Shown here: piece by piece, positions 1-64,000 of the stretch | Layout: the number at the start of each line of letters is the position of its first letter | How positions within the stretch are numbered: position 1 is the first letter of the stretch | NCBI GenBank assembly: GCA_043797125.1 | Contig: JAZDPX010000032.1 | Coordinates: forward strand, 10,425 to 74,424 | DNA from: Candidatus Omnitrophota bacterium | Lineage (GTDB): Bacteria; Omnitrophota; Gorgyraeia; JABMRG01; JAFGKX01 | Reading direction: 5' to 3' | DNA: 64,000 bases | Position numbers and translations under genes: made by a program | The notes under the pieces: model-generated | Told to the model about the DNA's origin: nothing | The model's input: only the letters and a program-made list of their open reading frames with translations | Database searches by the model: none

Positions 1-99
1 TGCTTGTTTATAAAGAATCATAATATAAAAAGCAAGGTTAGAATTTTTAGTAGCAGCCTTAATTATTTTATCGAATTGTGCAAGTTTAAAAAAAGCCTA

Positions 100-708
100 A
101 TGCTTGGTGAAAACAAAGGCATTATCTATTGGAACCCCACGATCTACAGATTTTTTATGCAGCTACTTTACGGAAAGAATTTTTACGCCAGGTATAAGGC
201 TATTGCAGAATATATACCCGAGCACTCATCAGTAATTGATGTCTGCTGCGGAGACGGTTATCTTTATTATGATTTTTTAAAGCCCAAGAATATAGAGTAT
301 ACGGGCTTAGACATAAATGTGGCCTTTATTTTGGATGCACAGAGTAAAAAAGTTAATGTAAGGCTTTTCGACGTCAAGAGCGACCCCTTACCAAAAGCCG
401 AATATATCGTTATGCAGGCAAGCCTATGCCAATTTATACCGGACCAAAATATAATATTAGAAAAACTTCTTAACTCAGCCACAAAAGCAGTTATCATATC
501 AGAACCAATTCAGAATCTGTCTAATTCAAGAAACCCAATAATATCTTTTATGGTTAGAAAGTTAGCTAAGCTGACAACAGGGTCTACTGTAGAAAGATTT
601 AACGAGAAAAGCCTGGAAGAACTTTTTAATAAGCATAACAGCCTATTAAAGGCTAGGTTTAAGATTCCTGGCGGCCGTGAAATGATCGGTGTTTTTGAAC
701 GCAAATAA
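100..708 (+). CDS. Class I SAM-dependent methyltransferase (start uncertain; frame is open from position 4, so the gene may begin upstream of the window)
   Basis: Glycine-rich SAM-binding motif VIDVCCGDGYLYY about 60 aa into the ORF, followed by an acidic-loop-like LDIN. ATG at 100 follows an AT-rich upstream stretch. Confidence 0.55.
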   Translation: MLGENKGIIYWNPTIYRFFMQLLYGKNFYARYKAIAEYIPEHSSVIDVCCGDGYLYYDFLKPKNIEYTGLDINVAFILDAQSKKVNVRLFDVKSDPLPKAEYIVMQASLCQFIPDQNIILEKLLNSATKAVIISEPIQNLSNSRNPIISFMVRKLAKLTTGSTVERFNEKSLEELFNKHNSLLKARFKIPGGREMIGVFERK

Positions 709-723
709 AACAAAACAGTTTTT

Positions 724-2364
724 ATGTTTGTTAAATCAATTTTAATTTTAGCAGTATTTTTATATTTATTTTTTAGTTTGTTGGTCCAAGATATTGGCAG
801 TTTCGATGAATCATATTTGATTGTAGCGGCCAAGACTATAAATCAAGGCATAGCTTACTATCGGGATGTAATTTGTATTGTTCCGCCATTAAGCCTATAT
901 CTGTGCGCCTTTTTTATAAAGCCATTCAATAGCCCGATTTTTGCATCGCGCATTCTTGAGCTGTTTATCTTACTTGCCTCCCTGATTCTATTATACAAAA
1001 CAATCAAGCATCTTAAGGTGTCTGAAAGTTTTACCTATTTTATTTTGCTGTTATTCGCCTATAGATTGCAATCGCTTAGACATTGGTACAGTTATAATAC
1101 TCTTTGTGTGATGTTTTCATTAATATCGCTTTTATGTTTTCTAAAATTTTTAAATAAAAGATCGTATAAACATATTTTTTTAGCAGGCCTGTTTCTGGGG
1201 TTAATGGCATTGACAAAACAAACCATAGCCCTTGCTTGTACTGCAGCTATAGCATTATGCCTTGTTTTTGACAGAGCCGGCAAAAAGGAGATCAGCCTTC
1301 AAAGGGTTTTATCTGTTTTAGCTTTTGGAATATCTGCGCCAATTTTGGTTGTGGTTTTTTATTATTTTAAAAATGGATTATTGCAGCAATTTGCGTCAGG
1401 GTATTTTCTTGCGATATCTACTAAATATTTTGAAAACGGAATAAGTTATTTCAGCAAGCATGCGGGTTTTAGTGACGGCGGCTGGTTGCGGTTTTATATG
1501 CTTCCGTTAATTGTAATTTTAATTTATGTATTTTTTTCGCTATACCTGTATTTTTCCAAAAAAAAGACATACCCCGTATTAGGCTATGTAGTTATATTCA
1601 GCGCGGCCAATTTCTTTGCCTTTATTTATCCGATTGCGGATATTTTTCATTTTGCCCACGCGTTTTATTTTGTAATCCTAATTATTGCCTGCGCCTACAA
1701 TATTTTTACGGCAGAGCAGCCCAGCCTTAATATAGGAAAATTTAAGTTTACGGCAGAGGATCTGGCCCTTATTTTTGTAATTTTACTATCTGCGGCAACA
1801 TATGTCATTCCTGATTATTTATCATTTGTAGTTTTATTTGTTTTTTTTGCAGAAAAAATGGCAGGAGACAATATTTTTGTCCCGTTAAGCCGTTATATTA
1901 AATTAAAATACGCTTTTTTAGTTTTATGTTTATTTTTATTTTCATCGATGTTATCCAGCACTATTGGTAACGCATGCCTGATGCATAAAAGAGTATATTA
2001 TCAAAACATATTTATATCTAAACAGCAATTTAGGCTTATCAGCGAGATTAAAAAAGAATTAGGAGATTCAAAGCAATACGTATTGCAAGCCCCCAGTTTT
2101 CCGCTCCTGTATCTTATAGGGAATTATATAAACCCTACCAGGTTTTATATAATACATCCAAACGCTGTTATGCCGCAACATCAACAGGAAATCATAGATG
2201 ATTTAAAAACAAAAAATGTCAGAACCGTAGTTTTAGACATTCCTCTTTATGCAACAGATGCCACTGGCTTTAATAGCCTTTTTCCGGATATTGCGGACTT
2301 TATTAAAAGAGAATATAGCGAATGCAAGGTGATAGATAATAAAATACATATATATAAGAAATGA
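724..2364 (+). CDS. GT-C fold glycosyltransferase, ArnT/PMT_2-like polytopic membrane protein
   Basis: 546 aa with many hydrophobic TM segments. The first extracytoplasmic loop carries a DE-x-x-Y type motif (SFDESYL) typical of the ArnT/PMT family. Confidence 0.5.
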   Translation: MFVKSILILAVFLYLFFSLLVQDIGSFDESYLIVAAKTINQGIAYYRDVICIVPPLSLYLCAFFIKPFNSPIFASRILELFILLASLILLYKTIKHLKVSESFTYFILLLFAYRLQSLRHWYSYNTLCVMFSLISLLCFLKFLNKRSYKHIFLAGLFLGLMALTKQTIALACTAAIALCLVFDRAGKKEISLQRVLSVLAFGISAPILVVVFYYFKNGLLQQFASGYFLAISTKYFENGISYFSKHAGFSDGGWLRFYMLPLIVILIYVFFSLYLYFSKKKTYPVLGYVVIFSAANFFAFIYPIADIFHFAHAFYFVILIIACAYNIFTAEQPSLNIGKFKFTAEDLALIFVILLSAATYVIPDYLSFVVLFVFFAEKMAGDNIFVPLSRYIKLKYAFLVLCLFLFSSMLSSTIGNACLMHKRVYYQNIFISKQQFRLISEIKKELGDSKQYVLQAPSFPLLYLIGNYINPTRFYIIHPNAVMPQHQQEIIDDLKTKNVRTVVLDIPLYATDATGFNSLFPDIADFIKREYSECKVIDNKIHIYKK

Positions 2365-2532
2365 AGCATTTGAAACGCTCCTTGCAGGTTTAATTTCAAC
2401 AATATGATTTATTTATTCTAATTTTATCTTGATTTGCCTTTCATGGCGGAGTATTATATTAACACTAGATGTTTTAACCAGGATTTTTATGCCTGTTCAG
2501 GAGCATTAGAACCGAAGGAGGATAGAATAATA

Positions 2533-3441
2533 ATGAAAACAAAATTATTATTGCCGGTGTTGGCAGTTATTGTATGTTTTTTAATTGTAAATTGCGCGCC
2601 TATTCTGGCCGCGGAGCTTACTTCCAAGCAGCTAAAAGACATAGAGAACGCCATAAAAAAAATAAAGGATAAGGCAAGAGGCGTCCAAAAAGAAGGTTAT
2701 GATGAACTTTTATCAATAGGGCCTGACGCGACAAGCCAGCTTATAGATTTATTAAAGGATAAAACAGTTGAAAGAGAGGCCTTGAGACAGGCATGTAATT
2801 TATTAGGAGAATACAAAACTAAGGACAAGGAAGCGGTTACGGTTTTAATATACACTTTAAAGAATCCATCCTATACTGTCCGCGCAGCTGCCTGCGAAGC
2901 GCTTGGAAAAATAGCGGATCAGTCGGCCGCGGAAGAGTTGCTTGGAATGCTTGTTGACGAGGAAAGCTTAGTCAGGGAAAAGGCAGCGTACGCTCTAATA
3001 AGTTTTGATAATAAAACCATTCCAGGAAAAGTTTGCGAACTTTTAAAAGACAAAGATGAATCTGTTAGAGTCGCAGCCATTACGCTGCTTAACGAAAAAC
3101 TGGATCCGGCAACTATTAATTCTATAATAAACACCCTGCAAAAAGACAAGGCCCCCAAAGCCCGTCAGATAGCAGCCCGGGCGCTAGGCGGCTTAAAGAA
3201 AAAGGAAACCGTCGATGTTCTTATGGAATCTGTTGTTGAAGACAGCGATAACCTTGTAAGAGAAGAGTGCGCATCTGCATTAGGGCAAATAAACGATGCA
3301 AAAGCTGTGCCAGCCCTGATAGAAGCCATAAAAGATGGCTATAAGGACGTGCAGTTAAAAGCATTATATTCGCTCAAGAAAATAACAGGTCAGGACTTTG
3401 GGAGAGATTATGAGAAATGGTCGCATTGGTATAAAAAATAG
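2533..3441 (+). CDS. HEAT/PBS-lyase repeat protein with N-terminal signal peptide
   Basis: RBS GGAGGA at 2515-2520, then ATG at 2533. Signal-like MKTKLLLPVLAVIVCFLIVNCAPILAA. Repeated ~30-aa units with VR(x)AA(x)ALG patterns (TVRAAACEALGKI, SVRVAAITLL, KARQIAARALGGL). Confidence 0.6.
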   Translation: MKTKLLLPVLAVIVCFLIVNCAPILAAELTSKQLKDIENAIKKIKDKARGVQKEGYDELLSIGPDATSQLIDLLKDKTVEREALRQACNLLGEYKTKDKEAVTVLIYTLKNPSYTVRAAACEALGKIADQSAAEELLGMLVDEESLVREKAAYALISFDNKTIPGKVCELLKDKDESVRVAAITLLNEKLDPATINSIINTLQKDKAPKARQIAARALGGLKKKETVDVLMESVVEDSDNLVREECASALGQINDAKAVPALIEAIKDGYKDVQLKALYSLKKITGQDFGRDYEKWSHWYKK

Positions 3442-3841
3442 AAGGCGAACGGGCTTTACGCTGGTTGAAATTATGATAGTGGTGTCAATTATCGCGCTTT
3501 TAGCATCTCTTTCCATACCGATTATATTGCGGGCTAGGCACAATGCTGATGAGGGCGCTGCGCAAACGTCGCTTAAAACCATATGCGGCGCTTGCGTGAG
3601 TTATTTTGGAGCCAATGAAGCATATCCTGATTCGCTTGAGCAACTTGCCGGTGAAGTGCCGCCGTATATTGACCCTGTTTTGGCCAGCGGCTCGTCCAGC
3701 GGGTATGATTTTGCATATGAGCCTGGAGATGACGGCGTCTCATTTACATGTACTGCAACTCCTCAAGTGCCGGGTAGGACAGGAACGCGCATATTTGTCA
3801 TAGATCAGAGCGGGCTTATAACAGAAAGCGAAGAAGAATAG
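3410..3841 (+). CDS. Prepilin-type N-terminal cleavage/methylation domain protein (type II secretion pseudopilin / type IV pilin-like)
   Basis: Leader ending in G, followed by FTLVEIMIVVSIIALLASL, the hallmark of class III signal peptides. Overlaps the 3' end of the upstream gene. Confidence 0.6.
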   Translation: MRNGRIGIKNRRRTGFTLVEIMIVVSIIALLASLSIPIILRARHNADEGAAQTSLKTICGACVSYFGANEAYPDSLEQLAGEVPPYIDPVLASGSSSGYDFAYEPGDDGVSFTCTATPQVPGRTGTRIFVIDQSGLITESEEE

Positions 3842-4050
3842 AGCAAAAAAGCGAGGTAAACAATGCCGCTGTATAAACTGATAAGGCCTTTAGGCATCAG
3901 TACATATATTGTTTTGTTATTAACTGTAATTTCCGGAATGCTCATATTGAAATTCCATGTAAGATGGGTCAAGATGAAATGGCATATCTGGTTGGGTTTT
4001 TTAACCCTGCTGTTAGGCACACTGCACGCAGTTATAATCCTTTTTTATAG

Positions 4051-4788
4051 ATGAAAAATTCAATGTTGTTATACGGAAGAAATTCAGTCTTTGAGCGGTT
4101 AAAGGCAAATCCATCAAGCATAAAAGGTATATATCTGCAGGATAATTTCAATATGCAGGCTATTGAGCAATTAATAAAGGCAAATAGCATTAAGGCAGAA
4201 CGTTTAAGCGCCAATAAATTATCTAATCTTAAGCCAGCCAAAGACCTGCAGGGGATTGTAGCAAGGATAGACCCATTTAAGTGTATTCCTTTTAACGATT
4301 TATTAAATCAGGCGCAAGATAAGCAGTTGACGCTTATATTTCTGGATAGGATAAATGACCCTCATAATCTCGGCGTGATTATCAGGACAGTGGCCTGCTT
4401 TGGGATGATGGCCTTAATAATTCCTGAGTTTAACGCGTGCGGCGTCAATGAAACAGTTTTACATGTGGCTTCAGGCGGCGAAAATTACGTTTCTATATCC
4501 GCAATTTCCAATATCCCCACAGCCATAATCAAGGCAAAAAAACAGGGATACTGGATAACAGGCGCTGTTGTGGACGATGACGCTGAGGATTTGAATAAAA
4601 TTTCTTTTACTTTTCCCTTAGGGCTTGTGTTTGGGTCTGAAGGCGAGGGAATCCGTTACGGTGTGCAGAAACATCTGGACCTGAAAGCGCGCATTCCCAT
4701 GGAAGGTGCTAAACTCTCGTTCAATGTCAACATGGCTTGCGGCATTTTTTGTTATGAGATTTGCAAACAAAGAGGACTGTCCATATGA
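4051..4788 (+). CDS. rlmB: SpoU/TrmH-family RNA 2'-O-methyltransferase (RlmB-like)
   Basis: Motifs LDRINDPHNLGVIIRTVACFG and LVFGSEGEGI, characteristic of the SPOUT TrmH family. An N-terminal substrate-binding-like region is present. Confidence 0.7.
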   Translation: MKNSMLLYGRNSVFERLKANPSSIKGIYLQDNFNMQAIEQLIKANSIKAERLSANKLSNLKPAKDLQGIVARIDPFKCIPFNDLLNQAQDKQLTLIFLDRINDPHNLGVIIRTVACFGMMALIIPEFNACGVNETVLHVASGGENYVSISAISNIPTAIIKAKKQGYWITGAVVDDDAEDLNKISFTFPLGLVFGSEGEGIRYGVQKHLDLKARIPMEGAKLSFNVNMACGIFCYEICKQRGLSI

Positions 4789-5390
4789 CCAAAAAGGCAA
4801 GTAAAGAGAAAGCATCTATCAGAAATATGCTAAATTTTATTTCAGAAGCAGGCATGCTTAAGCGCGTCAGCCGTTCGGGTTGGTCAGTTTTGGGGATAAA
4901 GAACGCAGAAAGCGTTGCAGATCACAGTTTCAGATGCGCTGTGATAGCTTATGTATTGGCCCGCATGGAAAACGTAGAGCCGTACAAGGCATTATTAATG
5001 GCGCTATTTAATGACATACAGGAAGCCCGCATTACCGATTTGCATAAAATGGCCCAGCGCTATATAAAAGATGTGGAGGCAGTTGAAGATAGCGCATTTT
5101 ATAAACAGATAGGTTTTCTGCCAGAGAATTTGAAGAAGGAGCTCTCGGCAATGCGTAATGAATATACACGGCAAAATACAGCAGAAAGCGTTATTGCAAG
5201 AGATGCGGATATTCTGGAATGCCTTATTCAGGCTAAAGAGTATTATCAGCACGGCTTTTTAGAAGCAGCTAAATTTATGAAAGGCGCGCCGCAATTTCTT
5301 AAAACTAAAAGCGCCAAAAACCTCTGGCGGCTTGCAAGAAAAAACGACACCAGCCGCTGGTGGTTAAGTTTGAGCGAATTTAAAAGATAG
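4785..5390 (+). CDS. HD-domain phosphohydrolase (YfbR-like)
   Basis: HD motif VADHSFRCAVIAYVLA and a downstream D residue (NDIQEARITDL). Start ATG overlaps the rlmB stop (ATGA). Confidence 0.65.
   Translation: MTKKASKEKASIRNMLNFISEAGMLKRVSRSGWSVLGIKNAESVADHSFRCAVIAYVLARMENVEPYKALLMALFNDIQEARITDLHKMAQRYIKDVEAVEDSAFYKQIGFLPENLKKELSAMRNEYTRQNTAESVIARDADILECLIQAKEYYQHGFLEAAKFMKGAPQFLKTKSAKNLWRLARKNDTSRWWLSLSEFKR
5356..5389. repeat. 34-bp direct repeat, copy 1 (3' end of HD gene); copy 2 at 5445-5478
   Basis: gctggtggttaagtttgagcgaatttaaaagata versus gctggtggttaagtttaagcgaatttaaaagata, one mismatch. The two copies flank the palindrome at 5405-5430. Confidence 0.8.
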
Positions 5391-5404
5391 AGTTATCCAC
5401 AACC

Positions 5405-5430
5405 GTAGCGCAGGCTTAAGCCTGCGCTAC
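5405..5430. repeat. CTTAAG-centred perfect palindrome (type 1) GTAGCGCAGGCTTAAGCCTGCGCTAC
   Basis: Perfect 26-bp palindrome immediately 3' of a gene. Member of a family recurring at least 8 times in the window. Confidence 0.85.
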
Positions 5431-5489
5431 CGAAAATTGCAGGAGCTGGTGGTTAAGTTTAAGCGAATTTAAAAGATAAGGAGCCCGAT

Positions 5490-6989
5490 ATGCGCTTAGT
5501 AGTTTTTTTATTGCTAATTAGCAGTATCTGTTTTTGTCCACAACTTAGTTACGCGCAGCAAAAAGATAAATTAGAGCAGGCGATATCGCTTTATCAGCAC
5601 GAGAATTATGAAGAAGCGCTCCAGCTGCTTAAGCAATTGCGCCAGGAAAACCCGGATTCTTCAAATGTCGCCTATTACACGGGCCTTACGTATAAACGCC
5701 TGCAGGATTATCCTTCTGCAAGGCCTCATCTCGAGGCAGCCGTCACGCTTAAACCGCCAGTAAAGAACGCATATATAGAACTAATAGATCTGCTTTATCA
5801 ATCCGACCAAACCGAAGATGCAAAGAAATGGATAGAGCTAGCCAGAGAGAATGAAACTTCGCCGTCACAACTTGCATTTTTCAGCGGCCTTTTATCCTTG
5901 AAAGTAAAGGATTTTGAAAGCGCTATAAAATCATTCGACGAGGCGCAAGAGCTTGATCAGGCGCTTGCAGATACCATTAAATATTATAAGGCCCTTGTAT
6001 ACGCGCAGTCAAAGCAGCTTAATAAGGCAAGGGATATTTTCAGGGAAATTATCACCAAAGACCCAACCACAGATCTTGCGGCATTTGCGGACGAGTACAT
6101 GGATGTTCTCTCTATTCAGGAAAAGGCAACCAGGCCGTTTAAGGGCTACCTGGGGTATGCGCTTCAATATGATGATAATGTTATCCTGAAGCCCAATGAT
6201 AAATCGCTGTCAACAGACACAGCGGGCGAGGATGATTGGCGTTCAGTCTTCGCAGGGTACGCGGAATATAATTTAAAGCCGTCAGATTTTTTTGGTGTGA
6301 AAACAACATATTCTATTTCTGATTCGAAGCAGTTTGATTTAGGATTCTACGACATGGTAAGCCAGGAGGTGGGGCTGCAGCCAGCATTTTATTTAAAAAA
6401 TGCGGCGGTGAGTTTTCCTGTTCGTTGCGTATTTTCAAGGTTAAACGATAAAAGGTATGTCCAGACCCTTGATGTAAGCAACTTAAATAATATAAAGATT
6501 AATAAAAACCAGATGCTTCAGGTTATGTTTCAATATAACAGGGATGATTTCAGATGGATAGTTACGGTTGACAATGACAACAAGGACTCAAATGAATATA
6601 TCGGTTCGTTAGGCTGGTTTTTGTTTTTTACAAAAAACAACGAGGGCTTTATTAACCTGCGTTATGCCGTAAATTTCGATGACGCGAAAGGCAACAACTG
6701 GAAATATTTCGGCAACAAGCTGACCTTTACCAGCACCGTTCCTATCGGGAAAAAATTAAAATGGAGCTTAGTCGGCGATTATTACAGGCAGGATTATAGA
6801 AAAATAAACACTTCTTATGATAAAGAGCGCTATGATAATATCCTGACTGTGTCAAACCTCGTGTCTTATGAAATATTTAAAGATATAGATTTGCAAATCC
6901 AGCATACATTTATGGATGATTTGGCAAGCATAGGAGTTTATAAATATAACCGCAACATATATAGCTTAGGTCTAAAATACAGATTTTAG
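5490..6989 (+). CDS. TPR-repeat protein, putative outer-membrane beta-barrel (C-terminal Phe)
   Basis: RBS AAGGAG then ATG. Signal peptide MRLVVFLLLISSICFCPQLSYA. TPR-like N-terminal third. The C-terminal half has alternating hydrophobic beta-strand patterns and ends in ...LGLKYRF, a typical OMP C-terminus. Confidence 0.45.
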   Translation: MRLVVFLLLISSICFCPQLSYAQQKDKLEQAISLYQHENYEEALQLLKQLRQENPDSSNVAYYTGLTYKRLQDYPSARPHLEAAVTLKPPVKNAYIELIDLLYQSDQTEDAKKWIELARENETSPSQLAFFSGLLSLKVKDFESAIKSFDEAQELDQALADTIKYYKALVYAQSKQLNKARDIFREIITKDPTTDLAAFADEYMDVLSIQEKATRPFKGYLGYALQYDDNVILKPNDKSLSTDTAGEDDWRSVFAGYAEYNLKPSDFFGVKTTYSISDSKQFDLGFYDMVSQEVGLQPAFYLKNAAVSFPVRCVFSRLNDKRYVQTLDVSNLNNIKINKNQMLQVMFQYNRDDFRWIVTVDNDNKDSNEYIGSLGWFLFFTKNNEGFINLRYAVNFDDAKGNNWKYFGNKLTFTSTVPIGKKLKWSLVGDYYRQDYRKINTSYDKERYDNILTVSNLVSYEIFKDIDLQIQHTFMDDLASIGVYKYNRNIYSLGLKYRF

Positions 6990-7008
6990 ACAAAAAAAGG
7001 GGTGCTTT

Positions 7009-8793
7009 ATGAAAAAGGCAGTAGTGTTTAGCGCCGGGATTATTCTCTTGATAATGGCAAACGCGTTATTTGCGCAAGAAGCAGCCCAAGTGGGTGTTGT
7101 AAGTTATCAGGAGGGCACATGCGATATCACGCATATCGAGCAAAGCCCGTTCTCTGCCCGGGAACAAGAACCCGTATATGCAGGTGACCGCTTACGGACA
7201 AAAAGTTATTCCAAGCTCGAAATAACTTTTAACGATAAAAGCGTTGTAAAGGCAGCGCCGGGCACTTGCCTGACCATAGCTGAATATTCCATCAATAATG
7301 ATAAAACAAGGCAAGGCGCGCGCATACAGCTTACAAGAGGCAAGATAGAAACAATTGTTTCCAAAACAAAAACTTCGGATACTTTTGTTATAGATACTCC
7401 CAACGCGAAAGGAAGCGTTAAAGGCTCTGATGTTTTTGTGTCTTATCAGGCAGGAAAAACAAACGTCCTTGTGAACAGCGGCACTATCCTTGTTTCGAAT
7501 TTTAGCCTGCCTAAGGATGTAATTGAAGTAACCGGGGGCGATTCCACCACAGTTAGCTTTAACGAAGCTCCGACGCAGGTTCGTCCTTTTTTTAATACCG
7601 AACAGAAATTATTCAGAAGGGATGTGGAACGCTCGCTTATTAAAAAATTCACCACCGCGGAGGGCGCGGTAAATATAAACGGCAAATTAGTTGAAGTTAT
7701 CGGCGACGTGAGTATTTTGAAAAAGGGAACAACGGAATGGAAAAAAGCTGTCAAAGGGGATATTGTTTCCGAAGGAGATAATCTTAAAACTGACAAGGAC
7801 GCAACAGCGGTAGTTTGCTTAGATAACGGTAATATGATTTACTGCCAGTCGGGCACGGAGCTCGGGGTTGAAACCTTGAACTATGACCAAAATAATTTTG
7901 AATCATCGAACGGCAGCCTTAAGTTTGTCGTAGGAGGAGGAGTGGCGCAGCAATCAACGGGTCAAGTAGCAACGGTTCAGGTAAGGACTCCGACCGCAGT
8001 TTGCGGCGTGCGAGGCACTGTAATGTATGTTAATACTCAAGAGGGTTCAACGCGGTCGTTTTTTGAAGGCGGCGACGGATTTATGACAAGCACTATTTCA
8101 GGTGAAACAGCAGATATTGTTGCCGGCCAAAATGCTACAATTGACGTTTCAGGAGTAATTTCCGCGCCTGTATATACATCGAATGAACAAAGGGAGGGCC
8201 TGGATCAGACATGGGTTATGCCGGTTGTTGACAACTATGCCACAAAAACAGAATCAAGCCCGATTAATACAGGGCCAATAATACAGCCTATGCAATTTTC
8301 AGATGCTACGCAAAAAGATCCTATGAAGATGCTGATAAAACCCTTTAATGTTTTTACATACGGCGATGTTATTAACCAAAACCCGCCGCCGCCGCCACCA
8401 CCGCCGCCAATTTACAGTATTAACCTTGTTAAAAATCCTGCAGGCTCCAACCCTGCCTTTACTACTGCAAATATGTTCTTGGATCTTTTTTCAGATCATA
8501 CGTTTAAGGCAGACGTTAATGGAACGTGGACTCCGGGTATGCCTGCAAACTGGACTTTGGTTTTTGAAAATCTTCCCGCTCAAAGCAGCAATAACGATGA
8601 TGTGAGCGTATTTAACGGAAATCAATGGTCGGATAATAGTGATGGGCCATGGAACGCAGATGTATCTGGTGTTGTGTTAGGCACTTACCCCGATAAGTCT
8701 CTTTCCGGAACAGCGAGCGGCACATACACAGGAAGCGGCGGGCCGCCGGATACATTTCAGGGGATTGCAGAAGGCACATGGAATGATATATAA
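7009..8793 (+). CDS. FecR-domain protein with signal peptide and a 10-proline tract
   Basis: Signal peptide MKKAVVFSAGIILLIMANALFA. FecR-like region (VKAAPGTCLTIAEYS...RIQLTRGKIE...GSDVFVSY). PPPPPPPPPP encoded at 8385-8411. Confidence 0.55.
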   Translation: MKKAVVFSAGIILLIMANALFAQEAAQVGVVSYQEGTCDITHIEQSPFSAREQEPVYAGDRLRTKSYSKLEITFNDKSVVKAAPGTCLTIAEYSINNDKTRQGARIQLTRGKIETIVSKTKTSDTFVIDTPNAKGSVKGSDVFVSYQAGKTNVLVNSGTILVSNFSLPKDVIEVTGGDSTTVSFNEAPTQVRPFFNTEQKLFRRDVERSLIKKFTTAEGAVNINGKLVEVIGDVSILKKGTTEWKKAVKGDIVSEGDNLKTDKDATAVVCLDNGNMIYCQSGTELGVETLNYDQNNFESSNGSLKFVVGGGVAQQSTGQVATVQVRTPTAVCGVRGTVMYVNTQEGSTRSFFEGGDGFMTSTISGETADIVAGQNATIDVSGVISAPVYTSNEQREGLDQTWVMPVVDNYATKTESSPINTGPIIQPMQFSDATQKDPMKMLIKPFNVFTYGDVINQNPPPPPPPPPIYSINLVKNPAGSNPAFTTANMFLDLFSDHTFKADVNGTWTPGMPANWTLVFENLPAQSSNNDDVSVFNGNQWSDNSDGPWNADVSGVVLGTYPDKSLSGTASGTYTGSGGPPDTFQGIAEGTWNDI

Positions 8794-9208
8794 TAATGTG
8801 AAAAGGTATGACATTTGCGCCATATTTTTGGCAATCGTCTGTATTATAATTTCAGGCTGCGCTGCCGCGACATTGCCGTATATAAGATATGAAAACAGCG
8901 AAAGGCTTAAAAAACTTTCACTCGGCATGACGAAGCAACAAGTGCTGGATATTATGGGCACAAAACCGATTAAGGCGCATAATAGTTTTGGCGAAGAGAT
9001 GGGGATTATTGATAATCCCTACAAAACTCAAGGCTTTGAAGTTGAAGGCAAAAATTACGAGGTTATATATTACTATACTCAAATTGTGCATTCCGACGGA
9101 ATAATTAATGAAGACGAATTAACGCCGCTTGTTTTTTGTGAAGATAAATTAACCGGCGCTGGCTGGGATTTTTACAGGGATATAACAAAACAACAGGGAG
9201 GAAACTAA
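8783..9208 (+). CDS. BamE/SmpA-OmlA family lipoprotein
   Basis: Lipobox-like IISGC after a hydrophobic segment. SLGMTKQQVLDIMGTKP matches the BamE core motif GMTxQQV...GTP. Confidence 0.5.
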   Translation: MIYNNVKRYDICAIFLAIVCIIISGCAAATLPYIRYENSERLKKLSLGMTKQQVLDIMGTKPIKAHNSFGEEMGIIDNPYKTQGFEVEGKNYEVIYYYTQIVHSDGIINEDELTPLVFCEDKLTGAGWDFYRDITKQQGGN

Positions 9209-9210
9209 TC

Positions 9211-9579
9211 ATGGCAGGACGTAAGGTGTTGGTTGTGGATGATGATAAGTACGTGTGCGATGTTGTTAAATTGATGTTGGAAAAGAAAGGCTGCGAAGCT
9301 GTTATTATCTCTGACGGAGAGGCGACTGTCGAAAACGCGGAAGCTGAAAAACCGGATCTTATATTATTGGACATAACTTTGCACGATATAAGCGGTTTTA
9401 AGGTTCTGGAGCGCCTGAAAAACAATCCGACTACCGAGAAAATTCCGGTGGTTATGATGACCGGCAGGGAAGATTACGCCTCTATGGCAAGGGCCAGGGG
9501 CTTGATGGCGGATGATTATCTTACAAAGCCGTTTTTATCGGATGAGTTGTTTGAGAAAATAAGCAAGTATTTCAAATAA
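9211..9579 (+). CDS. Single-domain response regulator (CheY-like receiver)
   Basis: KVLVVDDD...DLILLDITLHDISG...K near the C-terminus. 122 aa with no output domain. Confidence 0.8.
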   Translation: MAGRKVLVVDDDKYVCDVVKLMLEKKGCEAVIISDGEATVENAEAEKPDLILLDITLHDISGFKVLERLKNNPTTEKIPVVMMTGREDYASMARARGLMADDYLTKPFLSDELFEKISKYFK

Positions 9580-9600
9580 TAGCAGAATTTATATGCAATA

Positions 9601-9629
9601 AAAGGCCGCGGATATATAGCGGCCTTTTT
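9601..9629 (+). terminator. Rho-independent terminator after the response-regulator gene
   Basis: aaaGGCCGCggatatataGCGGCCttttt: a GC stem followed by a T-run, just before the moxR RBS AAGGAGG. Confidence 0.6.
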
Positions 9630-9643
9630 AAAAGGAGGCTTAT

Positions 9644-10639
9644 ATGGCAAGCGAAGGGATTACAGCGATAAACGAGAAGATAAAGAAAGAAAGCGTGTTT
9701 GTGCAGAGTTTGGTGACAGAGATAGAAAAAGTCATAGTTGGGCAGAAGTATCTGATAGAAAGGCTCTTAGTTGGGCTTCTGGCAAACGGGCACATACTGG
9801 TCGAAGGCGTGCCCGGGCTTGCCAAGACAATGTCAATAAAGACATTGTCGCAGGCTATAAAGACAAAATTTCAGAGGCTGCAGTTTACGCCTGACATGCT
9901 GCCTGCCGATATAGTGGGCACGCTTATCTATAATCCGAAAGACGGCGCGTTCACGACAAAAAAGGGCCCGGTGTTTGCCAATATTATTCTTGCGGATGAA
10001 ATAAACAGGGCCCCGGCGAAAGTCCAGAGCGCGCTTTTAGAGGCAATGCAGGAGCGCCAGGTCACAATAGGCGAAAACACTTTTAAACTTGACGACCCTT
10101 TCCTGGTTATGGCAACGCAAAATCCAATAGAGCAGGAAGGCACCTATCCTTTGCCTGAAGCGCAGGTGGACAGGTTCATGCTTAAGGTAAACATAACTTA
10201 TCCAAGCAAGGAAGAAGAGCATAAGATATTAAAGAGGATGGGCTATACCGACAAAAAGATCGAGGTAAACGCTGTTGTAACTCCGCAGGATATTATAAGG
10301 GCAAGGTCTGTTGTGGATGAAGTATACATGGATGAAAAGATAGAAAAATATATTCTGGATATTGTTTTTGCCACAAGAGAGCCTAAAAAATACAAGCTGG
10401 ATGAATTAAGCAGCCTCATTCAGTATGGCGCCTCACCACGCGCGACCATATATCTGACATTGGCTTCCAAGGCGTACGCGTTTATTCAAGGCAGGGGCTA
10501 TGTAACGCCGCAGGATATAAAATCAATAGGCCCTGATGTCCTGCGCCACAGAGTGATAATAAGCTATGAGGCGGAGGCTGAAGAGAAAACCTCCGATGAT
10601 ATTATTAAGAAAATATTCGATGAAGTTGAAGTACCTTAA
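9644..10639 (+). CDS. moxR: MoxR-family AAA+ ATPase
   Basis: Walker A GVPGLAKT, Walker [10 protein letters not shown], sensor region MATQNP. Length 331 aa, typical for MoxR. Confidence 0.9.
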
Positions 10640-10644
10640 AGTTG

Positions 10645-10675
10645 GTCGATAGTCGATGGTCTATGGTCGATAGTC
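10645..10675. repeat. Tandem heptamer array (GTCGATR) of about 4.3 copies, intergenic between moxR and the DUF58 gene
   Basis: gtcgata gtcgatg gtctatg gtcgata gtc. The same heptamer (as ccatcga) recurs in-frame inside hisF at 45588-45615. Confidence 0.8.
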
Positions 10676-10679
10676 AAAA

Positions 10680-11558
10680 ATGATACCGAAAGAAATACTT
10701 AAGAAGATACGGCGCATACAGATTACCACATCAAGGATGGTTACTGATGTCTTTGCCGGCCAATACCAGAGCGTATTCAAAGGCAAGGGCATGGAGTTTG
10801 ATGAAGTAAGAGAATACCAGCCCGGTGATGATATCCGCACTATTGACTGGAATGTTACCGCGAGGATGGGCCATCCTTATATAAAAAAGTTCGTCGAGGA
10901 AAGAGAGCTTACTGTAATGCTGCTTTTGGATGCCTCTATGTCGTGCCGTTTCGGGTCGGTTAAGCAGCTTAAAAGCCAGCTTGCCGCGGAATTATCTTCC
11001 GTGCTTGCCTTTTCCGCGATACAGAACAATGATAAAGTAGGCCTTATAATATTTACCGACAAAATAGAAAAATTTGTCCCCCCAAGAAAAGGCCTGCGCC
11101 ACGTCTTAAGAGTTATCAGGGAAGCGTTATATTACGGGCCGCAAGGCAAAGGCACTGATATATCTCTTGCGTTGGAATATTTAAACCGCGTTACAAAACA
11201 CAAATCCATCGCGTTTATCATTTCCGATTTTTTTGACGATAAATTCAAGAAGCTTTTGGCGATATCCAACAAGCGCCATGATATTGTCGCCGTTACTATT
11301 ACAGACCCCAGAGAAATTAATTTGCCGAATGTAGGAATTATCAAACTCGATGACGCGGAAACCCAGCAAAGCTTTCTTGTTGATACGACCAGCGCAAGTA
11401 TTAGAAGCACATATAATGCGGACGCTGTTAAAAGGATAAAAGAGCGCCAGGAGCTTTTGCGCTGGGCCAGAGTAGATAATATAGATATATATACGGATTC
11501 ACCTTACACAAAAGAACTGGTAAAATTTTTCAGGATGAGGGAAAGGCGGATGGCGTAA
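10680..11558 (+). CDS. DUF58 protein (vWA-like MoxR partner)
   Basis: Conserved DUF58 core EYQPGDDIRTIDWNVTAR, plus MLLLDASMS (vWA-like). Canonically follows moxR. Confidence 0.8.
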   Translation: MIPKEILKKIRRIQITTSRMVTDVFAGQYQSVFKGKGMEFDEVREYQPGDDIRTIDWNVTARMGHPYIKKFVEERELTVMLLLDASMSCRFGSVKQLKSQLAAELSSVLAFSAIQNNDKVGLIIFTDKIEKFVPPRKGLRHVLRVIREALYYGPQGKGTDISLALEYLNRVTKHKSIAFIISDFFDDKFKKLLAISNKRHDIVAVTITDPREINLPNVGIIKLDDAETQQSFLVDTTSASIRSTYNADAVKRIKERQELLRWARVDNIDIYTDSPYTKELVKFFRMRERRMA

Positions 11559-11559
11559 A

Positions 11560-12117
11560 GTGTATGCGATTGCGTTTGCGGCTGATATAAAAGACATAAA
11601 ACCCCCGATACTTAGGCATCCCGCTTCTTTGCCTAAGAATTATTTTTTGCTTTTTGTTGTTGCCGCGCTGCTTTTGGCGGCAATACTCTTATTTATGAGA
11701 TATTTGCGAAAAAGAAAATTAAAGGCCCAAACGCAAAATTCTGTTCAGATAAAAAGGCCTGCGCACGAAATAGCTTACGAAGCATTGCAGGCCTTAAAAC
11801 TCAAGAACCTTCCGGGCCAAGGCAGGATAAAGGAGTATTATATCGAGCTTTCCTGGATTGCCAGGATTTATATAGAAAACCGTTTTAACATCAGGGCGCC
11901 GGAGATGACTACGGAGGAATTTCTGTTTTTCTTAAGAGAATCGGAAGTGTTATCTGGGGCGCATAAAAATTTGCTCAAGGAATTTTTGACGTTGTGCGAT
12001 ATTGTAAAATTCGCAAAATATGCCCCCTTGCAAAACCAGATAGATGACAGTTTCGATGCTGCCAAAAGATTAGTTGATGAAACAAAAGAGCAAAATATAG
12101 CTGTAGCGCAGGCTTAA
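11560..12117 (+). CDS. Membrane protein of the MoxR/Bat operon (DUF4381-like); GTG start
   Basis: Single TM segment (FLLFVVAALLLAAILLF) then a soluble domain. Position between the DUF58 gene and batA matches the conserved operon. The palindrome at 12103-12128 overlaps its stop codon, with TAA supplied by the central CTTAAG. Confidence 0.45.
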   Translation: MYAIAFAADIKDIKPPILRHPASLPKNYFLLFVVAALLLAAILLFMRYLRKRKLKAQTQNSVQIKRPAHEIAYEALQALKLKNLPGQGRIKEYYIELSWIARIYIENRFNIRAPEMTTEEFLFFLRESEVLSGAHKNLLKEFLTLCDIVKFAKYAPLQNQIDDSFDAAKRLVDETKEQNIAVAQA

Positions 12118-12128
12118 GCCTGCGCTAC
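12103..12128. repeat. CTTAAG-centred palindrome (type 1) overlapping a stop codon
   Basis: gtagcgcaggcttaagcctgcgctac. The stop TAA lies within the central cttaag. Confidence 0.85.
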
Positions 12129-12154
12129 GGAAGGAAATAAAAAGGTATCATAAT

Positions 12155-13150
12155 ATGATTTTTAAGGATGTTTGGGTTTTATTGTTTTTTCCTGTTGCCT
12201 GTGCGCTTTTGTATTTTTTTAAAAGAAGAAGCACAACCTCCGGCATCAGATTTTCTTCCGCAAGATTAGTCAAAGGATATAAACCCACCTTAAAACTTGT
12301 ATTAGCGGACAAATTATTTTACTTGAGGCTTGCCGCGATATTCTTATTTTTTATAGCCCTGGCAAGGCCGCGGATACCGCTGGAAGAAACAAAAGTAGAG
12401 ACAGAAGGCATAAATATCGTTCTGGCAATTGACTCATCAGGCAGCATGCTGGCCGAAGATTTTAAGATAGCCGGCGTACGCCAGAACAGGCTGCAGGTGG
12501 TAAAGGGCGTTGTCCGGGATTTTATTAAGGCAAGAATTTCAGATAAGATAGGCATAGTTGCTTTTGCGGCGCGCGCGTATACCGTATGCCCGCTGACTCT
12601 GGATTATGACTGGCTTATCAGCAATTTGGAAAGGATAGAAATCGGCGCCATTGAAGATGGCACAGCGATAGGCTCCGCTATAAGCTCTTCTTTAAACAGG
12701 CTTAGGGATACACAGGCAAAAAGCAAAATTATTATTCTTTTAACAGACGGGGTCAATAACGCGGGCAAGATTTCCCCTCAAGCCGCGGCGGACGCTGCCA
12801 AAGCGCTTGGAATAAAGATTTATACGATAGGCGCGGGAACCAAGGGCCTGGTGCCGTATCCCGCGAGAAACATGTGGGGCCAGACAGTTTATCAAAATGT
12901 TGAGATAGACATAGATGAAGATATATTAAGAGAAATCGCGCAAAAGACCAACGGCCAATATTTCAGGGCAACAAGCACGGAGGCGCTAAAAGACATCTAT
13001 AAAGAGATAGACTCACTTGAGACAACGCCTATCCAGGAAAGCGGTTTTCAGGAATACAAAGAACTGTTTAGCAAATTTTTGGTTTTTGGATTAGCGCTTT
13101 TGATTTTAGAAATAGTTTTATCTAATACGGTTTTAAGGAAAATACCATAA
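12155..13150 (+). CDS. batA: vWA-domain membrane protein, BatA-like
   Basis: N-terminal TM segment. vWA MIDAS DxSxS (LAIDSSGSM). C-terminal TM segment. Confidence 0.8.
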   Translation: MIFKDVWVLLFFPVACALLYFFKRRSTTSGIRFSSARLVKGYKPTLKLVLADKLFYLRLAAIFLFFIALARPRIPLEETKVETEGINIVLAIDSSGSMLAEDFKIAGVRQNRLQVVKGVVRDFIKARISDKIGIVAFAARAYTVCPLTLDYDWLISNLERIEIGAIEDGTAIGSAISSSLNRLRDTQAKSKIIILLTDGVNNAGKISPQAAADAAKALGIKIYTIGAGTKGLVPYPARNMWGQTVYQNVEIDIDEDILREIAQKTNGQYFRATSTEALKDIYKEIDSLETTPIQESGFQEYKELFSKFLVFGLALLILEIVLSNTVLRKIP

Positions 13151-14160
13151 TGAGATTCGGGCAGATTGCGTATGCTTTTGGTTTTTGGATAGTCTTAGCC
13201 TTGAGCCTTTTTTTTGTCTGGGCGTTTAAGGAAAAGGCCAAGGCAATGCGCAGGTTTGCCGATCAGGGCTTTTTAAAGGAGCTTGCGGCTACGCTAAACA
13301 GAAAAAGACAGATAATAAAAACAGTAATAATTTTATTAGCTATTTTCTTAAGCGTTCTGGCTTTAATGCGCCCGCAATGGGGATTTAAATGGCAGGAGGT
13401 CAAGCGAAGAGGCCTTGATATACTTATTGCCATAGACACATCTAAAAGCATGCTGGCTACAGACGTAAAACCAAACAGGCTTGAAAGGTCCAAGCTGGCG
13501 GTTAAAGACCTGGTAAAAAAATTAAAAGGCGACAGAATCGGGCTTGTGGCGTTTTCCGGCACGGCATTTTTGCAGTGCCCGCTAACAATAGATTACGGCG
13601 GGTTTTTGCTGGCTTTAAATGATTTAAATACAGGCATAATCCCCAGAGGCGGCACAGCTATATCAAGCGCCATAAAAACAGCCATCGACAGCTACAAGGG
13701 CGGACAGAAAAAATACAAGATACTCGTTATTATTACCGACGGAGAAGACCTTGAGGGCGACGCGGTTAAGGCGGCAGAGGACGCGAAAAAGGAAAATGTA
13801 AAGATTTTCTGCATAGGAATAGGAACCGAAGCAGGCGAGCTTATACAATTGACTGACGAAAACGGCAATAAGTCTTTTTTAAAGGATGAGAACGGCAATG
13901 TCGTAAAATCAAGATTAAACGAGGTTATCTTAAAGAAAATAGCCCTATCAACGGGCGGGGCGTATGTGCATTCAAGCGGCGCTGAATTCGGGCTTGATAT
14001 GATTTACGAGGAAAGGCTCTCCAAGATGGAGAAACAAGAGATAAAAGCAAAGATGAATAAGCTTTTTATCGAGCGCTTTCAGATACCATTGGTTTTTGCG
14101 CTGCTTCTTTTAATCATAGAGCCTTTTATAGGCGACAGAAAGAGGGGGCAGGCTATGTAG
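13150..14160 (+). CDS. batB: vWA-domain membrane protein, BatB-like
   Basis: TM segments, vWA MIDAS IAIDTSKSM. ATG overlaps the batA stop. Confidence 0.8.
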   Translation: MRFGQIAYAFGFWIVLALSLFFVWAFKEKAKAMRRFADQGFLKELAATLNRKRQIIKTVIILLAIFLSVLALMRPQWGFKWQEVKRRGLDILIAIDTSKSMLATDVKPNRLERSKLAVKDLVKKLKGDRIGLVAFSGTAFLQCPLTIDYGGFLLALNDLNTGIIPRGGTAISSAIKTAIDSYKGGQKKYKILVIITDGEDLEGDAVKAAEDAKKENVKIFCIGIGTEAGELIQLTDENGNKSFLKDENGNVVKSRLNEVILKKIALSTGGAYVHSSGAEFGLDMIYEERLSKMEKQEIKAKMNKLFIERFQIPLVFALLLLIIEPFIGDRKRGQAM

Positions 14161-14162
14161 TT

Positions 14163-14178
14163 GTAGCGCAGGCTTAAG
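14163..14178. repeat. Truncated left arm of the type-1 palindrome (GTAGCGCAGGCTTAAG), immediately upstream of a complete type-2 copy
   Basis: gtagcgcaggcttaag followed by taaatgta and then the full palindrome at 14187-14218. Confidence 0.7.
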
Positions 14179-14186
14179 TAAATGTA

Positions 14187-14218
14187 GCCGTAGCGGAGCC
14201 TTAAGGCTCCGCTACGGC
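14187..14218. repeat. CTTAAG-centred palindrome (type 2) GCCGTAGCGGAGCCTTAAGGCTCCGCTACGGC
   Basis: Perfect 32-bp palindrome. Arms differ from type 1 by paired, compensatory substitutions (CAGG/CCTG to GAGC/GCTC). Confidence 0.85.
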
Positions 14219-14235
14219 CAGGTTGGGATGTCAAT

Positions 14236-15093
14236 ATGAAGAATTTTATAATAGCTATATTTATTTTGTGTTTTCTGGCAAACCCCTGCATGGCTAAAAC
14301 GCAGCCCAAGAAGATAATAAAAAAGGGAAATGCGCTGTATAAGCAGGGAGAATTTCATGACGCGCTGAAACAATATGAAGAGGCGTTTTTGCACGCGCCT
14401 GATTCTGATATCGTGAATTTTGATTTAGGGGACGCCTTGTATAAAATAAAGGATTTTAAGCGCTCAATAAGCCATTTTGAAAAAGCCCTTATCACAGAAA
14501 ACGCTTCCCTTGAGCAAAAGGCCGGCTATAATATAGGGAACGCCAAATATAAATACGGAATAAGCCTGGAAGAGGCTGATTTATCAGCAGCAATAATCTT
14601 ATTAGAACAGGCCCTTCATCATTATGAGCGTAGTCTCGAACTTAAACCTAAGGATAAAGATACGGAATTTAATTATGAGTTTGTAAAAAAGGAACTTGAG
14701 AGGCTGAAGAAGAAGCAAAAGGACCAGCAGCAGCAACAGCAAGGCCAGCAAGGGCAACAGGGTCAGCAGGGCCAGAAACCTGAGGGTGGTCAACAACCAC
14801 AAGGGCAACAGCAGCAGCAAGACCAACAACAGCAAGGCCAGCAAGAACAAAAACAAGACCAGCCGCAAGGTGGCGAGCAATCCCAAGGAGGCCAGCAGCC
14901 GCAGGAACAAGAGCAGCCGCAGGAACAAGAGCAGCCGCAGGGCTCAAGTCAGCAGCAAGATGCAAAAGGCCAGGCATCAGAAAAGCAGGCAGTAATGCTT
15001 CTTGAGGCTTATCGTCATGATGAAGAGCCCACGACTTTGTATAAGCAGAAGATTAATACAAGCGGGATGCCGGAAGCGAAAAAAGACTGGTAA
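14236..15093 (+). CDS. batC: TPR protein BatC-like, with a long Gln-rich low-complexity region
   Basis: Signal peptide, TPR-like N-terminal half, then about 80 aa of Q/G/E/P repeats (QQQQQQGQQGQQGQQGQKPEGGQQPQGQQQQQDQQQQ) encoded by imperfect CAG/CAA repeats at about 14710-14960. Confidence 0.65.
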   Translation: MKNFIIAIFILCFLANPCMAKTQPKKIIKKGNALYKQGEFHDALKQYEEAFLHAPDSDIVNFDLGDALYKIKDFKRSISHFEKALITENASLEQKAGYNIGNAKYKYGISLEEADLSAAIILLEQALHHYERSLELKPKDKDTEFNYEFVKKELERLKKKQKDQQQQQQGQQGQQGQQGQKPEGGQQPQGQQQQQDQQQQGQQEQKQDQPQGGEQSQGGQQPQEQEQPQEQEQPQGSSQQQDAKGQASEKQAVMLLEAYRHDEEPTTLYKQKINTSGMPEAKKDW

Positions 15094-15105
15094 TTTTTAG
15101 ACTCG

Positions 15106-15137
15106 GATGTAGCGCAGGCTTAAGCCTGCGCTACATC
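15106..15137. repeat. CTTAAG-centred palindrome (type 1, extended to a 32-bp perfect palindrome)
   Basis: gatgtagcgcaggcttaagcctgcgctacatc. Confidence 0.85.
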
Positions 15138-15170
15138 GGGAGATATTGCGAGAGTTAAACTATTACAAAA

Positions 15171-17009
15171 ATGCAAAATGCAAAATTTAAAATTAACATA
15201 TTAAAAGCACTCTTGGCCATAGTAGTTATTTTTGCATGCGCTGCGGCGATTGCCGAGGATATTAATTTTGAGGCGACGGTGGATAGAAATAAGGTTTCCC
15301 TCGGTTCGCGGTTTATGCTAAGCCTTAATTTTTACGGGACGCAGAGCATCCAGGAGCCTGACTTACCGAGCATAGAAGGATTCGATTCGCAATACACAGG
15401 CCCTGCCACGACAATGTCCATTATAAACGGCAAGGTCTCAAGTTCAATAACACACAACTATATACTTACACCGCTTAAAGCCGGTAAATTCGAAATACCT
15501 TCCTTAACAGTCGAATACAACGGTAAAACTTACTCCTCAAGCGCGATACCAATAGAAGTTGCGCAAGGGCCTGTCAGCCCGCTGCCAGGCGCGCAAGGCT
15601 CAACGCAGCAGGAGGCTTCTTATGATTTAGGCGACAGGATTTTTCTTGTTATGGAAGCTGATAAAAATACAGCGTATATAAACGAGAATATTGCTGTAAC
15701 AATTAAACTTTACATGAATAAGCTGCCTATTCGGGATATACGGTATCCGGAATTTGAGCATGAAGGGTTTTTGGCGGATAAATTTGACAAATACAAGCAG
15801 TATAAGGAAGCTATTAACGGGGTTTTATATGATGTTATGGAATTTAAGACAAATGTTTCAGCTACACAGACGGGTGAACTCAAAATCGGGCCAGCAAGCT
15901 TAAAATGTAATCTCATCGTGCAAAGAAGGCCAGGCAGAAGAGGCTCTGTATTCGACGATGATTTTTTCGGCTCGGATATCTTTGACGATTTCTTCGGGCG
16001 TTACGAAACATATCCTCTGGACTTGAAGTCAATGGATATATCTATTTCCGCGTTGCCCTTGCCTGATGAAAATGTTCCCGCTGATTTTAACGGCGCAATT
16101 GGGGATTATAATTTTTCTTTGGAAGCTAATCCGAAACAGCTCAAGGTGGGTGACCCTATTACCTTAAAAATGGCCATAAGCGGTAAAGGCAATCTTAATA
16201 CAATTCAGGCCCCAGCGCTTAATTTCGGCGATGATTTTAAGGTTTATGATCCCGAGATAAAGCAAGGCGATAATGTTAAGGAATTCGAACAGGTTATAAT
16301 ACCCAAAAGCGACAAAATAAAACAGATACCTGAAATTTCATTCAGCTTTTTTAATACTCAGTCAGGTAAGTATGAAAAAATTACTAAAGGCCCCACGCCT
16401 ATTATTGTAGAGCCGCTTGCCAAAGGCGACGAGCTGCAGGTTTTAGCAGCTCCTGAGCAAATTGTAGCCCAAGCGCCTAAGCAAGAAATATTAGGCAGAG
16501 ATATCATATATATTAAAGACACGCCGGGCGAGTTAAAGAAAAAAGGAGCATTTTTATGCAGGAGCAAGGCGTTTTTAGCGCTGCAACTATTGCCGCTTTT
16601 AGCTGTCATATCCGTACTTATTTTACATAAGAGGTACAAGCGCCTTACAACCGATATCCGTTACGCAAGGCGCATGCGCGCGCCGAAAAAGGCAAGAAAG
16701 AATCTGCAGGCGGCAAGGCAGCTTCTTAATACGCAGGGTGCGGATAAATTCTTCGAAGCTGTTTTTAAGACTTTGCAGGAATATCTCGGGGATAAATTCC
16801 ATCTTCCGACCGCAGGTATAACCTCAAGTGTGGTAGATGAGTTAAAAAAATATAACATCGATCAGGACGTTCTCTCTAAACTAAAGGATTGTTTTAACAG
16901 CTGTGACGCGGCGCGTTATGCCGCCTCCAGCATTACAAAAGACCAGATGCAAAACGCCTTTAAGATGCTTGAAGAGATAATTGATGAACTTGAAAGGGTA
17001 AGGCTATGA
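15171..17009 (+). CDS. batD: BatD-like oxygen-tolerance protein
   Basis: Signal peptide, large beta-rich extracytoplasmic domain, C-terminal TM segment plus a basic tail. Position in the batA-E operon. Confidence 0.65.
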   Translation: MQNAKFKINILKALLAIVVIFACAAAIAEDINFEATVDRNKVSLGSRFMLSLNFYGTQSIQEPDLPSIEGFDSQYTGPATTMSIINGKVSSSITHNYILTPLKAGKFEIPSLTVEYNGKTYSSSAIPIEVAQGPVSPLPGAQGSTQQEASYDLGDRIFLVMEADKNTAYINENIAVTIKLYMNKLPIRDIRYPEFEHEGFLADKFDKYKQYKEAINGVLYDVMEFKTNVSATQTGELKIGPASLKCNLIVQRRPGRRGSVFDDDFFGSDIFDDFFGRYETYPLDLKSMDISISALPLPDENVPADFNGAIGDYNFSLEANPKQLKVGDPITLKMAISGKGNLNTIQAPALNFGDDFKVYDPEIKQGDNVKEFEQVIIPKSDKIKQIPEISFSFFNTQSGKYEKITKGPTPIIVEPLAKGDELQVLAAPEQIVAQAPKQEILGRDIIYIKDTPGELKKKGAFLCRSKAFLALQLLPLLAVISVLILHKRYKRLTTDIRYARRMRAPKKARKNLQAARQLLNTQGADKFFEAVFKTLQEYLGDKFHLPTAGITSSVVDELKKYNIDQDVLSKLKDCFNSCDAARYAASSITKDQMQNAFKMLEEIIDELERVRL

Positions 17010-17779
17010 AAGTGCGGCTTGCTATTATGGTATTAGTATTCCTTATAATTTCAGTTTTTGCGGCTGCGGCCCGCTGCGACGATGCAAGTGATGCCCGCTC
17101 ATATTTTGCCAAGGCAAACGCCGATTATGCCGCGGAAAAGTTTGATGAGGCAATCGCTGATTACGAAAACGCCTTAAAAACAGGCTTTGAGAGCAGCGAA
17201 CTTTACTATAATTTAGGCAACGCCTATTTTAAAAGCGGACAATTAGGCAAAGCTATTTTAAATTATTCGCGCGCCAAGCGCTTTATGCCGAATGACGCTG
17301 ATTTAAAATCAAACCTCGAATATGCGCAGTCTCTTATAAAAGGCGGGGCGGCCGCCGCGCAGGCGAACTGGTTTGCGCACTTATTTTTAAAATTAACAGA
17401 TTTATTTAGCCTGGATAAAATTACTTTAATAAGCTCAATCCTGTATTTTATATTAGCTGCCTTGATTATTTTGGCAATTGTACTGAGCGATTTAAGAAAA
17501 ATCATAATTTATGCCGTAATAGCGGTCTGCATATTATTAAGCATATCCGCATCATCTTTATATGCGCAATACTACAGGACAATCGTTGAGAAGGAAGCGG
17601 TTGTTGTAGCCCAGACCGTTGACGCCAGATTCGAGCCTTTTGATGACGCGACCGTGTTTTTCAGTTTAAGCGAAGGCGAAAGCGTTGTCGTAGTCGCGGA
17701 AAGAGAAGACTGGGTAAAGATTAAGCGCCTTGATGCAAAGCAAGGCTGGATTAAAGAAGCTGACATAGAGTTGTTATAG
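17006..17779 (+). CDS. batE: TPR + SH3b-like protein, BatE-like
   Basis: Signal peptide, TPR motifs (YYNLGNAYFKSGQLGKAI), TM segment, C-terminal SH3b-like region (WVKIKRLDAKQGWIKEADIEL). Confidence 0.6.
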   Translation: MKVRLAIMVLVFLIISVFAAAARCDDASDARSYFAKANADYAAEKFDEAIADYENALKTGFESSELYYNLGNAYFKSGQLGKAILNYSRAKRFMPNDADLKSNLEYAQSLIKGGAAAAQANWFAHLFLKLTDLFSLDKITLISSILYFILAALIILAIVLSDLRKIIIYAVIAVCILLSISASSLYAQYYRTIVEKEAVVVAQTVDARFEPFDDATVFFSLSEGESVVVVAEREDWVKIKRLDAKQGWIKEADIELL

Positions 17780-17873
17780 CTAACTAAGGCCTCAGGGTCC
17801 TGCCCGTCACAAGTTCGGTTTTTGCAATGTTCAGAGCTGTTTAGCAAAGGCCTGTGACAATCCTCGCAGGGAC

Positions 17874-17904
17874 GCAAAAAAATCCCCAGCGAGGATTTTT
17901 TTGC
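17874..17904. terminator. Bidirectional terminator-like hairpin
   Basis: gcaaaaaaatcc ccagcga ggatttttttgc: a perfect 12-bp stem with A/T runs on both sides. Confidence 0.5.
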
Positions 17905-17954
17905 TCTGACCTCGGCCTTCGCTCTCGCCTGTATGGAAACAAAGCAAAACTATA

Positions 17955-18060
17955 GTCGTTCGGCTGGGGCCCCTCCGAAATTCACCTAAAGATAGTAGGT
18001 CAGGCTTAAGCCTGACCTACTATCCAAGGGTTCAGTTTCGGTGTCCCCAGCCTGCACTCC
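17955..18060. repeat. About 105-bp composite imperfect palindrome with a perfect 34-bp CTTAAG-centred core (type 3: GATAGTAGGTCAGGCTTAAGCCTGACCTACTATC, 17991-18024)
   Basis: The flanks cggctggggcccctccgaaattcacc and ggttcagtttcggtgtccccagcctg are imperfect inverted repeats around the perfect core. Lies within the 530-bp non-coding region upstream of the giant gene. Confidence 0.7.
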
Positions 18061-18198
18061 TATGTTTTGCCTGCAACCAAAACAAGTGACCAAATCTTCC
18101 GCTATTGTTTTTTCGGCTATGCCCAAGGGGCTTATTGCCGTGAATCCTTAAGCAAAACCTAACATTTCATTATTTTGTAACAAAATTCCAAAAAATCC

Positions 18199-18227
18199 TT
18201 GACAGAAGTGCTATAAATTGCTAAAAT
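18199..18227 (+). promoter_or_regulatory. Sigma70-like promoter (TTGACA-17-TAAAAT) for the giant-protein locus; the -10 lies inside an inverted repeat GTGCTA...TAGCAC
   Basis: ccTTGACAgaagtgctataaattgcTAAAATattagcac, with an about 75-nt leader and RBS AGGAGGGG before ATG 18312. Confidence 0.55.
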
Positions 18228-18311
18228 ATTAGCACTTTTTAAATCATCAAACCATATCAATAAAAAGTTTAGAATAATCAGGGGAAACCTAATATAATAG
18301 GAGGGGAAAAA

Positions 18312-21300
18312 ATGTCAAAATTGACACAAAAATTTTTCACCATTATTATCTGCTTAGCCTTTATCGGGCAAAGCACGAATCTGGGTTACTTACCTTCACC
18401 AAACTCATCTAATACGCATACCTTGCGCGGAATGGCGTCGCAATTCGAAATATTACAGGAACTAGAAGAAGAAATGGCAAATGTAATGCCGAAATTTTAC
18501 ACAGCTGAAAATACCGGGCCCTATATGCCATATTATCAGTTGGACAGATCCTTTTTGCAGGGAAAGGTCGGATTTGCAAGGCTTGGATGCGATACGCCTA
18601 TGGATAAAAAGAAACAGAAGGAAATGAAGGATCTGGTTAAAGAGAAAAAAGATATGTCCCTTCTTCTTACCGATGTCAGCCGTATAGCAGACCCTGCCAG
18701 AATAGACTCCGCTATTGAAACTTTAATACACGTTATACGAAACGGCGGCAGGGTAGTGCTGCAGCCCGGCTGGATTGGCAGGCCCGAAGGTAAAATTAAG
18801 GCAGAATTAAGCGTAGTTCCGGTATTTTTGTATATAAGGGACAAGCTTGTAAAAGCAGGAGTAATAAAAGAAGATGAAATGATCCTCTGTCCCACGGATT
18901 TAGAAAAAAGAGAATGCAAAAGCAATTTCCAGAATGTAGGCGTAATTCGGGAGGCTATTAAAACCCATCTTAAAGATTTTAGGAAAGATGGCGAATCGGA
19001 TAAGGATTATAACAAAAGAAAGGGCAAGGTTAAGATATTGTGCCTTGAAAATCCAAGATTCGATAAAGAGTACGATAGCTTTAAATACAAAGATTTTAAG
19101 GATAGCAAAATAGAGGAACCTGCATTTATAAAGATGCTTAAAGAGGAGATTGCTTATGTTGTTTATGATGACTTCAATCATCAGCACAGGCCGCCGGCTG
19201 ATATATCCCTTCTGCCTGAATATGTACCCTCTTTTGTGGGAAAACGACTGGCTGAAGAAATCAGAATGGCTGATATATTATTGGAGATACTTAATAAGAG
19301 AGATAGAAAACCTTTTGCCTTATATCTTGGAGGAAAGAAAATAGAGACAAAGCCAGGCAAGATTTCCAAGGTAACGGTTGCGCTGGAATTAATCAGAAAC
19401 GATATGATGCGCAAGGATGACAGGCTTCTCATAGGCGGCGGTGTTGCGTATGCCTTTTTGGTTGCCCAGAAATATATAGATAGAATCATAACAGGCTTCG
19501 TAGATGACCCCGATAAAATAATCAGCCAGGAGGCTGTAAAGAAAATTACTCGCGGTGAAATAAGTGATGTTATCGGAGATTCATATATCTCGGATGACCC
19601 GTTTGATACAGAAGAGGGTTTAAAACAGGCGCATGAGAGAATTTATACTTTCGCGCAGCTTTTGGTTGAGGCAGCGAAAAGAGGCATTAAGGTCGGGCTG
19701 CCAATAGATCACAAAGTCAGAAACAACAAAACCGGGCAAATAAAAGAATGTACAGGTAATATTGAACGTGGCTGGTATGGTATTGACATTGGTTCCAAAA
19801 CTCGAGAAATGTATAACGGTGCCAGAAAAGGCATAAGCGCAGGTTTGATTGCAGGGCCTATGGGTATAGCTGATGACCCCGACCTTCCCGAAGGCACAGA
19901 AGGCACAGACATAGTCCTTAATGGCCTTGCGGAAGAGACGAGGGATAACGGCGCCTATACATTAAGCGGCGGAGGCGAGACAACGTTCAGGGCAATGGAG
20001 ATTAAAGTATTGCTTTCATGGCTTTCCTTAGGAGGCGGCGCTTTGCTGGAATATATTCAGAAAAATCGCGAGCTGCATGGCCTGCTTGCGCTAAAGAGAT
20101 CAGCGGAGAAATTTGCCGAGGGGAGGGTGTTAGCAGTTTCTGATGCGAAATCAGTGGAAGACACCATTCAGCAGATTAGGCCCTTATATGAGTCGCTGAA
20201 TAAGATAAGAATAGCCATGCCTTCCAATAAAATACAATATAAAATATGGGCGTTAATCAACTATTTCAGAAAAAAGATAGCTACGTTAACAGGCGCTCCG
20301 TGGAAGATACCTATTACTGCGGGGAACTGGAAAGAGAATATAGGAGAAGAAGAAGATGCAAAAAAATTGATTAAAGAAATGATATATGACCTTCGTTTCA
20401 TAGAAGGGGTTATACCTTTTATATGTCCAACAGCTGCGCATTTAAAAATTGCCGCAGAAGCCATAAAAGAAATGGAAGACAAGGGAATTATAGCAAAAGG
20501 AAAATTCACTCTCGGAGCCCAGGATGTGAGCGCCTATGGGGATAAAGAAATGAGCCCCTATTATAAGGATATAAGAGAGCAGTCAGGCAGAACGCATATA
20601 AAAACTATAATAAATGCAGGCAAAGGATATGTTAAATTTATTATTGTAGGCCATTCCGAGACATGCAGGACTCCTGTAGGGGTGGGCGACGAAGAGGGAG
20701 GCGCTGTGCCGGCCGGGCCAGCTTACGATCCTTTATGTGATTACGATGTGAATAACAAGGCGAAATTAACATTAAAATACGGCCTTACTCCAGATATATG
20801 CATAGGCGAAAGTTACGCGGAAAGAAACGCGGAAAAACTATATCCAACTGCTGACGCAAGAAAGGCCTTTCTTTTAAGACGCGGCATAACAGATGATACC
20901 GGAGAACCGGCATGGAAGCAGATTTTAAGACGCCAGATTCAGAGGAGGTTTTTAGGCCCGGATCCCGACGGTGCGATTACTACTAAGATTACCAAGGAAG
21001 ATATTTTACAAAAAGGCATCTATCTTTCCTACGAACCTATCCACTTTATAAGTTTTGGCAACGTAAACGCGGTCGTGGATATGAAGATTGTCGAAGAAGC
21101 CAACAGATTTATCACCTCGGAGATACTCAAGTTGTATGATAACGATAAAGACATAAAGGATAAGATACAGACCGAGGTAATAAAATACGGCGGCAGCGCC
21201 AATGAAACAAACGGCGAAGAGATAATCTCTACTATTTTCACCATAGGCACCATAGCGGGTGGAGCGAGCAGAACTTCAGCCAGATACCTGGGCCTTAACG

Positions 21301-24300
21301 TGGCATTCGGCGGCTGGATGATTCCCCAAAACGCAATTTTAGAAATCGAAGCGGAGCTTAAGCAATTGCGCAAGGCGCTTAAATCTACGCCGGCTGATTC
21401 AAAAGATGCGTCTTTGGCCTTAGAAGGGCAAATAAACCTGCTTAAGGAATTAAAACAGATAGTGCTTGAGATTATGAAAAAGCAAGGTATAGCTATACCG
21501 GCGCCAAGGATACCGACCGAGCAAGAGATGGCCATATATCTGCAGCTTAAAAAGGTAAAAGCTGTTACAGACGCTCAAGCGCAGTATGCCGGAGCTTATA
21601 TTCCAATAATTGATATGGTAAGACAATTTTATAAAAAGGCAGAAAAGACAGTAATAGATAAAAAGAAAGGGATAGAAGCGCTTGCTAAATATAAAAGTGT
21701 TTCATACAAAGACGTAGACAGCATAGAAGATGATAGCGTAGTTATATTCTGCAATCCGGAAAAAGATATGTTTACGGCGAGATTATGGTCATTCGCTTCG
21801 TACAAGAACGACTATTATAAAGATTATAAAGATTACACAATCTACATAATAGGCCATGCGGATGAGTTCGAGGCTGCGATAGCGGCGGAAGAGGCGAAAA
21901 AGCAGGCGAAAGAGGATGCGAAAAAGACTGAAACTGATACAACAAAAACGAACAACTATAATGCTACTGAAAGTGGCCATGTTGATAATATGCCTGATTT
22001 AACGGGCTTTGGCCGTAACGTGCAGATGCCATACACGCCTTCAGAGGCGGAGATGAACCTGTATATTGCGGCTGTAAAGGTACAAAACGTTACTAATGTA
22101 AAGGGCGTTCAAGTTAAAAGAGGCGATGCCTTTGCAGAAGTATATAGTGACGAGGCCACCAGGTTAGAGGGCGAGGCAAAAAGCTTTGTTAAGAAACAAG
22201 ACCTCAAGAAATACAAGCGTATTTCATATAAGAACAGAAAAGAGATACCTGACGGATCATTGGTTCTATTACCTGCTAAAGATGCAGGAAGGGACGGATA
22301 CAGGGTGACTATATGGTCTGCAAAGAAATACAATAAGGGGGTTTACTCTGGGGAGTTGTATAAATACTTCACCTCCTCCACCGCTTATATAATAGGCCAC
22401 AGAGATGACTTTGAAGTTCTCATAACGGAGTCGCCAAAAAAATATGCTGAGTTATTAACTATGCAGTCTGGATGGGGTGACAAGTGGACCGAGTATTACC
22501 ATATAGTAGCTATAGATAAAGCAATCGAGGACTATACAAAAGAGTTGAATACAAGGGAACGCGACTTGTTAACACCGGAAGGCATATACGAAGAGTATTG
22601 CAAGGTATTAGACGGGGCAGACAGCGCAGAGTTATACAAGATGGCATGGGAATTCGCGTTACGGAAAGATTTTAAGAGCTTATCAACAATATCTGATATA
22701 AAGCAAGTAGCGCCCGGGGACATAATTATTATTACCGATACCAATCCAAAACAGAAAAGTGTCATTAATGTAATTGTGTATGACCCGCAAGAGCATGACT
22801 TAATTGTATCTGCCGCGATTTCCGATTTTAAGAAAGCCGAGGTGCGCTACATAGGCAATAAAAATATGTTTGAAGATAAAATATCTGTAACAGCAAAAGA
22901 CGTATTAAAAGTATATCTGGAGTTTAATAAAAGCGTGACTAACAATGATAAGTTTTTTAAAACCCACGGCATCAGGAGTACAATTGTTGAAAAGTTTGTG
23001 CGTTCCGGCAATTTTAAAAAGCTGCCTGTTGTCAAAAATCAAGACTATCTGCACTCGGGGTCGCTGTTTATTGCCGCTAAAACACAATGGGATAAGCAAT
23101 TAAGCGGGGATGTTCGCCTTATATTTGTAAGCGCTGGCAAGAGACATGCAATAGAGTATGGAGACTGGTGGAGCGCTGACGGGTCAAAAATCAGCGAGTA
23201 TGAACTCCGCTGCATAGGGCCTATCGCGTTAATAAAGAATGAGTTGGGTGAAAAGGCTGTTTCTAAGTTGAAAGACGAGATCGGCTACATAAAAGTTGAG
23301 TTAAAGAGACGGGAAAAACTAAAGAAAGAGATGACGGGAAAAAAGACGACTGTTTCTTCCGAGAAATCCCTTACCTGGCAAATTCCAAAAATTACTCCGA
23401 AAGATATACAAACTGTGTATGATGAGTACGTCAAAAAATATGATAGATGGTACCCATGGTCTATAGACCCGAAACGCCCGGATAATATTCCCGGATATGG
23501 GCTATTTTTAGAAGAAAAGGATATTCGCCCCCTAATAAATCCAAAGGGCATATGGGCGCTACGCAAAGTTATAGATAAAATAGCGGAAGAGGCTAAGATA
23601 GAAGGGAAAAAAATTGACTTAACAACGCACCCTGACGACCGCTTGTATCACAACAAGCTAGTCGAAATATGCCGGTGGACGCGTGTCGATTTAGGTAATG
23701 CGCTGGATATGATGCTTAAGGAACCAAACCGTCTGGGCTATGTGCTTACAAGCAAAGAAGACGCAATATCAAATTGCTTATATATTTCCAGTCTTACTGC
23801 TTATGAGTCTCTCGACAGCGAACAACAGAAGCGTTACAGAGATGGACTAGGGGGATGGCGCAATAAAACATTGCATCAACTAGCTGATGAGCGTATTGCC
23901 ACAGGAGAGGAAATTGCCAGTATGGACCTAACGCAATTCAAGAAGTATAAGTTCCGTCAAATACTGGTACAAACAGAGGATAAAAAGACGAAAGAAAAGA
24001 CGCAAGGACCCAATTACGACGTTACCGAACTTGCAAAAGGAAAAGTTGATGAGTTTACACCAGGAGAAGGTGCCATTCCTGGTGTTATGGTTGGCGCAAA
24101 TAATGCCCTCCAGACGGCCTTAGATATTATTAATACACCATCTTCCACCACGGACGAGAAGCAAATTGAAGAGTATGCAAAATCATTAGATAAGGCTGAA
24201 GAATCGCTTGACAAGGCAATAAATGCAACAAATTTGAAGGATGATTTTAGCGGTTTTAAGGCAATTGCTGCAGAAGGCACAGGCCTGCCTACGGGCACCA

Positions 24301-24959
24301 TAGATGAAGCCAAGGAGCAGTGGCAATACAGCACGAACATTCTACACGCGGTAAAAGGAATAAGTGCTGCAACAAGAATAAGAGGCCTGGAAGACGCAAA
24401 TCAGGATATTATTAAGCCGTTTACCATGTTTATAGATAAAACAGCGCCTTACCAGAAGCAACTTGAATGGGCAAAAGAGCTGGGTGTGTTTGATGTTGCA
24501 AAAGAGAAGTTCGGATGCCAGACAATAGAATTCGATCCTGCAAAAGATAAGATAGACGAATTATTAAAGCAAGCAAACGTCAGCAAAGACATGGCAATGT
24601 TTATCTCGCAGCCTAAATATAAAGAAAAACTTGAAAGAGCTGAAATTAAATCCATAATTATAGACAAATTCGAGCAGGGTATGTTCATAGATTTTATGAC
24701 CCTGGCAGGTTTTTCAAAGGTAATGCTCTATCTGGCCAAATATGGTGAGAATCAGGAATATAAGGACATTAAATCCAATTTATGGAATCTTGCCCAGCTG
24801 TTGTATAGGTCCTTAACTGGCGAGAGTGCGGTGCTTGAAAAGGATAGTATAACCAGTTTTGCAATTAATTTACCCTTGCCTGAACCCAAGGCTTTACTAC
24901 CAGACGAGAAGTTGAGAGAGCTGATTAAGATATCCGCGGAAACAGCAGGCAAGGCGTAA
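18312..24959 (+). CDS. Giant (2215 aa) protein: N-terminal signal-peptide-like segment, complete phosphoglycerate kinase-like domain, complete triosephosphate isomerase-like domain, about 1200-aa K/E-rich C-terminal region of unknown function with internal repeats
   Basis: PGK motifs: ETLIHVIRNGGRVVLQPGWIGRPEG...SVVPVFLYIRDKL (cf. SHLGRP...LKDKL), KILCLENPRFDKE (LENxRF), AYVVYDDFNHQHRPPAD (DAFGTAHRA), FALYLGGKKIETK, LLIGGGVAYAFLVAQ (GGGMAxTFL), GIDIGSKT...GLIAGPMGIAD...GTEGTDIVLNG...TLSGGGETTFRAMEIK...LGGGALLEY. TIM motifs: ITAGNWKEN, FTLGAQDVSAYGDKEMSPYYKDIREQSG...FIIVGHSETCR, ICIGESYAERNAEK, SYEPIHFISFG, VIKYGGSANETNGEEI, IAGGASRTSA. The C-terminal half has a duplicated module (...TIYIIGHADEFE / ...AYIIGHRDDFE). 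Confidence 0.85.
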   Translation: MSKLTQKFFTIIICLAFIGQSTNLGYLPSPNSSNTHTLRGMASQFEILQELEEEMANVMPKFYTAENTGPYMPYYQLDRSFLQGKVGFARLGCDTPMDKKKQKEMKDLVKEKKDMSLLLTDVSRIADPARIDSAIETLIHVIRNGGRVVLQPGWIGRPEGKIKAELSVVPVFLYIRDKLVKAGVIKEDEMILCPTDLEKRECKSNFQNVGVIREAIKTHLKDFRKDGESDKDYNKRKGKVKILCLENPRFDKEYDSFKYKDFKDSKIEEPAFIKMLKEEIAYVVYDDFNHQHRPPADISLLPEYVPSFVGKRLAEEIRMADILLEILNKRDRKPFALYLGGKKIETKPGKISKVTVALELIRNDMMRKDDRLLIGGGVAYAFLVAQKYIDRIITGFVDDPDKIISQEAVKKITRGEISDVIGDSYISDDPFDTEEGLKQAHERIYTFAQLLVEAAKRGIKVGLPIDHKVRNNKTGQIKECTGNIERGWYGIDIGSKTREMYNGARKGISAGLIAGPMGIADDPDLPEGTEGTDIVLNGLAEETRDNGAYTLSGGGETTFRAMEIKVLLSWLSLGGGALLEYIQKNRELHGLLALKRSAEKFAEGRVLAVSDAKSVEDTIQQIRPLYESLNKIRIAMPSNKIQYKIWALINYFRKKIATLTGAPWKIPITAGNWKENIGEEEDAKKLIKEMIYDLRFIEGVIPFICPTAAHLKIAAEAIKEMEDKGIIAKGKFTLGAQDVSAYGDKEMSPYYKDIREQSGRTHIKTIINAGKGYVKFIIVGHSETCRTPVGVGDEEGGAVPAGPAYDPLCDYDVNNKAKLTLKYGLTPDICIGESYAERNAEKLYPTADARKAFLLRRGITDDTGEPAWKQILRRQIQRRFLGPDPDGAITTKITKEDILQKGIYLSYEPIHFISFGNVNAVVDMKIVEEANRFITSEILKLYDNDKDIKDKIQTEVIKYGGSANETNGEEIISTIFTIGTIAGGASRTSARYLGLNVAFGGWMIPQNAILEIEAELKQLRKALKSTPADSKDASLALEGQINLLKELKQIVLEIMKKQGIAIPAPRIPTEQEMAIYLQLKKVKAVTDAQAQYAGAYIPIIDMVRQFYKKAEKTVIDKKKGIEALAKYKSVSYKDVDSIEDDSVVIFCNPEKDMFTARLWSFASYKNDYYKDYKDYTIYIIGHADEFEAAIAAEEAKKQAKEDAKKTETDTTKTNNYNATESGHVDNMPDLTGFGRNVQMPYTPSEAEMNLYIAAVKVQNVTNVKGVQVKRGDAFAEVYSDEATRLEGEAKSFVKKQDLKKYKRISYKNRKEIPDGSLVLLPAKDAGRDGYRVTIWSAKKYNKGVYSGELYKYFTSSTAYIIGHRDDFEVLITESPKKYAELLTMQSGWGDKWTEYYHIVAIDKAIEDYTKELNTRERDLLTPEGIYEEYCKVLDGADSAELYKMAWEFALRKDFKSLSTISDIKQVAPGDIIIITDTNPKQKSVINVIVYDPQEHDLIVSAAISDFKKAEVRYIGNKNMFEDKISVTAKDVLKVYLEFNKSVTNNDKFFKTHGIRSTIVEKFVRSGNFKKLPVVKNQDYLHSGSLFIAAKTQWDKQLSGDVRLIFVSAGKRHAIEYGDWWSADGSKISEYELRCIGPIALIKNELGEKAVSKLKDEIGYIKVELKRREKLKKEMTGKKTTVSSEKSLTWQIPKITPKDIQTVYDEYVKKYDRWYPWSIDPKRPDNIPGYGLFLEEKDIRPLINPKGIWALRKVIDKIAEEAKIEGKKIDLTTHPDDRLYHNKLVEICRWTRVDLGNALDMMLKEPNRLGYVLTSKEDAISNCLYISSLTAYESLDSEQQKRYRDGLGGWRNKTLHQLADERIATGEEIASMDLTQFKKYKFRQILVQTEDKKTKEKTQGPNYDVTELAKGKVDEFTPGEGAIPGVMVGANNALQTALDIINTPSSTTDEKQIEEYAKSLDKAEESLDKAINATNLKDDFSGFKAIAAEGTGLPTGTIDEAKEQWQYSTNILHAVKGISAATRIRGLEDANQDIIKPFTMFIDKTAPYQKQLEWAKELGVFDVAKEKFGCQTIEFDPAKDKIDELLKQANVSKDMAMFISQPKYKEKLERAEIKSIIIDKFEQGMFIDFMTLAGFSKVMLYLAKYGENQEYKDIKSNLWNLAQLLYRSLTGESAVLEKDSITSFAINLPLPEPKALLPDEKLRELIKISAETAGKA

Positions 24960-24981
24960 GCCGGCGTAGGGCAAATGTAGG

Positions 24982-25060
24982 GGCGCCATTTATGGCGCCC
25001 TGATGTAGGGGGGGCTTGATTTATCAAGCCCACAAAAATAGGGTTCGATAAATCGAACCC
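24982..25060. promoter_or_regulatory. Three tandem perfect palindromes (18, 18 and 20 bp) with AT-rich 2-nt centres, between the giant gene and the next gene
   Basis: GGCGCCATttATGGCGCC (24982-24999), GGCTTGATttATCAAGCC (25013-25030), GGGTTCGATaaATCGAACCC (25041-25060). Each is preceded by (t)aggg. They share the central ATTTAT/ATAAAT core but have different arms. Confidence 0.55.
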
Positions 25061-25091
25061 CTACTGCTATTAAGCAAAATAAGGGGATTTC

Positions 25092-27815
25092 ATGCCGAGT
25101 TTACCTAAAAAAGCAGTAACTGTCCTTATTGCCGCTATTTTCATCGCGCAAAGCGCAAATCTGAATTACCTTTCCGCTCAAACCCAATTAAACACGAACG
25201 CATTGCGGGCCATGTCCATGGCTATTGAGCTTGATCCAAACAAGGCTATTATAGAAAAAGTAAAAGAATACTACGCTGAAAAAGGCATAAATGCCGATGA
25301 TTATTATGTTCCGCCCATAGTAGGCAAAGATATATTTGGAAAAGAGCTGACCATAAATAAAGGCGATATAGTTATCCATGCTAACCATCGCGCAGACAGA
25401 GTTTTTGAAAGCTTATTTTCCCTTACAGATCCTGATTTTAATAAAGACAGCCAAAGGTTTGATACCCCTGATTTGGGCTTGCATGTCGTCGCCTTTGCTA
25501 ACCACGATTCAAAATATTTCGCTAAGCATGGCATAGAAGCTGCTTTTACCATCAACGAAGAAGACTACAGGCCTTCATACGATTCCTTGGTGGATGTCTT
25601 GTATGAAAATAATATCAAGCAGGGGTATTTTACAGAAACAGATAAGGGTAAACATGTAAGTTATTTTTTAGCAGGCCAGCGTAATCTTCCTTATGAGGAT
25701 ATGGGGATACACGTGGAAATCGTTGCTTCTCAATCAGTATCTGATAAGGAAAAAGACCCTAATATGCAGTATAAGGAAATAACATCAAACGCCATTAACT
25801 TTTTACAGAATAACAGCTCTGATGAGCCTGCTTTTATTTTGGTAAATTATCCTGTCGATATCCAAGGCCACAATATTAAATGTAATAAGCAAAGAGCTAT
25901 TGATACAATATCAGCCTGCGATAGGGAAGCTGAAAAACTATATAATGCGGTAAAAGAAATGGGCGGTGTATGGATAGATACATCCGACCACGGCAACGTT
26001 GAAGAGTTAGCTGTTTTGGATAAAAATGGCATGCCTGTAACGGATAAATACGGCAATATCCCTTATGACCAGCATACTGCTAATTCTGTTCATTGCATAA
26101 TAGACGGTTTAGGAAATGTTAATCTTAAAGATGGCAAGGGCCTGGCCAATATCGCCCCCACCGTCCTTGAAATTTTAGGAATTGATAAGCCGAAGGATAT
26201 GGAAGAAAGCCTGCTTAAAGATTATAAATACAAAAAGATAAAAGGCCCTGTTGTGGTTGTTGTGCGCGACGGCTGGGGTAAAAGCAAGTTTACTAACCCT
26301 GAGGCATTGGAATGGAATGGATTAGAACTGGCTAAACCCGCCTTTTTTAACCGGCTTAAAGAAACCGCCCCCATTACTTGGATTAAGGCGCACGGAAGCG
26401 CTGTTGGCCTGCCTGATTATCAGGAGGGCGATTCTGATAACGGCCATCGCACCATAGGGGCAGGAAAGATACTGCCGACATTATATAAATTAATTATAGA
26501 CCAAATAGAATCAGGCGATTTTTATAAAAACGAAGTTCTGCGCAATATCTTTAAAAAAGCCATAGAAGAAAAGCACGATATATGCGTGATGGGCCTTGAT
26601 TCCGACGGAGGAATACACTGCGATCATAAGTATTTTCTTGCTTTAATAGAAATGGCAAGGTGTTTTGACATTAAAAAGCATGGCATAAAGCTGAAGCTTT
26701 TTCCGATTTTAGACGGAAGAGACAGGATGACCAGAATATATGAACAAAGCGGAGCTTACTATCTTGAGGATTTAGACAGAAAGATAAAAGAAGCGGGTCT
26801 TGCAGGCGCTGCATATATAGCTCAAACTGTCGGAAGATATATGGCAATGGACAGAGACGCTGTAAACGCTGATAAGGAAAGAGAACGCCTTGAGCAGAAA
26901 TTATCCGATGCCTTAAAACCGGATGATCCCGCGAATAAAGCTGACAATATTGTGAAATTAGTATCAGGTATTACAGCATCTGTGACTAAGGAAATTGCAA
27001 AAACAGAAAAAGAGCTGGCCAAGGCAAAAGACGCGCCAAAACAGGCATTTTTTAACAGCATAATTAATTGTTTGAATGCCATTGGGCAGCTTAATGAGAA
27101 ATTTAATCTTGAAAACGCGAAAGGCAAAAATAGGAATAATGAGAAAATAATTGAATTAGGAAAGAAAATAGCTGAAAACAAAAGACAGGAGTGGCTTATC
27201 CGCGCTAGCGCATTATGGCAGGAGCGTTACAAGGTAGCTTACGATGCCTGGGTTTATGGGAGCAAAGCTCCTCAAATGAAGTTCATGGAAGCCGCCGCGC
27301 ACAAAGATGAGCCTTTGAGCGAGACGGTTGATTATTCAGAACCGCAGCCTGCAGATAAAAAGGGTGTATGTGTACAATACAGCTATGTTCTGCATTTAAG
27401 AAATAAGTTAAAAAAACATTTTGATACAACAACAACTTCAACTCTAACAGCTGCGGAACTAACATTAGAGGAAATAATAGTGGAATGTGTTAAAAATGAA
27501 GTATTTTATGCTTCAAACCCATTATTTATTAAAGATTCTGAATCTATAAAAGCTGATGGGGTTTATTTTTCAAGCCGTGCATTTAGGAGTAGAAAGTCAA
27601 TCACGGAACAAAATAAGCTCTGCAAGGATATATATATTCTTACGGGTGCGGGAATGGCCGATGTTGAGTCAGTAGCAAGATGGCAGTACCTGTTTGTAGG
27701 TAACCTGGATGAGAAAATATTAAAAAATGGATTCTCTGATAATCCAGGCGCAGAGAAAGTCTATCCTAATGATTCGCAGAAGCTGCTGGACATCGCAATT
27801 CTTGCGGCTGCGTAA
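25092..27815 (+). CDS. 907-aa protein: signal-peptide-like N-terminus with motif shared with the giant protein, circularly permuted 2,3-bisphosphoglycerate-independent phosphoglycerate mutase (GpmI-like) domain, about 200-aa unknown C-terminus
   Basis: C-terminal-half GpmI motifs come first: DIVIHANHRADR (FMNFRADR), FILVNYPVDIQGHN (ICNYPNGDMVGHTG), WIDTSDHGNVEEL (ITADHGNAE), LANIAPTVLEILGI (DIAPTMLSLMG). N-terminal-half motifs come second: VVVVVRDGWG (VLVILDGYG), AHGSAVGLPDYQEGDSDNGHRTIGAGKI (GLPDRQMGNSEVGHxNLGAGR), VMGLDSDGGIHCDHKYF (GLLSAGGVHSH), ILDGRDR (FLDGRDT), GRYMAMDRD (GRYYAMDRD). Confidence 0.85.
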   Translation: MPSLPKKAVTVLIAAIFIAQSANLNYLSAQTQLNTNALRAMSMAIELDPNKAIIEKVKEYYAEKGINADDYYVPPIVGKDIFGKELTINKGDIVIHANHRADRVFESLFSLTDPDFNKDSQRFDTPDLGLHVVAFANHDSKYFAKHGIEAAFTINEEDYRPSYDSLVDVLYENNIKQGYFTETDKGKHVSYFLAGQRNLPYEDMGIHVEIVASQSVSDKEKDPNMQYKEITSNAINFLQNNSSDEPAFILVNYPVDIQGHNIKCNKQRAIDTISACDREAEKLYNAVKEMGGVWIDTSDHGNVEELAVLDKNGMPVTDKYGNIPYDQHTANSVHCIIDGLGNVNLKDGKGLANIAPTVLEILGIDKPKDMEESLLKDYKYKKIKGPVVVVVRDGWGKSKFTNPEALEWNGLELAKPAFFNRLKETAPITWIKAHGSAVGLPDYQEGDSDNGHRTIGAGKILPTLYKLIIDQIESGDFYKNEVLRNIFKKAIEEKHDICVMGLDSDGGIHCDHKYFLALIEMARCFDIKKHGIKLKLFPILDGRDRMTRIYEQSGAYYLEDLDRKIKEAGLAGAAYIAQTVGRYMAMDRDAVNADKERERLEQKLSDALKPDDPANKADNIVKLVSGITASVTKEIAKTEKELAKAKDAPKQAFFNSIINCLNAIGQLNEKFNLENAKGKNRNNEKIIELGKKIAENKRQEWLIRASALWQERYKVAYDAWVYGSKAPQMKFMEAAAHKDEPLSETVDYSEPQPADKKGVCVQYSYVLHLRNKLKKHFDTTTTSTLTAAELTLEEIIVECVKNEVFYASNPLFIKDSESIKADGVYFSSRAFRSRKSITEQNKLCKDIYILTGAGMADVESVARWQYLFVGNLDEKILKNGFSDNPGAEKVYPNDSQKLLDIAILAAA

Positions 27816-27826
27816 GAAGAGTGTAA

Positions 27827-27860
27827 AGCCGTAGCGGAGCCTTAAGGCTCCGCTACGGCT
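27827..27860. repeat. CTTAAG-centred palindrome (type 2, 34-bp perfect) plus an adjacent small hairpin cttgccggctggcaag; apparent insertion into a 3' motif that is uninterrupted at 62989-63015
   Basis: agccgtagcggagccttaaggctccgctacggct, flanked by gtgtaaag on the left and gcgttaagtgtaaagt on the right. Confidence 0.8.
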
Positions 27861-27973
27861 TGCCGGCTGGCAAGCGTTAAGTGTAAAGTAACAGCGTAGG
27901 ATATTTGATGTAAAGATAGCCGTAACTATTACAAATAACGTTGCGGCTATTTTAATATGAAGGATTTAATTTT

Positions 27974-29368
27974 GTGACTAAATTTTTTAGAAGGACAATC
28001 GCGGTTATTATTATCGCCGGCTTAGGCGCAGGCCAGGCGAGCGCCGACGCGCTCAGGCCTTCTGCCTTCGTGAATGGGCCTGAAAAAACAGCGCAAGAAC
28101 AGGCCTTCGAAAACCTTAAAAAGGCTTTTGATTTAAAAGGCGCGATAACCAAAGCTTTACTTGCCGAAGCGATAAATGAATTAGAGGATATATTTAATAG
28201 CCGCAGCCAAAGCGCGCGGGATACAATAGTAAACAATATTGCATATCCGTTTTTCGAAAGAGAAAAAGCCTCCCCCGGCAAAACCGCTTCGGAAACCCCG
28301 ATAAAGAAAGATCTGCTGGATAAAATTAAAGTTTTCGGGATAGATGTTATTCCTACGGGGGACGTTACTTTCATGTGGAAGGAGACAGCAAAAAATGGGC
28401 CTTTGGAATTAACAAACGTAATATATAATTCCGGCGGCGGCTCTGTGAACATAGCGAAGGTGTTCGCGAATTTTAATGAATATTTCGGCCTTATGTCTTT
28501 TGCGGGCAGAGGCAGATTCCATAAGAGATGGCGCCAAGATTTTGAAAGCGAGCACGTCATAAATTTCAGGTTTTTTACAGAGCAGCTTCACCGCAAGATA
28601 AATATTTATAATATTGTCAAGGGCGAAAAACTTCCTGTTCTATGCAGCAGGGGAAATACTATTCCAAGGGTTATAGTTAATGAGTTTTTAAAAATATTCG
28701 AAAAAAAGCTTAAAAAATGCAAAAATGTTAAATTTTTGACACTAAACGCCAGCTCAATGGTGGCGTTTGAAGACGCAGATGCGCTACGGGCATACAAAAA
28801 GATTATAGAAATCGCCCATAAGCATAAAAATAAAATCGAAGTTTTGATAGATTTTTCCTCGACCACAAAGCCGGATGTTATAAAAGCTGTTTTAGAATTA
28901 AATGAGCCAAGGAAGCGGCCTTGCGATATCATCACTCCGAGCCTTGAGCAGTTTATTAAGATATTGGAAAGCACAGGCTTGGCCAAAAAAAACGAGTTAT
29001 CCAGAGATACGCTGACCGACAAAAAAATAGCTACCTATGCCTGGCAGCTGATAAAGGACTATAACCTTTCAGCTGTCTTAATAAAGAGAGATAAGGACGG
29101 TTTGATATTGGTCAGGAACAATTATGAGTTTATGAGAGAAAAAGGGCTTGAGGTTGAAGTAGTATCTGAAATTGCTGCCGGAGACGCCGCTGCCGCCGGG
29201 CTTTTAATCGCTTTATCTGAAGGCAAAAGCTGGCAAGAAGCCATTAAGACGGCGGATTTATTTGGCGCCGCAACGGTTATTTTGCCCGCTACCGAGGTGG
29301 TTACCCCTGAAGCGCTTGATTTTGTCAAAAAAGAACAAATCCTGCAGAATATCTCCCAAGCGGCGTAA
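27974..29368 (+). CDS. PfkB-family (ribokinase/phosphofructokinase-B superfamily) carbohydrate kinase with N-terminal signal peptide; GTG start
   Basis: Signal MTKFFRRTIAVIIIAGLGAGQASADA. PfkB N-terminal glycine motif NSGGGSVNIAKVFANF. C-terminal ATP-site motif EIAAGDAAAAGLLIAL (cf. GAGDxFxGGFL). Confidence 0.75.
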   Translation: MTKFFRRTIAVIIIAGLGAGQASADALRPSAFVNGPEKTAQEQAFENLKKAFDLKGAITKALLAEAINELEDIFNSRSQSARDTIVNNIAYPFFEREKASPGKTASETPIKKDLLDKIKVFGIDVIPTGDVTFMWKETAKNGPLELTNVIYNSGGGSVNIAKVFANFNEYFGLMSFAGRGRFHKRWRQDFESEHVINFRFFTEQLHRKINIYNIVKGEKLPVLCSRGNTIPRVIVNEFLKIFEKKLKKCKNVKFLTLNASSMVAFEDADALRAYKKIIEIAHKHKNKIEVLIDFSSTTKPDVIKAVLELNEPRKRPCDIITPSLEQFIKILESTGLAKKNELSRDTLTDKKIATYAWQLIKDYNLSAVLIKRDKDGLILVRNNYEFMREKGLEVEVVSEIAAGDAAAAGLLIALSEGKSWQEAIKTADLFGAATVILPATEVVTPEALDFVKKEQILQNISQAA

Positions 29369-29395
29369 ATATCTGTGAATCTCGCCAATTTTTAT

Positions 29396-29423
29396 TTGAC
29401 ATTATATAGTATTAGACTATAAT
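29396..29423 (+). promoter_or_regulatory. Sigma70-like promoter TTGACA-16-TATAAT upstream of the flavoprotein gene (would give a leaderless or very short-leader mRNA)
   Basis: atTTGACAttatatagtattagacTATAATgtggcgatgaatatg. Confidence 0.4.
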
Positions 29424-29429
29424 GTGGCG

Positions 29430-29969
29430 ATGAATATGAAGGCCTTAGGCATAAACGCAAGCGCGAGGAAAAACGGAAACTGCGCTATCCTGCTCACCGA
29501 AGCGCTCAAAGGCGCAAAAGAGCAGGGCGCTGATACTGAAGTGGTGTTTTTGGATGAGCTTAAAATATCCGCATGGCGGGAAAAGCTGCCGAAAGACGAT
29601 ATGAACGCGCTTCTTGCAAAAATTAAAAGCGCGGATGCTATTATCCTGGCCTCGCCTATATATTTCGGCTCATTAAGCGCGCAGGCGAAGATTATGATAG
29701 ACCGCTGCCAGGGATTATGGGTGCAGAAGGAAATAAAGAAGCAGAAGATAAGACAGAATAAAGCACAAGCAGCATTTATATGCGCGCAAGCGGCTGATAA
29801 AAAAGAATTTTTCCAGAACGCGACGCAGATCGCAAAGAACTTTTTCGCTGTAATAGAGGCGGAATATAAGGAAGAGTTATTTTGCGTGGGGCTTGAGAAG
29901 GCGGGAGATGCCCACAAACACCCGGAATTTTTAAAAGCAGCGTATACCTTAGGAGGTAAAATCGTATGA
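29430..29969 (+). CDS. NADPH-dependent FMN reductase-like flavoprotein (start 29424/29430/29436 ambiguous)
   Basis: Flavodoxin-like fold motifs: KALGINASARKNGNCAILL...ASPIYFGSLSAQAKIMIDRC. Confidence 0.55.
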   Translation: MNMKALGINASARKNGNCAILLTEALKGAKEQGADTEVVFLDELKISAWREKLPKDDMNALLAKIKSADAIILASPIYFGSLSAQAKIMIDRCQGLWVQKEIKKQKIRQNKAQAAFICAQAADKKEFFQNATQIAKNFFAVIEAEYKEELFCVGLEKAGDAHKHPEFLKAAYTLGGKIV

Positions 29970-30199
29970 GCGAAGAAAAACCAAAAGAAGAAAAACCCAC
30001 AGCCCAAAGCTTAGAGCCCAAAGCTCAAAGCCCACAGCCCATCGTTGTTGGTGCCGGCCAAAAGAAGGTAAAAAAGATCAACAAGATGACTATGAAGGAA
30101 TTAGACAAGACCCTGGAAGATGTGCAGCAGAAGATGGGCAACCTGAAATCAAAATATGCCTTAGAGCTTCTTAAAAGAAAACGGGAACTTGCCGGATAG
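29966..30199 (+). CDS. Small K/E-rich hypothetical protein (77 aa) with predicted coiled-coil C-terminus
   Basis: RBS AGGAGG 11 nt upstream of the ATG, which overlaps the flavoprotein stop. Contains the DNA repeat aagcccaaagc...aagcccacagccca that is also found inside hisH. Confidence 0.45.
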   Translation: MSEEKPKEEKPTAQSLEPKAQSPQPIVVGAGQKKVKKINKMTMKELDKTLEDVQQKMGNLKSKYALELLKRKRELAG

Positions 30200-30204
30200 G
30201 TTTT

Positions 30205-30228
30205 GGATTCCCGCTTTCGCGGGAATGA
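30205..30228. repeat. Small hairpin ATTCCCGCtttcGCGGGAAT (family member; compare 49771-49791 attcccgcggaagcggggat)
   Basis: 8-bp GC-rich stem and a 4-nt loop directly after the small ORF stop. A near-identical stem in inverted loop orientation lies at 49771-49791. Confidence 0.6.
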
Positions 30229-30247
30229 CAAAGAGGAGGCAAATAAT

Positions 30248-30424
30248 ATGAAAGTTATAATTGACGAATCGTTATGTACAGGATGCGGACTTTGCGAAAA
30301 TGTATGCCCGGAAATATTTAAGGTAGATGACAATGTAGCAAAAGTCATATCAAAGGATTTCTCCTCATGCGATCCGCAGCAGGCAGCGGATGACTGTCCT
30401 GTCACCGCAATAATTATAGAGTAA
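30248..30424 (+). CDS. Single-cluster 4Fe-4S ferredoxin
   Basis: RBS GAGGAGG then ATG 30248. CTGCGLCENVCP ... C ... C pattern of monocluster ferredoxins. 58 aa. Confidence 0.7.
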   Translation: MKVIIDESLCTGCGLCENVCPEIFKVDDNVAKVISKDFSSCDPQQAADDCPVTAIIIE

Positions 30425-32140
30425 TTGAACAACACCCAGATAGCAGATATATTTGACAAAATAGCCGATATACTTGAACTTAAAGGTGAAAACCCGTTTA
30501 AGATCCGCGCATATCGCAGGGGGGCTGTCTCTATCAGGTCAATGCCTCAAGAAGTATCCGAATTTGCCAAAAGCAATCCCCTTACGTCTTTACCCGGCAT
30601 AGGCAAGGACCTGTCAGAAAAAATAACAGAGCTAATAAACACACATTCTCTCAAATATTATGAAGACCTGAAAAAAGCCACGCCCGCAGGCCTTCTTGAT
30701 ATAATGACGATTCCCGGAGTAGGTCCGAAGACCACCAAGCTTTTATACGACTCACTTAATATAGACAGCATTGAAAAGCTAAAAAAACACGCCCAACAGC
30801 ATAAGCTAAGTAAACTCCCTCATTTAAAAGAAAAAACCGAACAAAATATATTAGAAGGCATAAGCTTTCTTGAGAAAAGCTCAGGGCGAATGCTTCTTGC
30901 CAACGCAGTGTCTGCGGCGGAGTCTGCAATAGATTACCTGAAAAAAGCTGCGCCTGGCGCTGTTTTTTCCGCGGCAGGAAGCACGCGCAGAATGAAAGAT
31001 ACCATAAGGGATATTGATATTCTTGCGGCATCAAAAAAGCCAAAAACGGTAATGGATGCATTTGTGCATATGCCGCATGTCGATAAAATATCATCTAGCG
31101 GTGAAACAAAATCCTCAATACTGACAAAGGAAAATATCCAAATAGACATGCGCGTTGTTGACCCAAGCTCTTACGGCGCGGCGCTCGTGTATTTTACAGG
31201 TTCAAAAGAGCACAATGTGGGGCTAAGGCACCTTGCTATGAAAAGAGGCCTTAAGATAAATGAATATGGCGTATTTAAACACAATACCAATAAAAGGATT
31301 GCCGGGAAAACCGAGCAGGAAGTATATAAAAGCGTAGGCCTGGAATTTATTCCCCCGGAATTGCGCGAAAACAGGGGCGAAATAGAAGCTGCCGCAAAAG
31401 CCAAGCTGCCTAAACTCATAGAGGCTAAAGACATAAAAGGGGATTTGCACGCGCATTCAGATTATTCGGATGGAAAGCACAAACTTCAGGATATAGCGCA
31501 GTATTGCAAGGAAATCGGTTACGAATATATTGCCATAACCGACCATTCAAAATCCCTTAAGATAACAGGCGGTTTAAGCGAAGAAGCGCTTGCGAAAAAG
31601 AACAAGGAGATAGACGCCTTAAATAAAAAAATAAAAGGCATTAAAATATTAAAAGGCGCGGAAGTGGATATAGATTCGCAAGGCCAACTTGATTATTCAG
31701 ACGATATTTTAAAAGACATGGATGTTGTTATAGCTGCCATACACACAAGTTTTAAGCAGCCCAAGGATATAATGACAAAAAGGATACTTAAGGCAATGGA
31801 TAACAAATATGTCCACATAATAGCGCACCCCACAGGAAGGCTGCTTAATACAAGAGAGGCCTGTCAGGTAGACTTAAACGCGGTTATTAAACACGCCAAA
31901 GACACAAAAACAGCGATAGAAATAAACGGTAACCCCCAGCGTCTTGATTTGGATGATATTCACGCAAAGCAAGCCGCTGAAATAGGAGTGAAGATTGTTT
32001 TAACTACTGATATGCACCGGCTTGAACAATTCGAGTATATGCGCTTCTGTGTATCAGTAGCCCGTCGGGCATGGCTTACCAAAGCTTGCGTCCTTAACAC
32101 GCTTTCAGCAAGTGCTTTCTTGCAGGCCTTGAGGAAGTAA
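30425..32140 (+). CDS. polX: DNA polymerase X family protein with C-terminal PHP domain (TTG start abutting the ferredoxin stop)
   Basis: N-terminal HhH/pol-beta-like FKIRAYRRGA...LPGIGKDL...IPGVGPKT, nucleotidyltransferase region, PHP motifs DLHAHSDYSDG ... ITDH. Confidence 0.8.
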   Translation: MNNTQIADIFDKIADILELKGENPFKIRAYRRGAVSIRSMPQEVSEFAKSNPLTSLPGIGKDLSEKITELINTHSLKYYEDLKKATPAGLLDIMTIPGVGPKTTKLLYDSLNIDSIEKLKKHAQQHKLSKLPHLKEKTEQNILEGISFLEKSSGRMLLANAVSAAESAIDYLKKAAPGAVFSAAGSTRRMKDTIRDIDILAASKKPKTVMDAFVHMPHVDKISSSGETKSSILTKENIQIDMRVVDPSSYGAALVYFTGSKEHNVGLRHLAMKRGLKINEYGVFKHNTNKRIAGKTEQEVYKSVGLEFIPPELRENRGEIEAAAKAKLPKLIEAKDIKGDLHAHSDYSDGKHKLQDIAQYCKEIGYEYIAITDHSKSLKITGGLSEEALAKKNKEIDALNKKIKGIKILKGAEVDIDSQGQLDYSDDILKDMDVVIAAIHTSFKQPKDIMTKRILKAMDNKYVHIIAHPTGRLLNTREACQVDLNAVIKHAKDTKTAIEINGNPQRLDLDDIHAKQAAEIGVKIVLTTDMHRLEQFEYMRFCVSVARRAWLTKACVLNTLSASAFLQALRK

Positions 32141-32146
32141 TAATAG

Positions 32147-32176
32147 CCGTAGCGGAGCCTTAAGGCTCCGCTACGG
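32147..32176. repeat. CTTAAG-centred palindrome (type 2)
   Basis: ccgtagcggagccttaaggctccgctacgg, directly after the polX stop. Confidence 0.85.
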
Positions 32177-32188
32177 TTGTGGATTATA

Positions 32189-34960
32189 ATGAATAACAAA
32201 AACCATGATGTTATTGTAATCGGCGCGGGCCACGCAGGCTGCGAAGCTGCTTTGGCAAGTGCGCGCATGGGATGTCTCACCCTTATTATTACATTCAGCA
32301 AGGAGAAAATAGGATACATGTCCTGCAATCCGGCCATAGGCGGCTTGGGCAAGGGGCAGCTTGTCAAGGAAATCGATTCACTTGGCGGTGAAATGGCGCG
32401 CGCTACGGATTCCTGCGCAATACAATTCAGGATGTTGAATACCTCAAGAGGCGCTGCTGTGCGCTCATCGCGCGCGCAGGTTGACAGAAAAAGGTATTCT
32501 TTATATATGCAGAAGCAGCTGGCAAGCGAAAAAGGCCTCCAGATACTTGAGGATGAGGTTATAGGGTTAACGGTTAAAGGTGCGGTTGTTACAGGCGTAG
32601 AGCTTGCCGACGGAAATAAAATAAACGCCAAGGCAGTAATAGTAACTCCGGGCACATTTTTAAACGGTTTGATACACATTGGCATGAAAAGCTTTGAGGG
32701 CGGTAGGATAGAGGATAAAAAATCAAGCAAGCAGCTATCAGATTACTTAAAAGCCTTAGGGTTCAATATCCTGCGCTTTAAAACAGGCACATGCGCGCGT
32801 TTAGATGGCAAGACAATAGATTTTTCAAAGATGCAGCCTCAAATAGGTGACGAACCTCCTAAGCCTTTCTCCTTAAGCACGAAAAAACTTGATATTAACC
32901 AGGTTCCGTGTTATATTACTTATTCTAATAATAGGACACACGAGATTATTCTCAAAAATCTTGACCGCTCACCCCTATTTAGTGGAAAGATTACAGGCAC
33001 AGGCGTTCGCTACTGCCCTTCTTTTGAAGACAAGGTAGTTAAATTTCCTCATCACGATAGGCACCAGATATTTATTGAACCCGAAGGCAAGGATAGCGAT
33101 GAATTCTATCCTAACGGGCTTTCGACAAGTTTGCCGGAAGACGTTCAGATGGAGTTTATACATTCTATTCCCGGCTTGGAAAACGCCAAAGCCAACCGTT
33201 TAGGTTACGGGATAGAGCACGACGCAGTAGACCCGACGGCACTTTACCCTACTTTAGAAACAAAGCTCATTGAAAATTTGTATTTAGCCGGCCAGATTAA
33301 CGGCACAACAGGCTATGAAGAGGCAGCTGCTCAAGGCCTGATAGCAGGCATAAACGCCTCGTTAAAAGTAAAAAATAAACAGCCTTTGATTTTGGACCGT
33401 TCAAGCAGCTATATCGGAGTTTTAATAGACGATCTTACAACTAAAGGTACAAATGAGCCTTATCGCATGCTTACATCGAGAGTCGAATACAGGCTGCTTT
33501 TGCGCGAGGATAACGCTGATGCGCGTTTGCGTAAAATCGGTTTTGAGTTGGGCCTTGTAAGCGAGGCTGAATTGAAGGATACCGAGGAAAAGCAGAAAAA
33601 TATCGCGCAGGGAATAAAATATTTGGAAGAGCACAGCACATCCGTCGACGGCGAAAAGATCAATCTTTGCCAGTTTTTGAAGAGGCCGCAGGTAAGCATA
33701 GAAGGCATAAAGGAAAGTATACCCTTTGATTATTCCGCCGATGTACTTAAAGGCATTGAGATTGAAGTTAAATATTCAGGCTTCATCAAAAGGCAGTCCG
33801 CGCAGATAAGAAGCTTTAAAAATCTTGAGAAGATAAAAATACCCGCTAATTTAGATTACGTTAATATGAGCGCGCTTTCGCTTGAGACAAAAGAAAAGCT
33901 TTCCAAATTTAAGCCTGTGAATTTAGGCCAGGCGAGCAGGATATCGGGGATTACTCCGGCAGCGATAAGCGTGTTAATGATATACCTGAAGAAAGAGGGG
34001 ACGGTTCACTCCCAAGCGTGGAAAGTGTCCCCAAAGCACAGAAGTGGGGGTAAGGGGACACTTCCCAATCTTGGGAGTGAACCGTCCCCATATCGTAAAT
34101 TTTCACAATATTTAAAAGACAAATTCGGATGCAAAGTTTATAAAGTAAGCGTTGACGCGGGATTTGACTGTCCTAACCGCGACGGAAAGTTAAGCAAGGC
34201 AGGATGTATATTTTGCGATAATAAGGCGTTTAGTTTTAACAGCCGTTTTAGTCAAAAGCCGCTTAAAAAACAGATAGAAGACGGTATAGCGTTCGGTAAA
34301 AACAGGTACGCGGCAGAAAAATTCATAATATATTTTCAAGCTAATACAAACACATACGCGCCGGTTTGTGTTCTTAAGGAAAAATACGACACAGTTAAAG
34401 AATTCGGCGATATAGCAGGTATAAGCATAGGCACTAGGCCTGATTGCGTTAATGATGAGATTTTAGATTTAATAGCAAGCTATGCGTCAGATTACGATGT
34501 GTGGGTTGAGTATGGTTTGCAGAGCATACATAAAAAATCTTTGGAATTTTTAAACAGAAACCATTCTTACGAAGATTTTTTGGACGCTGTTCGAAAAGCA
34601 AAAAAAAGAAACATTAAGATATGCGCGCATGTGATTATAGGCCTTCCCAACGAAACGAAAGATGAAATTTTACAGACAGCAAAGGAGCTGGCGCGTCTTA
34701 AAATAGACGGCGTAAAAATTCATCCTCTTTATATTGTAAAGGGAACAAGCCTTGAAGCGCTTTTTAGAAGCAGTGTGTATAAACCGCTGGAATTAGATGA
34801 GTTTGTAAATCTGGCAGCGGCATTTTTGGAGAATCTTTCGCCGGACACCGTGGTCCAGCGAATAGGCGCTGATTGCCCTCCGGAAATGCTTGTTGAGCCG
34901 TCGTGGATACTTGAAAAGGAAAGAGTTCTTAACATGTTGGATGAAAAGCTAAGGAGTTAA
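32189..34960 (+). CDS. mnmG: tRNA uridine-5-carboxymethylaminomethyl modification enzyme MnmG (GidA), fused in one reading frame to a TIGR01212-type radical SAM domain
   Basis: MnmG: DVIVIGAGHAGCEAA, ...GITPAAISVLMIYLKK (canonical C-terminus). Frame then continues through a 93-bp palindrome into KFGCKVYKVSVDAGFDCPNRDGKLSKAGCIFC (TIGR01212 radical SAM signature). No in-frame ATG/GTG/TTG is available for an independent radical SAM start near the junction. Confidence 0.7.
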   Translation: MNNKNHDVIVIGAGHAGCEAALASARMGCLTLIITFSKEKIGYMSCNPAIGGLGKGQLVKEIDSLGGEMARATDSCAIQFRMLNTSRGAAVRSSRAQVDRKRYSLYMQKQLASEKGLQILEDEVIGLTVKGAVVTGVELADGNKINAKAVIVTPGTFLNGLIHIGMKSFEGGRIEDKKSSKQLSDYLKALGFNILRFKTGTCARLDGKTIDFSKMQPQIGDEPPKPFSLSTKKLDINQVPCYITYSNNRTHEIILKNLDRSPLFSGKITGTGVRYCPSFEDKVVKFPHHDRHQIFIEPEGKDSDEFYPNGLSTSLPEDVQMEFIHSIPGLENAKANRLGYGIEHDAVDPTALYPTLETKLIENLYLAGQINGTTGYEEAAAQGLIAGINASLKVKNKQPLILDRSSSYIGVLIDDLTTKGTNEPYRMLTSRVEYRLLLREDNADARLRKIGFELGLVSEAELKDTEEKQKNIAQGIKYLEEHSTSVDGEKINLCQFLKRPQVSIEGIKESIPFDYSADVLKGIEIEVKYSGFIKRQSAQIRSFKNLEKIKIPANLDYVNMSALSLETKEKLSKFKPVNLGQASRISGITPAAISVLMIYLKKEGTVHSQAWKVSPKHRSGGKGTLPNLGSEPSPYRKFSQYLKDKFGCKVYKVSVDAGFDCPNRDGKLSKAGCIFCDNKAFSFNSRFSQKPLKKQIEDGIAFGKNRYAAEKFIIYFQANTNTYAPVCVLKEKYDTVKEFGDIAGISIGTRPDCVNDEILDLIASYASDYDVWVEYGLQSIHKKSLEFLNRNHSYEDFLDAVRKAKKRNIKICAHVIIGLPNETKDEILQTAKELARLKIDGVKIHPLYIVKGTSLEALFRSSVYKPLELDEFVNLAAAFLENLSPDTVVQRIGADCPPEMLVEPSWILEKERVLNMLDEKLRS
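33997..34089. repeat. 93-bp nested palindrome (20-bp perfect outer arms and about 12-bp inner arms) lying in-frame at the MnmG/radical-SAM junction
   Basis: ggggacggttcactcccaag ... ggaaagtgtcccc ... ggggacacttcc ... cttgggagtgaaccgtcccc. 93 bp = 31 codons with no stop. Confidence 0.8.
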
Positions 34961-36304
<1,344 letters not shown>

Positions 36305-36321
36305 AAAAAAGGGAGCGCGTT

Positions 36322-39300
36322 ATGCCAAGAAGAGACGATATCCATAAAGTGTTGATTATCGGCTCAGGCCCTATAATTATCGGACAGGCTTGCGAGTTTG
36401 ATTATTCAGGCACGCAGGCCTGCAAGGCCCTGAGAGAAGAGGGATATGAAATAGTGCTGGTGAATTCCAACCCGGCTACAATCATGACAGACCCGGGCAT
36501 GGCTGATAAAACATATATCGAGCCGCTTACGCCGGAGAGCCTTGAAAAGATTATAGAGATAGAAAGGCCGGACGCGCTTTTGCCTAATTTAGGCGGTCAG
36601 ACCGGGCTTAATCTAGCTTCCATGCTTTTTAAGAGCGGCGTGTTAAAAAAATACAACGTTGAGATTATAGGCGTTAAGGCCGATGCTATTGAGCGCGGAG
36701 AAGACAGAATAGCATTTAAGGAGACAATGAATAAACTCGGCATCTCGATACCAAAATCAAAACATTGTTATTCCGTTGAAGATGCGGAAAAGATAGCGGA
36801 AGAGCTAGGGTTTCCTGTTGTATTGCGCCCCGCGTATACGCTTGGCGGCACAGGCGGCGGGATGGTCTATAACGTTGAAGAATTAAGAGTTGTTACAGCC
36901 AGGGGCCTTGCGGCAAGCATAATAGGCCAGGTCTTAGTCGAGGAATCGGTCTTAGGCTGGGAGGAATTGGAGCTTGAAGTTGTAAGAGACGCGAAAAATC
37001 AGAAGATAACAGTCTGCTTTATTGAAAACATCGACGCGATGGGCGTGCACACAGGCGACAGCTTCTGCGCAGCCCCGATGCTGACTGTGCCCCAACCTTT
37101 GCAAAAACGCATGCAGGAACTTTCGTATAAGATCGTAGACGCAATCGGCGTTATCGGCGGGACAAACATACAGTTTGCCCATAATTTGGAAGACGATAGA
37201 TTAGTTGTCATCGAGATTAACCCGAGGACATCGCGTTCTTCAGCGCTCGCGTCCAAGGCGACAGGTTTTCCCATTGCGCGCATATCAACAATGCTTGCGG
37301 CAGGCCTTACCATGGATGAAATTCCATACTGGAGAAAAGGCACCCTTGAGAAATATGAGCCATGGGGAGATTATGTTGTAATTAAATTCGCGCGCTGGGC
37401 ATTTGAAAAATTCCCGCAGGCAAAAGACATCTTAGGCACGCAGATGAGGGCCGTGGGCGAAGTTATGAGCATAGGCAAGACCTTTAAAGAGGCGTTCCAG
37501 AAAGCAATTCGCTCTCTTGAGATAAAAAGATACGGAGTCGGAGGGGCAAAGAATTTTAAACAGTTGCCGCTTGAGGAATTAATGAAAAGATTAGTCAACC
37601 CGTCAAGCGAACGTATCTTTTTAATGTACGAGGCCCTTAGAAAAGGGGCAAGTGTTGAAGAACTTTATAGGCTTACATACATAGGCCGCTACTTCATACA
37701 GGAAATGAAAGACCTTGTTGAATGTGAAGAGGAGCTTCTTAAGTACAAATGGAACAGCCTGCCGGATGCAAAACTCGCTAAAGCAAAAGAATGGGGTTTT
37801 TCGGATAAATATTTATCGCAGCTGTTTAATGTTAAGGAGTCTGAAGTAAGAAAGAAAAGAATTGCTATAGGAAAATACGGAAGATTCGAGGCAGTGCCTG
37901 TAAGCGGCGTTGAAAACGCGGCGTATTATTATTCCACGTATATCGCCGAGGATTCGGTGCCGGTGTCAAAGAATAAAAAGGTCATGATCTTAGGCGGCGG
38001 GCCGAACAGAATAGGGCAGGGTATTGAGTTTGACTATACCTGCGTTCACGCGGCCTTTGCCTTGCGGGATGAGGGTTACGAATCTATTATGGTGAATTGC
38101 AACCCCGAGACAGTGTCAACGGATTACGATACGTCAAACAAGCTGTATTTTGAGCCTCTTACGGTTGAAGATGTATTGACAATTTACGAAAAAGAAAAAC
38201 CCGAAGGCGTTATTGTGCAATTCGGCGGGCAGACACCGTTAAATATAGCGCAGGAACTTAAAGATAACGGCGTGAAGATTCTGGGCACCACTCCCGAGAG
38301 CATCAATTTTGCGGAGGATAGGGAACGTTTTCGCGAGAAGATGATAAAGCTTGATATCCTGCAGCCTGAAAGCGGAACGGCAAGGTCTTTGGAAGAGGCT
38401 GTAAAAATTGCCAAAAAAATAGGATATCCTCTTATGGTCAGGCCTTCCTATGTTTTGGGCGGCCGAGGCATGGAAGTGATATATGAAGAGTCTATGCTGG
38501 AAAAATACGCGAAAGAGGCCATTGAGGTGAGCCCGGAACACCCGATGCTTATTGATAAATTTCTTGAGCAGGCGATTGAGTTAGAAGTGGATGCGCTTTG
38601 CGACGGAAAAGATACTTTTGTCGCTTCTGTTATGGAGCATATAGAACTCGCAGGAGTTCATTCCGGGGATTCCGCATGCGCTATTCCTACAAGGACAATT
38701 TCCCAGAAACATCTTAAGACAGTTGAGGATTATACTGACCGCATTGCAAAAGAGCTGAAAGTGGTGGGGCTTATTAACATACAGTTCGCAATCTGCAATG
38801 ACAAGGTGTATATCCTTGAGGCAAACCCGAGGGCATCGCGCACCGTGCCTATTGTTTCCAAAGTAATGAATATTCCGATAGCGCGCATAGCAACTCAGGT
38901 TGTGATGGGTAAGAAGCTGAAATGTTTTCCTGAACTTGTGAAGAAGGCGCTTCCTTACGTAGGCGTAAAAGAGGCGGTGTTTCCTTTTAATATGTTTCCC
39001 GAAGTTGACCCGCTGCTTGGCCCTGAAATGAGGGCGACAGGCGAAGTTATGGGAATAGCCAATACTTTTGCGCTCGCGTTCTATAAGGCGCAGCAGGCCA
39101 CACCCGCAAAGCTTCCTATAACGGGAAATGTTCTTCTTACGGTATCAGATCAGGATAAAAAGGCCCTGCTTCCTATTGCAAAAAAGATTAAGGAGCTCGG
39201 GTTTAATATTTACGCGACTGAAAACACAAGCAGTTTTCTTACGCAGAATAATATCGCAAACACCCGTATAAAGAAACTGCACGAGGGGGGAAGGCCCAAC

Positions 39301-39570
39301 ATAGCGGACGCCATAAAAAACAAGGACATAAGCCTTATTATAAATACGCCTGTGGGCAAAAGCAGCAAGCACGATGACAGCTACATACGCATGATGGCAA
39401 TACAGTATAAACTGCCGTATATCACATCAATGGCAGCTGCGCAGGCGAGCATTGAAGGCATCGAAGCCGCAAAAAAAGATAAGGCATTGCCAAAGGCGCT
39501 ACAGGATTATTATAAGGAGCTCGATACAAAAAACGTTTCCAAAAAGAAACATCCGGTCAAGGTTAAATAA
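36322..39570 (+). CDS. carB: Carbamoyl-phosphate synthase large subunit
   Basis: Duplicated ATP-grasp halves ([25 protein letters not shown] / [25 protein letters not shown]), MGS-like C-terminal domain, 1082 aa. Confidence 0.95.
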
Positions 39571-39571
39571 A

Positions 39572-41113
39572 ATGCAAAAAGACTGGGTAGCTGTTTTAGA
39601 TTTTGGCTCTCAATACACGCACCTTATTGCAAGGCGCATAAGAGAGTGCGGGGTATATTCCCAGATAGTTTCGTGCGATATAAGCAGCAAAAAGCTTATT
39701 AACATAAAGCCTTGCGCTATTGTGCTCTCAGGCGGGCCGGCAAGCGTTACAGCGAAAAATGCCCCAAAGCCCGACGGAAGAATTTTTGATTTAGGGCTCC
39801 CTATGCTTGGCATATGTTACGGCGCGCAGCTTATGGCAGAAGCGCTAGGAGGCAAAGTAAAAAAGGCAAGAGCCAGGGAATATGGCAAGGCCATTGTGGC
39901 TGTTAAATCCAAAAAAGATTTATTTAACGGGCTTGCTTCAAAAGAAAAAGTTTGGATGAGCCACGGCGATATGATCTCGCAACTACCAAAAGGTTTTCGC
40001 ATAATAGGTTCAAGCGTAAATTGTCCTGTCGCGGCAATGGCTGATGAAGAAAAAAGATTTTACGGGCTGCAATTTCATCCTGAAGTCGCGCACACCGATA
40101 AAGGCAAAAAAATCCTGCGCAATTTCCTAACCAGCATCGCTCATTGTAAGCCTCAATGGCGCATGAGCTCTTTTGTAAAAGATACAATAAACAAGCTGCG
40201 CAAGGAAATAGGCAAGGAAAAAGTCCTATGCGCTTTAAGCGGAGGCGTTGATTCTTCTGTTTTGGCGATACTGCTCCATAAGGCAATCGGCAAACAGTTG
40301 ACAGCCATGTTCATAGACAACGGTTTATTGAGAAAAAACGAAGCGCAAAGCGTATTAAAGAGATTCAAGGGCCACTATAGGATTAATCTTAAATTTGTAG
40401 ATGCCGAAGATGCTTTCTTAAAGGCCCTTAAGGGTGTTACAGACCCTGAGAAAAAACGTAAAATCATCGGCAGGATTTTTATAGAAGTTTTTGAAACGGG
40501 AGCGAAAAAACTCGGGGAGATTAAATTTCTGGCTCAAGGGACGTTGTATCCCGATGTAATTGAATCAAAGTCCCCTCTCGGTGGGCCATCTGCAACTATA
40601 AAAACGCATCATAATGTCGGCGGGCTGCCTAAGAATTTAAGGTTTAAGCTTATAGAGCCGCTTAAAGAATTATTTAAAGACGAGGTAAGGCTTGTAGGCG
40701 AAGAATTGGGGTTGCCTGAAGAAATTATTTACAGGCAGCCTTTTCCGGGCCCGGGCCTGGCTGTAAGGATTTTGGGCGCGATAACAAACGAGAGGCTTAA
40801 TATTTTGCGCGAGGCAGACTCAATTTTAATAGACGAGATAAAAAGATTTGGTTTTTATCGCAAACTATGGCAGGCCTTCTGCGTGCTTTTGCCTGTAAAG
40901 ACCGTCGGAGTTATGGGCGATGAGCGAACTTATGAAAACGTTATAGCAATAAGGGCGGTTACAAGCGAAGACGCGATGACAGCGCATTGGGCGAAATTGC
41001 CGCATGAGCTACTTGAATGCGTTTCAAATAGAATAATAAACGAGGTAAAAGGCATAAACAGAGTGGTGTATGATATTTCATCAAAGCCGCCGAGTACTAT
41101 AGAATGGGAATGA
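39572..41113 (+). CDS. guaA: GMP synthase (glutamine-hydrolysing)
   Basis: GATase domain ([11 protein letters not shown]...HPEV), PP-loop SGGVDSSV, C-terminal dimerisation domain ending ...IEWE. ATG at 39572 one nt after the carB stop; the annotated 39452 extension overlaps carB and is rejected. Confidence 0.9.
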
Positions 41114-41312
41114 AATGAGGACGCGATTTAGCGAGCGATAGCGAAGCTAAATCGCATGTCCGAATTTCACCCTTGACATTTTGTGTCCGACTTACCTTCA
41201 GGCAAAATGTCAAGGGTTTAATTCGCACCTTCATAGGGGAAATTCATAGAAGAATTAATTTATGTCAACCAAAGGGTTGCCATAAATTAAGTGCTCATTA
41301 AAGGAGTGAGGG

Positions 41313-41564
41313 ATGTTAAAAGCTGAAGTTTATATTACGTTAAAAAAGACAATAGCGGATCCGCAGGGCCTGATTATAAAGCACGCCCTTGAATCTTTGG
41401 GATACGGTTCTGTAAAAGAAGCAAGGGTGGGAAAGATGGTCATTGTAACTTTGGACACCGATGACAAAAAACAGGCCCAAAAACAGCTTGACCAGATGTG
41501 CAAAAAGCTTTTGGCGAATCCGGTTATCGAGGATTATAGGTTTGTTATAACAGAGGCAAAATGA
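41313..41564 (+). CDS. purS: Phosphoribosylformylglycinamidine synthase subunit PurS
   Basis: 83 aa, typical size; RBS AAGGAG; immediately precedes purQ and purL. Confidence 0.8.
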
Positions 41565-42259
41565 AATTCGCCGTTGTAGTATTCCCCGGTTCAAATTGCG
41601 ACCAGGACTGCTTTTATGTGGTTAAGGAAGTTTTAAAGCAGCCGGTTGAATATATATGGCACAAAGACACGAGCGTAAATAGCTTTGATTGCATTATCCT
41701 GCCCGGCGGTTTTAGCTACGGCGATTATTTAAGGACAGGGGCGGTTGCCAGGTTTTCCCCGATAATGAAGGAGATAGTCAAGTTTGCTAAAGAAGGCAGG
41801 ACAGTTATCGGTATATGCAACGGCTTTCAGATTTTGCTTGAGGCGGGGCTTTTGCCCGGGGCAATGCTTCGAAATACAGGGCTTCATTTTATCTGCAGGC
41901 ATGTCTATATAAGAACAGAAAATACAAAGACAAGATTTACCTCGTCGTGCAAAACGGACCAGGTCTTAAAAATACCCATTGCGCATAACGAAGGCAATTA
42001 CTATATAGACAAAAAGGGATTAAAAAAGCTGCAGGATAACAACCAGATAGTATTCAGGTACTGCAGCAAGCAGGGTAAGGTAAATGATGAGCACAATCCA
42101 AACGGGGCGCTGGATAATATAGCGGGTATTATAAATAAAAAGGGCAATGTCTTGGGGCTGATGCCGCATCCTGAAAGAAGTTCAGAAGAGGCACTAGGCT
42201 CAAGAGACGGTTTTTTAATTTTTGATTCAATTGTAAAATGGTTAAAACAAAAGCAATAG
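41561..42259 (+). CDS. purQ: Phosphoribosylformylglycinamidine synthase glutaminase subunit PurQ
   Basis: Class I GATase: catalytic GICNGFQ and the MPHPER motif. Confidence 0.9.
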
Positions 42260-44457
42260 ACAAAGATACATACAGGGCGTTAGGCCTGACAGACACCGAG
42301 TATGAAAAGATTTTAAGCCTGTTAGGGCGTGTGCCGTCACCTACGGAACTGGCGATGTTTTCTGTCGAGTGGTCGGAACACTGCGGTTACCCGCGTTCGC
42401 GAAACCTTCTTAAATTATTGCCGAAAAAAGGAAAATACCAGGTCTTGATAGGAGAAGATTCGGGCGGCATTATAGTAGATGACCTGGCCATTGTCTTTAA
42501 AATGGAAAGCCACAATCACCCCTCGCAGGTAGAGCCGAAACAAGGCGCTGCCACAGGCGTAGGCGGAATAATAAGGGATATCTTTACAGCAGGCGCAAGG
42601 CCTATTGCTTCGTTGAATTCTTTAAGATTCGGGCCGTTAAGCGAACCATATAACAGGTATCTTTTAAAAGGCGTGGTTGACGGAATACAATTTTACGGCA
42701 ACTGCCTTGGCGTGCCTACCGTCGGCGGGGAGATATATTTTGACGAAAGCTATTCGGGAAATTGCCTTGTAAACGCAATGAGTATCGGCATAGCGAAAAA
42801 GGACTGCCTTGCAAGGGCAAAGGCCTTTGGTGTAGGCAACTCGATTATGTACGTGGGCTCAAGCACGGGAAAAGACGGTATCGGCGGATGCAGCGTTTTG
42901 GCGTCGAGTGAATTTAAAGAAGGCGAAGAAAAAAGGCCAACAGTCCAGATAGGCGACCCTTTTACGGAAAAATGTTTGATAGAAGCGACATTAGAGGCAT
43001 TAGCCACGGGCCACGTAATCGGAATCAAGGATATGGGCGCAGCAGGGCTCACCTGTTCAACAAGCGAAATGGCTCAAGCCGGAGGCTGCGGCATAGACAT
43101 GGACCTGGATAAAGTTCCGCGCAGGGAAGAAAACATGGAACCATGGGAAGTGATGATGTCCGAATCACAGGAGAGGATGCTGGTTTGCGTTAAAAAGGGA
43201 AAAGAAAAAGAAATAGAGAAGATTTTTCAAAAATGGGATTTACACGGTGTTGTTATTGGAAAGGTTACTACAGACGGCATTGTGACAATTAAAGATAAAG
43301 GCAATATTGTGGCCCAAGTAAAGGCAAATGATTTAACCAATGCCCCTGTCTATGATATGCCTTATGTAAAGCCAAGCTCCCTGGATGAAATTATAAAGTT
43401 GGATATGAAAACAATTCCCCAACCTGAAGATTATAATGAGGTATTAATTAAATTATTGGAGTCACCATCAATAGCCAGCAAAGAATGGGTTTATCAGCAA
43501 TATGACCACATGGTGCAGACAAACACAATATGCCTGCCTAATATGGGCGCTAGTGTAGTCAGGTTAAAAGGCACTAAAAAGGCAATTGCAGCTACCACTG
43601 ACTGCAACAGCAGATATTGTTTTTTAAATCCCCATAGAGGCGCGCAGATTGCGATAGTGGAAGCGGCGAGAAATTTAGTAGCAGTCGGCGCAGAGCCTGC
43701 GGCAGTTACAGATTGCCTTAATTTTGGAAATCCTGAGAAACCTGACAGATTCTGGTATTTTAAGAATTGCGTAGAGGGTATTATAGATGCCTGTAAGGCA
43801 TTTAATATTCCAGTTGTAAGCGGCAACGTCTCGTTTTACAATGAAAACCCAAGAGGCGCTATTTACCCGACGCCTTCAATAGGAATGATCGGAATCATAG
43901 ATGATGTTAGCAGGGTCTGCACTCAGAATTTCAAAGACAAGGCCGATATAATAATGCTTTTGGGCGATTGCAAGGAAGAATTAGGCGCAAGCGAATATTT
44001 AAAGCAGGTTCACGGCCTTGTCAGAGGCGATGCGCCAAGCCTGGATTTGGCTTCGGAAAAAAATATCCAAAATGCAGCGCTTAAAATGATAAGAAACGGC
44101 CTTGTAAAATCCGCTCACGACTGCTCTGAAGGCGGATTAGCCGTTGCCATTTCAGAATGCTGCATAAGCGACAAAGAAAACATGATAGGCGCGGTGATTA
44201 ATAATCTTCCCTTTGATATCAGGAAGGACGCGCTTTTATTCGGAGAAACGCAGTCGCGCATTATCTTAAGCTGCAGTATGGATTGCGTTGATAAGATAAA
44301 AAAGACTGCCAAAGATAATGATGCCTCGCTGCATATAATAGGCACAGTCGGCGGCGATGTTTTAAAAATTTCAGCTAAACAAAAAGAGCTGATAAATATG
44401 CCTGTTGAAAAATTACATGACAGCTGGAGTAATTCTTTGAGGAAAATGATTGGTTGA
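42238..44457 (+). CDS. purL: Phosphoribosylformylglycinamidine synthase subunit PurL
   Basis: 739 aa. AIR-synthase-related duplicated domains; HNHPS motif ([11 protein letters not shown]). Confidence 0.9.
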
Positions 44458-44541
44458 GCGCAGATGATCACAGATTGAAAGACACAGATGATCACAGATA
44501 TCTGCGATCATCTTGTATCCTTTAATCTGTGATAATCTGCG
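44458..44541. repeat. 84-bp imperfect composite palindrome between purL and hisH (arms about 85% complementary), built from gatgatcacagat / atctgtgatcatc units
   Basis: gcgcagatgatcacagattgaaagacacagatgatcacagat | atctgcgatcatcttgtatcctttaatctgtgataatctgcg. Confidence 0.75.
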
Positions 44542-44562
44542 TTAAAAAAATTATTTTAAAAA

Positions 44563-45186
44563 ATGATAGCGGTAATTGATTACGGCTTAGGAAATATAAG
44601 AAGCGTCTCAAAGGCCCTGGAGAGAGTCGGAGCTAAAGTAAAAGTAACTGACTCACCCGGCGAAATAGCCAAGGCCGAGGCGCTGGTGTTTCCCGGCGTA
44701 GGGGCTTTTCGCACCGGAATGAAGAACCTTAAAGAAAAAGGAATACTCGCCGCAATACTTGATGCCGTAAAAAAAGATAAGCCGTTTTTAGGGATATGCC
44801 TGGGGTTTCAGCTTCTTTTCAGCGAAAGCGAAGAACATGGGCCGACGAAAGGCCTGGATATTATTAAAGGAAAAGTAATAAGGTTTACGGGCAAAGTTAA
44901 AGTGCCGCATATGGGATGGAATACTGTAAAGCTTCAAAGCCCACAGCCCACAGCCCACAGCCCACAGCTATTTGATAATATCCCAAATGACTCCTATTTC
45001 TACTTTGTGCATTCGTATTACGCTGTGCCAGAGGATAAAAGCGTTGTAATCGCAACCACAAAATACGGGATAGAGTTTGCTTCAGTCGTAAATAAGGGCA
45101 ATGTCTGGGGGGTGCAGTTTCATCCCGAGAAAAGCTCTGATTTTGGGTTAAAGATATTGGAGAATTTTGTTAAAAATGTTAGCTAA
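44563..45186 (+). CDS. hisH: Imidazole glycerol phosphate synthase glutaminase subunit HisH (with an in-frame heptamer-repeat insertion)
   Basis: GICLGFQLL catalytic Cys, [20 protein letters not shown]. Confidence 0.9.
44940..44967. repeat. Tandem heptamer CCCACAG x4 inside the hisH coding sequence (encodes [10 protein letters not shown])
   Basis: cccacag cccacag cccacag cccacag. The 16-mer caaagcccacagccca is shared with the small ORF at about 30018. Confidence 0.85.
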
Positions 45187-45967
45187 AAGAATCATCCCAT
45201 GCCTTGATGTAAAAGACGGCCGCGTGGTAAAGGGGATAAACTTCATTAATTTAAAAGACGCAGGAGACCCTGTTGAATGCGCCGCAGCCTATAGCAAGGA
45301 AGGCGCTGACGAACTTGTATTTCTGGATATAACAGCAAGCCACGAGGCAAGAAAGACAATGCTTGAGGTTGTGCGAAAGACAGCGGAACAGGTGTTTATT
45401 CCTTTTACGGTCGGCGGCGGCATATCAAGTATCGAGGATATAAGACTGCTTCTAAAGACCGGCGCAGATAAGATTTCAATAAATACAGCAGCTGTCGAGA
45501 ACCCGGATTTGATTAAGCAGGGCGCCGAAGCGTTTGGGAGTCAATGTATAGTTGTTGCTATAGACGCGAAAGAACAAAAGCCAGGACCATCGACCATCGA
45601 CCATCGACCATCAACTAAAACATGGGAAGTATATACTCATGGGGGAAGAAAGCCTACTGGAATCGACGCTATAGAGTGGGCCAAGAAGGCCGAGAGCTTA
45701 GGCGCTGGCGAGATTTTACTTACAAGTATGGATAGAGACGGCACAAAAGACGGTTATGATTTAAAATTGACGCGCGCTATTTGCGAAGCTGTTAATATTC
45801 CTGTAATCGCATCAGGCGGGGCAGGGACTTTGCAGCATTTATGCGATGCGTTGTCAAAAGGTAAAGCAGACGCAGCTCTTGCAGCTTCGATTTTTCACTA
45901 CGGAGAATATTCTATTAAGGAAGCGAAGGGGTATCTTAGGAAACAGGGGATAGAAATCAGGGTTTAA
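45167..45967 (+). CDS. hisF: Imidazole glycerol phosphate synthase cyclase subunit HisF (with an in-frame heptamer-repeat insertion)
   Basis: [16 protein letters not shown], (beta/alpha)8 phosphate-binding motifs GGGI and SGGAG. Confidence 0.9.
45588..45615. repeat. Tandem heptamer CCATCGA x3-4 inside the hisF coding sequence (encodes [10 protein letters not shown])
   Basis: ccatcga ccatcga ccatcga ccatcaa. Its reverse complement GTCGATG is the same unit as the array at 10645-10675. Confidence 0.85.
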
Positions 45968-46066
45968 AATTAAAAATTCAAAATGCAAAATGCAAAATTG
46001 CAATTTAAAATTCAAAAACTGGAGTTTTTTAATTTTTAATTGAAATTTTACATTTTTACTTTTTAA
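45968..46066. repeat. About 100-bp extremely AT-rich low-complexity spacer with inverted aaattcaaaat/attttgaattt ends; contains a 20-mer (aaaatgcaaaatgcaaaatt) identical to the batD start region
   Basis: aattaaaaattcaaaatgcaaaatgcaaaattgcaatttaaaattcaaaaactggagttttttaatttttaattgaaattttacatttttactttttaattttgaatttcaaaattt. Confidence 0.7.
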
Positions 46067-46101
46067 TTTTGAATTTCAAAATTTACGGAGTAAACTGGAC
46101 A

Positions 46102-47472
46102 ATGTGCGGTATATTCGGAATACACGGCCATAAAGAAGCTGCGAGGCTTACTTACCTGGGGCTTTACGCGCTGCAGCACAGAGGCGAGGAAAGCGCAGGC
46201 ATAGTTACATACGTAAATAAAAACATCAAATACCATAAAGGCATGGGCCTTGTAAGCGACGTATTTGATGAACGCGCTATTAAGTCCTTGCGCGGTGATT
46301 TTGCCGTAGGCCATGTGCGTTATTCCACCACAGGTTCAAGCATAGCAAAAAACATACAGCCGTTTTTTATACACCATAAAAAAGGTTATATCGCGATTGC
46401 CCACAACGGTAATCTTACAAATGCTCATAAACTGCGCCAGGATATGGAAGGCCAGGGCTCTATTTTTCAGACTACAATAGACTCGGAGATAATAGCGCAT
46501 CTTTTTGCCAAGTCAGCAGAAAGTACCATGCAGGATATCGTAACCGATGCGCTGCTTAAACTTGAAGGCGCATATTCACTGGTTCTTATGTTTAACGACG
46601 TCTTGATAGGCGCAAGGGACCCGCGCGGTTTCAGGCCTCTATGTTTGGGAAAGATAGACGGGGCATATGTCCTTGCAAGCGAGACCTGCGCCTTAGACCT
46701 TGTGCATGCCGACTATATACGGGATATTGAGCCCGGCGAGATAGTCTTTATAAGCAAAGATACAATAAAATCAATTAAGCCTTTCGGGAAATGCAGGAAT
46801 TCATGCTGCATATTTGAGTTTATCTATTTTGCGAGGCCTGACAGCAACATATTCGGCGCTAATGTATACAAGGCAAGAAAGCGCTTGGGCGAGCAGCTTG
46901 CTAAAGAGCATCCTGCGCAATGCGACTTAGTCATGTCTATACCTGATTCGGGAAATTACGCCGCCGTAGGTTTTGCCCAGAAATCAAAGATGCCGCTTGA
47001 AGTCGGGATGATAAGAAACCATTATATAGGAAGGACATTTATACAACCCTCGCAATTTTTACGGGATTTCAGGGTAAAGATAAAGCTCAATCCCATCAAG
47101 GATGTTATAAAAGGAAAACGTATTGCGGTTGTGGAAGATTCCATTGTGCGCGGCACGACAAGCAAGGCCAGGATAAAGACGTTAAAAGACGCAAAAACCA
47201 AAAAGATTCATATGCGTATCAGCTGTCCTCCAATTAAATTTCCGTGCTTTTACGGTATAGACTTTCCGACTAAAAGAGAGCTGATAGCGTCAAAATACAG
47301 CGTAAACCAGATAGGAAATTTTATAGGAGTGGATACCCTGAAGTATCTAAGCTTAAAAGGCATGTTAAAAGCGATGCCGCTTGAAGAAAATAAATTCTGC
47401 ACGGCATGTTTTAGCGGGGATTATCCTACGCAAGTGTCGAAAAACATCACAAAAAATATTTTAGAAAAATAA
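46102..47472 (+). CDS. purF: Amidophosphoribosyltransferase
   Basis: N-terminal MCGIFG (Ntn-hydrolase catalytic Cys), PRTase motif VVEDSIVRGTT. Confidence 0.9.
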   Translation: MCGIFGIHGHKEAARLTYLGLYALQHRGEESAGIVTYVNKNIKYHKGMGLVSDVFDERAIKSLRGDFAVGHVRYSTTGSSIAKNIQPFFIHHKKGYIAIAHNGNLTNAHKLRQDMEGQGSIFQTTIDSEIIAHLFAKSAESTMQDIVTDALLKLEGAYSLVLMFNDVLIGARDPRGFRPLCLGKIDGAYVLASETCALDLVHADYIRDIEPGEIVFISKDTIKSIKPFGKCRNSCCIFEFIYFARPDSNIFGANVYKARKRLGEQLAKEHPAQCDLVMSIPDSGNYAAVGFAQKSKMPLEVGMIRNHYIGRTFIQPSQFLRDFRVKIKLNPIKDVIKGKRIAVVEDSIVRGTTSKARIKTLKDAKTKKIHMRISCPPIKFPCFYGIDFPTKRELIASKYSVNQIGNFIGVDTLKYLSLKGMLKAMPLEENKFCTACFSGDYPTQVSKNITKNILEK

Positions 47473-47487
47473 AAGAAGGGCTTTACC

Positions 47488-49008
47488 ATGTTGAACAAAA
47501 CAGGGTTTGATAATTACAAATATTTAAAAGAACAGACAGAGGCTATCCTAAAGAGGGTAGAAAAATTTAATGACAAACTGTATCTTGAATTCGGAGGCAA
47601 GCTTATTTTTGATTATCACGCCGCAAGGGTCCTGCCCGGTTTTGACCCAAACGTGAAAATAAGGCTGTTGCAGCAGCTTAAGGATAAGGCGGATATAATA
47701 CTTTGTATTTTCGCGGGAGATATAGAAAGAAGAAAGGTAAGGGCTGATTTCGGCATTACCTATGATGTTGACGCGCTTAAACTGATAGATGATTTAAGAA
47801 AATGGCATATTGAGATATGCGCCGTGGTGATAACGCGTTTTAATAACCAGCCGGCGGCAAAAATATTCAAGAATAAATTAGAAAGAAGAGGCATAAAAGT
47901 ATATACCCACGCTGCTACAAAAGGGTACCCGAAAGATGTCGATTTAATAGTGAGCAATAAAGGCTACGGAGCGAATCAGTATATAGAGACTAAAAAGCCG
48001 CTGGTTATTGTCACCGGCCCGGGGCCGGGAAGCGGCAAATTAGCCACTTGCCTTTCGCAGCTTTACCATGATTATAAGAAGGGTAAAATGAGCGGATACG
48101 CGAAATTTGAAACATTTCCGATATGGAATCTGCCCCTGGAACATCCTGTAAATGTTGCTTATGAAGCAGCTACAGCTGATATCGGAGACTTTAACCAGAT
48201 AGACACATTTCATTTAAAGGCCTACAAGAAAAAGACAGTCAATTATAACCGCGACGTAGAAATATTTCCCGTAATAAGGAAGATACTTTTGAAGATAATG
48301 AAGACCAAAAAGCCGATATATAATTCTCCTACGGATATGGGCGTAAACCGCGCAGGATTCGGAATTACTGATGATAAAATAGTCAGGGAGGCTGCAAAAC
48401 AGGAGGTTATAAGGCGTTATTTCAGGTATAACTGCGAATACCTGATGGGATTTGTGGAAAAGGACGCTGTCGAAAGGCTGGAGTCACTGATGAAAAGGCT
48501 TAAGCTCAAACCGCAGGACAGAAACGTCGTTGAACCCGCGCGAGTTGCTGCTGAAGACGCGAAAAACAAAAATAAAGGAAACGAGGGAATTTTTTGCGGC
48601 TCTGCAATCGAGCTTAAAGACGGCACGATCGTTACAGGAAAAAATTCTGAGCTTCTTCACGCCGCATCAAGCCTTATCTTAAACGCGGTAAAAAAATTGG
48701 CGGAGCTGCCGGATAAAATACACCTTCTATCACCCAGCACAATAGATGCAATAGGTGTTTTAAAAAAGAGCATCTCAAACGCAAAGAGCGTAAACCTCGA
48801 TTTGGAAGAAGCGTTGATAGCCCTTAGCATAAGCGCGTCAACAAATACGGCTGCGCAGCTTGCCATGGAAAAATTAAACCAACTGCAGGACTGCGAAGTG
48901 CATATGACCCACATGCCTACGCCAGGGGATGAAACAGGATTAAGAAGGCTCGGGGTTAATCTTACGACAGATGCTAATTTCTCCAGCAAAAGCCTTTTTG
49001 TGGTATAA
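47488..49008 (+). CDS. DUF1846/UPF0371 family protein
   Basis: N-terminal FDNYKYLKEQTEAILKRV...KLYLEFGGKLIFDYHAARVLPGFDPN and later VIVTGPGPGSGKLATCLSQLYHD, as I recall for UPF0371 proteins. Confidence 0.55.
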   Translation: MLNKTGFDNYKYLKEQTEAILKRVEKFNDKLYLEFGGKLIFDYHAARVLPGFDPNVKIRLLQQLKDKADIILCIFAGDIERRKVRADFGITYDVDALKLIDDLRKWHIEICAVVITRFNNQPAAKIFKNKLERRGIKVYTHAATKGYPKDVDLIVSNKGYGANQYIETKKPLVIVTGPGPGSGKLATCLSQLYHDYKKGKMSGYAKFETFPIWNLPLEHPVNVAYEAATADIGDFNQIDTFHLKAYKKKTVNYNRDVEIFPVIRKILLKIMKTKKPIYNSPTDMGVNRAGFGITDDKIVREAAKQEVIRRYFRYNCEYLMGFVEKDAVERLESLMKRLKLKPQDRNVVEPARVAAEDAKNKNKGNEGIFCGSAIELKDGTIVTGKNSELLHAASSLILNAVKKLAELPDKIHLLSPSTIDAIGVLKKSISNAKSVNLDLEEALIALSISASTNTAAQLAMEKLNQLQDCEVHMTHMPTPGDETGLRRLGVNLTTDANFSSKSLFVV

Positions 49009-49019
49009 TAAATACCGAT

Positions 49020-49742
49020 ATGGCAAAGACTAAAAAGACACATACAAAAGAATCAGATACCGGCAAGCAAGTGATAGGCGCCTTAGCCAAAATAAGCGAG
49101 GTTATTACCTCCGATCTGTATCTTGAAGATATTCTAAAATTAATAGTTAATGTCACTGCCGAGGCAATGGGCTCCAAGATATGTTCTCTTATGCTGCTGG
49201 ACAAGGGAGGTAATGAGCTTTCAGTCAAGGCCACGCAGTCTGTGAGCGAAAGATATAATAAAAAACCTAATATAAAATTGGGTCAAGGCATAGCCAGCAT
49301 AGTGGCTAAAACAGGCGAGCCCATTACATCCGCGGACGTAAGAAAAGACGAGCGTTATTTAAGCCGCGATGTAGCGATAAAAGAGAAACTTTGTTCTTTA
49401 TTATGCGTGCCTTTGATTTTTAAAAAGAGGGTCATAGGCGTGCTTAACTGCTATACAGCAAAGCCGCATCGTTTTACGCAGAATGAGATAAGCGTGATAA
49501 AATCCGTTGCGAATCAGGCTGCCATTGTTATCGAGAATTTCAGGCTGGTTATTGAGTCCAAGGTAATAAAAGAAGAGCTTGAGGCCAGGAAGATAATAGA
49601 AAAGGCCAAAGGCATCTTAATGAAGCGCGAGAATTTATCCGAGCAGGACGCCTACCAGAAAATCCGAAAATACAGCATGGATAACCGCAAGTCCATGCGT
49701 GAAGTTTCCGAAGCGATTGTGCTAAGTGAAGAGATAAAATGA
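49020..49742 (+). CDS. GAF + ANTAR domain RNA-binding antiterminator-type regulator
   Basis: GAF-like region (KICSLMLLDKGGNELSVKA...VIGVLNCY). C-terminal ANTAR motif (ARKIIEKAKGILMKRENLSEQDAYQKIRKYSMDNRKSMREVSEAIV). Confidence 0.75.
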   Translation: MAKTKKTHTKESDTGKQVIGALAKISEVITSDLYLEDILKLIVNVTAEAMGSKICSLMLLDKGGNELSVKATQSVSERYNKKPNIKLGQGIASIVAKTGEPITSADVRKDERYLSRDVAIKEKLCSLLCVPLIFKKRVIGVLNCYTAKPHRFTQNEISVIKSVANQAAIVIENFRLVIESKVIKEELEARKIIEKAKGILMKRENLSEQDAYQKIRKYSMDNRKSMREVSEAIVLSEEIK

Positions 49743-49771
49743 CTTAGCAGGCCTTAAGGCCTGCTAAGTCA
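49740..49771. repeat. CTTAAG-centred palindrome (type 4, 32-bp perfect) TGACTTAGCAGGCCTTAAGGCCTGCTAAGTCA, beginning in the ANTAR gene stop codon
   Basis: Perfect palindrome. Arms differ again from types 1-3 by compensatory changes while retaining CTTAAG. Confidence 0.85.
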
Positions 49772-49793
49772 TTCCCGCGGAAGCGGGGATCTA

Positions 49794-49835
49794 TCTTTTG
49801 CGTGCTTGCTTTCGCTTGTCGCTCGCAAAAATTGG
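49794..49835. repeat. Left copy of an about 41-bp imperfect direct repeat bounding the 4.1-kb island (right copy 53914-53954)
   Basis: tcttttgcgtgcttgctttcgcttgtcgctcgcaaaaattgg versus tcttttgtgtggttgccttcgcttgccgctcgcaaaaaggat (about 85% identity). Confidence 0.7.
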
Positions 49836-49838
49836 ATG

Positions 49839-51626
49839 CTATGCGGCGGAGTCGATGGCTGCATAGGAAGAAATCTTTTCAGTGGGTATGGTATCTATTA
49901 ATTTTTCTAGCGCAACGATTGCTTGTTGTATTTCAGGCACGATTTCTCTTAATGCCTGCATTTTATGTTTTGCATCATCACTTTTACAAAAAGTCTGATA
50001 CAGGATGTAGCGAAAAGCACTATTGGGAGGGATATGATCATTTTCTGTATTTACAAAACCAAAAATTTTTTCATATTTAGAAAAGTCTTTTTCTTCAACA
50101 AAATCAACAAAAGGCCGAAGAGCTAAGCTAAATTCCTCAATAATTTGCTTAGCTAAAATACTATTTTTTCTTAGTATTGAGGGGCTATTCTGACCATTGC
50201 AAATATCTTGCTTTATTCTAGATAATCTCTCTTTGGAGAAAAGCCCTCTGTATACAATAACATGCTCTGCGCTTGTGTGAAATTTATCATTATTCCTATC
50301 CTGCGGGCTTCCTTTTACCCAAAAATCAAGTGGAGGTATTAGATTCATCAAGCTTTCATAGAGCTCTTCAGCATACATAAGCTGTGCCTGTACGTTTTCA
50401 AGTGACGAAGCTTTTTTTAGCTTTGGTTTTTTAGGAAAGTTAAAACCGCAAGGCAGCTTTATTATAACTGTCGTACCTTTGCCAAGTTTTGATTTTACAT
50501 CAACCGTGCCGCCAATATCTTTAATAATATAATAGGCTGCTGTAGCGCCAATTCCTGTATGGGTTTCCATATAGCAGCTGTTGCGTTCTTTACTTTCATT
50601 TATATTAAATAAAGCCGGCCTTTCCATGATACAGTCATGTTTTAAAAAATCCTCTGAAACGCCGCCTCCTTTGTCTGTAATTTGTATTTTCACAAAGTTG
50701 CCATTTTTCGTTATTCGCATTGTGACCGTACTATGTTCATAATTTGTTGTTGAAAAATCTATGGCATTTTCAACGATTAATTCTATGGCGCCCTGTAGCA
50801 TTACATCGTTGCAATAAATGTCTACAGGATTCTTTAAATTATTTTTTATTTTTAATTCCACATCCCCACTTACCACCTTGTCGTAGCGTTTTTTGACCCT
50901 TTCATTTACATTCTTTATAATTTCGCTAATAGAATGATGTTTATAGCTGTGTTTATATCCCTGCGGGAAATCTATAATAGGTAATGATGCCTCTAAAATA
51001 ATATTCAAATTTGTTAAAATAAATGTAAACACATCAATCCTGTCAGGTTCTTCTTTGTCTTCGAAAAAAAACTGACTTTTTAGAAAATCATCTGCGAGAA
51101 CTTCTCTAAGGATTTTCTCCATGTTTCTTTTAACTAGTATGATATTTCTTCGTTCGTTAAATAGTATGTCATTATATTTAGTCAAGTCCGATGAAGCAGT
51201 TGCATAATTTAAGGAATCCTCTCCCGCTTTTTCTAGCATGCTCCTTAAATTTTCATTGTGTTTAAAATATAGTTCAGTCGTTTCTTTAACCATATCATAC
51301 ATATTATAAAAATGTCTGCTTTTACCTGACCCCTCCTCCCAATAATCATACCATCTATTGCACGAACCCATTAAGGAACCCATGCGCGCAGATGTATTAT
51401 GGTAAGCTTCAGGTATTCCGAAAATGTTAGCCGTAGGTAAACTCAAAAGTCGTATTGCTACAATAAAACGTTCTATATCTTCTCGTTTTTCCTTTGGTAA
51501 AGTATAGAATTTTTCTTTTGGTGAGAGTTTTTTCAAAGAGAGGTTATTTGCTATCGGTCGTAGTGAATAAGCAGACTGCGGCATTGTTAATATAATAAGC
51601 AGTATAATTGTTATGATTTTCCTCAC
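49839..51626 (-). CDS. Signal-peptide protein with GHKL/HATPase_c-type ATP-binding domain (histidine-kinase-like, atypical; no clear HisKA H-box or TM sensor architecture)
   Basis: N-terminal MRKIITIILLIILTMPQSAYS. G-boxes ...ITDKGGGVSEDFL... and THTGIGATAAYYIIKDIGGTVDVKSKLGKGTTVIIKLP. Confidence 0.6.
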   Translation of the reverse strand: MRKIITIILLIILTMPQSAYSLRPIANNLSLKKLSPKEKFYTLPKEKREDIERFIVAIRLLSLPTANIFGIPEAYHNTSARMGSLMGSCNRWYDYWEEGSGKSRHFYNMYDMVKETTELYFKHNENLRSMLEKAGEDSLNYATASSDLTKYNDILFNERRNIILVKRNMEKILREVLADDFLKSQFFFEDKEEPDRIDVFTFILTNLNIILEASLPIIDFPQGYKHSYKHHSISEIIKNVNERVKKRYDKVVSGDVELKIKNNLKNPVDIYCNDVMLQGAIELIVENAIDFSTTNYEHSTVTMRITKNGNFVKIQITDKGGGVSEDFLKHDCIMERPALFNINESKERNSCYMETHTGIGATAAYYIIKDIGGTVDVKSKLGKGTTVIIKLPCGFNFPKKPKLKKASSLENVQAQLMYAEELYESLMNLIPPLDFWVKGSPQDRNNDKFHTSAEHVIVYRGLFSKERLSRIKQDICNGQNSPSILRKNSILAKQIIEEFSLALRPFVDFVEEKDFSKYEKIFGFVNTENDHIPPNSAFRYILYQTFCKSDDAKHKMQALREIVPEIQQAIVALEKLIDTIPTEKISSYAAIDSAA

Positions 51627-51777
51627 GGCATAGCCCTTTAACTTCGTAACACCTTTAATTAAATGTCTTAATTAAGCCGAAAATACTAAATCCCATAGGT
51701 AGAAACTTCAAAGAAGTTCTACCTATGGGACCCTTTTCAAAATTACATCCATATTATAGCATATGAGAGTAGCATAT

Positions 51778-52266
51778 TCAAGGAAATAAAAATAATAGTC
51801 TGTGCCAAGACATGCCCCGCTTCTTAAATCTATGGGCGATGAACTTGTCGACGTTAGATTCCATGGCTCCTGAGCCCTTTATACGGCGCCTTATTGTTTT
51901 ATCTTCTATTCGCTTTATGGGGTTTATGCCTTGGCGGTTCTGATCTATATATACGTAAAGATCATTTATGGAATCCTTCATTCTTATGTCCTTTGTCCTG
52001 GTAAGTATTCTCTTTATAGTGGAAAGCGCTTTGTCTATCTGGTCTTTCTTTATGAGGTCATTTATCTTAAGCTGCATATCTGGCCTTTTAGAGAGGGCGC
52101 GCTTTATGTTTCTTTTTAAGTGGAACTTGCTTAGGATATATATGGCGCCTGGGAAGCAATCTTTAATCCCGGCTGTTATATACGCGCCTCCATCTCCGCC
52201 GAATATAACCGCTTTTGAGCTTGAGAGCCGGAGTTTCTTTTCGGCGATGAGGCTTAAGTTTTCCAT
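51778..52266 (-). pseudogene. ISL3-family-like transposase, C-terminal fragment only (N-terminal about 60% absent)
   Basis: AIYILSKFHLKRNIKRAL resembles the ISL3 DRFH(V/I)xK region. The C-terminal basic tail is present, but no continuation of the reading frame upstream. Confidence 0.5.
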
Positions 52267-52464
52267 GAAGAGACGCCCTTTTTCAATGCCGGAATATGTA
52301 AACTTATTCTTAAGCTTTAATGAGGCGTCAAAGCCGGCATTGTAGCGCTTGACTTTGCTGCCCCAATCTTATTAAAGAAGTAGTGATATTTTTTTAATAA
52401 CAAAGCGTAAACAAGTCTACTGTTAAAGCACGCTTTAACAGTATTTGTTTTTATTAAAGAAAAC

Positions 52465-52493
52465 TTGACATTTCTTTAATAGTAATGTATAAT
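52465..52493 (+). promoter_or_regulatory. Sigma70-like promoter TTGACA-17-TATAAT for fic
   Basis: aaacTTGACAtttctttaatagtaatgTATAATttctatgctATGaac; implies the fic start is ATG 52503. Confidence 0.5.
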
Positions 52494-52502
52494 TTCTATG
52501 CT

Positions 52503-53654
52503 ATGAACAAAAATAGAGGGGGCATATATATAACCCAATCACAAGGTTATAAGGCTTTTATCCCAACAAAACTTCCGCCAAAACCGCCGCTTAATATCGA
52601 TAATACAATTATAGAGTTGTTATCAAAGGCAGATATAGCTATCGGCCGCCTTTCGGGTATATCTGAAACACTGCCTAATCCTGACTTATTTGTCGCCATG
52701 TACGTAAGGAAGGAAGCTGTTTTGAGTTCTCAGATAGAAGGAACAGAAGCGTCCTTAGAAGATTTATTAGAGTATGAATCCGGAAATGGGGTAAAAAAAT
52801 TGCCAAATGATATAACAGAAGTTGTCAATTATATTAAGGCAATGAACTATGGATTAAAACGCATAAATGAGCTGCCTCTCTCTCTTAGATTAATCAAGGA
52901 AATCCATTTTGAATTAATGGAAGGTGTTAGGGGCGGTGATAAGACTCCGGGCGAGTTTAGAAAAACACAAAATTGGATAGGCCCAAAAGGATGCGTTTTA
53001 AACAATGCGAGGTTTGTGCCTCCTCCGCCGCATGAAATGATTCAGGCCTTGAGCGATTTAGAAAAATATATGCATTCCGAGTTAAATTATCCGCTGCTGA
53101 TAGAATGCGGGCTTATCCACACTCAATTTGAAACTATACACCCGTTTTTAGATGGTAACGGCCGCATAGGAAGATTGCTTATCGCATTTTTTTTATGCCA
53201 TAAAGGAATATTGAAAAAACCATTGCTCTATTTGAGTCATTATTTCAAACAAAACCGCCTTGAATATTACGATAGGCTTATGAATGTAAGGGAAAAAGGA
53301 GATTTTGAATCCTGGATAGAATTTTTTCTGGAAGGCGTTAAAGAAACAGCCCAAGAGGCCTGTGAAGCATCTTATAAAATATTGAAGTTAAAAGATGCTG
53401 ACAGAAGAAAAATCAGTGAAATTTATAAAGAATCCTCAAAAACAGCGTTACTGCATGAAAAGTTATTTGACAGGCCTGTTATTTCAATAAAAGATATAGC
53501 TGCTATTATAAATACCACTTTCCCAACAGCAAATTCCATTTGCAGCAAACTTATTAAATTGGGTATATTAAAAGAGGTAACAGGCAAAGAAAGAAATAAA
53601 TTGTTTACTTATAAAAGCTATTTGGATATTCTTAAACAAGAAGCTAATGTTTAA
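52503..53654 (+). CDS. fic: Fic-family protein (FIC domain with C-terminal winged-helix-like region)
   Basis: Canonical FIC motif HPFLDGNGRIGRLL (HPFxDGNGRxxR). Confidence 0.85.
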   Translation: MNKNRGGIYITQSQGYKAFIPTKLPPKPPLNIDNTIIELLSKADIAIGRLSGISETLPNPDLFVAMYVRKEAVLSSQIEGTEASLEDLLEYESGNGVKKLPNDITEVVNYIKAMNYGLKRINELPLSLRLIKEIHFELMEGVRGGDKTPGEFRKTQNWIGPKGCVLNNARFVPPPPHEMIQALSDLEKYMHSELNYPLLIECGLIHTQFETIHPFLDGNGRIGRLLIAFFLCHKGILKKPLLYLSHYFKQNRLEYYDRLMNVREKGDFESWIEFFLEGVKETAQEACEASYKILKLKDADRRKISEIYKESSKTALLHEKLFDRPVISIKDIAAIINTTFPTANSICSKLIKLGILKEVTGKERNKLFTYKSYLDILKQEANV

Positions 53655-53688
53655 ATGTTACGATTACAGCTACTAAGAAGCAGGCCTC

Positions 53689-53717
53689 TTGACAAACCCA
53701 AAATCGTGTGGTATAGT
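53689..53717 (+). promoter_or_regulatory. Sigma70-like promoter TTGACA-17-TATAGT downstream of fic
   Basis: ctcTTGACAaacccaaaatcgtgtggTATAGTtatg. Confidence 0.45.
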
Positions 53718-53723
53718 TATGTT

Positions 53724-53788
53724 GTAACAAGGCGCGATGTTGGCGCTTAAATTTTAACAAAGGCGTTCGAAAGAACGCCTTATTTTTT
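53724..53788 (+). ncRNA. Candidate about 65-nt small RNA (promoter to intrinsic terminator)
   Basis: Promoter at 53689-53717, followed within about 45 nt by GGCGTTCgaaaGAACGCCttatttttt (53762-53788). A second terminator lies at 53797-53838 (GGTGTTC...GAACACCtttttt). Confidence 0.3.
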
Positions 53789-53796
53789 AGGACAAA

Positions 53797-53838
53797 GGTG
53801 TTCTTATGCCTGAAGAAAGGCATGGGAACACCTTTTTT
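53797..53838 (+). terminator. Second intrinsic terminator (tandem with 53762-53788)
   Basis: aGGTGTTCttatgcctgaagaaaggcatggGAACACCtttttt. Confidence 0.55.
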
Positions 53839-53913
53839 ATTGATAGGGGCCTCGTGGTCCTGTTCTATCTTTGGTTCGGTTTTTGCAATGCTTGGTGCTG
53901 AAATCTTAAGCAA

Positions 53914-53954
53914 TCTTTTGTGTGGTTGCCTTCGCTTGCCGCTCGCAAAAAGGA
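53914..53954. repeat. Right copy of the island-bounding direct repeat, followed by a repeat-dense gcaaaaa/tttttgc region to about 54135
   Basis: See 49794-49835. Downstream recurring motifs: cgctcgcaaaaa, tttttgctcgc, ggcaaaaattgc, tttcgcaatttttgac, ccttgcaaaaacc. Confidence 0.7.
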
Positions 53955-54142
53955 TTTTTCGCCTTCGGCGAAAGGCACTTTTTGCTCGCTGTGGCAAAAA
54001 TTGCTCACTTCTCGCCGGGTTTTCGCAATTTTTGACAGTCGCTCCGGCAACACACACAAAAGCTTTTGCAAATGTATCTCACCTTGCAAAAACCTCACCG
54101 ACACTAAAAGTCAGGCCGAGGGGTTATTTTAGGCAAAGTTAG

Positions 54143-54229
54143 CGGCGGGTGTCTGGCCGAGCCGAAGCCCTCACCGCCCGCAACGAAAGTGAGGACGGTG
54201 AGGTGGCTCGGCCAGACAGGCCCCGCCAC
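54143..54229 (+). promoter_or_regulatory. GC-rich about 87-nt extended hairpin upstream of the sigma-factor gene (candidate structured RNA or REP-like element)
   Basis: gcggcgggtgtctggccgagcc...cctcaccg...cggtgagg...ggctcggccagacaggccccgcc. Outer stem about 20 bp, inner stem 8 bp. Strongly GC-rich relative to its surroundings. Confidence 0.5.
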
Positions 54230-54264
54230 TCTATAAGCTTAAAGGTAAATCCGCAGAGGTAAAG

Positions 54265-54783
54265 ATGGATTTTAAGATTTTACTGGAGAAAATAACGCCT
54301 GCGCTAAAGGCCATTGCCAGAAAGAGGCTGCTTTACAGTTTCTACAGCGAAGAGGACCTTTATCAGGAGATGTGCCTTTTTCTGTGGAGCAGGTATAAAG
54401 ATGGTATGCCTATCGGTTTTAATGAGTCGTATATAATTAAGGCATGCGAATTTCATATGTTGAATTTCTTAAGAAAAGGCAGGCCAAAGGTAATGTTGAT
54501 GAGCTTGGATGAGCCTATTACGTCAGAAGGGCTCAGGCTTGAGGATATTTTAGAAGACAAAAAAGATACCTTTTCTGAAAGCGCAGATAGAAACATAAGC
54601 ATAGATGATATTAAAAACATAGGCCTTACGCCTAAAGAAAATAATGTATTCTCGCTTTTGCTTAAAGGTTACACAGTAAGGGAAGCGGCGCAAGAACTGG
54701 GCATCTCCCATGTCATGGTGCTTAAATATAAGAAGAATATAATAAGGAAGTGGGTTACCAAGAGTAAGAAAAATTTACTTTAG
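54265..54783 (+). CDS. Sigma-70 family (ECF-like) RNA polymerase sigma factor
   Basis: Region-2-like LYQEMCLFLWSRY. Region 4 HTH LTPKENNVFSLLLKGYTVREAAQELGISHVMVLKYKKNIIRKW. Confidence 0.6.
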   Translation: MDFKILLEKITPALKAIARKRLLYSFYSEEDLYQEMCLFLWSRYKDGMPIGFNESYIIKACEFHMLNFLRKGRPKVMLMSLDEPITSEGLRLEDILEDKKDTFSESADRNISIDDIKNIGLTPKENNVFSLLLKGYTVREAAQELGISHVMVLKYKKNIIRKWVTKSKKNLL

Positions 54784-54786
54784 TAT

Positions 54787-56049
54787 ATGTCAATGTCCAC
54801 TTTTAACATAGGAGATAATATGATAAACGCTGGCGATACTGCATGGGTGCTTGTTTCAACGGCGTTTGTTTTGCTGATGACGCCGGGCCTCGCATTTTTT
54901 TACGGGGGCATGGTTAGGAAGAAGAATATATTAAGCGTATTGATGCAATGCTACATAATTATCTGTGCCTTAAGCATTCAATGGGTCCTGTTTGGGTATA
55001 GCCTTTCTTTTGCTCCAGGAGGAATTTTCTGGGGAGGATTAAAATGGTTTGGTTTAAACGGCGTAGGCATGGAACCTTACGCAAATTACGCCCCTACAAT
55101 TCCGCATCAGGCGTTTATGATTTTTCAGGGAATGTTCGCTGTAATTACCCCGGCTTTAATAATAGGAGCTTTTGCCGAAAGAATGAAGTTCTCCGCTTTT
55201 CTGGTGTTTAGCCTGCTTTGGGCAACGTTTGTGTATGATCCGTTAATTCATTGGGTGTGGGGCGACGGAGGATGGCTTAAACAGCTCGGGGTTCTTGATT
55301 TTGCCGGAGGCATAGTAGTGCATACGAGCGCCGGCATAGCGGCCTTAGTAGCTGCTATAATAATAGGCAAAAGAAAAAATCTCGATACCAATACGCCGAC
55401 TCCTCATAACCTTCCATTTGTAGTATTAGGCACAGGCCTTTTATGGTTTGGCTGGTTTGGATTCAACGCCGGCAGCGCTTTGGCAGCAAATGGTTTGGCA
55501 GTAAATGCTTTTGTTGCGACAAATACAGCTGCAGCAAGCGCTGGTTTAATTTGGGCATTGCTTGAATGGATACGAAACGGCAAGCCTACAGTGTTTGGTG
55601 TTATAACCGGTTCAGTTGCCGGCCTTGCTACGGTTACGCCAGCCTCGGGATTTATCAATGCGTCATCGGCCTTAGTCATAGGCGTATTAGCCAGCATACT
55701 TTGTTATATAGGAGTGGCGGTTATTAAACCTAAATATGGTTATGATGATTCATTGGATGTGTTTGGCGTTCATGGCTTAGGAGGTATATTGGGCACATTA
55801 GCGGTAGGTTTATTTGCTTCCAAGGCTATTAATGCTGCCGGTAATAACGGCCTGTTTTACGGCAACCCAAAACAATTGGTAATTCAGTTAGTCGGTGTTT
55901 TGGTTGCCGGTGTTTATGTATTTATAGTTACATTTATTATATATAAATTTGTAGATATATTCTTCAGAATGCGCGTAAGCGAAAAAGAAGAGCTTATGGG
56001 CCTTGACTTAACCCAGCATCGCGAAAGGGCGTATACGGTATTAGAATAA
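54787..56049 (+). CDS. amt: Ammonium transporter (Amt family)
   Basis: 11 TM helices, Amt signature DFAGGIVVHTSAGIAALV. Followed by glnK. Confidence 0.9.
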   Translation: MSMSTFNIGDNMINAGDTAWVLVSTAFVLLMTPGLAFFYGGMVRKKNILSVLMQCYIIICALSIQWVLFGYSLSFAPGGIFWGGLKWFGLNGVGMEPYANYAPTIPHQAFMIFQGMFAVITPALIIGAFAERMKFSAFLVFSLLWATFVYDPLIHWVWGDGGWLKQLGVLDFAGGIVVHTSAGIAALVAAIIIGKRKNLDTNTPTPHNLPFVVLGTGLLWFGWFGFNAGSALAANGLAVNAFVATNTAAASAGLIWALLEWIRNGKPTVFGVITGSVAGLATVTPASGFINASSALVIGVLASILCYIGVAVIKPKYGYDDSLDVFGVHGLGGILGTLAVGLFASKAINAAGNNGLFYGNPKQLVIQLVGVLVAGVYVFIVTFIIYKFVDIFFRMRVSEKEELMGLDLTQHRERAYTVLE

Positions 56050-56061
56050 GGAGAGGTTATT

Positions 56062-56403
56062 ATGAAACTTATAATCGCAATAATTCAGCCATATAAATTA
56101 GAAGAGGTTAAAGAACAGCTATATAAAGAGGAAGTCAATCTTATAACCGTAAGCGAAGTTTTAGGCCATGGCCGCCAAAAAGGCGTAACAGAGGTTTACC
56201 GAGGGCACAAAGAAACAGGCAACCTCTTAAGAAAGGTGAGGATTGAGATAGCTGTAAATGAAAATTATGTGGAGCGCACCATAAACGCGATTATAAAAGG
56301 CGCAAAAACAGGCGAAACAGGAGACGGTAAGATCTTTGTCTTGGATTTGCCGGAGTGCATACGTATCCGCACCGGGGAGCGCGGTGGGGTAGCGATAGGT
56401 TAA
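56062..56403 (+). CDS. glnK: P-II nitrogen regulatory protein (GlnK-type, amt-linked)
   Basis: 112 aa. [18 protein letters not shown]-loop region, C-terminal GDGKIFV. Confidence 0.9.
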
Positions 56404-56420
56404 GCGTTAATGACAGGCGA

Positions 56421-56545
56421 GAGTTAGAATATCAGATTATAAGAGTATCAGAACGAGATTATCAGAGAATCAGAGTATCAGATAAATCTGGTGATCTTAT
56501 GTTCTGATATTCTCGCTCTGATAATCTGGTCTTCTGATAATCTTT
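56421..56545. repeat. About 125-bp imperfect palindrome between glnK and glnA: left half has multiple TATCAGA units, right half multiple TCTGATA units
   Basis: gaatatcagattataagagtatcagaacgagattatcagagaatcagagtatcagataaatctggtgatcttatgttctgatattctcgctctgataatctggtcttctgataatc. Confidence 0.75.
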
Positions 56546-56758
56546 CTCCAGCCTTGACAACTAAAAGAAAATTTTGCAGCACGGTTACCAAAACCAGCAA
56601 AAATTTACTTGTATATATGGATAGCAGCAGTATGCACGGCATTGCGCAAGGATTGTGCAAAAACTCACTTAAAACAAGGGCGTTTTAAAGCAATATAATC
56701 TTTAAAACGCCTTAATTTTTAACAAGCCTACCATGCGGTAAGGCACAAGGAGGAAAAA

Positions 56759-58129
56759 ATGGCAAAGGTAAAAATAAGCGCAAAAACAAGCAGCGGTCCA
56801 GGTAAAAACACCAAAGAGGACATTTTGCGGCTTGCAAAAGAGAAGGATGTAAAATTCATCAGGTTATGGTTTACTGATGTAATAGGCCAGGTTAAGAGTT
56901 TCGCTATTACGGATAAAGAATTAGCAGGGGCATTGGAAAATGGCATGGGCTTTGACGGCTCTTCAATTACAGGATACCAGGATATAGAAGAGTCGGATAT
57001 GATTGCAATGCCTGATCCAACCACATTTACGATACTTCCGTGGAGGCCCGGTGAAAAGGCAGTTGCCAGAATGATATGTAATATATTAAATCCGGATAGA
57101 ACGCCCTATGAAGGCGACCCGAGGTACGTATTAAAAAAGGCTCTTGAGCGCGCCAAAAAAATGGGGTTTGACCATTTTTATTTAGGGCCTGAGCTTGAAT
57201 ATTTTTATTTTAAAAATGATCAGGGAACTGAAATTTTGGACAAAGGCGGTTATTTCGACCTCACCACCCTTGATGTCGCAAGCGATTTAAGAAGAGAGAC
57301 TGTGCTGGCTTTGGAAAAAATGGGCATACAAGTTGAGTATTCTCATCATGAGGTCGCTCCGTCCCAGCATGAAGTAGATATGCGATACAAAGACGCTTTA
57401 CAAATGGCGGATTCTGTAATTACTTACAGGGTTGCTGTGAAGGAAATAGCAAGCAAATTTGGGGTATATGCTACGTTTATGCCTAAGCCGTTATTTGGTC
57501 AAAACGGATCAGGCATGCATACTCACCAGTCGCTGTTTAAGGGTGATAAAAATATGTTTTTTGACCCAAAGACAAAGGATTTTCTTTCGGAAACAGCTTA
57601 TAGTTATATTGCCGGGCTTTTAAAACACGCGAAGGAAATATGCTCCATATTTGCGCAGACAACAAACTCTTATAAAAGATTGGTTCCGGGTTACGAAGCT
57701 CCGGTTTATATAGCGTGGAGCCGCAGAAACAGAAGCGCCCTTGTAAGGGTGCCGCTATATTATCCGGGCAAAGAGCTTGCAACGCGCTGCGAATTCAGGG
57801 CATGCGATCCGGCTTGCAATCCATATCTGACATTTGCAGCTATGCTGCACGCAGGCTTGGAAGGTATAGAAAAAGGTTATAGAGCTCCTGCGCCTATGGA
57901 TCAAAACCTTTACCATCTTACAGATACGGAGAGAAGGAAAAAAGGCATAGAAATTCTACCGGACAGCCTTGGGCAGGCAATAGCAATAACAGAGGAGAGC
58001 GCACTTGTTAAAAAGATACTTGGCGATCACATCTTTCCGAGATTCATCGAGCTTAAGAAAAAAGAATGGGATGATTACAGGATACAGGTTACTCAATATG
58101 AACTTGATAAGTATCTTTCTGTAATGTAA
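56759..58129 (+). CDS. glnA: Glutamine synthetase type I
   Basis: GS-I motifs FDGSSI, MPKPLFGQNGSGMHTHQSLF (ATP-binding), NSYKRLVPGYEAP; RBS AGGAGG. Confidence 0.9.
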   Translation: MAKVKISAKTSSGPGKNTKEDILRLAKEKDVKFIRLWFTDVIGQVKSFAITDKELAGALENGMGFDGSSITGYQDIEESDMIAMPDPTTFTILPWRPGEKAVARMICNILNPDRTPYEGDPRYVLKKALERAKKMGFDHFYLGPELEYFYFKNDQGTEILDKGGYFDLTTLDVASDLRRETVLALEKMGIQVEYSHHEVAPSQHEVDMRYKDALQMADSVITYRVAVKEIASKFGVYATFMPKPLFGQNGSGMHTHQSLFKGDKNMFFDPKTKDFLSETAYSYIAGLLKHAKEICSIFAQTTNSYKRLVPGYEAPVYIAWSRRNRSALVRVPLYYPGKELATRCEFRACDPACNPYLTFAAMLHAGLEGIEKGYRAPAPMDQNLYHLTDTERRKKGIEILPDSLGQAIAITEESALVKKILGDHIFPRFIELKKKEWDDYRIQVTQYELDKYLSVM

Positions 58130-58157
58130 CTCCGGGAAAAATACCCCTTACTGCCCT

Positions 58158-58460
58158 TTGGGCAGAAGGGGGTATTTTGTGAATGCGGATGCACAAAAAA
58201 TAGGCAATTGTTTTAAGAGGCATTGCGATATGAACAGCGGCAACGATATAGATAAAATAGATGAGTTCTTTTTTACGGCAGAAAAAGGCGCAATCTATAA
58301 CTGCGTCATAGCCCATTTTGAGAAGATACTTATAGAAAAGGCGCTGGAAGAAACTTACGGCAGGCAGGTTCTTGCGGCAAAACTGTTGGGATTAAACCGC
58401 AATACCCTGCGCAAGAAGATTAAGGACCTGCATATTGATACGCAGGTATTCAGGCAATGA
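58158..58460 (+). CDS. Small stand-alone Fis-type (HTH_8) DNA-binding protein; stop overlaps the gltB start
   Basis: C-terminal QVLAAKLLGLNRNTLRKKIKDLHI matches the NtrC/Fis C-terminal HTH. No receiver or AAA+ domain. The true start may be the internal Met (MNSGNDID). Confidence 0.5.
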   Translation: MGRRGYFVNADAQKIGNCFKRHCDMNSGNDIDKIDEFFFTAEKGAIYNCVIAHFEKILIEKALEETYGRQVLAAKLLGLNRNTLRKKIKDLHIDTQVFRQ

Positions 58461-61400
58461 AATATATTGGTTTGCCTAAAGCACAGGGTTTATACGACCC
58501 GCAGTTTGAGCACGATAGCTGCGGAGTCGGATTCGTGTGCAATATTACCGGCGAAAAATCCAATGATATTGTGAAAAAAGGCATCGAGGTTTTAGAACGC
58601 CTTAGCCATCGAGGCGCAGTGGGCTCTGATCCTAAGACAGGAGACGGAGCAGGCCTTCTTATTCAAATGCCGCATACGTTTTTATCAAGGCAATGCGAAG
58701 AAAGGGGTTTTTCTTTGCCCGGAGCCGGTGAATACGGCGCAGGCCTTGTTTTTCTTCCTCCGGATGAGAATGAACGCAATTTCTGCATGGATATTTTTAA
58801 AAAAATTATTAGCGAAGAGGGCCAGACCCTGCTTGGTTTTAGAGATGTTCCAATAGATGATTCTGTAATCGGCAAAAAAGCTAGGGACACCAGGCCTTTT
58901 ATAAGGCAAATTTTTATCGGCAAGGGGAAAAACATTGAAAGCCAGCTTCATCTTGAGAGAAGGCTCTACGTAATACGAAAATGCGTAGAACGCGCCGTAA
59001 AAAAGTCAACCTTGCAGCAAAAATCTTTTTTCTATATTACAAATCTTTCTTCAAGAACCTTAAGCTATAAAGGCCTTTTAATGCCCGAGCAGCTTGATAA
59101 GTTTTTTATGGATCTTCAGGACAGCTCAATGCAAAGCGCTATATGCATGATACATTCACGCTATAGCACAAACACATTTCCCACATGGGATTTGGCGCAG
59201 CCGTTTAGATTTCTTGCGCACAATGGCGAAATAAACACCTTAAGAGGAAACATAAACTGGATACGCGCAAGAGAAAGGCTTTTAGCAAGCGAGCTTTTCG
59301 GCGCGGACATCGAAAAGATAAAACCTGTAATTGTTGAAGGCGGCAGCGATTCAGCTGCTATTGATAATGTTTTTGAACTTCTAGTGCTTTCAGGACGGAC
59401 GCTTGAGCATTCCATGATGACGCTTATACCGCCTGCATGGGAAAAGGACTCATTTCTAAACAGGCAGTTACGTGAATTTTATAAATATCATGCCTGCATT
59501 ATGGAGCCATGGGACGGGCCTGCGGCAATTGCTTTTACAGACGGAGAAGGCATAGGGGCAGTGCTGGATAGGAACGGCCTGCGTCCTGCGCGCTATATTA
59601 TAACAAAAAACGATTTTGTAGTGATGGCCTCCGAAGTAGGTGTATTGGATATAGCGGCGCAAGATATCAAACATTCAGGAAGGTTGCAGCCGGGAAAGAT
59701 GTTTTTTATTGATACAAAGCAAAAGAGCATAATCGGTGATGATACAATAAAAAAAGAGGCTGCAAAGCTGCATCCTTATGAAATATGGAACAAAGAAAAT
59801 ATGGTAGATTTGGATACGCTTACATGGTCGGGTTTACCTATAAAAAAATCAGCCGATCTTATCTCTGACTTGAAGGCATTCGGGTATACGCGCGAAGACC
59901 TTAAGATGATTATTGCCCCGATGGCAGAAGAAGGTAAAGAGCCCATTGGTTCTATGGGCAATGACACGCCGCATGCCTTTCTTTCGGCACAGCCTCAACT
60001 GCTTTATAGCTATTTTAAACAGCTTTTTGCGCAGGTTACAAATCCGCCCATAGACCATATAAGAGAGGCGCTTGTCATGAGTATGGAAAGTTTTGTGGGC
60101 CCGGAGAAAAACATGCTTGATGAAACGCCGAGGCACAGCCATAAACTATATGTAAGACAGCCGATACTTACAAGCGAGGAGCTTGATAAAATACGCAATA
60201 TTAATGTCAACGGTTTTAAAACCAAGACCATATACACATTTTTTAGTTCAGAAAGCGAGAAAGATTTCGAATGCGCTTTGGAGAGGGTGTGTTTTGAGGC
60301 TGAATACGCGATAGAGACAGGCCACGCGTTTGTTATTTTAAGTGACCGCGGCTGCGATAAAGATAATATCGCGCTGCCGTCGCTTTTAGCTGTAAGCGCC
60401 GTGCACCAGCACCTGGTGAGAAAAAATATACGCTCCGAAGTCGGCTTAATAATAGAGAGCGCGGAACCAAGAGAAGTGCATCATTTTGCATTGCTTTTTG
60501 GATACGGCGCAGACTGCATAAACCCTTACCTTGCATATGAGGCTGTCGAACACCTTTCTAAAGAGGGAAAGGTTGCGGTTGATTGCCAGCAGGCTTTAAA
60601 AAATTACAGAAAGGCTGTTATAGACGGGATATTAAAGATACTTTCTAAAATTGGGATTTCAACTCTGCGAAGTTACCGCGGAGCCCAGATATTCGAGGCC
60701 TTAGGCATAAACCCGGATGTCATCGACAAATATTTTTCAGGCACTGTATGCAGGATAGGCGGCGCAGGCCTAAAGGAGATTGCGCAGGAATATATAAGAA
60801 GGCATAAAGAGGTTTACATGGAAAGAAAAATCCCCCAGCCGCCTCTTGCAACGGGCGGGGTATATCAATGGAAAAAAGACGGGGAATTTCATCTATGGAA
60901 CCCTGAGTCCATAGCAGCCTTGCAGGATGCCGCAAGAAGAGCGGATTATAAAAGATATAAAGAGTTTGCAGGGTTTGTCAATAACCAGAAAGGCAATCCC
61001 ACAACCTTAAGGGGGCTGCTCGAGTTTAAAAAAGCAAACCCTATTTCAATTGATAATGTGGAGCCCGCTGAAAAAATAATCAGGCGCTTTGTAACAGGCG
61101 CGATGAGTTTTGGTTCTATAAGCAAGGCGGCACACGAAACCTTGGCCATCGCAATGAACAGGCTTGGCGCGAAATCCAATACAGGAGAAGGCGGAGAAGA
61201 CCCCAGCAGGTTTACACTATTGCCTAACGGCGATTCCGCCAAAAGCGCGATAAAGCAGGTAGCCTCGGGCCGCTTTGGCGTTACAACCAACTATCTTGTC
61301 AATGCCGACGAGATACAGATAAAAATAGCGCAAGGCGCTAAACCCGGCGAAGGCGGGCAGCTCCCAGGGCATAAGGTAAGCCAGATAATCGCAAGGACCC

Positions 61401-62986
61401 GTTATACCACCCCGGGAGTTACTTTAATTTCTCCGCCGCCGCATCACGATATTTATTCCATCGAAGACTTAGCGCAGCTGATATTTGATTTAAAGAATGT
61501 AAATCCGAATGCGCGTATAAGCGTAAAACTTGTGTCTGAAATAGGCGTTGGCACTGTCGCGGCAGGTGTTGCCAAGGGCCACGCTGATATGATTTTAATT
61601 TCAGGAGGAGACGGAGGCACGGGCGCATCGCCGAGAAGCTCAATAAGGTATGCAGGCCTGCCATGGGAGCTTGGGCTGTCGGAAACGCATCAAACCCTTG
61701 TTTTAAATGACTTGCGTTCACGGGTCCGTTTGCAAACAGACGGGCAAATGAGGACAGGAAGGGACGTCGCGATAGCGGCGTTTTTAGGCGCCGAGGAATA
61801 CGGTTTCTGCACATCAGCGTTAATTGTGATGGGTTGTGTTATGTTAAGGCATTGCCATTTAAACAACTGTTCTCTTGGCGTTGCGACGCAGGACGCGATG
61901 CTTCAGAAAAGATTCACCGGCAAGCCGGAACACGTGATAAATTATTTTCATTTTATCGCGCAGGAGCTTCGCGAAATTATGGCATCCCTTGGTATGCGGA
62001 CAATAGATGAGATGGTAGGCAGGACAGACCTTTTGGATGTAAATACAGATATAATTCCCGACAAGGCAAAAGGCGCTGATTACGCAAAAATTCTCTATAA
62101 ACCGCAGGCAAGCGAGGATGTCGGAATATATTGTAAAATAAAACAGGATCACGGTATAGATAATGTGCTGGATAAAAAGCTTATAACGCTGTGCCAGGAC
62201 TCTTTAAAAGACAAAAGGCCTGTTAAGGTAGAACTTGAAATTAAAAATACAAACAGGGCAGCCGGGGCAATGTTAAGCGGCAGGTTATGTTCTTTATACG
62301 GCGAGGAGGGCCTTGGCGAGGATACTATCAGTTGTAAATTCAAAGGTATCGCAGGCCAGAGTTTCGGCGCATTTTTAGCGGCGGGAATAACCTTTGAGCT
62401 TGAAGGCATGGCAAATGATTATGTCGGAAAGGGCATCTCAGGCGGGAAAATTATTATATACCCGGACAAAAGAGGAGATTATAAAGCAAGTGAAAACATC
62501 ATAGTAGGAAACACAACATTCTACGGCGCTATCTCAGGCGAGGCGTATATTAACGGGATAGCAGGGGAAAGATTTTGTATTAGAAATTCAGGGCTTTTTG
62601 CTGTTGTTGAGGCCGTAGGAGACCATGGCTGCGAATATATGACAGGAGGCAGGGTGCTTGTCTTGGGCGAAACAGGCAAGAATTTTGCAGCAGGCATGTC
62701 CGGCGGCATTGCGTATGTTTATGATGAAAATAATAATTTTACGGATAAATGCAATATGAAGATGGTCGCCTTGGAAAAAACAACAAAAGATGATGAGGAG
62801 ACTATCTATAGATTATTATACAACCACCATAAATATACCGGCAGCAGCAAGGCTAAAATAATTCTGGATGATCTAAGACAAAAGATGAGCCGATTCGTGA
62901 AAGTAATGCCGATAGAATATAAATATCTATTAGAGGGTATAAAGATTGAAAAACAATTAGATTTGCTGGAGCCGTCTGACGGATAA
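58457..62986 (+). CDS. gltB: Glutamate synthase large subunit
   Basis: N-terminal Ntn amidotransferase CGVGFV, FMN/3Fe-4S central domain, GXGXXG C-terminal beta-helix domain. 1509 aa. Confidence 0.95.
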   Translation: MKYIGLPKAQGLYDPQFEHDSCGVGFVCNITGEKSNDIVKKGIEVLERLSHRGAVGSDPKTGDGAGLLIQMPHTFLSRQCEERGFSLPGAGEYGAGLVFLPPDENERNFCMDIFKKIISEEGQTLLGFRDVPIDDSVIGKKARDTRPFIRQIFIGKGKNIESQLHLERRLYVIRKCVERAVKKSTLQQKSFFYITNLSSRTLSYKGLLMPEQLDKFFMDLQDSSMQSAICMIHSRYSTNTFPTWDLAQPFRFLAHNGEINTLRGNINWIRARERLLASELFGADIEKIKPVIVEGGSDSAAIDNVFELLVLSGRTLEHSMMTLIPPAWEKDSFLNRQLREFYKYHACIMEPWDGPAAIAFTDGEGIGAVLDRNGLRPARYIITKNDFVVMASEVGVLDIAAQDIKHSGRLQPGKMFFIDTKQKSIIGDDTIKKEAAKLHPYEIWNKENMVDLDTLTWSGLPIKKSADLISDLKAFGYTREDLKMIIAPMAEEGKEPIGSMGNDTPHAFLSAQPQLLYSYFKQLFAQVTNPPIDHIREALVMSMESFVGPEKNMLDETPRHSHKLYVRQPILTSEELDKIRNINVNGFKTKTIYTFFSSESEKDFECALERVCFEAEYAIETGHAFVILSDRGCDKDNIALPSLLAVSAVHQHLVRKNIRSEVGLIIESAEPREVHHFALLFGYGADCINPYLAYEAVEHLSKEGKVAVDCQQALKNYRKAVIDGILKILSKIGISTLRSYRGAQIFEALGINPDVIDKYFSGTVCRIGGAGLKEIAQEYIRRHKEVYMERKIPQPPLATGGVYQWKKDGEFHLWNPESIAALQDAARRADYKRYKEFAGFVNNQKGNPTTLRGLLEFKKANPISIDNVEPAEKIIRRFVTGAMSFGSISKAAHETLAIAMNRLGAKSNTGEGGEDPSRFTLLPNGDSAKSAIKQVASGRFGVTTNYLVNADEIQIKIAQGAKPGEGGQLPGHKVSQIIARTRYTTPGVTLISPPPHHDIYSIEDLAQLIFDLKNVNPNARISVKLVSEIGVGTVAAGVAKGHADMILISGGDGGTGASPRSSIRYAGLPWELGLSETHQTLVLNDLRSRVRLQTDGQMRTGRDVAIAAFLGAEEYGFCTSALIVMGCVMLRHCHLNNCSLGVATQDAMLQKRFTGKPEHVINYFHFIAQELREIMASLGMRTIDEMVGRTDLLDVNTDIIPDKAKGADYAKILYKPQASEDVGIYCKIKQDHGIDNVLDKKLITLCQDSLKDKRPVKVELEIKNTNRAAGAMLSGRLCSLYGEEGLGEDTISCKFKGIAGQSFGAFLAAGITFELEGMANDYVGKGISGGKIIIYPDKRGDYKASENIIVGNTTFYGAISGEAYINGIAGERFCIRNSGLFAVVEAVGDHGCEYMTGGRVLVLGETGKNFAAGMSGGIAYVYDENNNFTDKCNMKMVALEKTTKDDEETIYRLLYNHHKYTGSSKAKIILDDLRQKMSRFVKVMPIEYKYLLEGIKIEKQLDLLEPSDG

Positions 62987-62988
62987 AA

Positions 62989-63020
62989 GAAGTGTAAAGC
63001 GTTAAGTGTAAAGTGTAAAG
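62989..63020. repeat. 3' motif gaagtgtaaagcgttaagtgtaaagtgtaaag; uninterrupted counterpart of the flanks of the palindrome insertion at 27816-27893
   Basis: Same order of gtgtaaag + cgttaagtgtaaagt as at 27820-27893, but without the intervening 50-bp palindrome/hairpin. Confidence 0.75.
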
Positions 63021-63037
63021 TTAAAGGATAAAGGAAA

Positions 63038-64000
63038 ATGGGAGATCCGAGAGGATTTTTAAAAACAAAAAGGCAGGAGGCAGGATATAGGCCTGTTTGC
63101 GAACGCATTAAGGATTATAACCCTGCGGCTGTGCTTCATTCGGAAGAAGACGCTAAGCAGCAGGCTTCAAGATGCATGGATTGCGCAACGCCATTTTGTC
63201 ATTGGGGTTGCCCCATAGGCAACTATATACCGGAATGGAACGATTTCGCTTTTAAAGGGAATTGGAAAGAAGCTTTTGAGCTTTTGGAAATTACAAATAA
63301 TTTTCCGGAAATCACGGGAAGGGTTTGTCCCGCGCCATGCGAATATTCATGCGTGTTAGGCATAAACGACGACGCAGTTACAATACGCGAGAACGAACTC
63401 GCTATTATTGAAAATGCGTTTAAAAAAGGGCTGGTTATGCCAAAGCTGCCAAAGATACGCACCGGCAAAAAAATAGCTGTTATAGGTTCCGGCCCAGCGG
63501 GATTAGCAGCTGCTATGCAGCTTAACAGGGTCGGGCATACGGTTTTTGTTTTTGAAAAAGATGAAAAAATAGGAGGCATCTTACGCTACGGCATACCTGA
63601 TTTTAAGCTGGAAAAATCTATTCTTGACAGGCGCATTAAAATTTTGGAAAAAGAAGGTATAAAATTTAAAACTTCCGTTAATGTGGGCATAGATTATCCG
63701 GCTGAAAAATTATTAAAAGACTTCGACGCTATTTGTTTAGCAGGCGGCTGCCGCACTCCGAGGGACCTGTCGATAGAAGGCAGGCAATTAAAAGGCATAT
63801 ATTTTGCAATGGATTATTTGATTCAGTCAAATAAAAAGGTTGCAGGAGAAAAAATTCTCAAAACAGAGCTTATTGACGCAAAAGGCAAAAGAATAGTTGT
63901 TATAGGAGGAGGAGATACAGGTTCAGATTGCGTCGGCACAGCAAACAGGCAGGGTGCGGCATGCGTTACACAGATAGAACTTTTAGCCAAACCTGCGGAA
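63038..64000 (+). CDS. gltD: Glutamate synthase small subunit (partial, runs off window end)
   Basis: RBS AAGGAAA, then ATG 63038. N-terminal Cys cluster (CMDCATPFC...CP), FAD/NAD Rossmann motif KIAVIGSGPAGLAAAMQL. Open to 64000. Confidence 0.85.
   Translation, partial: MGDPRGFLKTKRQEAGYRPVCERIKDYNPAAVLHSEEDAKQQASRCMDCATPFCHWGCPIGNYIPEWNDFAFKGNWKEAFELLEITNNFPEITGRVCPAPCEYSCVLGINDDAVTIRENELAIIENAFKKGLVMPKLPKIRTGKKIAVIGSGPAGLAAAMQLNRVGHTVFVFEKDEKIGGILRYGIPDFKLEKSILDRRIKILEKEGIKFKTSVNVGIDYPAEKLLKDFDAICLAGGCRTPRDLSIEGRQLKGIYFAMDYLIQSNKKVAGEKILKTELIDAKGKRIVVIGGGDTGSDCVGTANRQGAACVTQIELLAKPAE

Follow-up and report, generated by a model that had tools for sequence, protein, structure and literature searches.

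What kind of element are the short perfect palindromes found at the 3' ends of genes in a contig from Candidatus Omnitrophota bacterium? The original prediction described a family of CTTAAG-centred perfect palindromes in the window (the whole 64-kb stretch of DNA analysed here), and these are real: their coordinates were re-found, and a degenerate pattern, GTAGSNSAGSCTTAAGSCTSNSCTAC, matched 7 times in the window against 0.00 matches expected (100 shuffles). A covariance model run with its filters off returned exactly the seven canonical copies (44-46 bits) and detected no decayed copies in the window. The seven canonical cores are 26 nt long with the layout GTAG-N7-TTAA-N7-CTAC and are prolonged into perfect palindromes of 26-36 bp, a range previously given as 26-34 bp. 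The four arm variants, with exactly complementary left and right arms, were as described. Besides the canonical cores, the window contains one half copy and one atypical copy (49738).

The first copy (variant a, GTAGCGCAGG-CTTAAG-CCTGCGCTAC; 5405-5430, 26 bp, 45.8 bits, RNA fold of -22.2 kcal/mol) has the stop codon of an HD-domain gene (4761-5390) 14 nt before it and the next start codon 59 nt after it. Another copy of variant a (12103-12128, 26 bp, fold of -25.9 kcal/mol), found by both the palindrome scan and the covariance model, lies within a Bat/MoxR operon and provides the ORF at 11560-12117 with its final four codons and its TAA stop codon (12115-12117); the start of batA (12155) is 26 nt further on. 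The half copy of variant a (GTAGCGCAGGCTTAAG, 14163-14178) consists of the left arm and CTTAAG only and is located 2 nt beyond the batB stop (14160), the ORF (13150-14160) ending in TAG. A copy of variant b, GCC-GTAGCGGAGC-CTTAAG-GCTCCGCTAC-GGC (14187-14218, 32 bp, 44.2 bits), has the start of a TPR gene (14236) 17 nt downstream and folds with the half copy at -36.8 kcal/mol. This half copy and full copy are the sole pair in the window. Variant a with a GAT/ATC extension (15106-15137, 32 bp, fold of -31.2 kcal/mol) is positioned 12 nt past the TPR stop codon (15093), with batD (15171) beginning 33 nt further on.

Variant c, GATA-GTAGGTCAGG-CTTAAG-CCTGACCTAC-TATC (17991-18024, 34 bp, 44.5 bits), is nested in a longer imperfect inverted repeat (17962-18053), and the composite folds at -59.8 kcal/mol (z of -9.2). 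Variant b occurs again with an AAGCC/GGCTT extension (27826-27861, 36 bp, fold of -36.6 kcal/mol), 10 nt after the stop of the ORF at 25092-27815, and at 32147-32176 (30 bp, fold of -33.1 kcal/mol), 6 nt past the stop of a PolX/PHP gene (30425-32140) with mnmG directly next. The atypical CTTAAG-centred palindrome (49738-49773, 36 bp, fold of -28.3 kcal/mol) carries TTAG in place of the GTAG tag seen in the other seven of the eight copies, and its tag-to-centre distance is one bp shorter. Its outer arm contains the TGA stop of a GAF-ANTAR gene (ORF 49020-49742), with convergent genes on either side. It scored only 14.9 bits (E of about 0.04) against the family covariance model, and its membership of the family is uncertain.

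Seven of the window copies lie between co-directional genes and one lies between convergent genes; four copies separate cistrons of the one Bat/MoxR operon. The proposed association with stop codons stands in the main, with a gap of 0-14 nt from the upstream stop in six of the eight copies; CTTAAG itself donates the TAA in only one ORF, not in two as had been stated. None of the seven canonical cores is wholly contained in an ORF of 150 aa or more, at an ORF coverage of about 91%. Among the sampled loci, 19 of 119 cores are fully inside such ORFs, which make up about 86% of the sampled DNA. No copy was called as an intrinsic terminator on the + strand of the window. Direct reading of the 3' flanks of the eight copies (cgaaaa, ggaagg, caggtt, gggaga, caaggg, gccggc, ttgtgg, cccgcg) agreed with this and bore out the earlier claim that a T-tract is absent. 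Elsewhere in the window there is a true T-tract hairpin (58138-58178).

The family was thought to be lineage-specific, but a genome search found the same core in many assemblies labelled as Omnitrophota, Anaerolineae/Chloroflexus, Acidobacteriota and Spirochaete. In the parts sampled from one Omnitrophota MAG there were at least about 16 matches; the window has 8 copies in its 64 kb. Across 44 distinct cores, 97.5% of the cells pair, compared with 28-40% in slid controls, and both-sided changes were seen in 6 of the 11 pairs. Among the 103 genome matches listed, 91 are complementary at all four positions left free by the search pattern. GTAG/CTAC and TTAA never vary among the 44 distinct cores, and the 7-bp stem is free in sequence provided that it is paired, apart from one fixed A-T pair and an adjacent, nearly fixed G-C pair. 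The CTTAAG centre, which was considered invariant and is so within the window, is replaced by TTTAAA or ATTAAT in related copies. The same 26-mers recur at unrelated loci, and the dominant arm variant differs from genome to genome.

Repetitive extragenic palindromes (REPs) are small DNA hairpins that do not move autonomously; their recognition and spread are ascribed to a domesticated HUH/Y1 transposase with a single-copy gene (RAYT, or TnpAREP). At nine loci labelled as Omnitrophota (or closely related to such loci) or as Chloroflexota, the palindrome closely flanks RAYT genes, mostly on both sides. Five of these genes (L013:3366-3857, L073:1406-1897, L009:5302-5964, L026:3976-4626 and L059:4446-5084) scored above the curated cut-off of NF047646, the NCBIfam model of the REP-associated tyrosine transposase, and also matched Pfam Y1_Tnp; here the palindrome is within about 100 nt of the gene, mostly on both sides. 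A RAYT-seeded search added four close homologues (L093-L096); palindromes of 26 nt (GTAG..TTTAAA..CTAC) accompany each of these genes at distances of up to about 40 nt, and in L093-L095 they are present on both sides. The REP upstream of the L026 gene has 25/26 identity to window variant a, and the best PDB match of the L073 product was E. coli TnpAREP (4ER8; E of 4.7e-11, 46 bits). One hairpin core is thus common to RAYTs that are only about 32% identical, at loci labelled as two phyla. Since a RAYT gene flanked by the palindrome constitutes a REPtron, these loci point to a GTAG-tagged REP family. A tblastn search of the 64-kb window detected no RAYT gene, so the tie to an enzyme of this genome is inferred from its relatives.

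The position of GTAG directly before a hairpin with a perfect stem of 7 bp and a loop of 4 nt fits the definition of REPs (PMC6006769, PMC8266576). REPs are palindromes of 20-50 nt that can fold into a stem-loop, with GTAG (or GTGG) located 0-2 nt 5' of the stem. Taken together, the sequence evidence makes it very probable that the window palindromes are REPs of the GTAG-tagged superfamily, with the RAYT encoded elsewhere in the genome. They would then constitute a previously undescribed REP family, although this kind of repeat is itself ordinary in bacteria. The stem covariation, the GTAG tag, the extragenic location and the RAYT genes flanked in relatives bear out the suggestion that a hairpin, rather than primary sequence, is under selection in a REP-like family.

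On the biochemistry of IS200/IS605 and TnpAREP, the hairpin would fold in single-stranded DNA, such as that of a replication fork. The RAYT would then recognise tag, perfect stem and loop bases, cut at a nearby dinucleotide and transfer the strand, by which master variants would be copied into new intergenic sites. Such copying would produce identical copies at unrelated sites, matched arms, a fixed loop and a dominant variant specific to each genome. For group 3 TnpAREP, the stem has to be perfect and particular bases are required in the loop (TTTA in Marinomonas), while stems can be swapped (PMC8266576); perfect stems with a fixed loop are accordingly the features that a group-3-like RAYT would require on single-stranded DNA. 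The natural variants would map the recognition rules: tag, one A-T pair and loop fixed, the remainder merely having to pair. The perfect symmetry could also derive in part from template-switch correction of quasi-palindromes, not from selection.

The closest known relatives are the group 3 REPs (REPSm/SMAG of Stenotrophomonas maltophilia, REPMb of Marinomonas, and those of Pseudomonas), in which a short perfect palindrome likewise stands right after GTAG, the stem is free but paired and the loop bases are specific (PMC8266576). They are also alike in the lone RAYT gene bordered by its own REPs, and probably in the many copies dispersed outside genes. The present hosts are Omnitrophota and Chloroflexota, not Proteobacteria, and the RAYTs are distant. 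Furthermore, in contrast to group 3, CTAC closes the other end, the tag can pair and the loop is TTAA. For canonical REPs, the inverted form does not serve as a substrate. In the present family, because of the CTAC at the other end, REP and inverted REP are one sequence and both DNA strands present the same 5'-GTAG-plus-hairpin. This full symmetry and the paired tag weigh against the REP assignment. The REP/BIME system of E. coli resembles the present one in having the GTAG tag, in lying outside genes at their 3' ends and in being organised as a REPtron. Its palindromes are longer and imperfect, have a bulge that is essential and are usually paired as REP/iREP within BIMEs, whereas copies of the window type are perfect and mostly single, and no REPIN (inverted REP doublet) was found in the window. 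The E. coli enzyme (TnpAREP, group 2, 4ER8) is the best structural homologue of the REP-associated transposase described here.

The GTAG-1 to GTAG-24 superfamily (Di Nocera et al. 2013, PMC3733652) shares the tag, short loops, stems of 6-13 bp and complementary stem changes defining sub-families, and its hosts include Chloroflexi, Cyanobacteria and PVC besides Proteobacteria. The same paper records, as REP traits, a location near the upstream stop, unidirectional or convergent spacers and stop-codon donation, and also nesting in other palindromes. That paper describes a tag left unpaired at one end; here it pairs with CTAC. The text and supplements of the paper contained no family with CTTAAG or TTAAG, and the peptides given there for GTAG-23 (Chloroflexus aggregans) are incompatible with the sequence of the CTTAAG-centred core.

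Could the hairpins instead have arisen in place as RNA elements, such as 3'-end processing or stabilising structures or U-tract-independent terminators, with the transcript and not mobile DNA being selected? Their location just past stop codons, mostly among co-directional genes, would suit this, as would the great stability predicted for the RNA hairpins (-22 to -37 kcal/mol, z of -5 to -9; no shuffle folds as well). E. coli REPs, moreover, have documented effects at the RNA level, namely mRNA stabilisation and partial termination (bioRxiv 10.64898/2026.03.23.713779). The 3' spacer of glnA points the same way, carrying a REP in L012 and a classical terminator-like T-tract hairpin in the window; read as turnover at an orthologous site, the difference also favours the REP assignment. 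On the other hand, an origin as RNA elements leaves unexplained the identical 26-mers at unrelated loci, the dominant variant particular to each genome and the presence of the same element beside RAYT genes in loci from two phyla. If only the RNA were constrained, G-U pairs would be acceptable and the two strands could differ, yet the copies are perfect Watson-Crick palindromes, and the U-tract is absent. We therefore consider this origin improbable; the RNA reading fits best as a consequence. By analogy with E. coli REPs, the copies could plausibly have a secondary function as RNA hairpins at 3' ends: those just past stops would be transcribed within operons as very stable U-tract-free hairpins, which may shield the upstream mRNA or damp read-through into the downstream cistron. 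Such mRNA-level effects are known to accompany REPs secondarily and do not amount to a rival origin.

The subterminal hairpins of IS200/IS605 elements (IS608, ISDra2) likewise form in single-stranded DNA and are read by an HUH/Y1 enzyme, with a 5' tetranucleotide guiding the choice of cleavage site (PMC8266576). They bound an element with its own tnpA and distinct left and right ends, whereas the unit repeated here is just the hairpin, and the gene for the enzyme stands apart as a single copy. That the palindromes are ends or remnants of another mobile class (a DDE-transposon MITE, IS200/IS605 subterminal hairpins or integron attC-like sites) is suggested by their being short, multi-copy, hairpin-forming and intergenic, and by RAYTs being the sister family of IS200/IS605 TnpA (PMC8266576). 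Direct reading of the flanks, however, revealed no internal body, terminal inverted repeats around one, target-site duplication or left/right end pair, which also speaks against the MITE-like nature once proposed. No transposase or integrase adjoins any window copy, and the REP-associated genes pass the RAYT model and score 30-34 bits against the IS200 transposase model (NF033573), under its cut-off of 55. Membership of another mobile class is thus very unlikely. Least credible are duplex recognition sites, either the operator of a dimeric regulator or AflII-type (CTTAAG) restriction-modification sites as once suggested: the perfect dyad symmetry and the constant centre within the window would fit them, but a sequence-specific duplex binder would not allow arms that covary rather than being conserved, the centre changes in relatives, the sites are after genes and not at promoters, CTTAAG is over-represented rather than avoided (47 window sites, 38 of them outside the REPs, against 25.6 +/- 4.9 expected), and the scanned ORFs contained no restriction-modification domains.

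Our literature search found no paper tying REPs or RAYTs to Omnitrophota, and the assignment of the palindromes to the REPs therefore extends REP/RAYT systems to this uncultured, little-studied phylum. Recognising such repeats as REPs averts their misannotation as terminators, operators or restriction sites, and the natural core variants would be a handy set of substrates for the biochemistry of TnpAREP. Should the effects known at the RNA level from E. coli hold here, the copies in the Bat/MoxR operon could set differing expression levels of its cistrons.

Copies from Omnitrophota are frequently flanked by TTATCCACA, which is identical to the DnaA-box consensus. In the window, one such box (5393-5401, + strand) precedes the copy at 5405 by 3 nt, and 21 of the 34 perfect occurrences of TTATCCACA in the loci and the window are 2-3 nt from a REP. 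In most of the six REPtrons of Omnitrophota type, a box is adjacent or close to the RAYT gene. The full Omnitrophota REP unit might be a palindrome of about 50 bp, TTATCCACA-NN-GTAG...CTAC-NN-TGTGGATAA, with 9-mers that match the DnaA-box consensus perfectly as its outer modules, a reading that we consider improbable. It is equally possible that the box, which contains CA dinucleotides, is merely a cleavage or recognition flank for the RAYT and that its likeness to a DnaA site is coincidental. If DnaA does bind the boxes, high-affinity sites for it would be strewn over the genome by the REP family, and titration of the initiator, or coupling of RAYT/REP activity to replication, could follow. 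On this reading, the symmetric hairpin with its two tags would also turn both strands into substrates. A degenerate box, TGTGGATTA (32178-32186), is present beside the copy at 32147.

By an inverted-repeat scan and a direct walk outward from every CTTAAG in the window, we located eight perfect palindromes, at 5405-5430 and 12103-12128 (26 bp each), 14187-14218 and 15106-15137 (32 bp each), 17991-18024 (34 bp), 27826-27861 (36 bp), 32147-32176 (30 bp) and 49738-49773 (36 bp), and a left-half copy at 14163-14178, which stops exactly after CTTAAG. The copy at 49738 is atypical, with a TTAG tag and one pair fewer. The original prediction of a palindrome family centred on CTTAAG is borne out, as are its arm variants and the lower end of its length range (26 bp), although the upper end reaches 36 bp, not 34. 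A degenerate pattern of the family matched the window seven times, against 0.00 matches expected from shuffles. A covariance model of the family, applied to the window with no filters, scored the same seven copies at 44-46 bits. The same model gave the 49738 copy only 14.9 bits (E ~0.04) and revealed no further matches and no decayed relics in the window, which holds seven canonical copies, the atypical copy and the half copy. No match resulted when the whole window was compared with Rfam at the gathering thresholds.

The pattern GTAGNNNAGNCTTAAGNCTNNNCTAC was scanned over one genome per species and matched at least 92 loci. Among the matches listed, the majority were in Candidatus Omnitrophota MAGs; multiple copies were also found in Anaerolineae and Chloroflexus, Acidobacteriota and one Spirochaete MAG, with scattered single copies elsewhere. 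The closest tblastn matches of the window, with 55-68% amino-acid identity, were in Omnitrophota MAG loci; Omnitrophota were already over-represented among the loci compared. The 26-nt geometry was constant across all copies of the relatives, and the dominant arm variant differed assembly by assembly, each having its own. All four of the pairs left free by the search pattern were complementary in 91 of the 103 matches listed. Over 44 distinct cores, 97.5% of cells paired, compared with 28-40% when the partner was slid, and both-sided changes were found at six of the 11 pairs, with GTAG/CTAC, one A-T pair and TTAA invariant. In a check for G-U enrichment as a mark of selection on the RNA, there were only 14 non-Watson-Crick cells, 11 of them of the transition type, the strand assignment being arbitrary for a palindrome. 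CTTAAG was the centre of most copies elsewhere, partly since the search demanded it; TTTAAA and ATTAAT centres occurred in the same loci and also adjoining genes for the REP-associated tyrosine transposase (RAYT, or TnpAREP), and what is conserved is therefore the TTAA loop, closed by a pair that covaries. In several of the imperfect copies (L026:4636, L084:6961, L040:4213 and others in the fetched loci), such as GTAGGAC...GCGCTAC, one arm variant meets another at the centre; these chimeras, together with the half copy at 14163-14178, hint that the loop may be a site of breakage or exchange.

Screening of the fetched loci for ORFs with the HUH motif showed five such ORFs adjoining the palindromes (loci L009, L013, L026, L059 and L073). 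All five exceeded the curated threshold of the NCBIfam model for REP-associated tyrosine transposase (NF047646), matched Pfam Y1_Tnp and scored under the IS200 transposase cut-off. The genes of L013 and L073 are of the Omnitrophota type (163 aa) and those of L009, L026 and L059 are from Chloroflexota (~215 aa), the two types being only ~32% identical. Among solved structures, E. coli TnpAREP (4ER8) was the best match to the L073 protein. Each of the five genes is bracketed by the palindrome, which lies between abutting or overlapping the gene ends and ~100 nt off; this is the REPtron arrangement, which defines REP/RAYT systems (PMC2817692; PMC8266576). The REP upstream of the RAYT gene in L026 is identical at 25 of 26 positions to window variant a. 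A reverse search of metagenome contigs with a RAYT protein as the query retrieved four closest homologues (L093-L096; 65-77% identity), which have 26-nt GTAG...ACGTTTAAACGT...CTAC palindromes at most ~40 nt from the gene; in L093-L095 they flank it on either side. Remoter RAYTs (30-45%) were flanked by other REP types, several of which likewise run from GTAG to CTAC. A tblastn search of the window with the five RAYTs gave nothing below E 0.2; because the window is without a RAYT, we only infer the tie between its REPs and the organism's own RAYT.

About one-fifth of copies have, 2-3 nt beyond the REP hairpin, the 9-mer TTATCCACA, which we take to be the DnaA-box consensus; this 9-mer is frequent in the Omnitrophota copies. 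In the window it occurs at 5393-5401 and, in a degenerate form, at 32178-32186. Twenty-one of its 34 perfect occurrences in 739 kb of sampled DNA were adjacent to a REP. It also adjoins most of the Omnitrophota-type RAYT genes examined, often abutting the gene directly (L013:3318, 3921 and 3960; L073:1310 and 1901; L093-L096). We note its identity to the consensus, as a putative DnaA box.

Group 3 TnpAREP requires the stem to be perfect and certain bases to be present in the loop, but tolerates swaps of the stem sequence, and GTAG guides its choice of a CT or CA cleavage site (PMC8266576). TnpAREP would act on folded single-stranded REP DNA, and these requirements would account for the always-matching arms, the fixed TTAA and GTAG, and the identical master copies at unrelated sites. 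The window and L012, an Omnitrophota MAG locus, share the gene order glnA, fis-like gene and gltB, and the occupancy of an orthologous spacer differs: after glnA there is a REP in L012 (363-388), whereas the window has a terminator-like hairpin with a T-tract (58138-58178).

Had the hairpins arisen in situ as RNA elements, both the identical copies at unrelated loci and the RAYT flanks would be left unexplained. A duplex operator or AflII-type restriction target is at odds with the covarying arms and with the variable centres in relatives; moreover, CTTAAG is over-represented in the window rather than avoided (47 sites versus 25.6 +/- 4.9 expected; 38 without the repeats), and the restriction-modification reading was rejected on this count. 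The body, paired ends and target duplications of a DDE-type MITE or an IS200/IS605 end are all absent. Intrinsic terminators were ruled out because every copy lacks a T-tract (U-tract) on the + strand, as was originally noted; classical structures of a hairpin with a T-run do exist in this organism, such as the one after glnA. The original interpretation as a REP-like family was judged to be right.

The REPs are extragenic, and nearly all window genes are on the + strand. In the Bat/MoxR operon (gene starts: moxR, 9644; DUF58, 10680; unnamed ORF, 11560; batA, 12155; batB, 13150; TPR gene, 14236; batD, 15171; TPR gene, 17006), the 12103, 14163/14187 and 15106 copies are intercistronic, and the 17991 copy is 211 nt past the last gene. 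The remaining copies are behind HD-domain, metalloenzyme/iPGM-like, PolX/PHP and GAF-ANTAR genes, the copy behind the last of these lying between convergent genes. The gap from the upstream stop was 0-14 nt in six of the eight copies, and the gap to the next start varied more. Two copies had been predicted to donate the stop codon from CTTAAG, but only ORF 11560-12117 draws its TAA from there; the outer arm of the palindrome at 49738 contains the TGA of ORF 49020-49742, and the TAG of ORF 13150-14160 is just ahead of the half copy. The predicted RNA folds have stems of 11-16 bp and a UUAA loop (-22 to -37 kcal/mol). Since the copies sit just past stops and are transcribed within operons, they are probably also RNA hairpins, which could shield the upstream message or dampen read-through. 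Both RNA-level effects, protection of the upstream message and attenuation of read-through, have been demonstrated for an E. coli REP (bioRxiv 10.64898/2026.03.23.713779).

Judged by sequence, the family falls within the definition of GTAG-tagged REPs, and in its behaviour it resembles group 3 REPs, which are short and perfect. It reproduces all the published REP traits (PMC3733652), namely proximity to upstream stops, stop-codon donation, sub-families set apart by complementary changes in the stem, nesting in other palindromes, and presence in Chloroflexi, Cyanobacteria and PVC. Unlike in canonical REPs, the tag is on both sides and pairable, so that a REP and an inverted REP are the same in sequence, and one core is common to RAYTs whose loci carry the labels of different phyla. 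A full-text literature search with the three commonest 12-mer centres returned unrelated papers only, and no paper tying Omnitrophota to RAYTs or REPs was found in the literature search. The searched text and supplements of Di Nocera 2013 (PMC3733652) contain no CTTAAG/TTAAG family, and the Chloroflexus family GTAG-23 described there has a different sequence. The element belongs to a well-known kind, and its particular sequences are new to the literature searched.

Other inverted repeats were observed in the window. In ORF 32177-34960, MnmG domains (aa 11-601) are separated from a radical-SAM domain (aa 676-926) by an in-frame 93-bp repeat at 33997-34089 (GGGGACGGTTCAC...GTGAACCGTCCCC), whose arms are 92% complementary. 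The two genes therefore form a single ORF of 927 aa that no stop interrupts; the repeat could have mediated a fusion, a stop could have been lost, or the assembly could be in error. The repeat's 11-mer GGGGACGGTTC also forms palindromes that flank a Y1-transposase-like gene on either side in locus L120. The 17991 REP is the mid-point of a longer imperfect inverted repeat at 17962-18053 (GGGGCCCCTCCGAAATTCACC... / ...GGTTCAGTTTCGGTGTCCCC; predicted fold of the composite, -59.8 kcal/mol), whose arms are similar to those of the repeat at 33997-34089, suggesting a second repeat family with one element nested in the other. Two long inverted repeats upstream of purS (41158-41290), one with TTGACA, and another between purL and hisH (44443-44557; 44-nt arms, 80% complementary) had no Rfam match. 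The stretch 48000-53700 has a flat GC skew and the only long minus-strand genes of the window; it contains a histidine-kinase-like gene (49839-51626, minus), a UPF0236 fragment (51778-52266, minus) and a Fic/DOC gene (52485-53654), and may be a small acquired region.

Follow-up and report, generated by a model that had tools for sequence, protein, structure and literature searches.

In a metagenome-assembled genome (MAG) of Omnitrophota, three adjacent genes (NCBI MFH0732372-74; here W1, W2 and W3) join glycolytic-enzyme folds to N-termini that resemble signal peptides, which raises the question of where such proteins would act. Phosphoglycerate kinase (PGK) and PfkB kinases require ATP/ADP, and the normal periplasm holds neither. 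The answer that we favour, at about even confidence, is that W1-W3 are accessory paralogues drawn from an Omnitrophota-specific repertoire of enzyme modules, one also built into the very long proteins of this phylum, and that they are exported through Sec.

Within the window (the whole 64,000-nucleotide stretch of DNA that was analysed), the three genes originally predicted coincide with open reading frames (ORFs), which are accompanied by the following elements:

18312-24959, + strand: W1, 2215 aa (MFH0732372, 'phosphoglycerate kinase')
25092-27815, + strand: W2, 907 aa (MFH0732373, 'hypothetical protein V2A72_05580')
27974-29368, + strand: W3, 464 aa, GTG start, AAGGA ribosome-binding site (MFH0732374, 'PfkB family carbohydrate kinase')
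18199-18227, + strand: predicted sigma-70-like promoter, TTGACA-17-TAAAAT with TG-extended -10 (11/12 match, consensus match only)
~18300, + strand: GGAGG, W1 ribosome-binding site
17991-18024: perfect 34-bp palindrome in the gap 5' of W1, sister of the 36-bp palindrome below
24977-25061, + strand: three short, GC-rich hairpins resembling one another, W1-W2 spacer, without a T-tract on the + strand
27826-27861, no strand: perfect 36-bp palindrome centred on CTTAAG, W2-W3 spacer

The single promoter of the original prediction is present as a consensus match, but its leader of about 530 bp is not: 532 bp is the length of the intergenic gap, the promoter ends only ~85 nt 5' of the W1 ATG, and the rest of the gap contains the terminator of the upstream Bat operon (~17859-17905) and the 34-bp palindrome. 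An artefactual origin of these genes (pseudogenes, chimeric assembly or over-called ORFs) is exceedingly improbable and largely refuted. The source is a MAG, and no homologue was detected for the C-terminal ~1200 aa of W1 in a search that also missed W1 itself; against this, the ORFs run uninterrupted for 2215, 907 and 464 codons behind ribosome-binding sites and a common promoter, their GC content equals that of the neighbourhood, and homologous architectures occur in independent NCBI, JGI, ENA and Logan assemblies.

W1 contains the PGK and triosephosphate isomerase (TIM) domains claimed for it (Pfam PGK, aa 116-583, E=1.6e-40; TIM, aa 667-843 plus a second stretch, E=7e-12). Its signal-like N-terminus is followed by a short motif, here called the LR tag, then by the two enzyme-like domains and the long C-terminal part:

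18522-20144, + strand: PGK-like domain of the GW(I/L)xRP type, W1 aa 71-611, with three large insertions
20304-21272, + strand: TIM-like barrel, W1 aa ~665-987, with long insertions
21504-22466, + strand: internal ~150-aa repeat, W1 aa ~1065-1205 and ~1240-1385, pattern ...YKxxSYK...YIIGHxDxFE

W1 retains the counterparts of the Arg residues in the 3-PG basic patch of canonical PGK, together with the two Lys residues of GGAKVSDK and the GGG motifs, and the GWIGRP motif quoted earlier is present. Changes run through the whole PGK-like family (D to G/A and N to D in RxDFNVP; H to W; N to A; E to D; D to E), in which the Arg and Lys residues are invariant and the substitutions likewise. The TIM-like barrel keeps NWK, GHSE, YEP, YGGS and GGAS with the catalytic N/K/H/E intact, and its loop-6 lid is altered (PIHFISFGN vs PVWAIGTG). 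The internal repeat reaches a Smith-Waterman score of 123 against a shuffled maximum of 51, and two weaker copies downstream were judged by eye.

W2 is a circularly permuted cofactor-independent phosphoglycerate mutase (iPGM), as had been proposed: the profile segments lie in swapped order (Pfam Metalloenzyme, aa 163-366, E=3.5e-31; iPGM_N, aa 470-590, E=1.6e-30), and tblastn with canonical iPGM agrees. The NCBIfam mapping places TIGR01307 positions 208-503 on W2 48-374 and NF003897 positions 4-196 on W2 383-591.

25227-26216, + strand: iPGM segment 1, W2 aa 46-375, canonical residues ~219-543
26247-26861, + strand: iPGM segment 2, W2 aa 386-590, canonical residues ~9-202

The two segments divide the transferase domain between them, its second half lying in segment 1 and its first half in segment 2. 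Segment 1 also holds the C-terminal half of the phosphatase domain, and segment 2 the N-terminal strand of that domain, with DGWG, and the phospho-Ser motif GDSDNGH. The signal-like N-terminus and LR tag precede this permuted enzyme, and a predicted helical insertion of ~130 aa (aa 588-721) and an orphan C-terminal part of ~170 aa follow it. The metal, phospho-Ser and substrate residues are invariant in six sequences at 41-45% identity. Close relatives of W2 are fusions to phosphoglycerate mutase (PGM), methyltransferase or HAD domains.

W3 proved to be the PfkB-family kinase that was claimed (Pfam PfkB, aa 141-435, nt 28394-29278, E=1.4e-20). Its best subfamily match is hexose kinase/1-PFK (TIGR03168), with the GG motif and catalytic Asp present and a conserved N-terminal helical extension of ~110 aa before the PfkB fold; AAGD replaces GAGD and PSLE replaces PNxxE, whereas its relatives have GAGD and PNxxE. 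Only 21 clusters among 1.84e9 representatives matched this domain at E<1e-10, most of them in proteins of 618-4743 aa that also carry Response_reg, GNAT, CheR, HATPase_c or WD40 domains. The motifs quoted in the original prediction (NWK, GHSE, YEP, YGGS, DSDNGH, DHGN and a GAGD-like motif, here AAGD) were all located in W1-W3.

Are these folds still enzymes? In Gram-positive bacteria and mycoplasmas, enolase, PGK, TPI, PGM and aldolase repeatedly turn up as moonlighting proteins on the cell surface, and it is conceivable, if distinctly unlikely, that W1-W3 are a hard-wired version of such moonlighting, exported but non-catalytic, with folds co-opted for binding, adhesion or scaffolding (e.g., prey attachment or binding of a phosphorylated polymer). 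All four domains score far below their NCBIfam equivalog cut-offs (156/883, 25/293, 278/331 and 75/216 bits) and share 22-33% identity with canonical enzymes (tblastn); PGK ligand-contact residues are systematically replaced (H to W, N to A, D to E, D to G, N to D), the TIM lid loop is altered, and W3 departs from the GAGD and PNxxE of its relatives. In addition, the TIM-like part of the relative P0002 is only a 'faint' Pfam match, missed by phmmer, and repeat-containing sequence with no recognised fold makes up over half of W1. At the sequence level, however, the iPGM clade shows no variation in its metal, phospho-Ser and substrate residues at 41-45% overall identity, and PGK/TIM mostly retain their catalytic residues, those of the W1 TIM being intact; the invariance of the PGK-like substitutions across the family suggests retuned rather than lost chemistry.

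The signal-like N-termini and their common motif were also found as described, with basic residues, a hydrophobic core of ~12 residues and a small-x-small site followed by L-R-x-x-[AS] in all three proteins:

18312-18374, + strand: W1 signal-like segment, K3/K7, hydrophobic core F8-G19 (12 aa), G-Q-S small-x-small site
18420-18440, + strand: W1 LR tag T-L-R-G-M-A-S, aa 37-43
25200-25220, + strand: W2 LR tag A-L-R-A-M-S-M, aa 37-43
28049-28069, + strand: W3 LR tag A-L-R-P-S-A-F, aa 26-32, after a signal-like segment (aa 1-24) with an A-S-A site
49839-51626, - strand: possible fourth member, 595 aa, N-terminus VRKIITIILLIILTMPQSAYS|LRPIANN, C-terminus ...DSAA, HATPase_c at aa 277-392

The fourth protein could alternatively be an ordinary membrane histidine kinase, because two further, weaker hydrophobic stretches occur in it, near residues ~54 and ~200. 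Over 47 aa, W1 and W2 are 40% identical at their N-termini (BLASTP E~1e-5), and the tag consensus, [STNAK]-L-R-x-x-[AS]-[AS], lies 0-20 residues past the predicted signal peptide. LR..[AS] follows the hydrophobic core in 10/10 cytoplasmic-type enzyme proteins of the window and related loci but, of the ~36 remaining ORFs whose N-terminus is hydrophobic, in BatB only, where the match is due to chance. On the same contigs it is missing from the ordinary secreted proteins: substrate-binding proteins, glycoside hydrolases, TPR proteins, BatD and a secretin. Among the sequences compared, the tag is associated exclusively with cytoplasmic-type enzyme folds.

Under the favoured reading, W1-W3 would pass through Sec and be cut by signal peptidase I, which would place the LR tag at the newly formed N-terminus or close to it; there it may serve as a second-step sorting or assembly signal, either for hand-over to a type II secretion system (T2SS) or for envelope docking. 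The PfkB-like, TIM-like, PGK-like and iPGM domains, still able to catalyse, would then interconvert phosphorylated C6/C3 sugars in the periplasm, on the cell surface or inside a prey cell to which the bacterium is attached. Arg at +2 disfavours Sec export in E. coli studies, and six relatives have their conserved Arg at just this position after the predicted cleavage site (A|LR). The need for ATP/ADP, the lack of a GAPDH partner in the clusters, this Arg, homologues without a signal, borderline hydropathy and the weakened W3 kinase motifs all speak against the favoured reading.

The same N-termini could instead stay uncleaved at the inner face of the membrane, the LR tag binding a partner, so that a tethered cytoplasmic metabolon serves the cell's own glycolysis; we consider this rather unlikely, though a genuine rival. 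Their 19-residue Kyte-Doolittle means (1.47-1.66) are borderline, so that an uncleaved anchor is conceivable, and W1-W3 have no transmembrane (TM) segment beyond the N-terminus. In many members Arg directly follows the core, so that basic residues flank both sides, but in W1 and W2 it lies ~20 polar residues further on. A core of just ~12 residues fits an anchor poorly, as does a conserved small-x-small box with an aromatic at -2, of which an anchor would have no need (the forms of the box are AYA|G, GYA|G, VYA|S, VWA|L, AFA|L, AHA|V and ASA|D); because basic residues precede the core, the predicted orientation is N-in/C-out. ATP-dependent chemistry and invariant catalytic residues suit the cytoplasm, and the cell may even rely on W2 as its phosphoglycerate mutase, since pathway annotation could miss a protein that scores 278 bits against the TIGR01307 cut-off of 330.65. 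A passage of one preprint favours the cytoplasmic face for TM-only long proteins with metabolic domains (10.64898/2026.06.07.730766). All three alternatives put forward in the original prediction (a tether to the membrane, delivery into another cell, and folds used for binding only) are still conceivable.

The relatives in other Omnitrophota contigs bear on both readings. The divergent modules and LR tag also occur on enlarged enolase, FBPase, PPDK, aldolase-PGK-TIM and PGM-iPGM proteins, often clustered, and the modules recur inside Omnitrophota proteins of 3-6.5 kaa. One cluster (L006) holds TIM+PGK (1536 aa), enolase (1253 aa), an uncharacterised 1751-aa protein, iPGM, PilZ and a sugar ABC transporter, then glycoside hydrolases; another (L007) a giant protein, PilZ, methyltransferase-iPGM, FBPase (1019 aa) and PPDK; and a third (L014) a GPI-TIM-PGK-enolase protein (>3050 aa), an uncharacterised protein and PGM-iPGM. 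The order TIM/PGK-enolase-iPGM resembles a gap-pgk-tpi-pgm-eno operon, as a metabolon would predict, yet none of the clusters examined has a GAPDH partner, leaving the supply of 1,3-BPG unexplained. In L011, a T2SS locus, a PGK-like gene with a signal is flanked by GspE/F/J on one side and PilM-GspL/GspD on the other and adjoins a signal-bearing ARMT1-like sugar-phosphate phosphatase, a neighbourhood that argues against the metabolon. The T2SS association draws on this one locus and on one preprint's statement, in the passages available, that T2SS and PilZ genes adjoin giant genes (West-Roberts 2023, 10.1101/2023.11.21.568195). Homologues without a signal (P0013, P0007, P0111 and P0113) indicate that the modules can function in the cytoplasm, and P0013, a relative of W2, lies on a contig with an adjoining canonical gap-pgk-tpiA-secG operon, again as a metabolon would allow. 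The long relatives inspected (P0104, P0105, P0108, P0110 and P0117) mostly carry other N-terminal motifs, e.g., LNLPxPG.

tblastn with canonical enzymes found no further PGK, TIM, iPGM, PfkB or GAPDH homologue elsewhere in the window, so the observation that stand-alone pgk, tpiA and gpmI are missing there holds. The suggestion that these might be the organism's only copies is unlikely for PGK, because the GWxxRP-type PGK-like domain occurs in only 4 of 185,579 GTDB species representatives (too rare for housekeeping, which also weighs against a metabolon), the canonical operon accompanies a W2 relative, and, in the part of the preprint available, PGK (K00927, strict threshold) is found in 176/176 complete Omnitrophota genomes (10.64898/2026.06.07.730766). 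This PGK-like domain is otherwise confined to 1620-3726-aa proteins, a >6509-aa ORF and one ~500-aa signal-bearing gene.

The earlier claim that no such system has been described does not stand: passages of two preprints report TIM, GPI, FBPase, PGM, aldolase and PPDK domains in signal- or TM-bearing Omnitrophota giants and discuss the same localisation paradox (10.1101/2023.11.21.568195; 10.64898/2026.06.07.730766). W1-W3 look like small versions of these enzyme-laden proteins ('Archaeovorins', West-Roberts et al. 2023; 'multi-enzyme metabolic clusters', 2026), with which, as far as those passages go, they share the phylum, central-carbon domains predicted to be exported or membrane-bound, and nearby PilZ, T2SS and sugar-import genes; their PGK-like and PfkB-like modules are homologous to those of the 3-6.5 kaa proteins. 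The giants described there span 10-147 kaa, whereas W1-W3 have 464-2215 aa, lack TM helices past the N-terminus and match neither SecA/DEAD nor C39/S8 peptidase families in Pfam (E<=0.1). The LR tag, the permuted iPGM and mid-size operons were not found in the Omnitrophota literature searched or as a curated NCBIfam model; passages of both preprints retrieved by keyword (signal peptide, N-terminal, secret) do not mention the tag, and a literature search returned no earlier permuted iPGM.

Among single enzymes, the Thermotoga PGK-TIM fusion acts in the cytoplasm and is not known to carry a signal peptide. W1 likewise has PGK then TIM in one polypeptide, and this bifunctional family is its best NCBIfam match (NF010569/PRK13962), but large insertions and a 1200-aa extension set it apart from the 645-position profile (156 bits vs 883). 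The only significant fold matches of W2 are iPGMs, and like GpmI/GpmM (TIGR01307; PDB 1o98, 2ify, 3igy) it has both domains and all catalytic residues; unlike them, it is permuted, with the break inside the transferase domain and the old termini joined, and adds the helical insertion, signal, tag and C-terminal extension. W3 shares the GG motif and catalytic Asp with PfkB hexose-phosphate kinases (1-PFK/Pfk-2/LacC; TIGR03168) and differs in score (75 bits vs 216), its ~110-aa extension, AAGD/PSLE, signal and tag.

Eukaryotes compartmentalise glycolysis in kinetoplastid glycosomes and, in stramenopiles and oomycetes, in mitochondria, with lower glycolysis and a TPI-GAPDH fusion there. The analogy lies in glycolytic paralogues, some fused, that are diverted by short terminal targeting signals, although the eukaryotic compartments are organelles holding ATP and NAD and the signals of W1-W3 are not homologous to theirs. 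With surface moonlighters W1-W3 would share an enzyme set outside the cytoplasm (enolase, PGK, TPI, PGM and aldolase); moonlighters, however, are housekeeping proteins without a signal peptide, whereas W1-W3 are dedicated, divergent paralogues with predicted signal peptides.

The observation that three consecutive genes of this Omnitrophota stretch encode signal-bearing proteins built from glycolytic enzyme folds was confirmed, and the interpretation placed on them in the original prediction is supported in part. The three open reading frames (ORFs), here W1-W3, were read on the same strand exactly where they had been placed, and all are 100% identical to consecutive NCBI entries (MFH0732372-74) from a 'Candidatus Omnitrophota bacterium' metagenome-assembled genome (MAG), where they lie on a contig of 78,465 bp.

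Genes of the locus
18312-24959, + strand: W1, 2215 aa, PGK-like and TIM-like domains
25092-27815, + strand: W2, 907 aa, permuted iPGM
27974-29368, + strand: W3, 464 aa, GTG start, PfkB-like

The proposed TTGACA-17-TAAAAT promoter is present at 18199-18227, with a TG-extended -10 element. Its end lies only ~85 nt upstream of the W1 ATG, so that the supposed 530-bp leader is really an intergenic gap, which also contains the terminator of the BatA-D/MoxR operon and a perfect 34-bp palindrome. Hairpins without T-tracts occur in both the W1-W2 and W2-W3 spacers, and the gene after W3 has its own perfect TTGACA-16-TATAAT promoter (29396-29423); a single putative W1-W2-W3 transcription unit is plausible. 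GC content is uniform across the locus, and the neighbors are ordinary housekeeping genes (Bat operon, PolX, MnmG, GDH, CarB, GuaA, PurL, GltB), with the Bat operon upstream and FMN reductase and PolX downstream. No PilZ or type II secretion system (T2SS) genes adjoin W1-W3 within the window, and tblastn with canonical proteins recovered no further PGK, TIM, iPGM, or PfkB copy there, and no GAPDH. Rfam gave no match anywhere in the window, spacers included. Among the structured elements without an Rfam match are two perfect palindromes, each centered on CTTAAG (17991-18024, 34 bp; 27826-27861, 36 bp), that flank the locus or its genes, and three look-alike GC hairpins in the W1-W2 spacer (24977-25061); these could be REP-like, RNA-stability elements, or processing sites. 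In a separate 927-aa ORF (32177-34960, +), a radical-SAM domain with Radical_SAM_C is joined to a complete MnmG/GidA; two enzymes of the tRNA- or RNA-modification type thus share one chain, which is unusual.

The iPGM fold of W2 was borne out by Pfam matches to Metalloenzyme (E=3.5e-31) and iPGM_N (E=1.6e-30), and the protein is a true circular permutant, in which positions 208-503 of the TIGR01307 profile are matched first and positions 4-196 of the NF003897 profile thereafter.

Segments of the permuted iPGM
First segment: W2 aa 46-375, canonical residues ~219-543
Second segment: W2 aa 386-590, canonical residues ~9-202

The permutation break falls inside the transferase domain, the former termini are joined, and a predicted helical insertion of ~130 aa follows the two segments. 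W2 is 28-33% identical to canonical iPGM and scores 278 bits against a TIGR01307 cut-off of 330.65; because of this shortfall, the permuted enzyme may escape threshold-based pathway annotation. When W2 was aligned with five close relatives (41-45% identity), D393, S448, D256, H260, D299, H300, H328, and H509 were invariant across the six sequences, as were R543, D544, R582, R588, and K185. The invariant positions take in both metal sites, the phospho-Ser (GDSDNGH), and the substrate-pocket residues, with roles that we assigned by motif and presume to match those in the B. stearothermophilus enzyme. Judged by these residues, iPGM chemistry is very probably retained. An AlphaFold2 model built from the six-sequence alignment had a mean pLDDT of 50; Foldseek matched it to iPGMs only, in part of their length, and found no match for the C-terminal 170 aa. 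Close relatives of W2 run to 921-1567 aa and carry fusions to PGM, methyltransferase, or HAD domains, and a metagenome scan with the iPGM profile returned no match. A naturally circularly permuted iPGM is of interest in itself for protein evolution.

Both folds predicted for W1 were likewise recovered. The PGK fold (Pfam PF00162) spans aa 116-583 (E=1.6e-40, 139.8 bits against a gathering threshold of 27), and the TIM fold (PF00121) follows with E=7e-12 and 45.7 bits (gathering threshold 20.1); PDB sequence searches returned PGKs and TIMs only, the PGKs at E=4e-23. Each domain lies below its equivalog cut-off, the PGK at 156.5 bits against 883 (NCBIfam NF010569) and the TIM at 24.9 against 293. 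The PGK-like domain is 27% identical to a canonical PGK and, when aligned with the canonical PGK of comparison contig L015, shows three large insertions. Its family keeps the Arg of TRI, GRP, NxRF, and AHR, which we take to be the basic patch for 3-PG, together with both Lys of GGAKVSDK and the GGG glycine motifs. Several ligand contacts, presumably for nucleotide and Mg by comparison with PGK structures, have changed invariantly throughout the family (SH to GW, RxDFN to RxGxD, NGP to AGP, FE to DD, GGGD to GGE). In the TIM-like domain (25% identity to canonical), the NWK, GHSE, YEP, and YGGS motifs noted earlier, together with GGAS, align with S. aureus TIM and the catalytic Asn/Lys, His, and Glu are kept, with an altered loop-6 lid (PIHFISFGN vs canonical PVWAIGTG). 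The two domains thus probably retain their chemistry, possibly in retuned form. The remainder of W1 contains an internal repeat of ~150 aa (nt 21504-22466, aa ~1065-1385; YKxxSYK ... YIIGHxDxFE) without a Pfam match, and two further degenerate copies downstream, as judged by eye. Single-sequence AlphaFold2 gave no usable model of aa 1016-2215 (mean pLDDT 35), and an empty word-indexed search with aa 1010-2215 carries no weight, as it missed even the database entry identical to W1 (P0001).

For W3, the PfkB fold was upheld by Pfam PF00294 (E=1.4e-20, 74.3 bits against a gathering threshold of 25.8), although the protein lies below the subfamily cut-off (74.8 bits vs 216.4 for the hexose kinase/1-PFK model TIGR03168), is 22% identical to canonical sequences, and drew a single weak sugar-kinase match from the PDB. 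The GG motif and catalytic Asp are kept, with PSLE (N to S) and AAGD (G to A) in place of the PNxxE and GAGD of relatives, and kinase chemistry in W3 is uncertain. A full HMMER pass over 1.84e9 representatives found 21 clusters of W3 relatives at E<1e-10, most of which form part of proteins of 618-4743 aa that also contain receiver, GNAT, CheR, HATPase_c, or WD40 domains. Set beside both the retained residues and the altered contacts in the three proteins, an exported but non-catalytic role is quite unlikely in our estimation.

All three proteins begin in the same manner. A basic n-region (K3/K7 in W1, K6/K7 in W2, R6/R7 in W3) precedes a hydrophobic core (F8-G19, A8-A19, and I9-G20, respectively) and a small-x-small site (G-Q-S, A-Q-S, and A-S-A), so that by inspection the Sec/SPI features are all present: basic n-region, h-region of ~12 residues, and small residues at -3/-1. 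Hydropathy revealed no other transmembrane (TM) or hydrophobic segment in W1-W3. The first 47 residues of W1 and W2 are 40% identical, and the cleavage box is conserved in relatives, often as [GAS]-[YFW]-A. The shared short motif reported after the signal can be written L-R-x-x-[AS] (hereafter the LR tag): TLRGMAS in W1, ALRAMSM in W2, and ALRPSAF in W3. Nearly all enlarged enzyme relatives show this N-terminal design, with tags such as ALRTEAA (enolase), TLRTQSA (FBPase), KLRGSAA (PPDK), NLRRPSA and SLRKPAA (iPGM), and SLRSMSA (PGK). Every ORF of 150 aa or more in the window and the non-redundant comparison loci was scanned, 112 in total. The motif followed the hydrophobic core in 10/10 cytoplasmic-type enzyme proteins, whereas among the ~36 remaining ORFs that start with a hydrophobic segment it turned up once, by chance in BatB; it was absent from the substrate-binding proteins, glycoside hydrolases, TPR proteins, BatD, and secretin in the same scan. 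The tag marks cytoplasmic-type enzymes and, save for BatB, not ordinary secreted proteins, which makes it a mutable handle on a possible new sorting route. NCBIfam holds no model for the N-terminal tag and none for the C-terminus.

Other signal classes were considered and rejected. A Tat signal does not fit, as FRRT occurs in W3 only, W1 has isolated Lys residues and W2 KK, and most relatives lack RR; W1-W3 have no lipobox Cys; and they have no prepilin motif (G|F-T-L-x-E), in contrast to a genuine pseudopilin in contig L011. A similar N-terminus (...QSAYS|LRPIANN) and a -SAA C-terminus were observed in W4, a possible fourth member of 595 aa (49839-51626, - strand), whose sole Pfam domain is HATPase_c and which may instead be an ordinary membrane histidine kinase. 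W4 lies in a low-GC patch (GC 0.35, 50-52 kb) beside a UPF0236 transposase fragment (51778-52266, -) and a Fic gene (52485-53654).

The C-termini are less uniform. An -AA ending is found in W2, W3, W4, four database homologues (P0002, P0102, P0108, P0117), and the upstream giant of L001, well above the ~1% expected by chance, but other members end in a hydrophobic pair (e.g., IAV, SFI, KFV). L-P often stands ~27-30 residues before the end, and that of W3 is part of the kinase fold. A C-terminal signal was not adopted, given that -AA is not universal, the W3 L-P belongs to the fold, and it lacks the backing of any model; the idea of a ligand of the PDZ or tail-specific-protease type is speculation. 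A shared C-terminal alpha/beta docking domain was also rejected, as hhalign found no similarity between the C-termini of the PGK and iPGM groups. A C-terminal domain of ~200 aa is common only to the L006 enolase and the iPGMs P0009/P0012 (E=6e-14), and the L006 enolase (955-4716) and L007 FBPase (15193-18252) have in common a domain of ~240 aa immediately behind the LR tag, 31% identical between the two (E=3.5e-37); W1-W3 have neither.

The locus belongs to a wider pattern. PGK-like relatives of W1 were detected in proteins of 1620-3726 aa, in an ORF of >6509 aa, and in one signal-bearing gene of ~500 aa, and one relative (P0002) combines aldolase, PGK, and TIM within 2361 aa. Gene order in contig L006 runs TIM+PGK (1536 aa), enolase (1253 aa), a 1751-aa protein, iPGM, and PilZ, followed by a sugar ABC transporter and glycoside hydrolases; in L007 it runs from a 7199-aa protein through PilZ, methyltransferase-iPGM, and FBPase (1019 aa) to PPDK; and in L014 a GPI/TIM/PGK/enolase protein of >3050 aa precedes an unknown protein and a PGM-iPGM. 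A conserved protein of 1641-1751 aa (L006, 4746-10001; L014, 5019-9944) invariably separates the enolase/PGK gene from the iPGM gene; its signal peptide is of the ordinary kind, it carries neither the LR tag nor a Pfam domain, and it could serve the cluster as a scaffold or a surface component. In L001/L002, an intein-interrupted RtcB RNA ligase beside archease (17690-20680) lies downstream of the aldolase-PGK-TIM giant, and upstream is a protein of >3300 aa that combines ABC1 kinase with M48 peptidase domains and has the C-terminus ...AVAKAA.

The original prediction had raised the possibility that these genes are the organism's only copies. The GWxxRP-type PGK-like domain is present in 4 of 185,579 GTDB species representatives and, in a metagenome scan with the PGK-like profile, on one JGI contig. 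PGK, GAPDH, and enolase were reported in 176/176 complete Omnitrophota genomes at strict KO thresholds (Omnitrophota preprint, 2026; bioRxiv 10.64898/2026.06.07.730766). In L015, whose taxonomy is not assigned, a signal-less W2 relative (P0013) sits directly beside a canonical gap-pgk-tpiA-secG operon. Together these points argue, indirectly, against the PGK-like domain as the only PGK. L015 cuts both ways: canonical and enlarged genes coexist there, and a permuted iPGM can evidently be cytoplasmic, in a glycolytic context. The same operon occurs twice in L015, inverted around P0013 (3513-6397, - vs 12692-15844, +), with one copy broken up into fragments, a pattern that suggests a fold-back artefact of long-read assembly, not biology.

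Where W1-W3 act is the central question, and their export as Sec-dependent enzyme modules, predicted from sequence features, is our preferred reading at slightly better than even odds. The n/h/c organization, short core, and conserved cleavage box speak for it, as do the ordinary secreted proteins of the same loci, which have similar signals without the tag. So does L011, where a signal-bearing PGK-like gene has GspJ/F/E on one side and PilM-GspL/GspD on the other, within a T2SS cluster, and adjoins a signal-bearing gene for an ARMT1-like damage-control (sugar-phosphate) phosphatase. The latter (8113-9558, -) is itself another cytoplasmic-type phospho-sugar enzyme with an export signal. The PilZ, sugar-transporter, and glycoside-hydrolase neighbors in L006 and L007 add to this, a context that matches what an earlier preprint describes for giant genes (West-Roberts et al., 2023; bioRxiv 10.1101/2023.11.21.568195).

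Against export stand the ATP requirement of kinases, the absence of GAPDH from all of the clusters, the signal-less homologues P0007, P0013, P0111, and P0113, and an Arg conserved at +2 of the predicted site (A|LR) in six relatives. Such a +2 Arg disfavors Sec transport in E. coli. Kyte-Doolittle 19-residue means of 1.47-1.66 for the W1-W3 N-termini are also borderline for an anchor. A cytoplasm-facing membrane tether, to which the signal organization and cleavage box run counter, is nevertheless unlikely. If export is taken as the starting point, the signal peptide and the LR tag, [GAS]-[YFW]-A...L-R-x-x-[AS]-[AS], might form a dedicated two-step sorting signal, a scheme that we regard as doubtful when taken whole. 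With the tag, glycolytic and gluconeogenic enzymes would pass through Sec and then the T2SS and reach the surface of the cell or a prey cell attached to it. In this locus the cargo would be PfkB-like, TIM, PGK, and permuted iPGM; in other loci it would be enolase, PPDK, FBPase, aldolase, and GPI. The active enzymes would process prey sugar phosphates, possibly yielding ATP or PEP for uptake. If so, an ultra-small bacterium, living as a predator or epibiont, would be running extracellular or trans-cellular glycolysis. Predator-to-prey transfer of a macromolecule has been shown for intron RNA of Ca. Velamenicoccus archaeovorus, and ATP/ADP translocases are present in some Omnitrophota classes; a prey-directed role for W1-W3 is therefore no more than conceivable.

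The general phenomenon has already been described, since both preprints report such enzyme domains. TIM, GPI, FBPase, PGM/PMM, aldolase, and PPDK domains occur in 'Archaeovorins', where an extracellular location is predicted for them, although a TM helix may have escaped detection (West-Roberts et al., 2023), and in Omnitrophota 'multi-enzyme metabolic clusters' are described and 94% of long proteins have a signal peptide or TM helices (Omnitrophota preprint, 2026). Any novelty thus lies in the particulars: within the accessible Omnitrophota/Velamenicoccus/OP3 literature and NCBIfam, we found no description of signal-only proteins of this middle size, of the LR tag or its specificity, of operons made up of enlarged glycolytic genes, or of the GWxxRP PGK-like family, and a circularly permuted iPGM was likewise not found in the accessible Omnitrophota literature, a search of the permuted-iPGM literature, or NCBIfam.

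Neither preprint could place the enzyme domains or judge their activity, since a protein of 10-147 kaa is all but impossible to work with. The present locus poses the same puzzle in tractable form, with proteins of 464-2215 aa that have one N-terminal signal, no other TM helix, and one or two folds, and that lend themselves to expression, assay, and fusion to export reporters. Its chief interest is that an otherwise intractable puzzle can be approached with small, testable proteins, and that a candidate sorting tag has come to light. If W1-W3 are extracytoplasmic and active, the reading of metabolism and predation in a widespread uncultured phylum would change; if they face the cytoplasm, they would represent a membrane-tethered glycolytic assembly of a sort rarely seen in bacteria.

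Among known systems, the nearest named family for W1 is the Thermotoga PGK-TIM fusion, a cytoplasmic housekeeping enzyme whose equivalog cut-off W1 misses by a wide margin. Like Archaeovorins, W1-W3 place central-carbon enzyme domains in predicted extracytoplasmic proteins and have modules in common with giant proteins. Neither PilZ nor T2SS genes lie beside W1-W3 in the window; L006 and L007 carry PilZ, and L011 has a T2SS cluster. Archaeovorins are defined by a length of at least 30,000 aa, numerous TM regions, and a SecA-DEAD domain (West-Roberts et al., 2023). W1-W3, in contrast, are 464-2215 aa long with a single N-terminal hydrophobic segment and have no Pfam match (E<=0.1) to a SecA/DEAD family; by size, TM content, and SecA they are thus relatives of the Archaeovorins, not members.

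Follow-up and report, generated by a model that had tools for sequence, protein, structure and literature searches.

A 2215-residue PGK-TIM protein from a Candidatus Omnitrophota genome, predicted to bear a Sec-type leader and sharing its terminal modules with other sugar-phosphate enzymes

Where do ATP-dependent enzymes that carry leader and tail tags work, in the cytoplasm or outside it? The question is raised by a 64,000-nucleotide stretch of DNA (the window) from a Candidatus Omnitrophota MAG, in which one open reading frame (ORF) joins phosphoglycerate kinase (PGK) and triosephosphate isomerase (TIM) to a long tail. The ORF (18312..24959, + strand) is one genuine gene encoding 2215 aa, entered at NCBI as MFH0732372.1, "phosphoglycerate kinase [Candidatus Omnitrophota bacterium]". 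The earlier note had described it as a single giant ORF that a stop near residue ~1000 might split; no internal stop is present and the frame is open throughout. Its ribosome-binding site ranks among the strongest of the window's genes, and promoter-like sites around the gene show no excess over shuffled sequence. The gene start and the enzyme part are laid out as follows.

18199..18227, + strand: sigma-70-like promoter candidate TTGACA-17-TAAAAT with TG extension (consensus match only, 11/12)
18300..18306, + strand: Shine-Dalgarno sequence GGAGGGG, 5 nt before the ATG at 18312
18312..18446, + strand: leader, residues 1-45; signal-peptide-like n-/h-region 1-19, G-Q-S 20-22, then the conserved peptide TNLGYLP...THTLRGM
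18534..20111, + strand: PGK domain, residues ~75-600; divergent clade with insertions (Pfam PF00162)
20112..20309, + strand: PGK/TIM linker of ~65 residues without family match; first part (ALKRSAEKFAEGRVL) common to P0001/P0002
20310..21311, + strand: TIM domain, residues 667-1000, with three insertions (Pfam PF00121)

The PGK-TIM core proposed earlier, in the domain order of Thermotoga, is confirmed by Pfam matches above cut-off for both PGK (residues 116-583; E 1.6e-40, 139.8 bits against 27) and TIM (667-843 plus ~900-1000; E 7.3e-12, 45.7 bits against 20.1). PDB PGKs match the kinase domain down to E 3e-21, and the alignment places its start at ~75-88, with 'GKVGFARLGCDTP' as strand 1, instead of at residue ~130 as had been supposed. 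All four arginines that are conserved in the substrate-binding site (PMC7729029) are kept (Arg130, Arg157, Arg249 and Arg293), as are Lys343 and Lys347 in GGKKIETK and the motifs GPMG, GGGE and GGGA. Three positions that contact 3-PG are non-canonical (Asp23 to Gly92, Asn25 to Asp94 and His62 to Trp154). In the TIM domain, alignment with PDB TIMs shows that Asn672, Lys674, His781, Glu783 and Glu908 are kept, along with phosphate loops 7 and 8 (YGGS 959-962 and GGAS 983-986); lid loop 6 is divergent (PIHFISFG). Judged by these residues, both enzymes appear catalytically intact.

The PGK domain belongs to a clade whose other members are joined to different partners. It is 50% identical to P0001/P0002 (1,620-1,646 aa; signal, ~900-aa N-region, PGK and C-domain) and 36-37% identical to P0003/P0004, which are 794-aa GAPDH-PGK fusions without a leader. 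All share the signatures R-[LG]-[GS]-x-D-x-P, LQPGWIGRP and GGKKIETKPGxVSKVTVAL with a 10-aa insert, and the leaderless GAPDH-PGK fusions argue for an active kinase clade. TIM and both shared tail modules of the giant protein, repeat and C-terminal domain, are missing from all four; in hhalign, the giant protein's C-terminal domain matches those of P0001/P0002 with a probability of 0.8%. The contig of P0004 (L003) also carries TBP and a family B polymerase, and looks archaeal.

The signal-like N-terminal region seen previously is borne out in its details. Lys3 and Lys7 accompany a 12-residue hydrophobic core, FFTIIICLAFIG, followed by G-Q-S, and no second hydrophobic segment at the transmembrane threshold was found in the rest of the protein. 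The whole is predicted, on sequence grounds, to be a multidomain enzyme bearing a Sec-type leader. In BLASTP, residues 1-55 match the leaders of the downstream iPGM-like gene (E 5e-5), of P0007 (E 4.5e-5) and of the gene following P0007 in L004 (E 2e-4); leader homology spans four proteins in two genomes, and an [AT]L[RK] motif stands at position 37-38 in five leaders. Downstream of the giant gene lie:

24981..25060, + strand: three tandem 20-nt hairpins, GGG-N4-ATTTAT/ATAAAT-N4-CCC, in the spacer between the giant gene and iPGM
25092..27815, + strand: circularly permuted cofactor-independent phosphoglycerate mutase (iPGM), 907 aa, leader-bearing, with a 300-aa orphan tail
27974..29368, + strand: PfkB-family sugar(-phosphate) kinase, 464 aa, with a signal-like N-terminus (KFFRRTIAVIIIAGLGAGQASA, then D) and a ~120-aa N-extension

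The iPGM is entered at NCBI as MFH0732373.1, 'hypothetical protein V2A72_05580'. The signal-like N-terminus of the PfkB kinase differs from the leader common to the giant protein and iPGM. The hairpin pattern occurs three times in the window, all at 24981..25060, against 0 in 20 shuffles, and could be a terminator, an attenuator or a protein-binding array. The Omnitrophota host, the leader and tail as common modules and the signal-bearing, glycolysis-type neighbours are context beyond the earlier note.

The remainder of the giant protein is divided as follows.

21312..21497, + strand: linker, residues 1001-1062, from TIM to the first repeat, without family match
21498..21905, + strand: repeat copy R1, residues 1063-1198, ending ...IYIIGHADEFEAAI
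22023..22445, + strand: repeat copy R2, residues 1238-1378, ending ...AYIIGHRDDFEVLI
22563..22904, + strand: probable degenerate copy R3, residues 1418-1531, ending ...VRYIGNKNMFEDKI
22881..23270, + strand: probable degenerate copy R4, residues 1524-1653, ending ...LRCIGPIALIKNEL
23271..24086, + strand: orphan region, residues 1654-1925; K-rich linker, then a Trp-rich, apparently globular segment
24087..24959, + strand: conserved C-terminal region, residues 1926-2215, stop codon included; Rossmann-like core ~2035-2215

Beyond residue 1000 there is no Pfam, NCBIfam, PHROG or PDB sequence match. HMMER, run exhaustively against 1.84 billion representatives, returned no homologue of residues ~1016-1925; for the C-terminal ~200-290 residues, the only homologues among these representatives were P0006, P0007, P0008 and P0009. 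The view of the tail as unknown sequence thus stands for the orphan stretch and fails for its conserved end, and its supposed lysine/glutamate richness amounts to little (K 11.9% and E 8.1% past residue 1000, 9.5% and 7.7% before). P0006 is a PGM/PMM-like paralogue from the same MAG, and P0007 combines class II aldolase (FBA) with a TIM domain that lacks the first ~52 profile positions, catalytic Asn and Lys included. Three of the four relatives are full length and leader-bearing (two with enzymes, one without a recognised domain), and the fourth is a fragment. Leader and C-terminal domain bracket the enzyme domains of P0006 and P0007 as they do in the giant protein. Asp2042, Lys2049 and Lys2136 are invariant in the C-terminal domain. 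The closest comparison for this domain is with HAD-like and flavodoxin-like Rossmannoid domains, but Foldseek was not significant, no sequence profile matched, HAD motif I (DxDxT) is lost, reading D-K-T in the giant protein, and conservation of motifs II and IV fails among the five members.

The giant protein is one of a small set of sugar-phosphate enzymes in Omnitrophota that are tagged by leader and tail. The reading that we favour, and consider evenly poised between right and wrong, is that of a genuine leader-bearing PGK-TIM enzyme whose common tags would direct it and its fellows to one extracytoplasmic or membrane-proximal place. The fusion would have arisen by read-through of neighbouring pgk and tpiA genes, probably independently of that in Thermotoga; gpmI as the next gene would fit the classical operon order. 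Leader and C-terminal domain would be common address or assembly tags on PGM/PMM, TIM plus class II aldolase and PGK-TIM, with the permuted iPGM carrying the leader tag only. The leader would send the tagged enzymes to their common place, and the repeats and C-terminal domain, by pure inference, would anchor them or hold them together, allowing successive triose-phosphate and phosphoglycerate steps to proceed next to one another. Counting against this explanation are the substitutions Gly92, Asp94 and Trp154, the non-canonical TIM loop 6 and the singleton architecture, no second PGK-TIM with a giant-type tail having been found in searches that included the 1.84 billion representatives. In addition, the C-terminal domain is absent from the iPGM and PfkB neighbours. 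Export in particular is opposed by the need of PGK and PfkB for ADP/ATP, not expected outside the cytoplasm, and by the resemblance of the gene order pgk-tpi-gpmI to a housekeeping operon.

These last points lead to a rather doubtful but serious alternative, in which the giant protein is the cell's ordinary cytoplasmic PGK and TIM, the N-terminus is an uncleaved membrane tether or a non-functional export signal, and the tail is the scaffold of a glycolytic metabolon that is cytoplasmic and associated with the membrane. The classical glycolytic operon order is gapA-pgk-tpiA-gpmI-eno, which pgk-tpi-gpmI follows; the ATP/ADP requirement, the intact catalytic residues and the strong ribosome-binding site are equally in keeping with a cytoplasmic enzyme. 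Furthermore, metabolic reconstructions count Omnitrophota PGK within normal glycolysis, and West-Roberts et al. warn that the topology they predict could be reversed by a TM helix that had been missed (bioRxiv 10.1101/2023.11.21.568195). However, the leader has the geometry of a signal peptide and not of an anchor (12-aa h-region, preceding basic residues), with small residues at -3/-1 (G-Q-S, A-Q-S, A-S-A) and an acidic early mature region. No further hydrophobic segment would bring the chain back to the cytoplasm, and P0003/P0004 of the same clade are leaderless, so the leader is an added feature.

It is improbable that the protein is a surface adhesin or structural protein re-using the PGK and TIM folds as binding modules, with catalysis irrelevant. 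In pathogens, PGK at the cell surface is known to bind host proteins (PMC7729029), and Omnitrophota have been inferred to be host-attached (PMC10066038); the P0007 TIM without its catalytic Asn and Lys suggests that some family members are non-catalytic, and Gly92, Asp94 and Trp154 alter the substrate pocket. Yet all catalytic residues and the nucleotide- and phosphate-binding loops of both enzymes are kept, and the PGK remains 50% identical to P0001/P0002 with every motif conserved.

The duplication reported for the tail is real, R1 and R2 scoring 150-156 in Smith-Waterman alignment against 34-36 +/- 6 for shuffles (z = 19.6, reached by 0/300 shuffles; overall identity 33%), with a unit of ~135-140 aa and not 110 aa. 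R3 and R4 are probable further, degenerate copies. R3 is weakly similar to R1/R2 (z 2.1-2.6), is not significantly found by an HMM from R1 and R2 alone, and matches the single module of P0006 (residues 803-895), located between enzyme and C-terminal domain, at z 7.8; R4 matches that module (QLRCIGNINEI) at z 8.9 and R1-R3 weakly, and the P0006 module scores z 3.9 against R2. No fold family could be assigned to the repeat module or to the C-terminal domain. The tail modules, comprising two clear and two probable alpha/beta copies of ~110-140 aa, the orphan segment and the Rossmann-like domain, are lineage-restricted and probably non-catalytic.

The GHxDxFE motif, found at an equivalent place in R1 and R2, had been taken to hint at a novel metal- or substrate-binding domain, which now seems very unlikely. 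R1 and R2 are a recent duplication, so common motifs are expected, and the motif is confined to them: R3, R4 and the P0006 copy lack its His, Asp, Glu. The equivalents are IGNKNMFE and IGPIALIK in the older probable copies and IGNINEIP in P0006; only Ile-Gly is invariant in the motif, and only Tyr14, Ile124 and Gly125 over the whole module. The AlphaFold model puts GHxDxFE at a strand-helix junction, where the last strand gives way to the C-terminal helix, and no binding-domain fold matched the module.

An assembly or sequencing artefact, in which an indel or chimeric join near ~1000 fused PGK-TIM to one or more downstream orphan genes, could appeal to a singleton architecture on one MAG contig and to a TIM-tail junction that no homologue spans, but is close to negligible in view of 6.6 kb free of stops with uniform composition at the 41% GC of the genome, the lack of a strong in-frame SD and ATG inside the ORF, the leader and C-terminal domain at its two ends, hallmarks of one small family that bracket the enzymes of P0006 and P0007 too and argue against a chimeric ORF, and the P0006 repeat module likewise placed between enzyme and C-terminal domain.

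Among known systems, the bifunctional PGK-TIM fusion of Thermotoga maritima and T. neapolitana (Schurig et al. 1995, as cited in PMC7729029) is likewise one polypeptide with PGK N-terminal to TIM and the catalytic residues of both enzymes kept, and both fusions probably derive from neighbouring pgk-tpiA genes. The Thermotoga protein, of ~650 aa, is cytoplasmic and has its two enzymes joined directly, whereas the giant protein adds a leader, a linker of ~65 aa, insertions in PGK together with the His to Trp change, three further insertions in TIM and a tail of 1,200 aa. The earlier comparison holds for domain order and does not extend to an equivalog, rejected because the giant protein scores only 156.5 bits on NF010569 (Thermotoga-type PGK-TIM) against a cut-off of 883. 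Since its nearest PGK relatives are joined to other partners, the fusion is most likely independent of Thermotoga's.

Giant signal-bearing Omnitrophota proteins with TIM, GPI, FBPase, PGM/PMM and FBA, predicted to be extracellular, have been described (bioRxiv 10.1101/2023.11.21.568195), and a signal peptide or TM helix is present in 94% of the long proteins of the phylum (10.64898/2026.06.07.730766). These giants ('Archaeovorins' and related) are alike in phylum, N-terminal signal peptide and sugar-phosphate domains amid long unannotated stretches; the tagged set resembles the sugar-metabolism domains already reported in them, and the extracellular-versus-cytoplasmic question is common to both. 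However, the PGK-TIM protein has 2.2 kaa where they have 10-147 kaa, and is without their HEAT, glycosyltransferase, dockerin, C39 or S8 domains, while PGK is absent from the domains listed for them. Unlike them, the tagged set consists of separate mid-size proteins with a common discrete leader and a discrete C-terminal domain. Moonlighting surface enzymes are ordinary leaderless housekeeping enzymes whose route to the surface is unknown. Those of Gram-positive pathogens, such as streptococcal PGK (PMC7729029), also place a glycolytic enzyme outside the cytoplasm, as the giant protein may do, but the giant PGK-TIM encodes a dedicated leader and tail.

The giant gene is a single uninterrupted open reading frame (ORF) of 2,215 codons. 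The features of the window discussed here are:

9644-17779, same strand as the giant gene and directly upstream of it: a complete Bat/MoxR-type operon (MoxR AAA+, DUF58, BatA, BatB, TPR/BatC, BatD and TPR-SH3/BatE)
~17860-17905: a terminator-like hairpin with a T-run, after the Bat operon
17990-18025: GATAGTAGGTCAGGCTTAAGCCTGACCTACTATC, a perfect palindrome of 34 nt, within the 530 nt of non-coding DNA that precede the giant gene
18312..24959, plus strand: the giant gene
24981-25060: three tandem 20-nt hairpins in the 132 nt that separate the giant gene from the iPGM-like gene
25092..27815, directly downstream of the giant gene: the iPGM-like gene (iPGM, cofactor-independent phosphoglycerate mutase; 907 aa, with a giant-like leader and a 300-aa orphan tail)
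27974..29368, next after the iPGM-like gene: a PfkB-family kinase gene (464 aa, with an N-terminal extension of ~120 aa)
32177-34960: MnmG/GidA, a radical-SAM domain and Radical_SAM_C fused in one 927-aa ORF
49839-53654: a low-GC island (0.35 vs ~0.43)

A strong ribosome-binding site (GGAGGGG) lies 5' of the giant ORF, a promoter-like site (TTGACA-17-TAAAAT) was identified upstream, and no in-frame strong Shine-Dalgarno sequence with ATG that could mark a hidden gene start was found inside it. The single giant ORF described in the earlier note is real. Base composition is uniform along the whole gene. By exact-sequence look-up the product is NCBI MFH0732372.1, 'MAG: phosphoglycerate kinase [Candidatus Omnitrophota bacterium]', encoded on a 78-kb contig, and the accession numbers of the flanking genes run consecutively with it. 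Exact-sequence look-ups for DNA context had no entry for the giant protein, GDH or P0006. No functional tie between the Bat/MoxR operon and the giant gene was evident, and no Rfam family or tRNA was detected in the window.

Both halves of the PGK-TIM core that the earlier note had proposed were recovered with Pfam and PDB sequences, although the PGK begins near residue 75 and not 130. The PGK domain (PF00162) was matched at residues 116-583 (E 1.6e-40; 139.8 bits vs a gathering score of 27) and PDB PGKs at E-values down to 3e-21, while the fold was seen to begin at about residue 75-88 in a multiple alignment of the giant protein and four close relatives with the PGK of E. coli and a canonical one from Bacteroidales (L001). 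The nucleotide and catalytic motifs are kept (GGKKIETK at 340-347, containing the catalytic lysines Lys343 and Lys347; GPMG at 515-518; GGGE at 553-556, with Asp replaced by Glu; GGGA at 574-577), as are four substrate-site arginines (Arg130, Arg157, Arg249 and Arg293). The 3-PG 'basic patch' and 2-oxygen ligands of PGK comprise Asp23, Asn25, Arg38, His62, Arg65, Arg122 and Arg170 (PMC7729029). Three 3-PG-contacting positions are changed in the giant PGK (Asp23 to Gly92, Asn25 to Asp94 and His62 to Trp154), and a 10-residue insert follows the GGxK motif. Since they are common to the whole divergent PGK clade, leaderless GAPDH-PGK fusions included, these changes seem, judging from the alignment, to mark the clade and not to reflect decay.

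That clade comprises two architectures besides the giant protein. P0001 and P0002 (1,620-1,646 aa; PGK 50% identical to that of the giant protein) consist of a signal sequence, an N-region of ~900 aa without assigned function, the PGK and a C-terminal domain that is unrelated to that of the giant protein (hhalign probability 0.8%); the genes after P0002 at locus L002 encode an orphan with a signal sequence and an aldolase-like protein. P0003 and P0004 are the leaderless GAPDH-PGK fusions, each of 794 aa. P0004 is encoded at L003 (ENA ERZ27247707 k141_97752) 7834-10218, a contig that is probably archaeal since a family B DNA polymerase and a TATA-binding protein (TBP) are encoded on it as well, a hint that Omnitrophota and archaea have exchanged genes. 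When the whole giant protein was searched against genome contigs, the sole match was an unrelated Bacteroidales PGK.

The TIM domain (PF00121) covers residues 667-843 and ~900-1000 (E 7.3e-12; 45.7 bits vs a gathering score of 20.1), and the isolated region matched PDB TIMs at E 1e-10. It contains three insertions and retains the catalytic residues Asn672, Lys674, His781 and Glu908 together with the phosphate loops 7 (YGGS, 959-962) and 8 (GGAS, 983-986). The canonical lid loop 6 (PxWAIGTG) was not found; PIHFISFG stands instead at 909-916.

Beyond residue 1000, no match was obtained in Pfam, NCBIfam, PHROGs or PDB sequences, and permissive searches with tail sub-regions (Pfam E<=10, PHROGs, PDB sequence and profile) gave nothing meaningful. 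A word-indexed homologue search with residues 1010-2215 had 0 matches. Apart from the protein itself, exhaustive HMMER comparison of residues 1016-2215 with 1.84 billion representative proteins yielded just four sequences, all of which align to the last ~200 residues only; BLASTP carries two of these four back to residue 1926. Residues ~1016-1925 are therefore orphan, so the tail described in the earlier note as of unknown sequence is so only in part, its last 200-290 residues being a conserved domain. The lysine/glutamate richness reported for it is marginal.

The internal duplication in the orphan segment is genuine, with a unit of ~135-140 aa instead of the 110 aa first estimated: R1 (1063-1198) and R2 (1238-1378) align with a score of 150-156, vs 34-36 +/- 6 for shuffles (z 19.6). 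R3 (1418-1531) and R4 (1524-1653) align in register with these copies at weak similarity (z ~2) and were not significantly detected by an HMM of R1 and R2. They are tied to R1 and R2 through P0006, whose one module (residues 803-895) bridges the copies, matching R3 (z 7.8), R4 (z 8.9) and R2 (z 3.9). On these alignments two copies are counted as certain (R1 and R2) and two as probable (R3 and R4). The GHxDxFE motif, which had been taken as recurrent in the module, is confined to R1 and R2; just Tyr14, Ile124 and Gly125 are invariant across the copies.

The conserved C-terminal domain (~200 aa; residues 1992-2215, 316.9 bits to the profile) was modelled as five beta-alpha units in a Rossmann-like arrangement (pLDDT 78.9, pTM 0.80). 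Its hallmarks are this fold, an invariant Asp/Lys/Lys (Asp2042 at the end of strand 1, Lys2049 and Lys2136) and an ...LP(L)PEP... tail. Foldseek against the PDB found nothing significant, and assignment as a HAD phosphatase was rejected in a motif test (I DxDx[TV], II Ser/Thr, III Lys, IV acidic pair). With the profile, a word-indexed homologue search recovered P0008 alone, and metagenome contigs yielded one 1.5-kb locus (L005). The leader and C-terminal-domain enzyme set, as defined here, consists of the giant protein and the following:

P0006: 1,292 aa, same MAG (MFH0731492.1), signal sequence, PGM/PMM domains and one repeat module
P0007: 1,230 aa, TIM and class II aldolase
P0008: a 335-aa fragment
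P0009: 1,055 aa, signal sequence, no known domain

A [KR]-[AST]-[AS]-S-[AS]-G motif (KASSAG, RASSAG) occurs at apparent domain borders in P0007 (3 copies), P0008, P0009 (4 copies) and L004:13827-15038, and is absent from the giant protein and P0006; such sites could be linkers or processing sites.

At its other end, the giant protein begins with signal-peptide features recognisable by inspection (K3, K7, FFTIIICLAFIG, G-Q-S): basic residues, a 12-residue hydrophobic core, small residues at -3/-1 and an acidic early mature region. There is no second hydrophobic segment. A Sec-type signal peptide would have a basic n-region, an h-region of 7-15 residues and small residues at -3 and -1, and by its geometry the leader is better read as a putative signal peptide than as an anchor. 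A lipoprotein signal was rejected for want of a lipobox, and a transmembrane anchor was rejected as the simplest reading given an h-region of only 12 aa. BLASTP with the first 45-55 residues retrieved P0007 (E 4.5e-5), the downstream iPGM (E 5e-5) and the gene after P0007 (E 2e-4). The giant leader carries the pattern h-region-[GA]QS[TA][ND]x[GN]YL...[AT]L[RK]xM, in which [AT]L[RK] falls at position 37-38 in five leaders; the signal sequences of P0006 and P0009 differ from it yet retain ALR/ALK. On the Omnitrophota-like contig L004 (10001-15038), two consecutive genes have a leader nearly identical to that of the giant protein. The first, P0007, joins TIM, class II aldolase and the C-terminal domain, its TIM being without the first ~52 profile positions, catalytic Asn and Lys included; the second encodes a TIM-like protein and is truncated where the contig ends.

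The downstream iPGM (named by NCBI a hypothetical protein, V2A72_05580) is circularly permuted, with its halves swapped: residues 48-374 correspond to TIGR01307 positions 208-503 and residues 383-591 to NF003897 positions 4-196. The PfkB kinase has a signal-like start with a twin arginine (MTKFFRRTIAV...GQASA|D) that differs from the giant leader, and because of this twin arginine it might be of Tat-type rather than Sec-type. Neither the iPGM nor the PfkB tail is similar to the giant tail. The gene order of classical glycolytic operons is pgk-tpi-gpmI, and the giant gene and iPGM give the same order. The spacer hairpins (GGGCGCC-ATTTAT-GGCGCCC, GGGCTTG-ATTTAT-CAAGCCC and GGGTTCG-ATAAAT-CGAACCC) vary in their stems and keep the loop and the GGG/CCC ends; none was found elsewhere in the window or in shuffles (0/20), and they might act in attenuation, as an array of terminators or as a site for protein binding. 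Elsewhere in the window, the fused MnmG/GidA belongs to a family with a role in tRNA uridine-5-carboxymethylaminomethyl modification. The low-GC island, encoding a minus-strand HATPase_c protein (signal-like start, SLRP motif), a UPF0236 transposase fragment and Fic/DOC, is probably a mobile insertion.

The giant protein is a long Omnitrophota protein that carries sugar-phosphate enzymes behind a signal-like leader. Its leader would direct it across, or to, the cytoplasmic membrane, the repeats and C-terminal domain may tether it or assemble it with sibling enzymes, and the PGK and TIM steps would then run beside mutase, aldolase and kinase steps. Domain identities, catalytic-residue retention, the repeats, the shared leader and tail, and the signal-bearing enzyme neighbours are observed, whereas targeting, assembly and side-by-side catalysis are inferred. 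Taken further, some Omnitrophota would export a whole ATP-linked glycolysis block by a dedicated conserved leader (PGM/PMM, PfkB kinase, aldolase-TIM, PGK-TIM and iPGM) and assemble it through lineage-specific tails outside their own cytoplasm, whether in an enlarged periplasm, at a host/prey contact site or inside a host/prey cell, where sugar phosphates of the host would be processed and ADP/ATP-coupled phosphoryl groups possibly taken from it; we consider this unlikely. The chief alternative to the targeting scheme is a housekeeping metabolon that is cytoplasmic and membrane-tethered, favoured by the operon-like gene order and by the ATP requirement. Two of the three adjacent leader-bearing enzymes (PGK-TIM and PfkB) need ATP or ADP. 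Retention of all catalytic residues makes a purely structural or adhesive function less likely. Artefactual fusion of separate genes is unlikely, mainly because the ORF is flanked by both family hallmarks, the leader at the N-terminus and the shared C-terminal domain at the other end.

The interest of the locus lies less in GHxDxFE than in this set of ATP-linked glycolytic enzymes tagged by leader and tail, and in where they act. If true, the exported block would be an extracytoplasmic 'glycosome-like' module in a bacterium; enzymes both exported and active would overturn the assumption of purely cytoplasmic bacterial glycolysis and bear on host exploitation by these nanobacteria. If the enzymes are cytoplasmic, topology cannot be called reliably from signal peptides in long Omnitrophota proteins. 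Metabolic reconstructions are affected, as such genes are now counted as ordinary PGK and TPI. Omnitrophota proteins of 10-150 kaa are experimentally intractable, and the locus poses the same puzzle of location and purpose in tractable form, with three adjacent mid-size genes bearing export-type leaders (PGK-TIM, permuted iPGM and PfkB kinase) and three unannotated modules as search handles (leader, repeat module and C-terminal Rossmann-like domain).

TIM, GPI, FBPase, PGM/PMM and aldolase domains have been reported in giant signal-bearing Omnitrophota proteins, which were predicted to be extracellular, with their topology explicitly doubted (West-Roberts et al., bioRxiv 10.1101/2023.11.21.568195). 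A 2026 preprint found signal peptides or transmembrane helices in 94% of long Omnitrophota proteins and described 'multi-enzyme metabolic' giants (10.64898/2026.06.07.730766). Our literature search returned no description of PGK among giant Omnitrophota proteins, nor of an operon of separate mid-size leader-tagged enzymes sharing a tail domain. The Omnitrophota 'Archaeovorin' giants (West-Roberts et al. 2023) share with the giant protein the phylum, the sugar-enzyme theme and, if its leader is one, a signal peptide; however, they carry HEAT, GT5/GT1 and TPR domains and an N-terminal C39 or S8 peptidase, whereas the 2,215-aa giant protein has PGK and TIM as its only Pfam domains. The bifunctional PGK-TIM of Thermotoga (NCBIfam NF010569), reviewed together with the surface-exposed PGK of pathogens in PMC7729029, is not its equivalog (156.5 bits vs a cut-off of 883), and the giant protein is a second PGK-TIM fusion, probably independent of that of Thermotoga.
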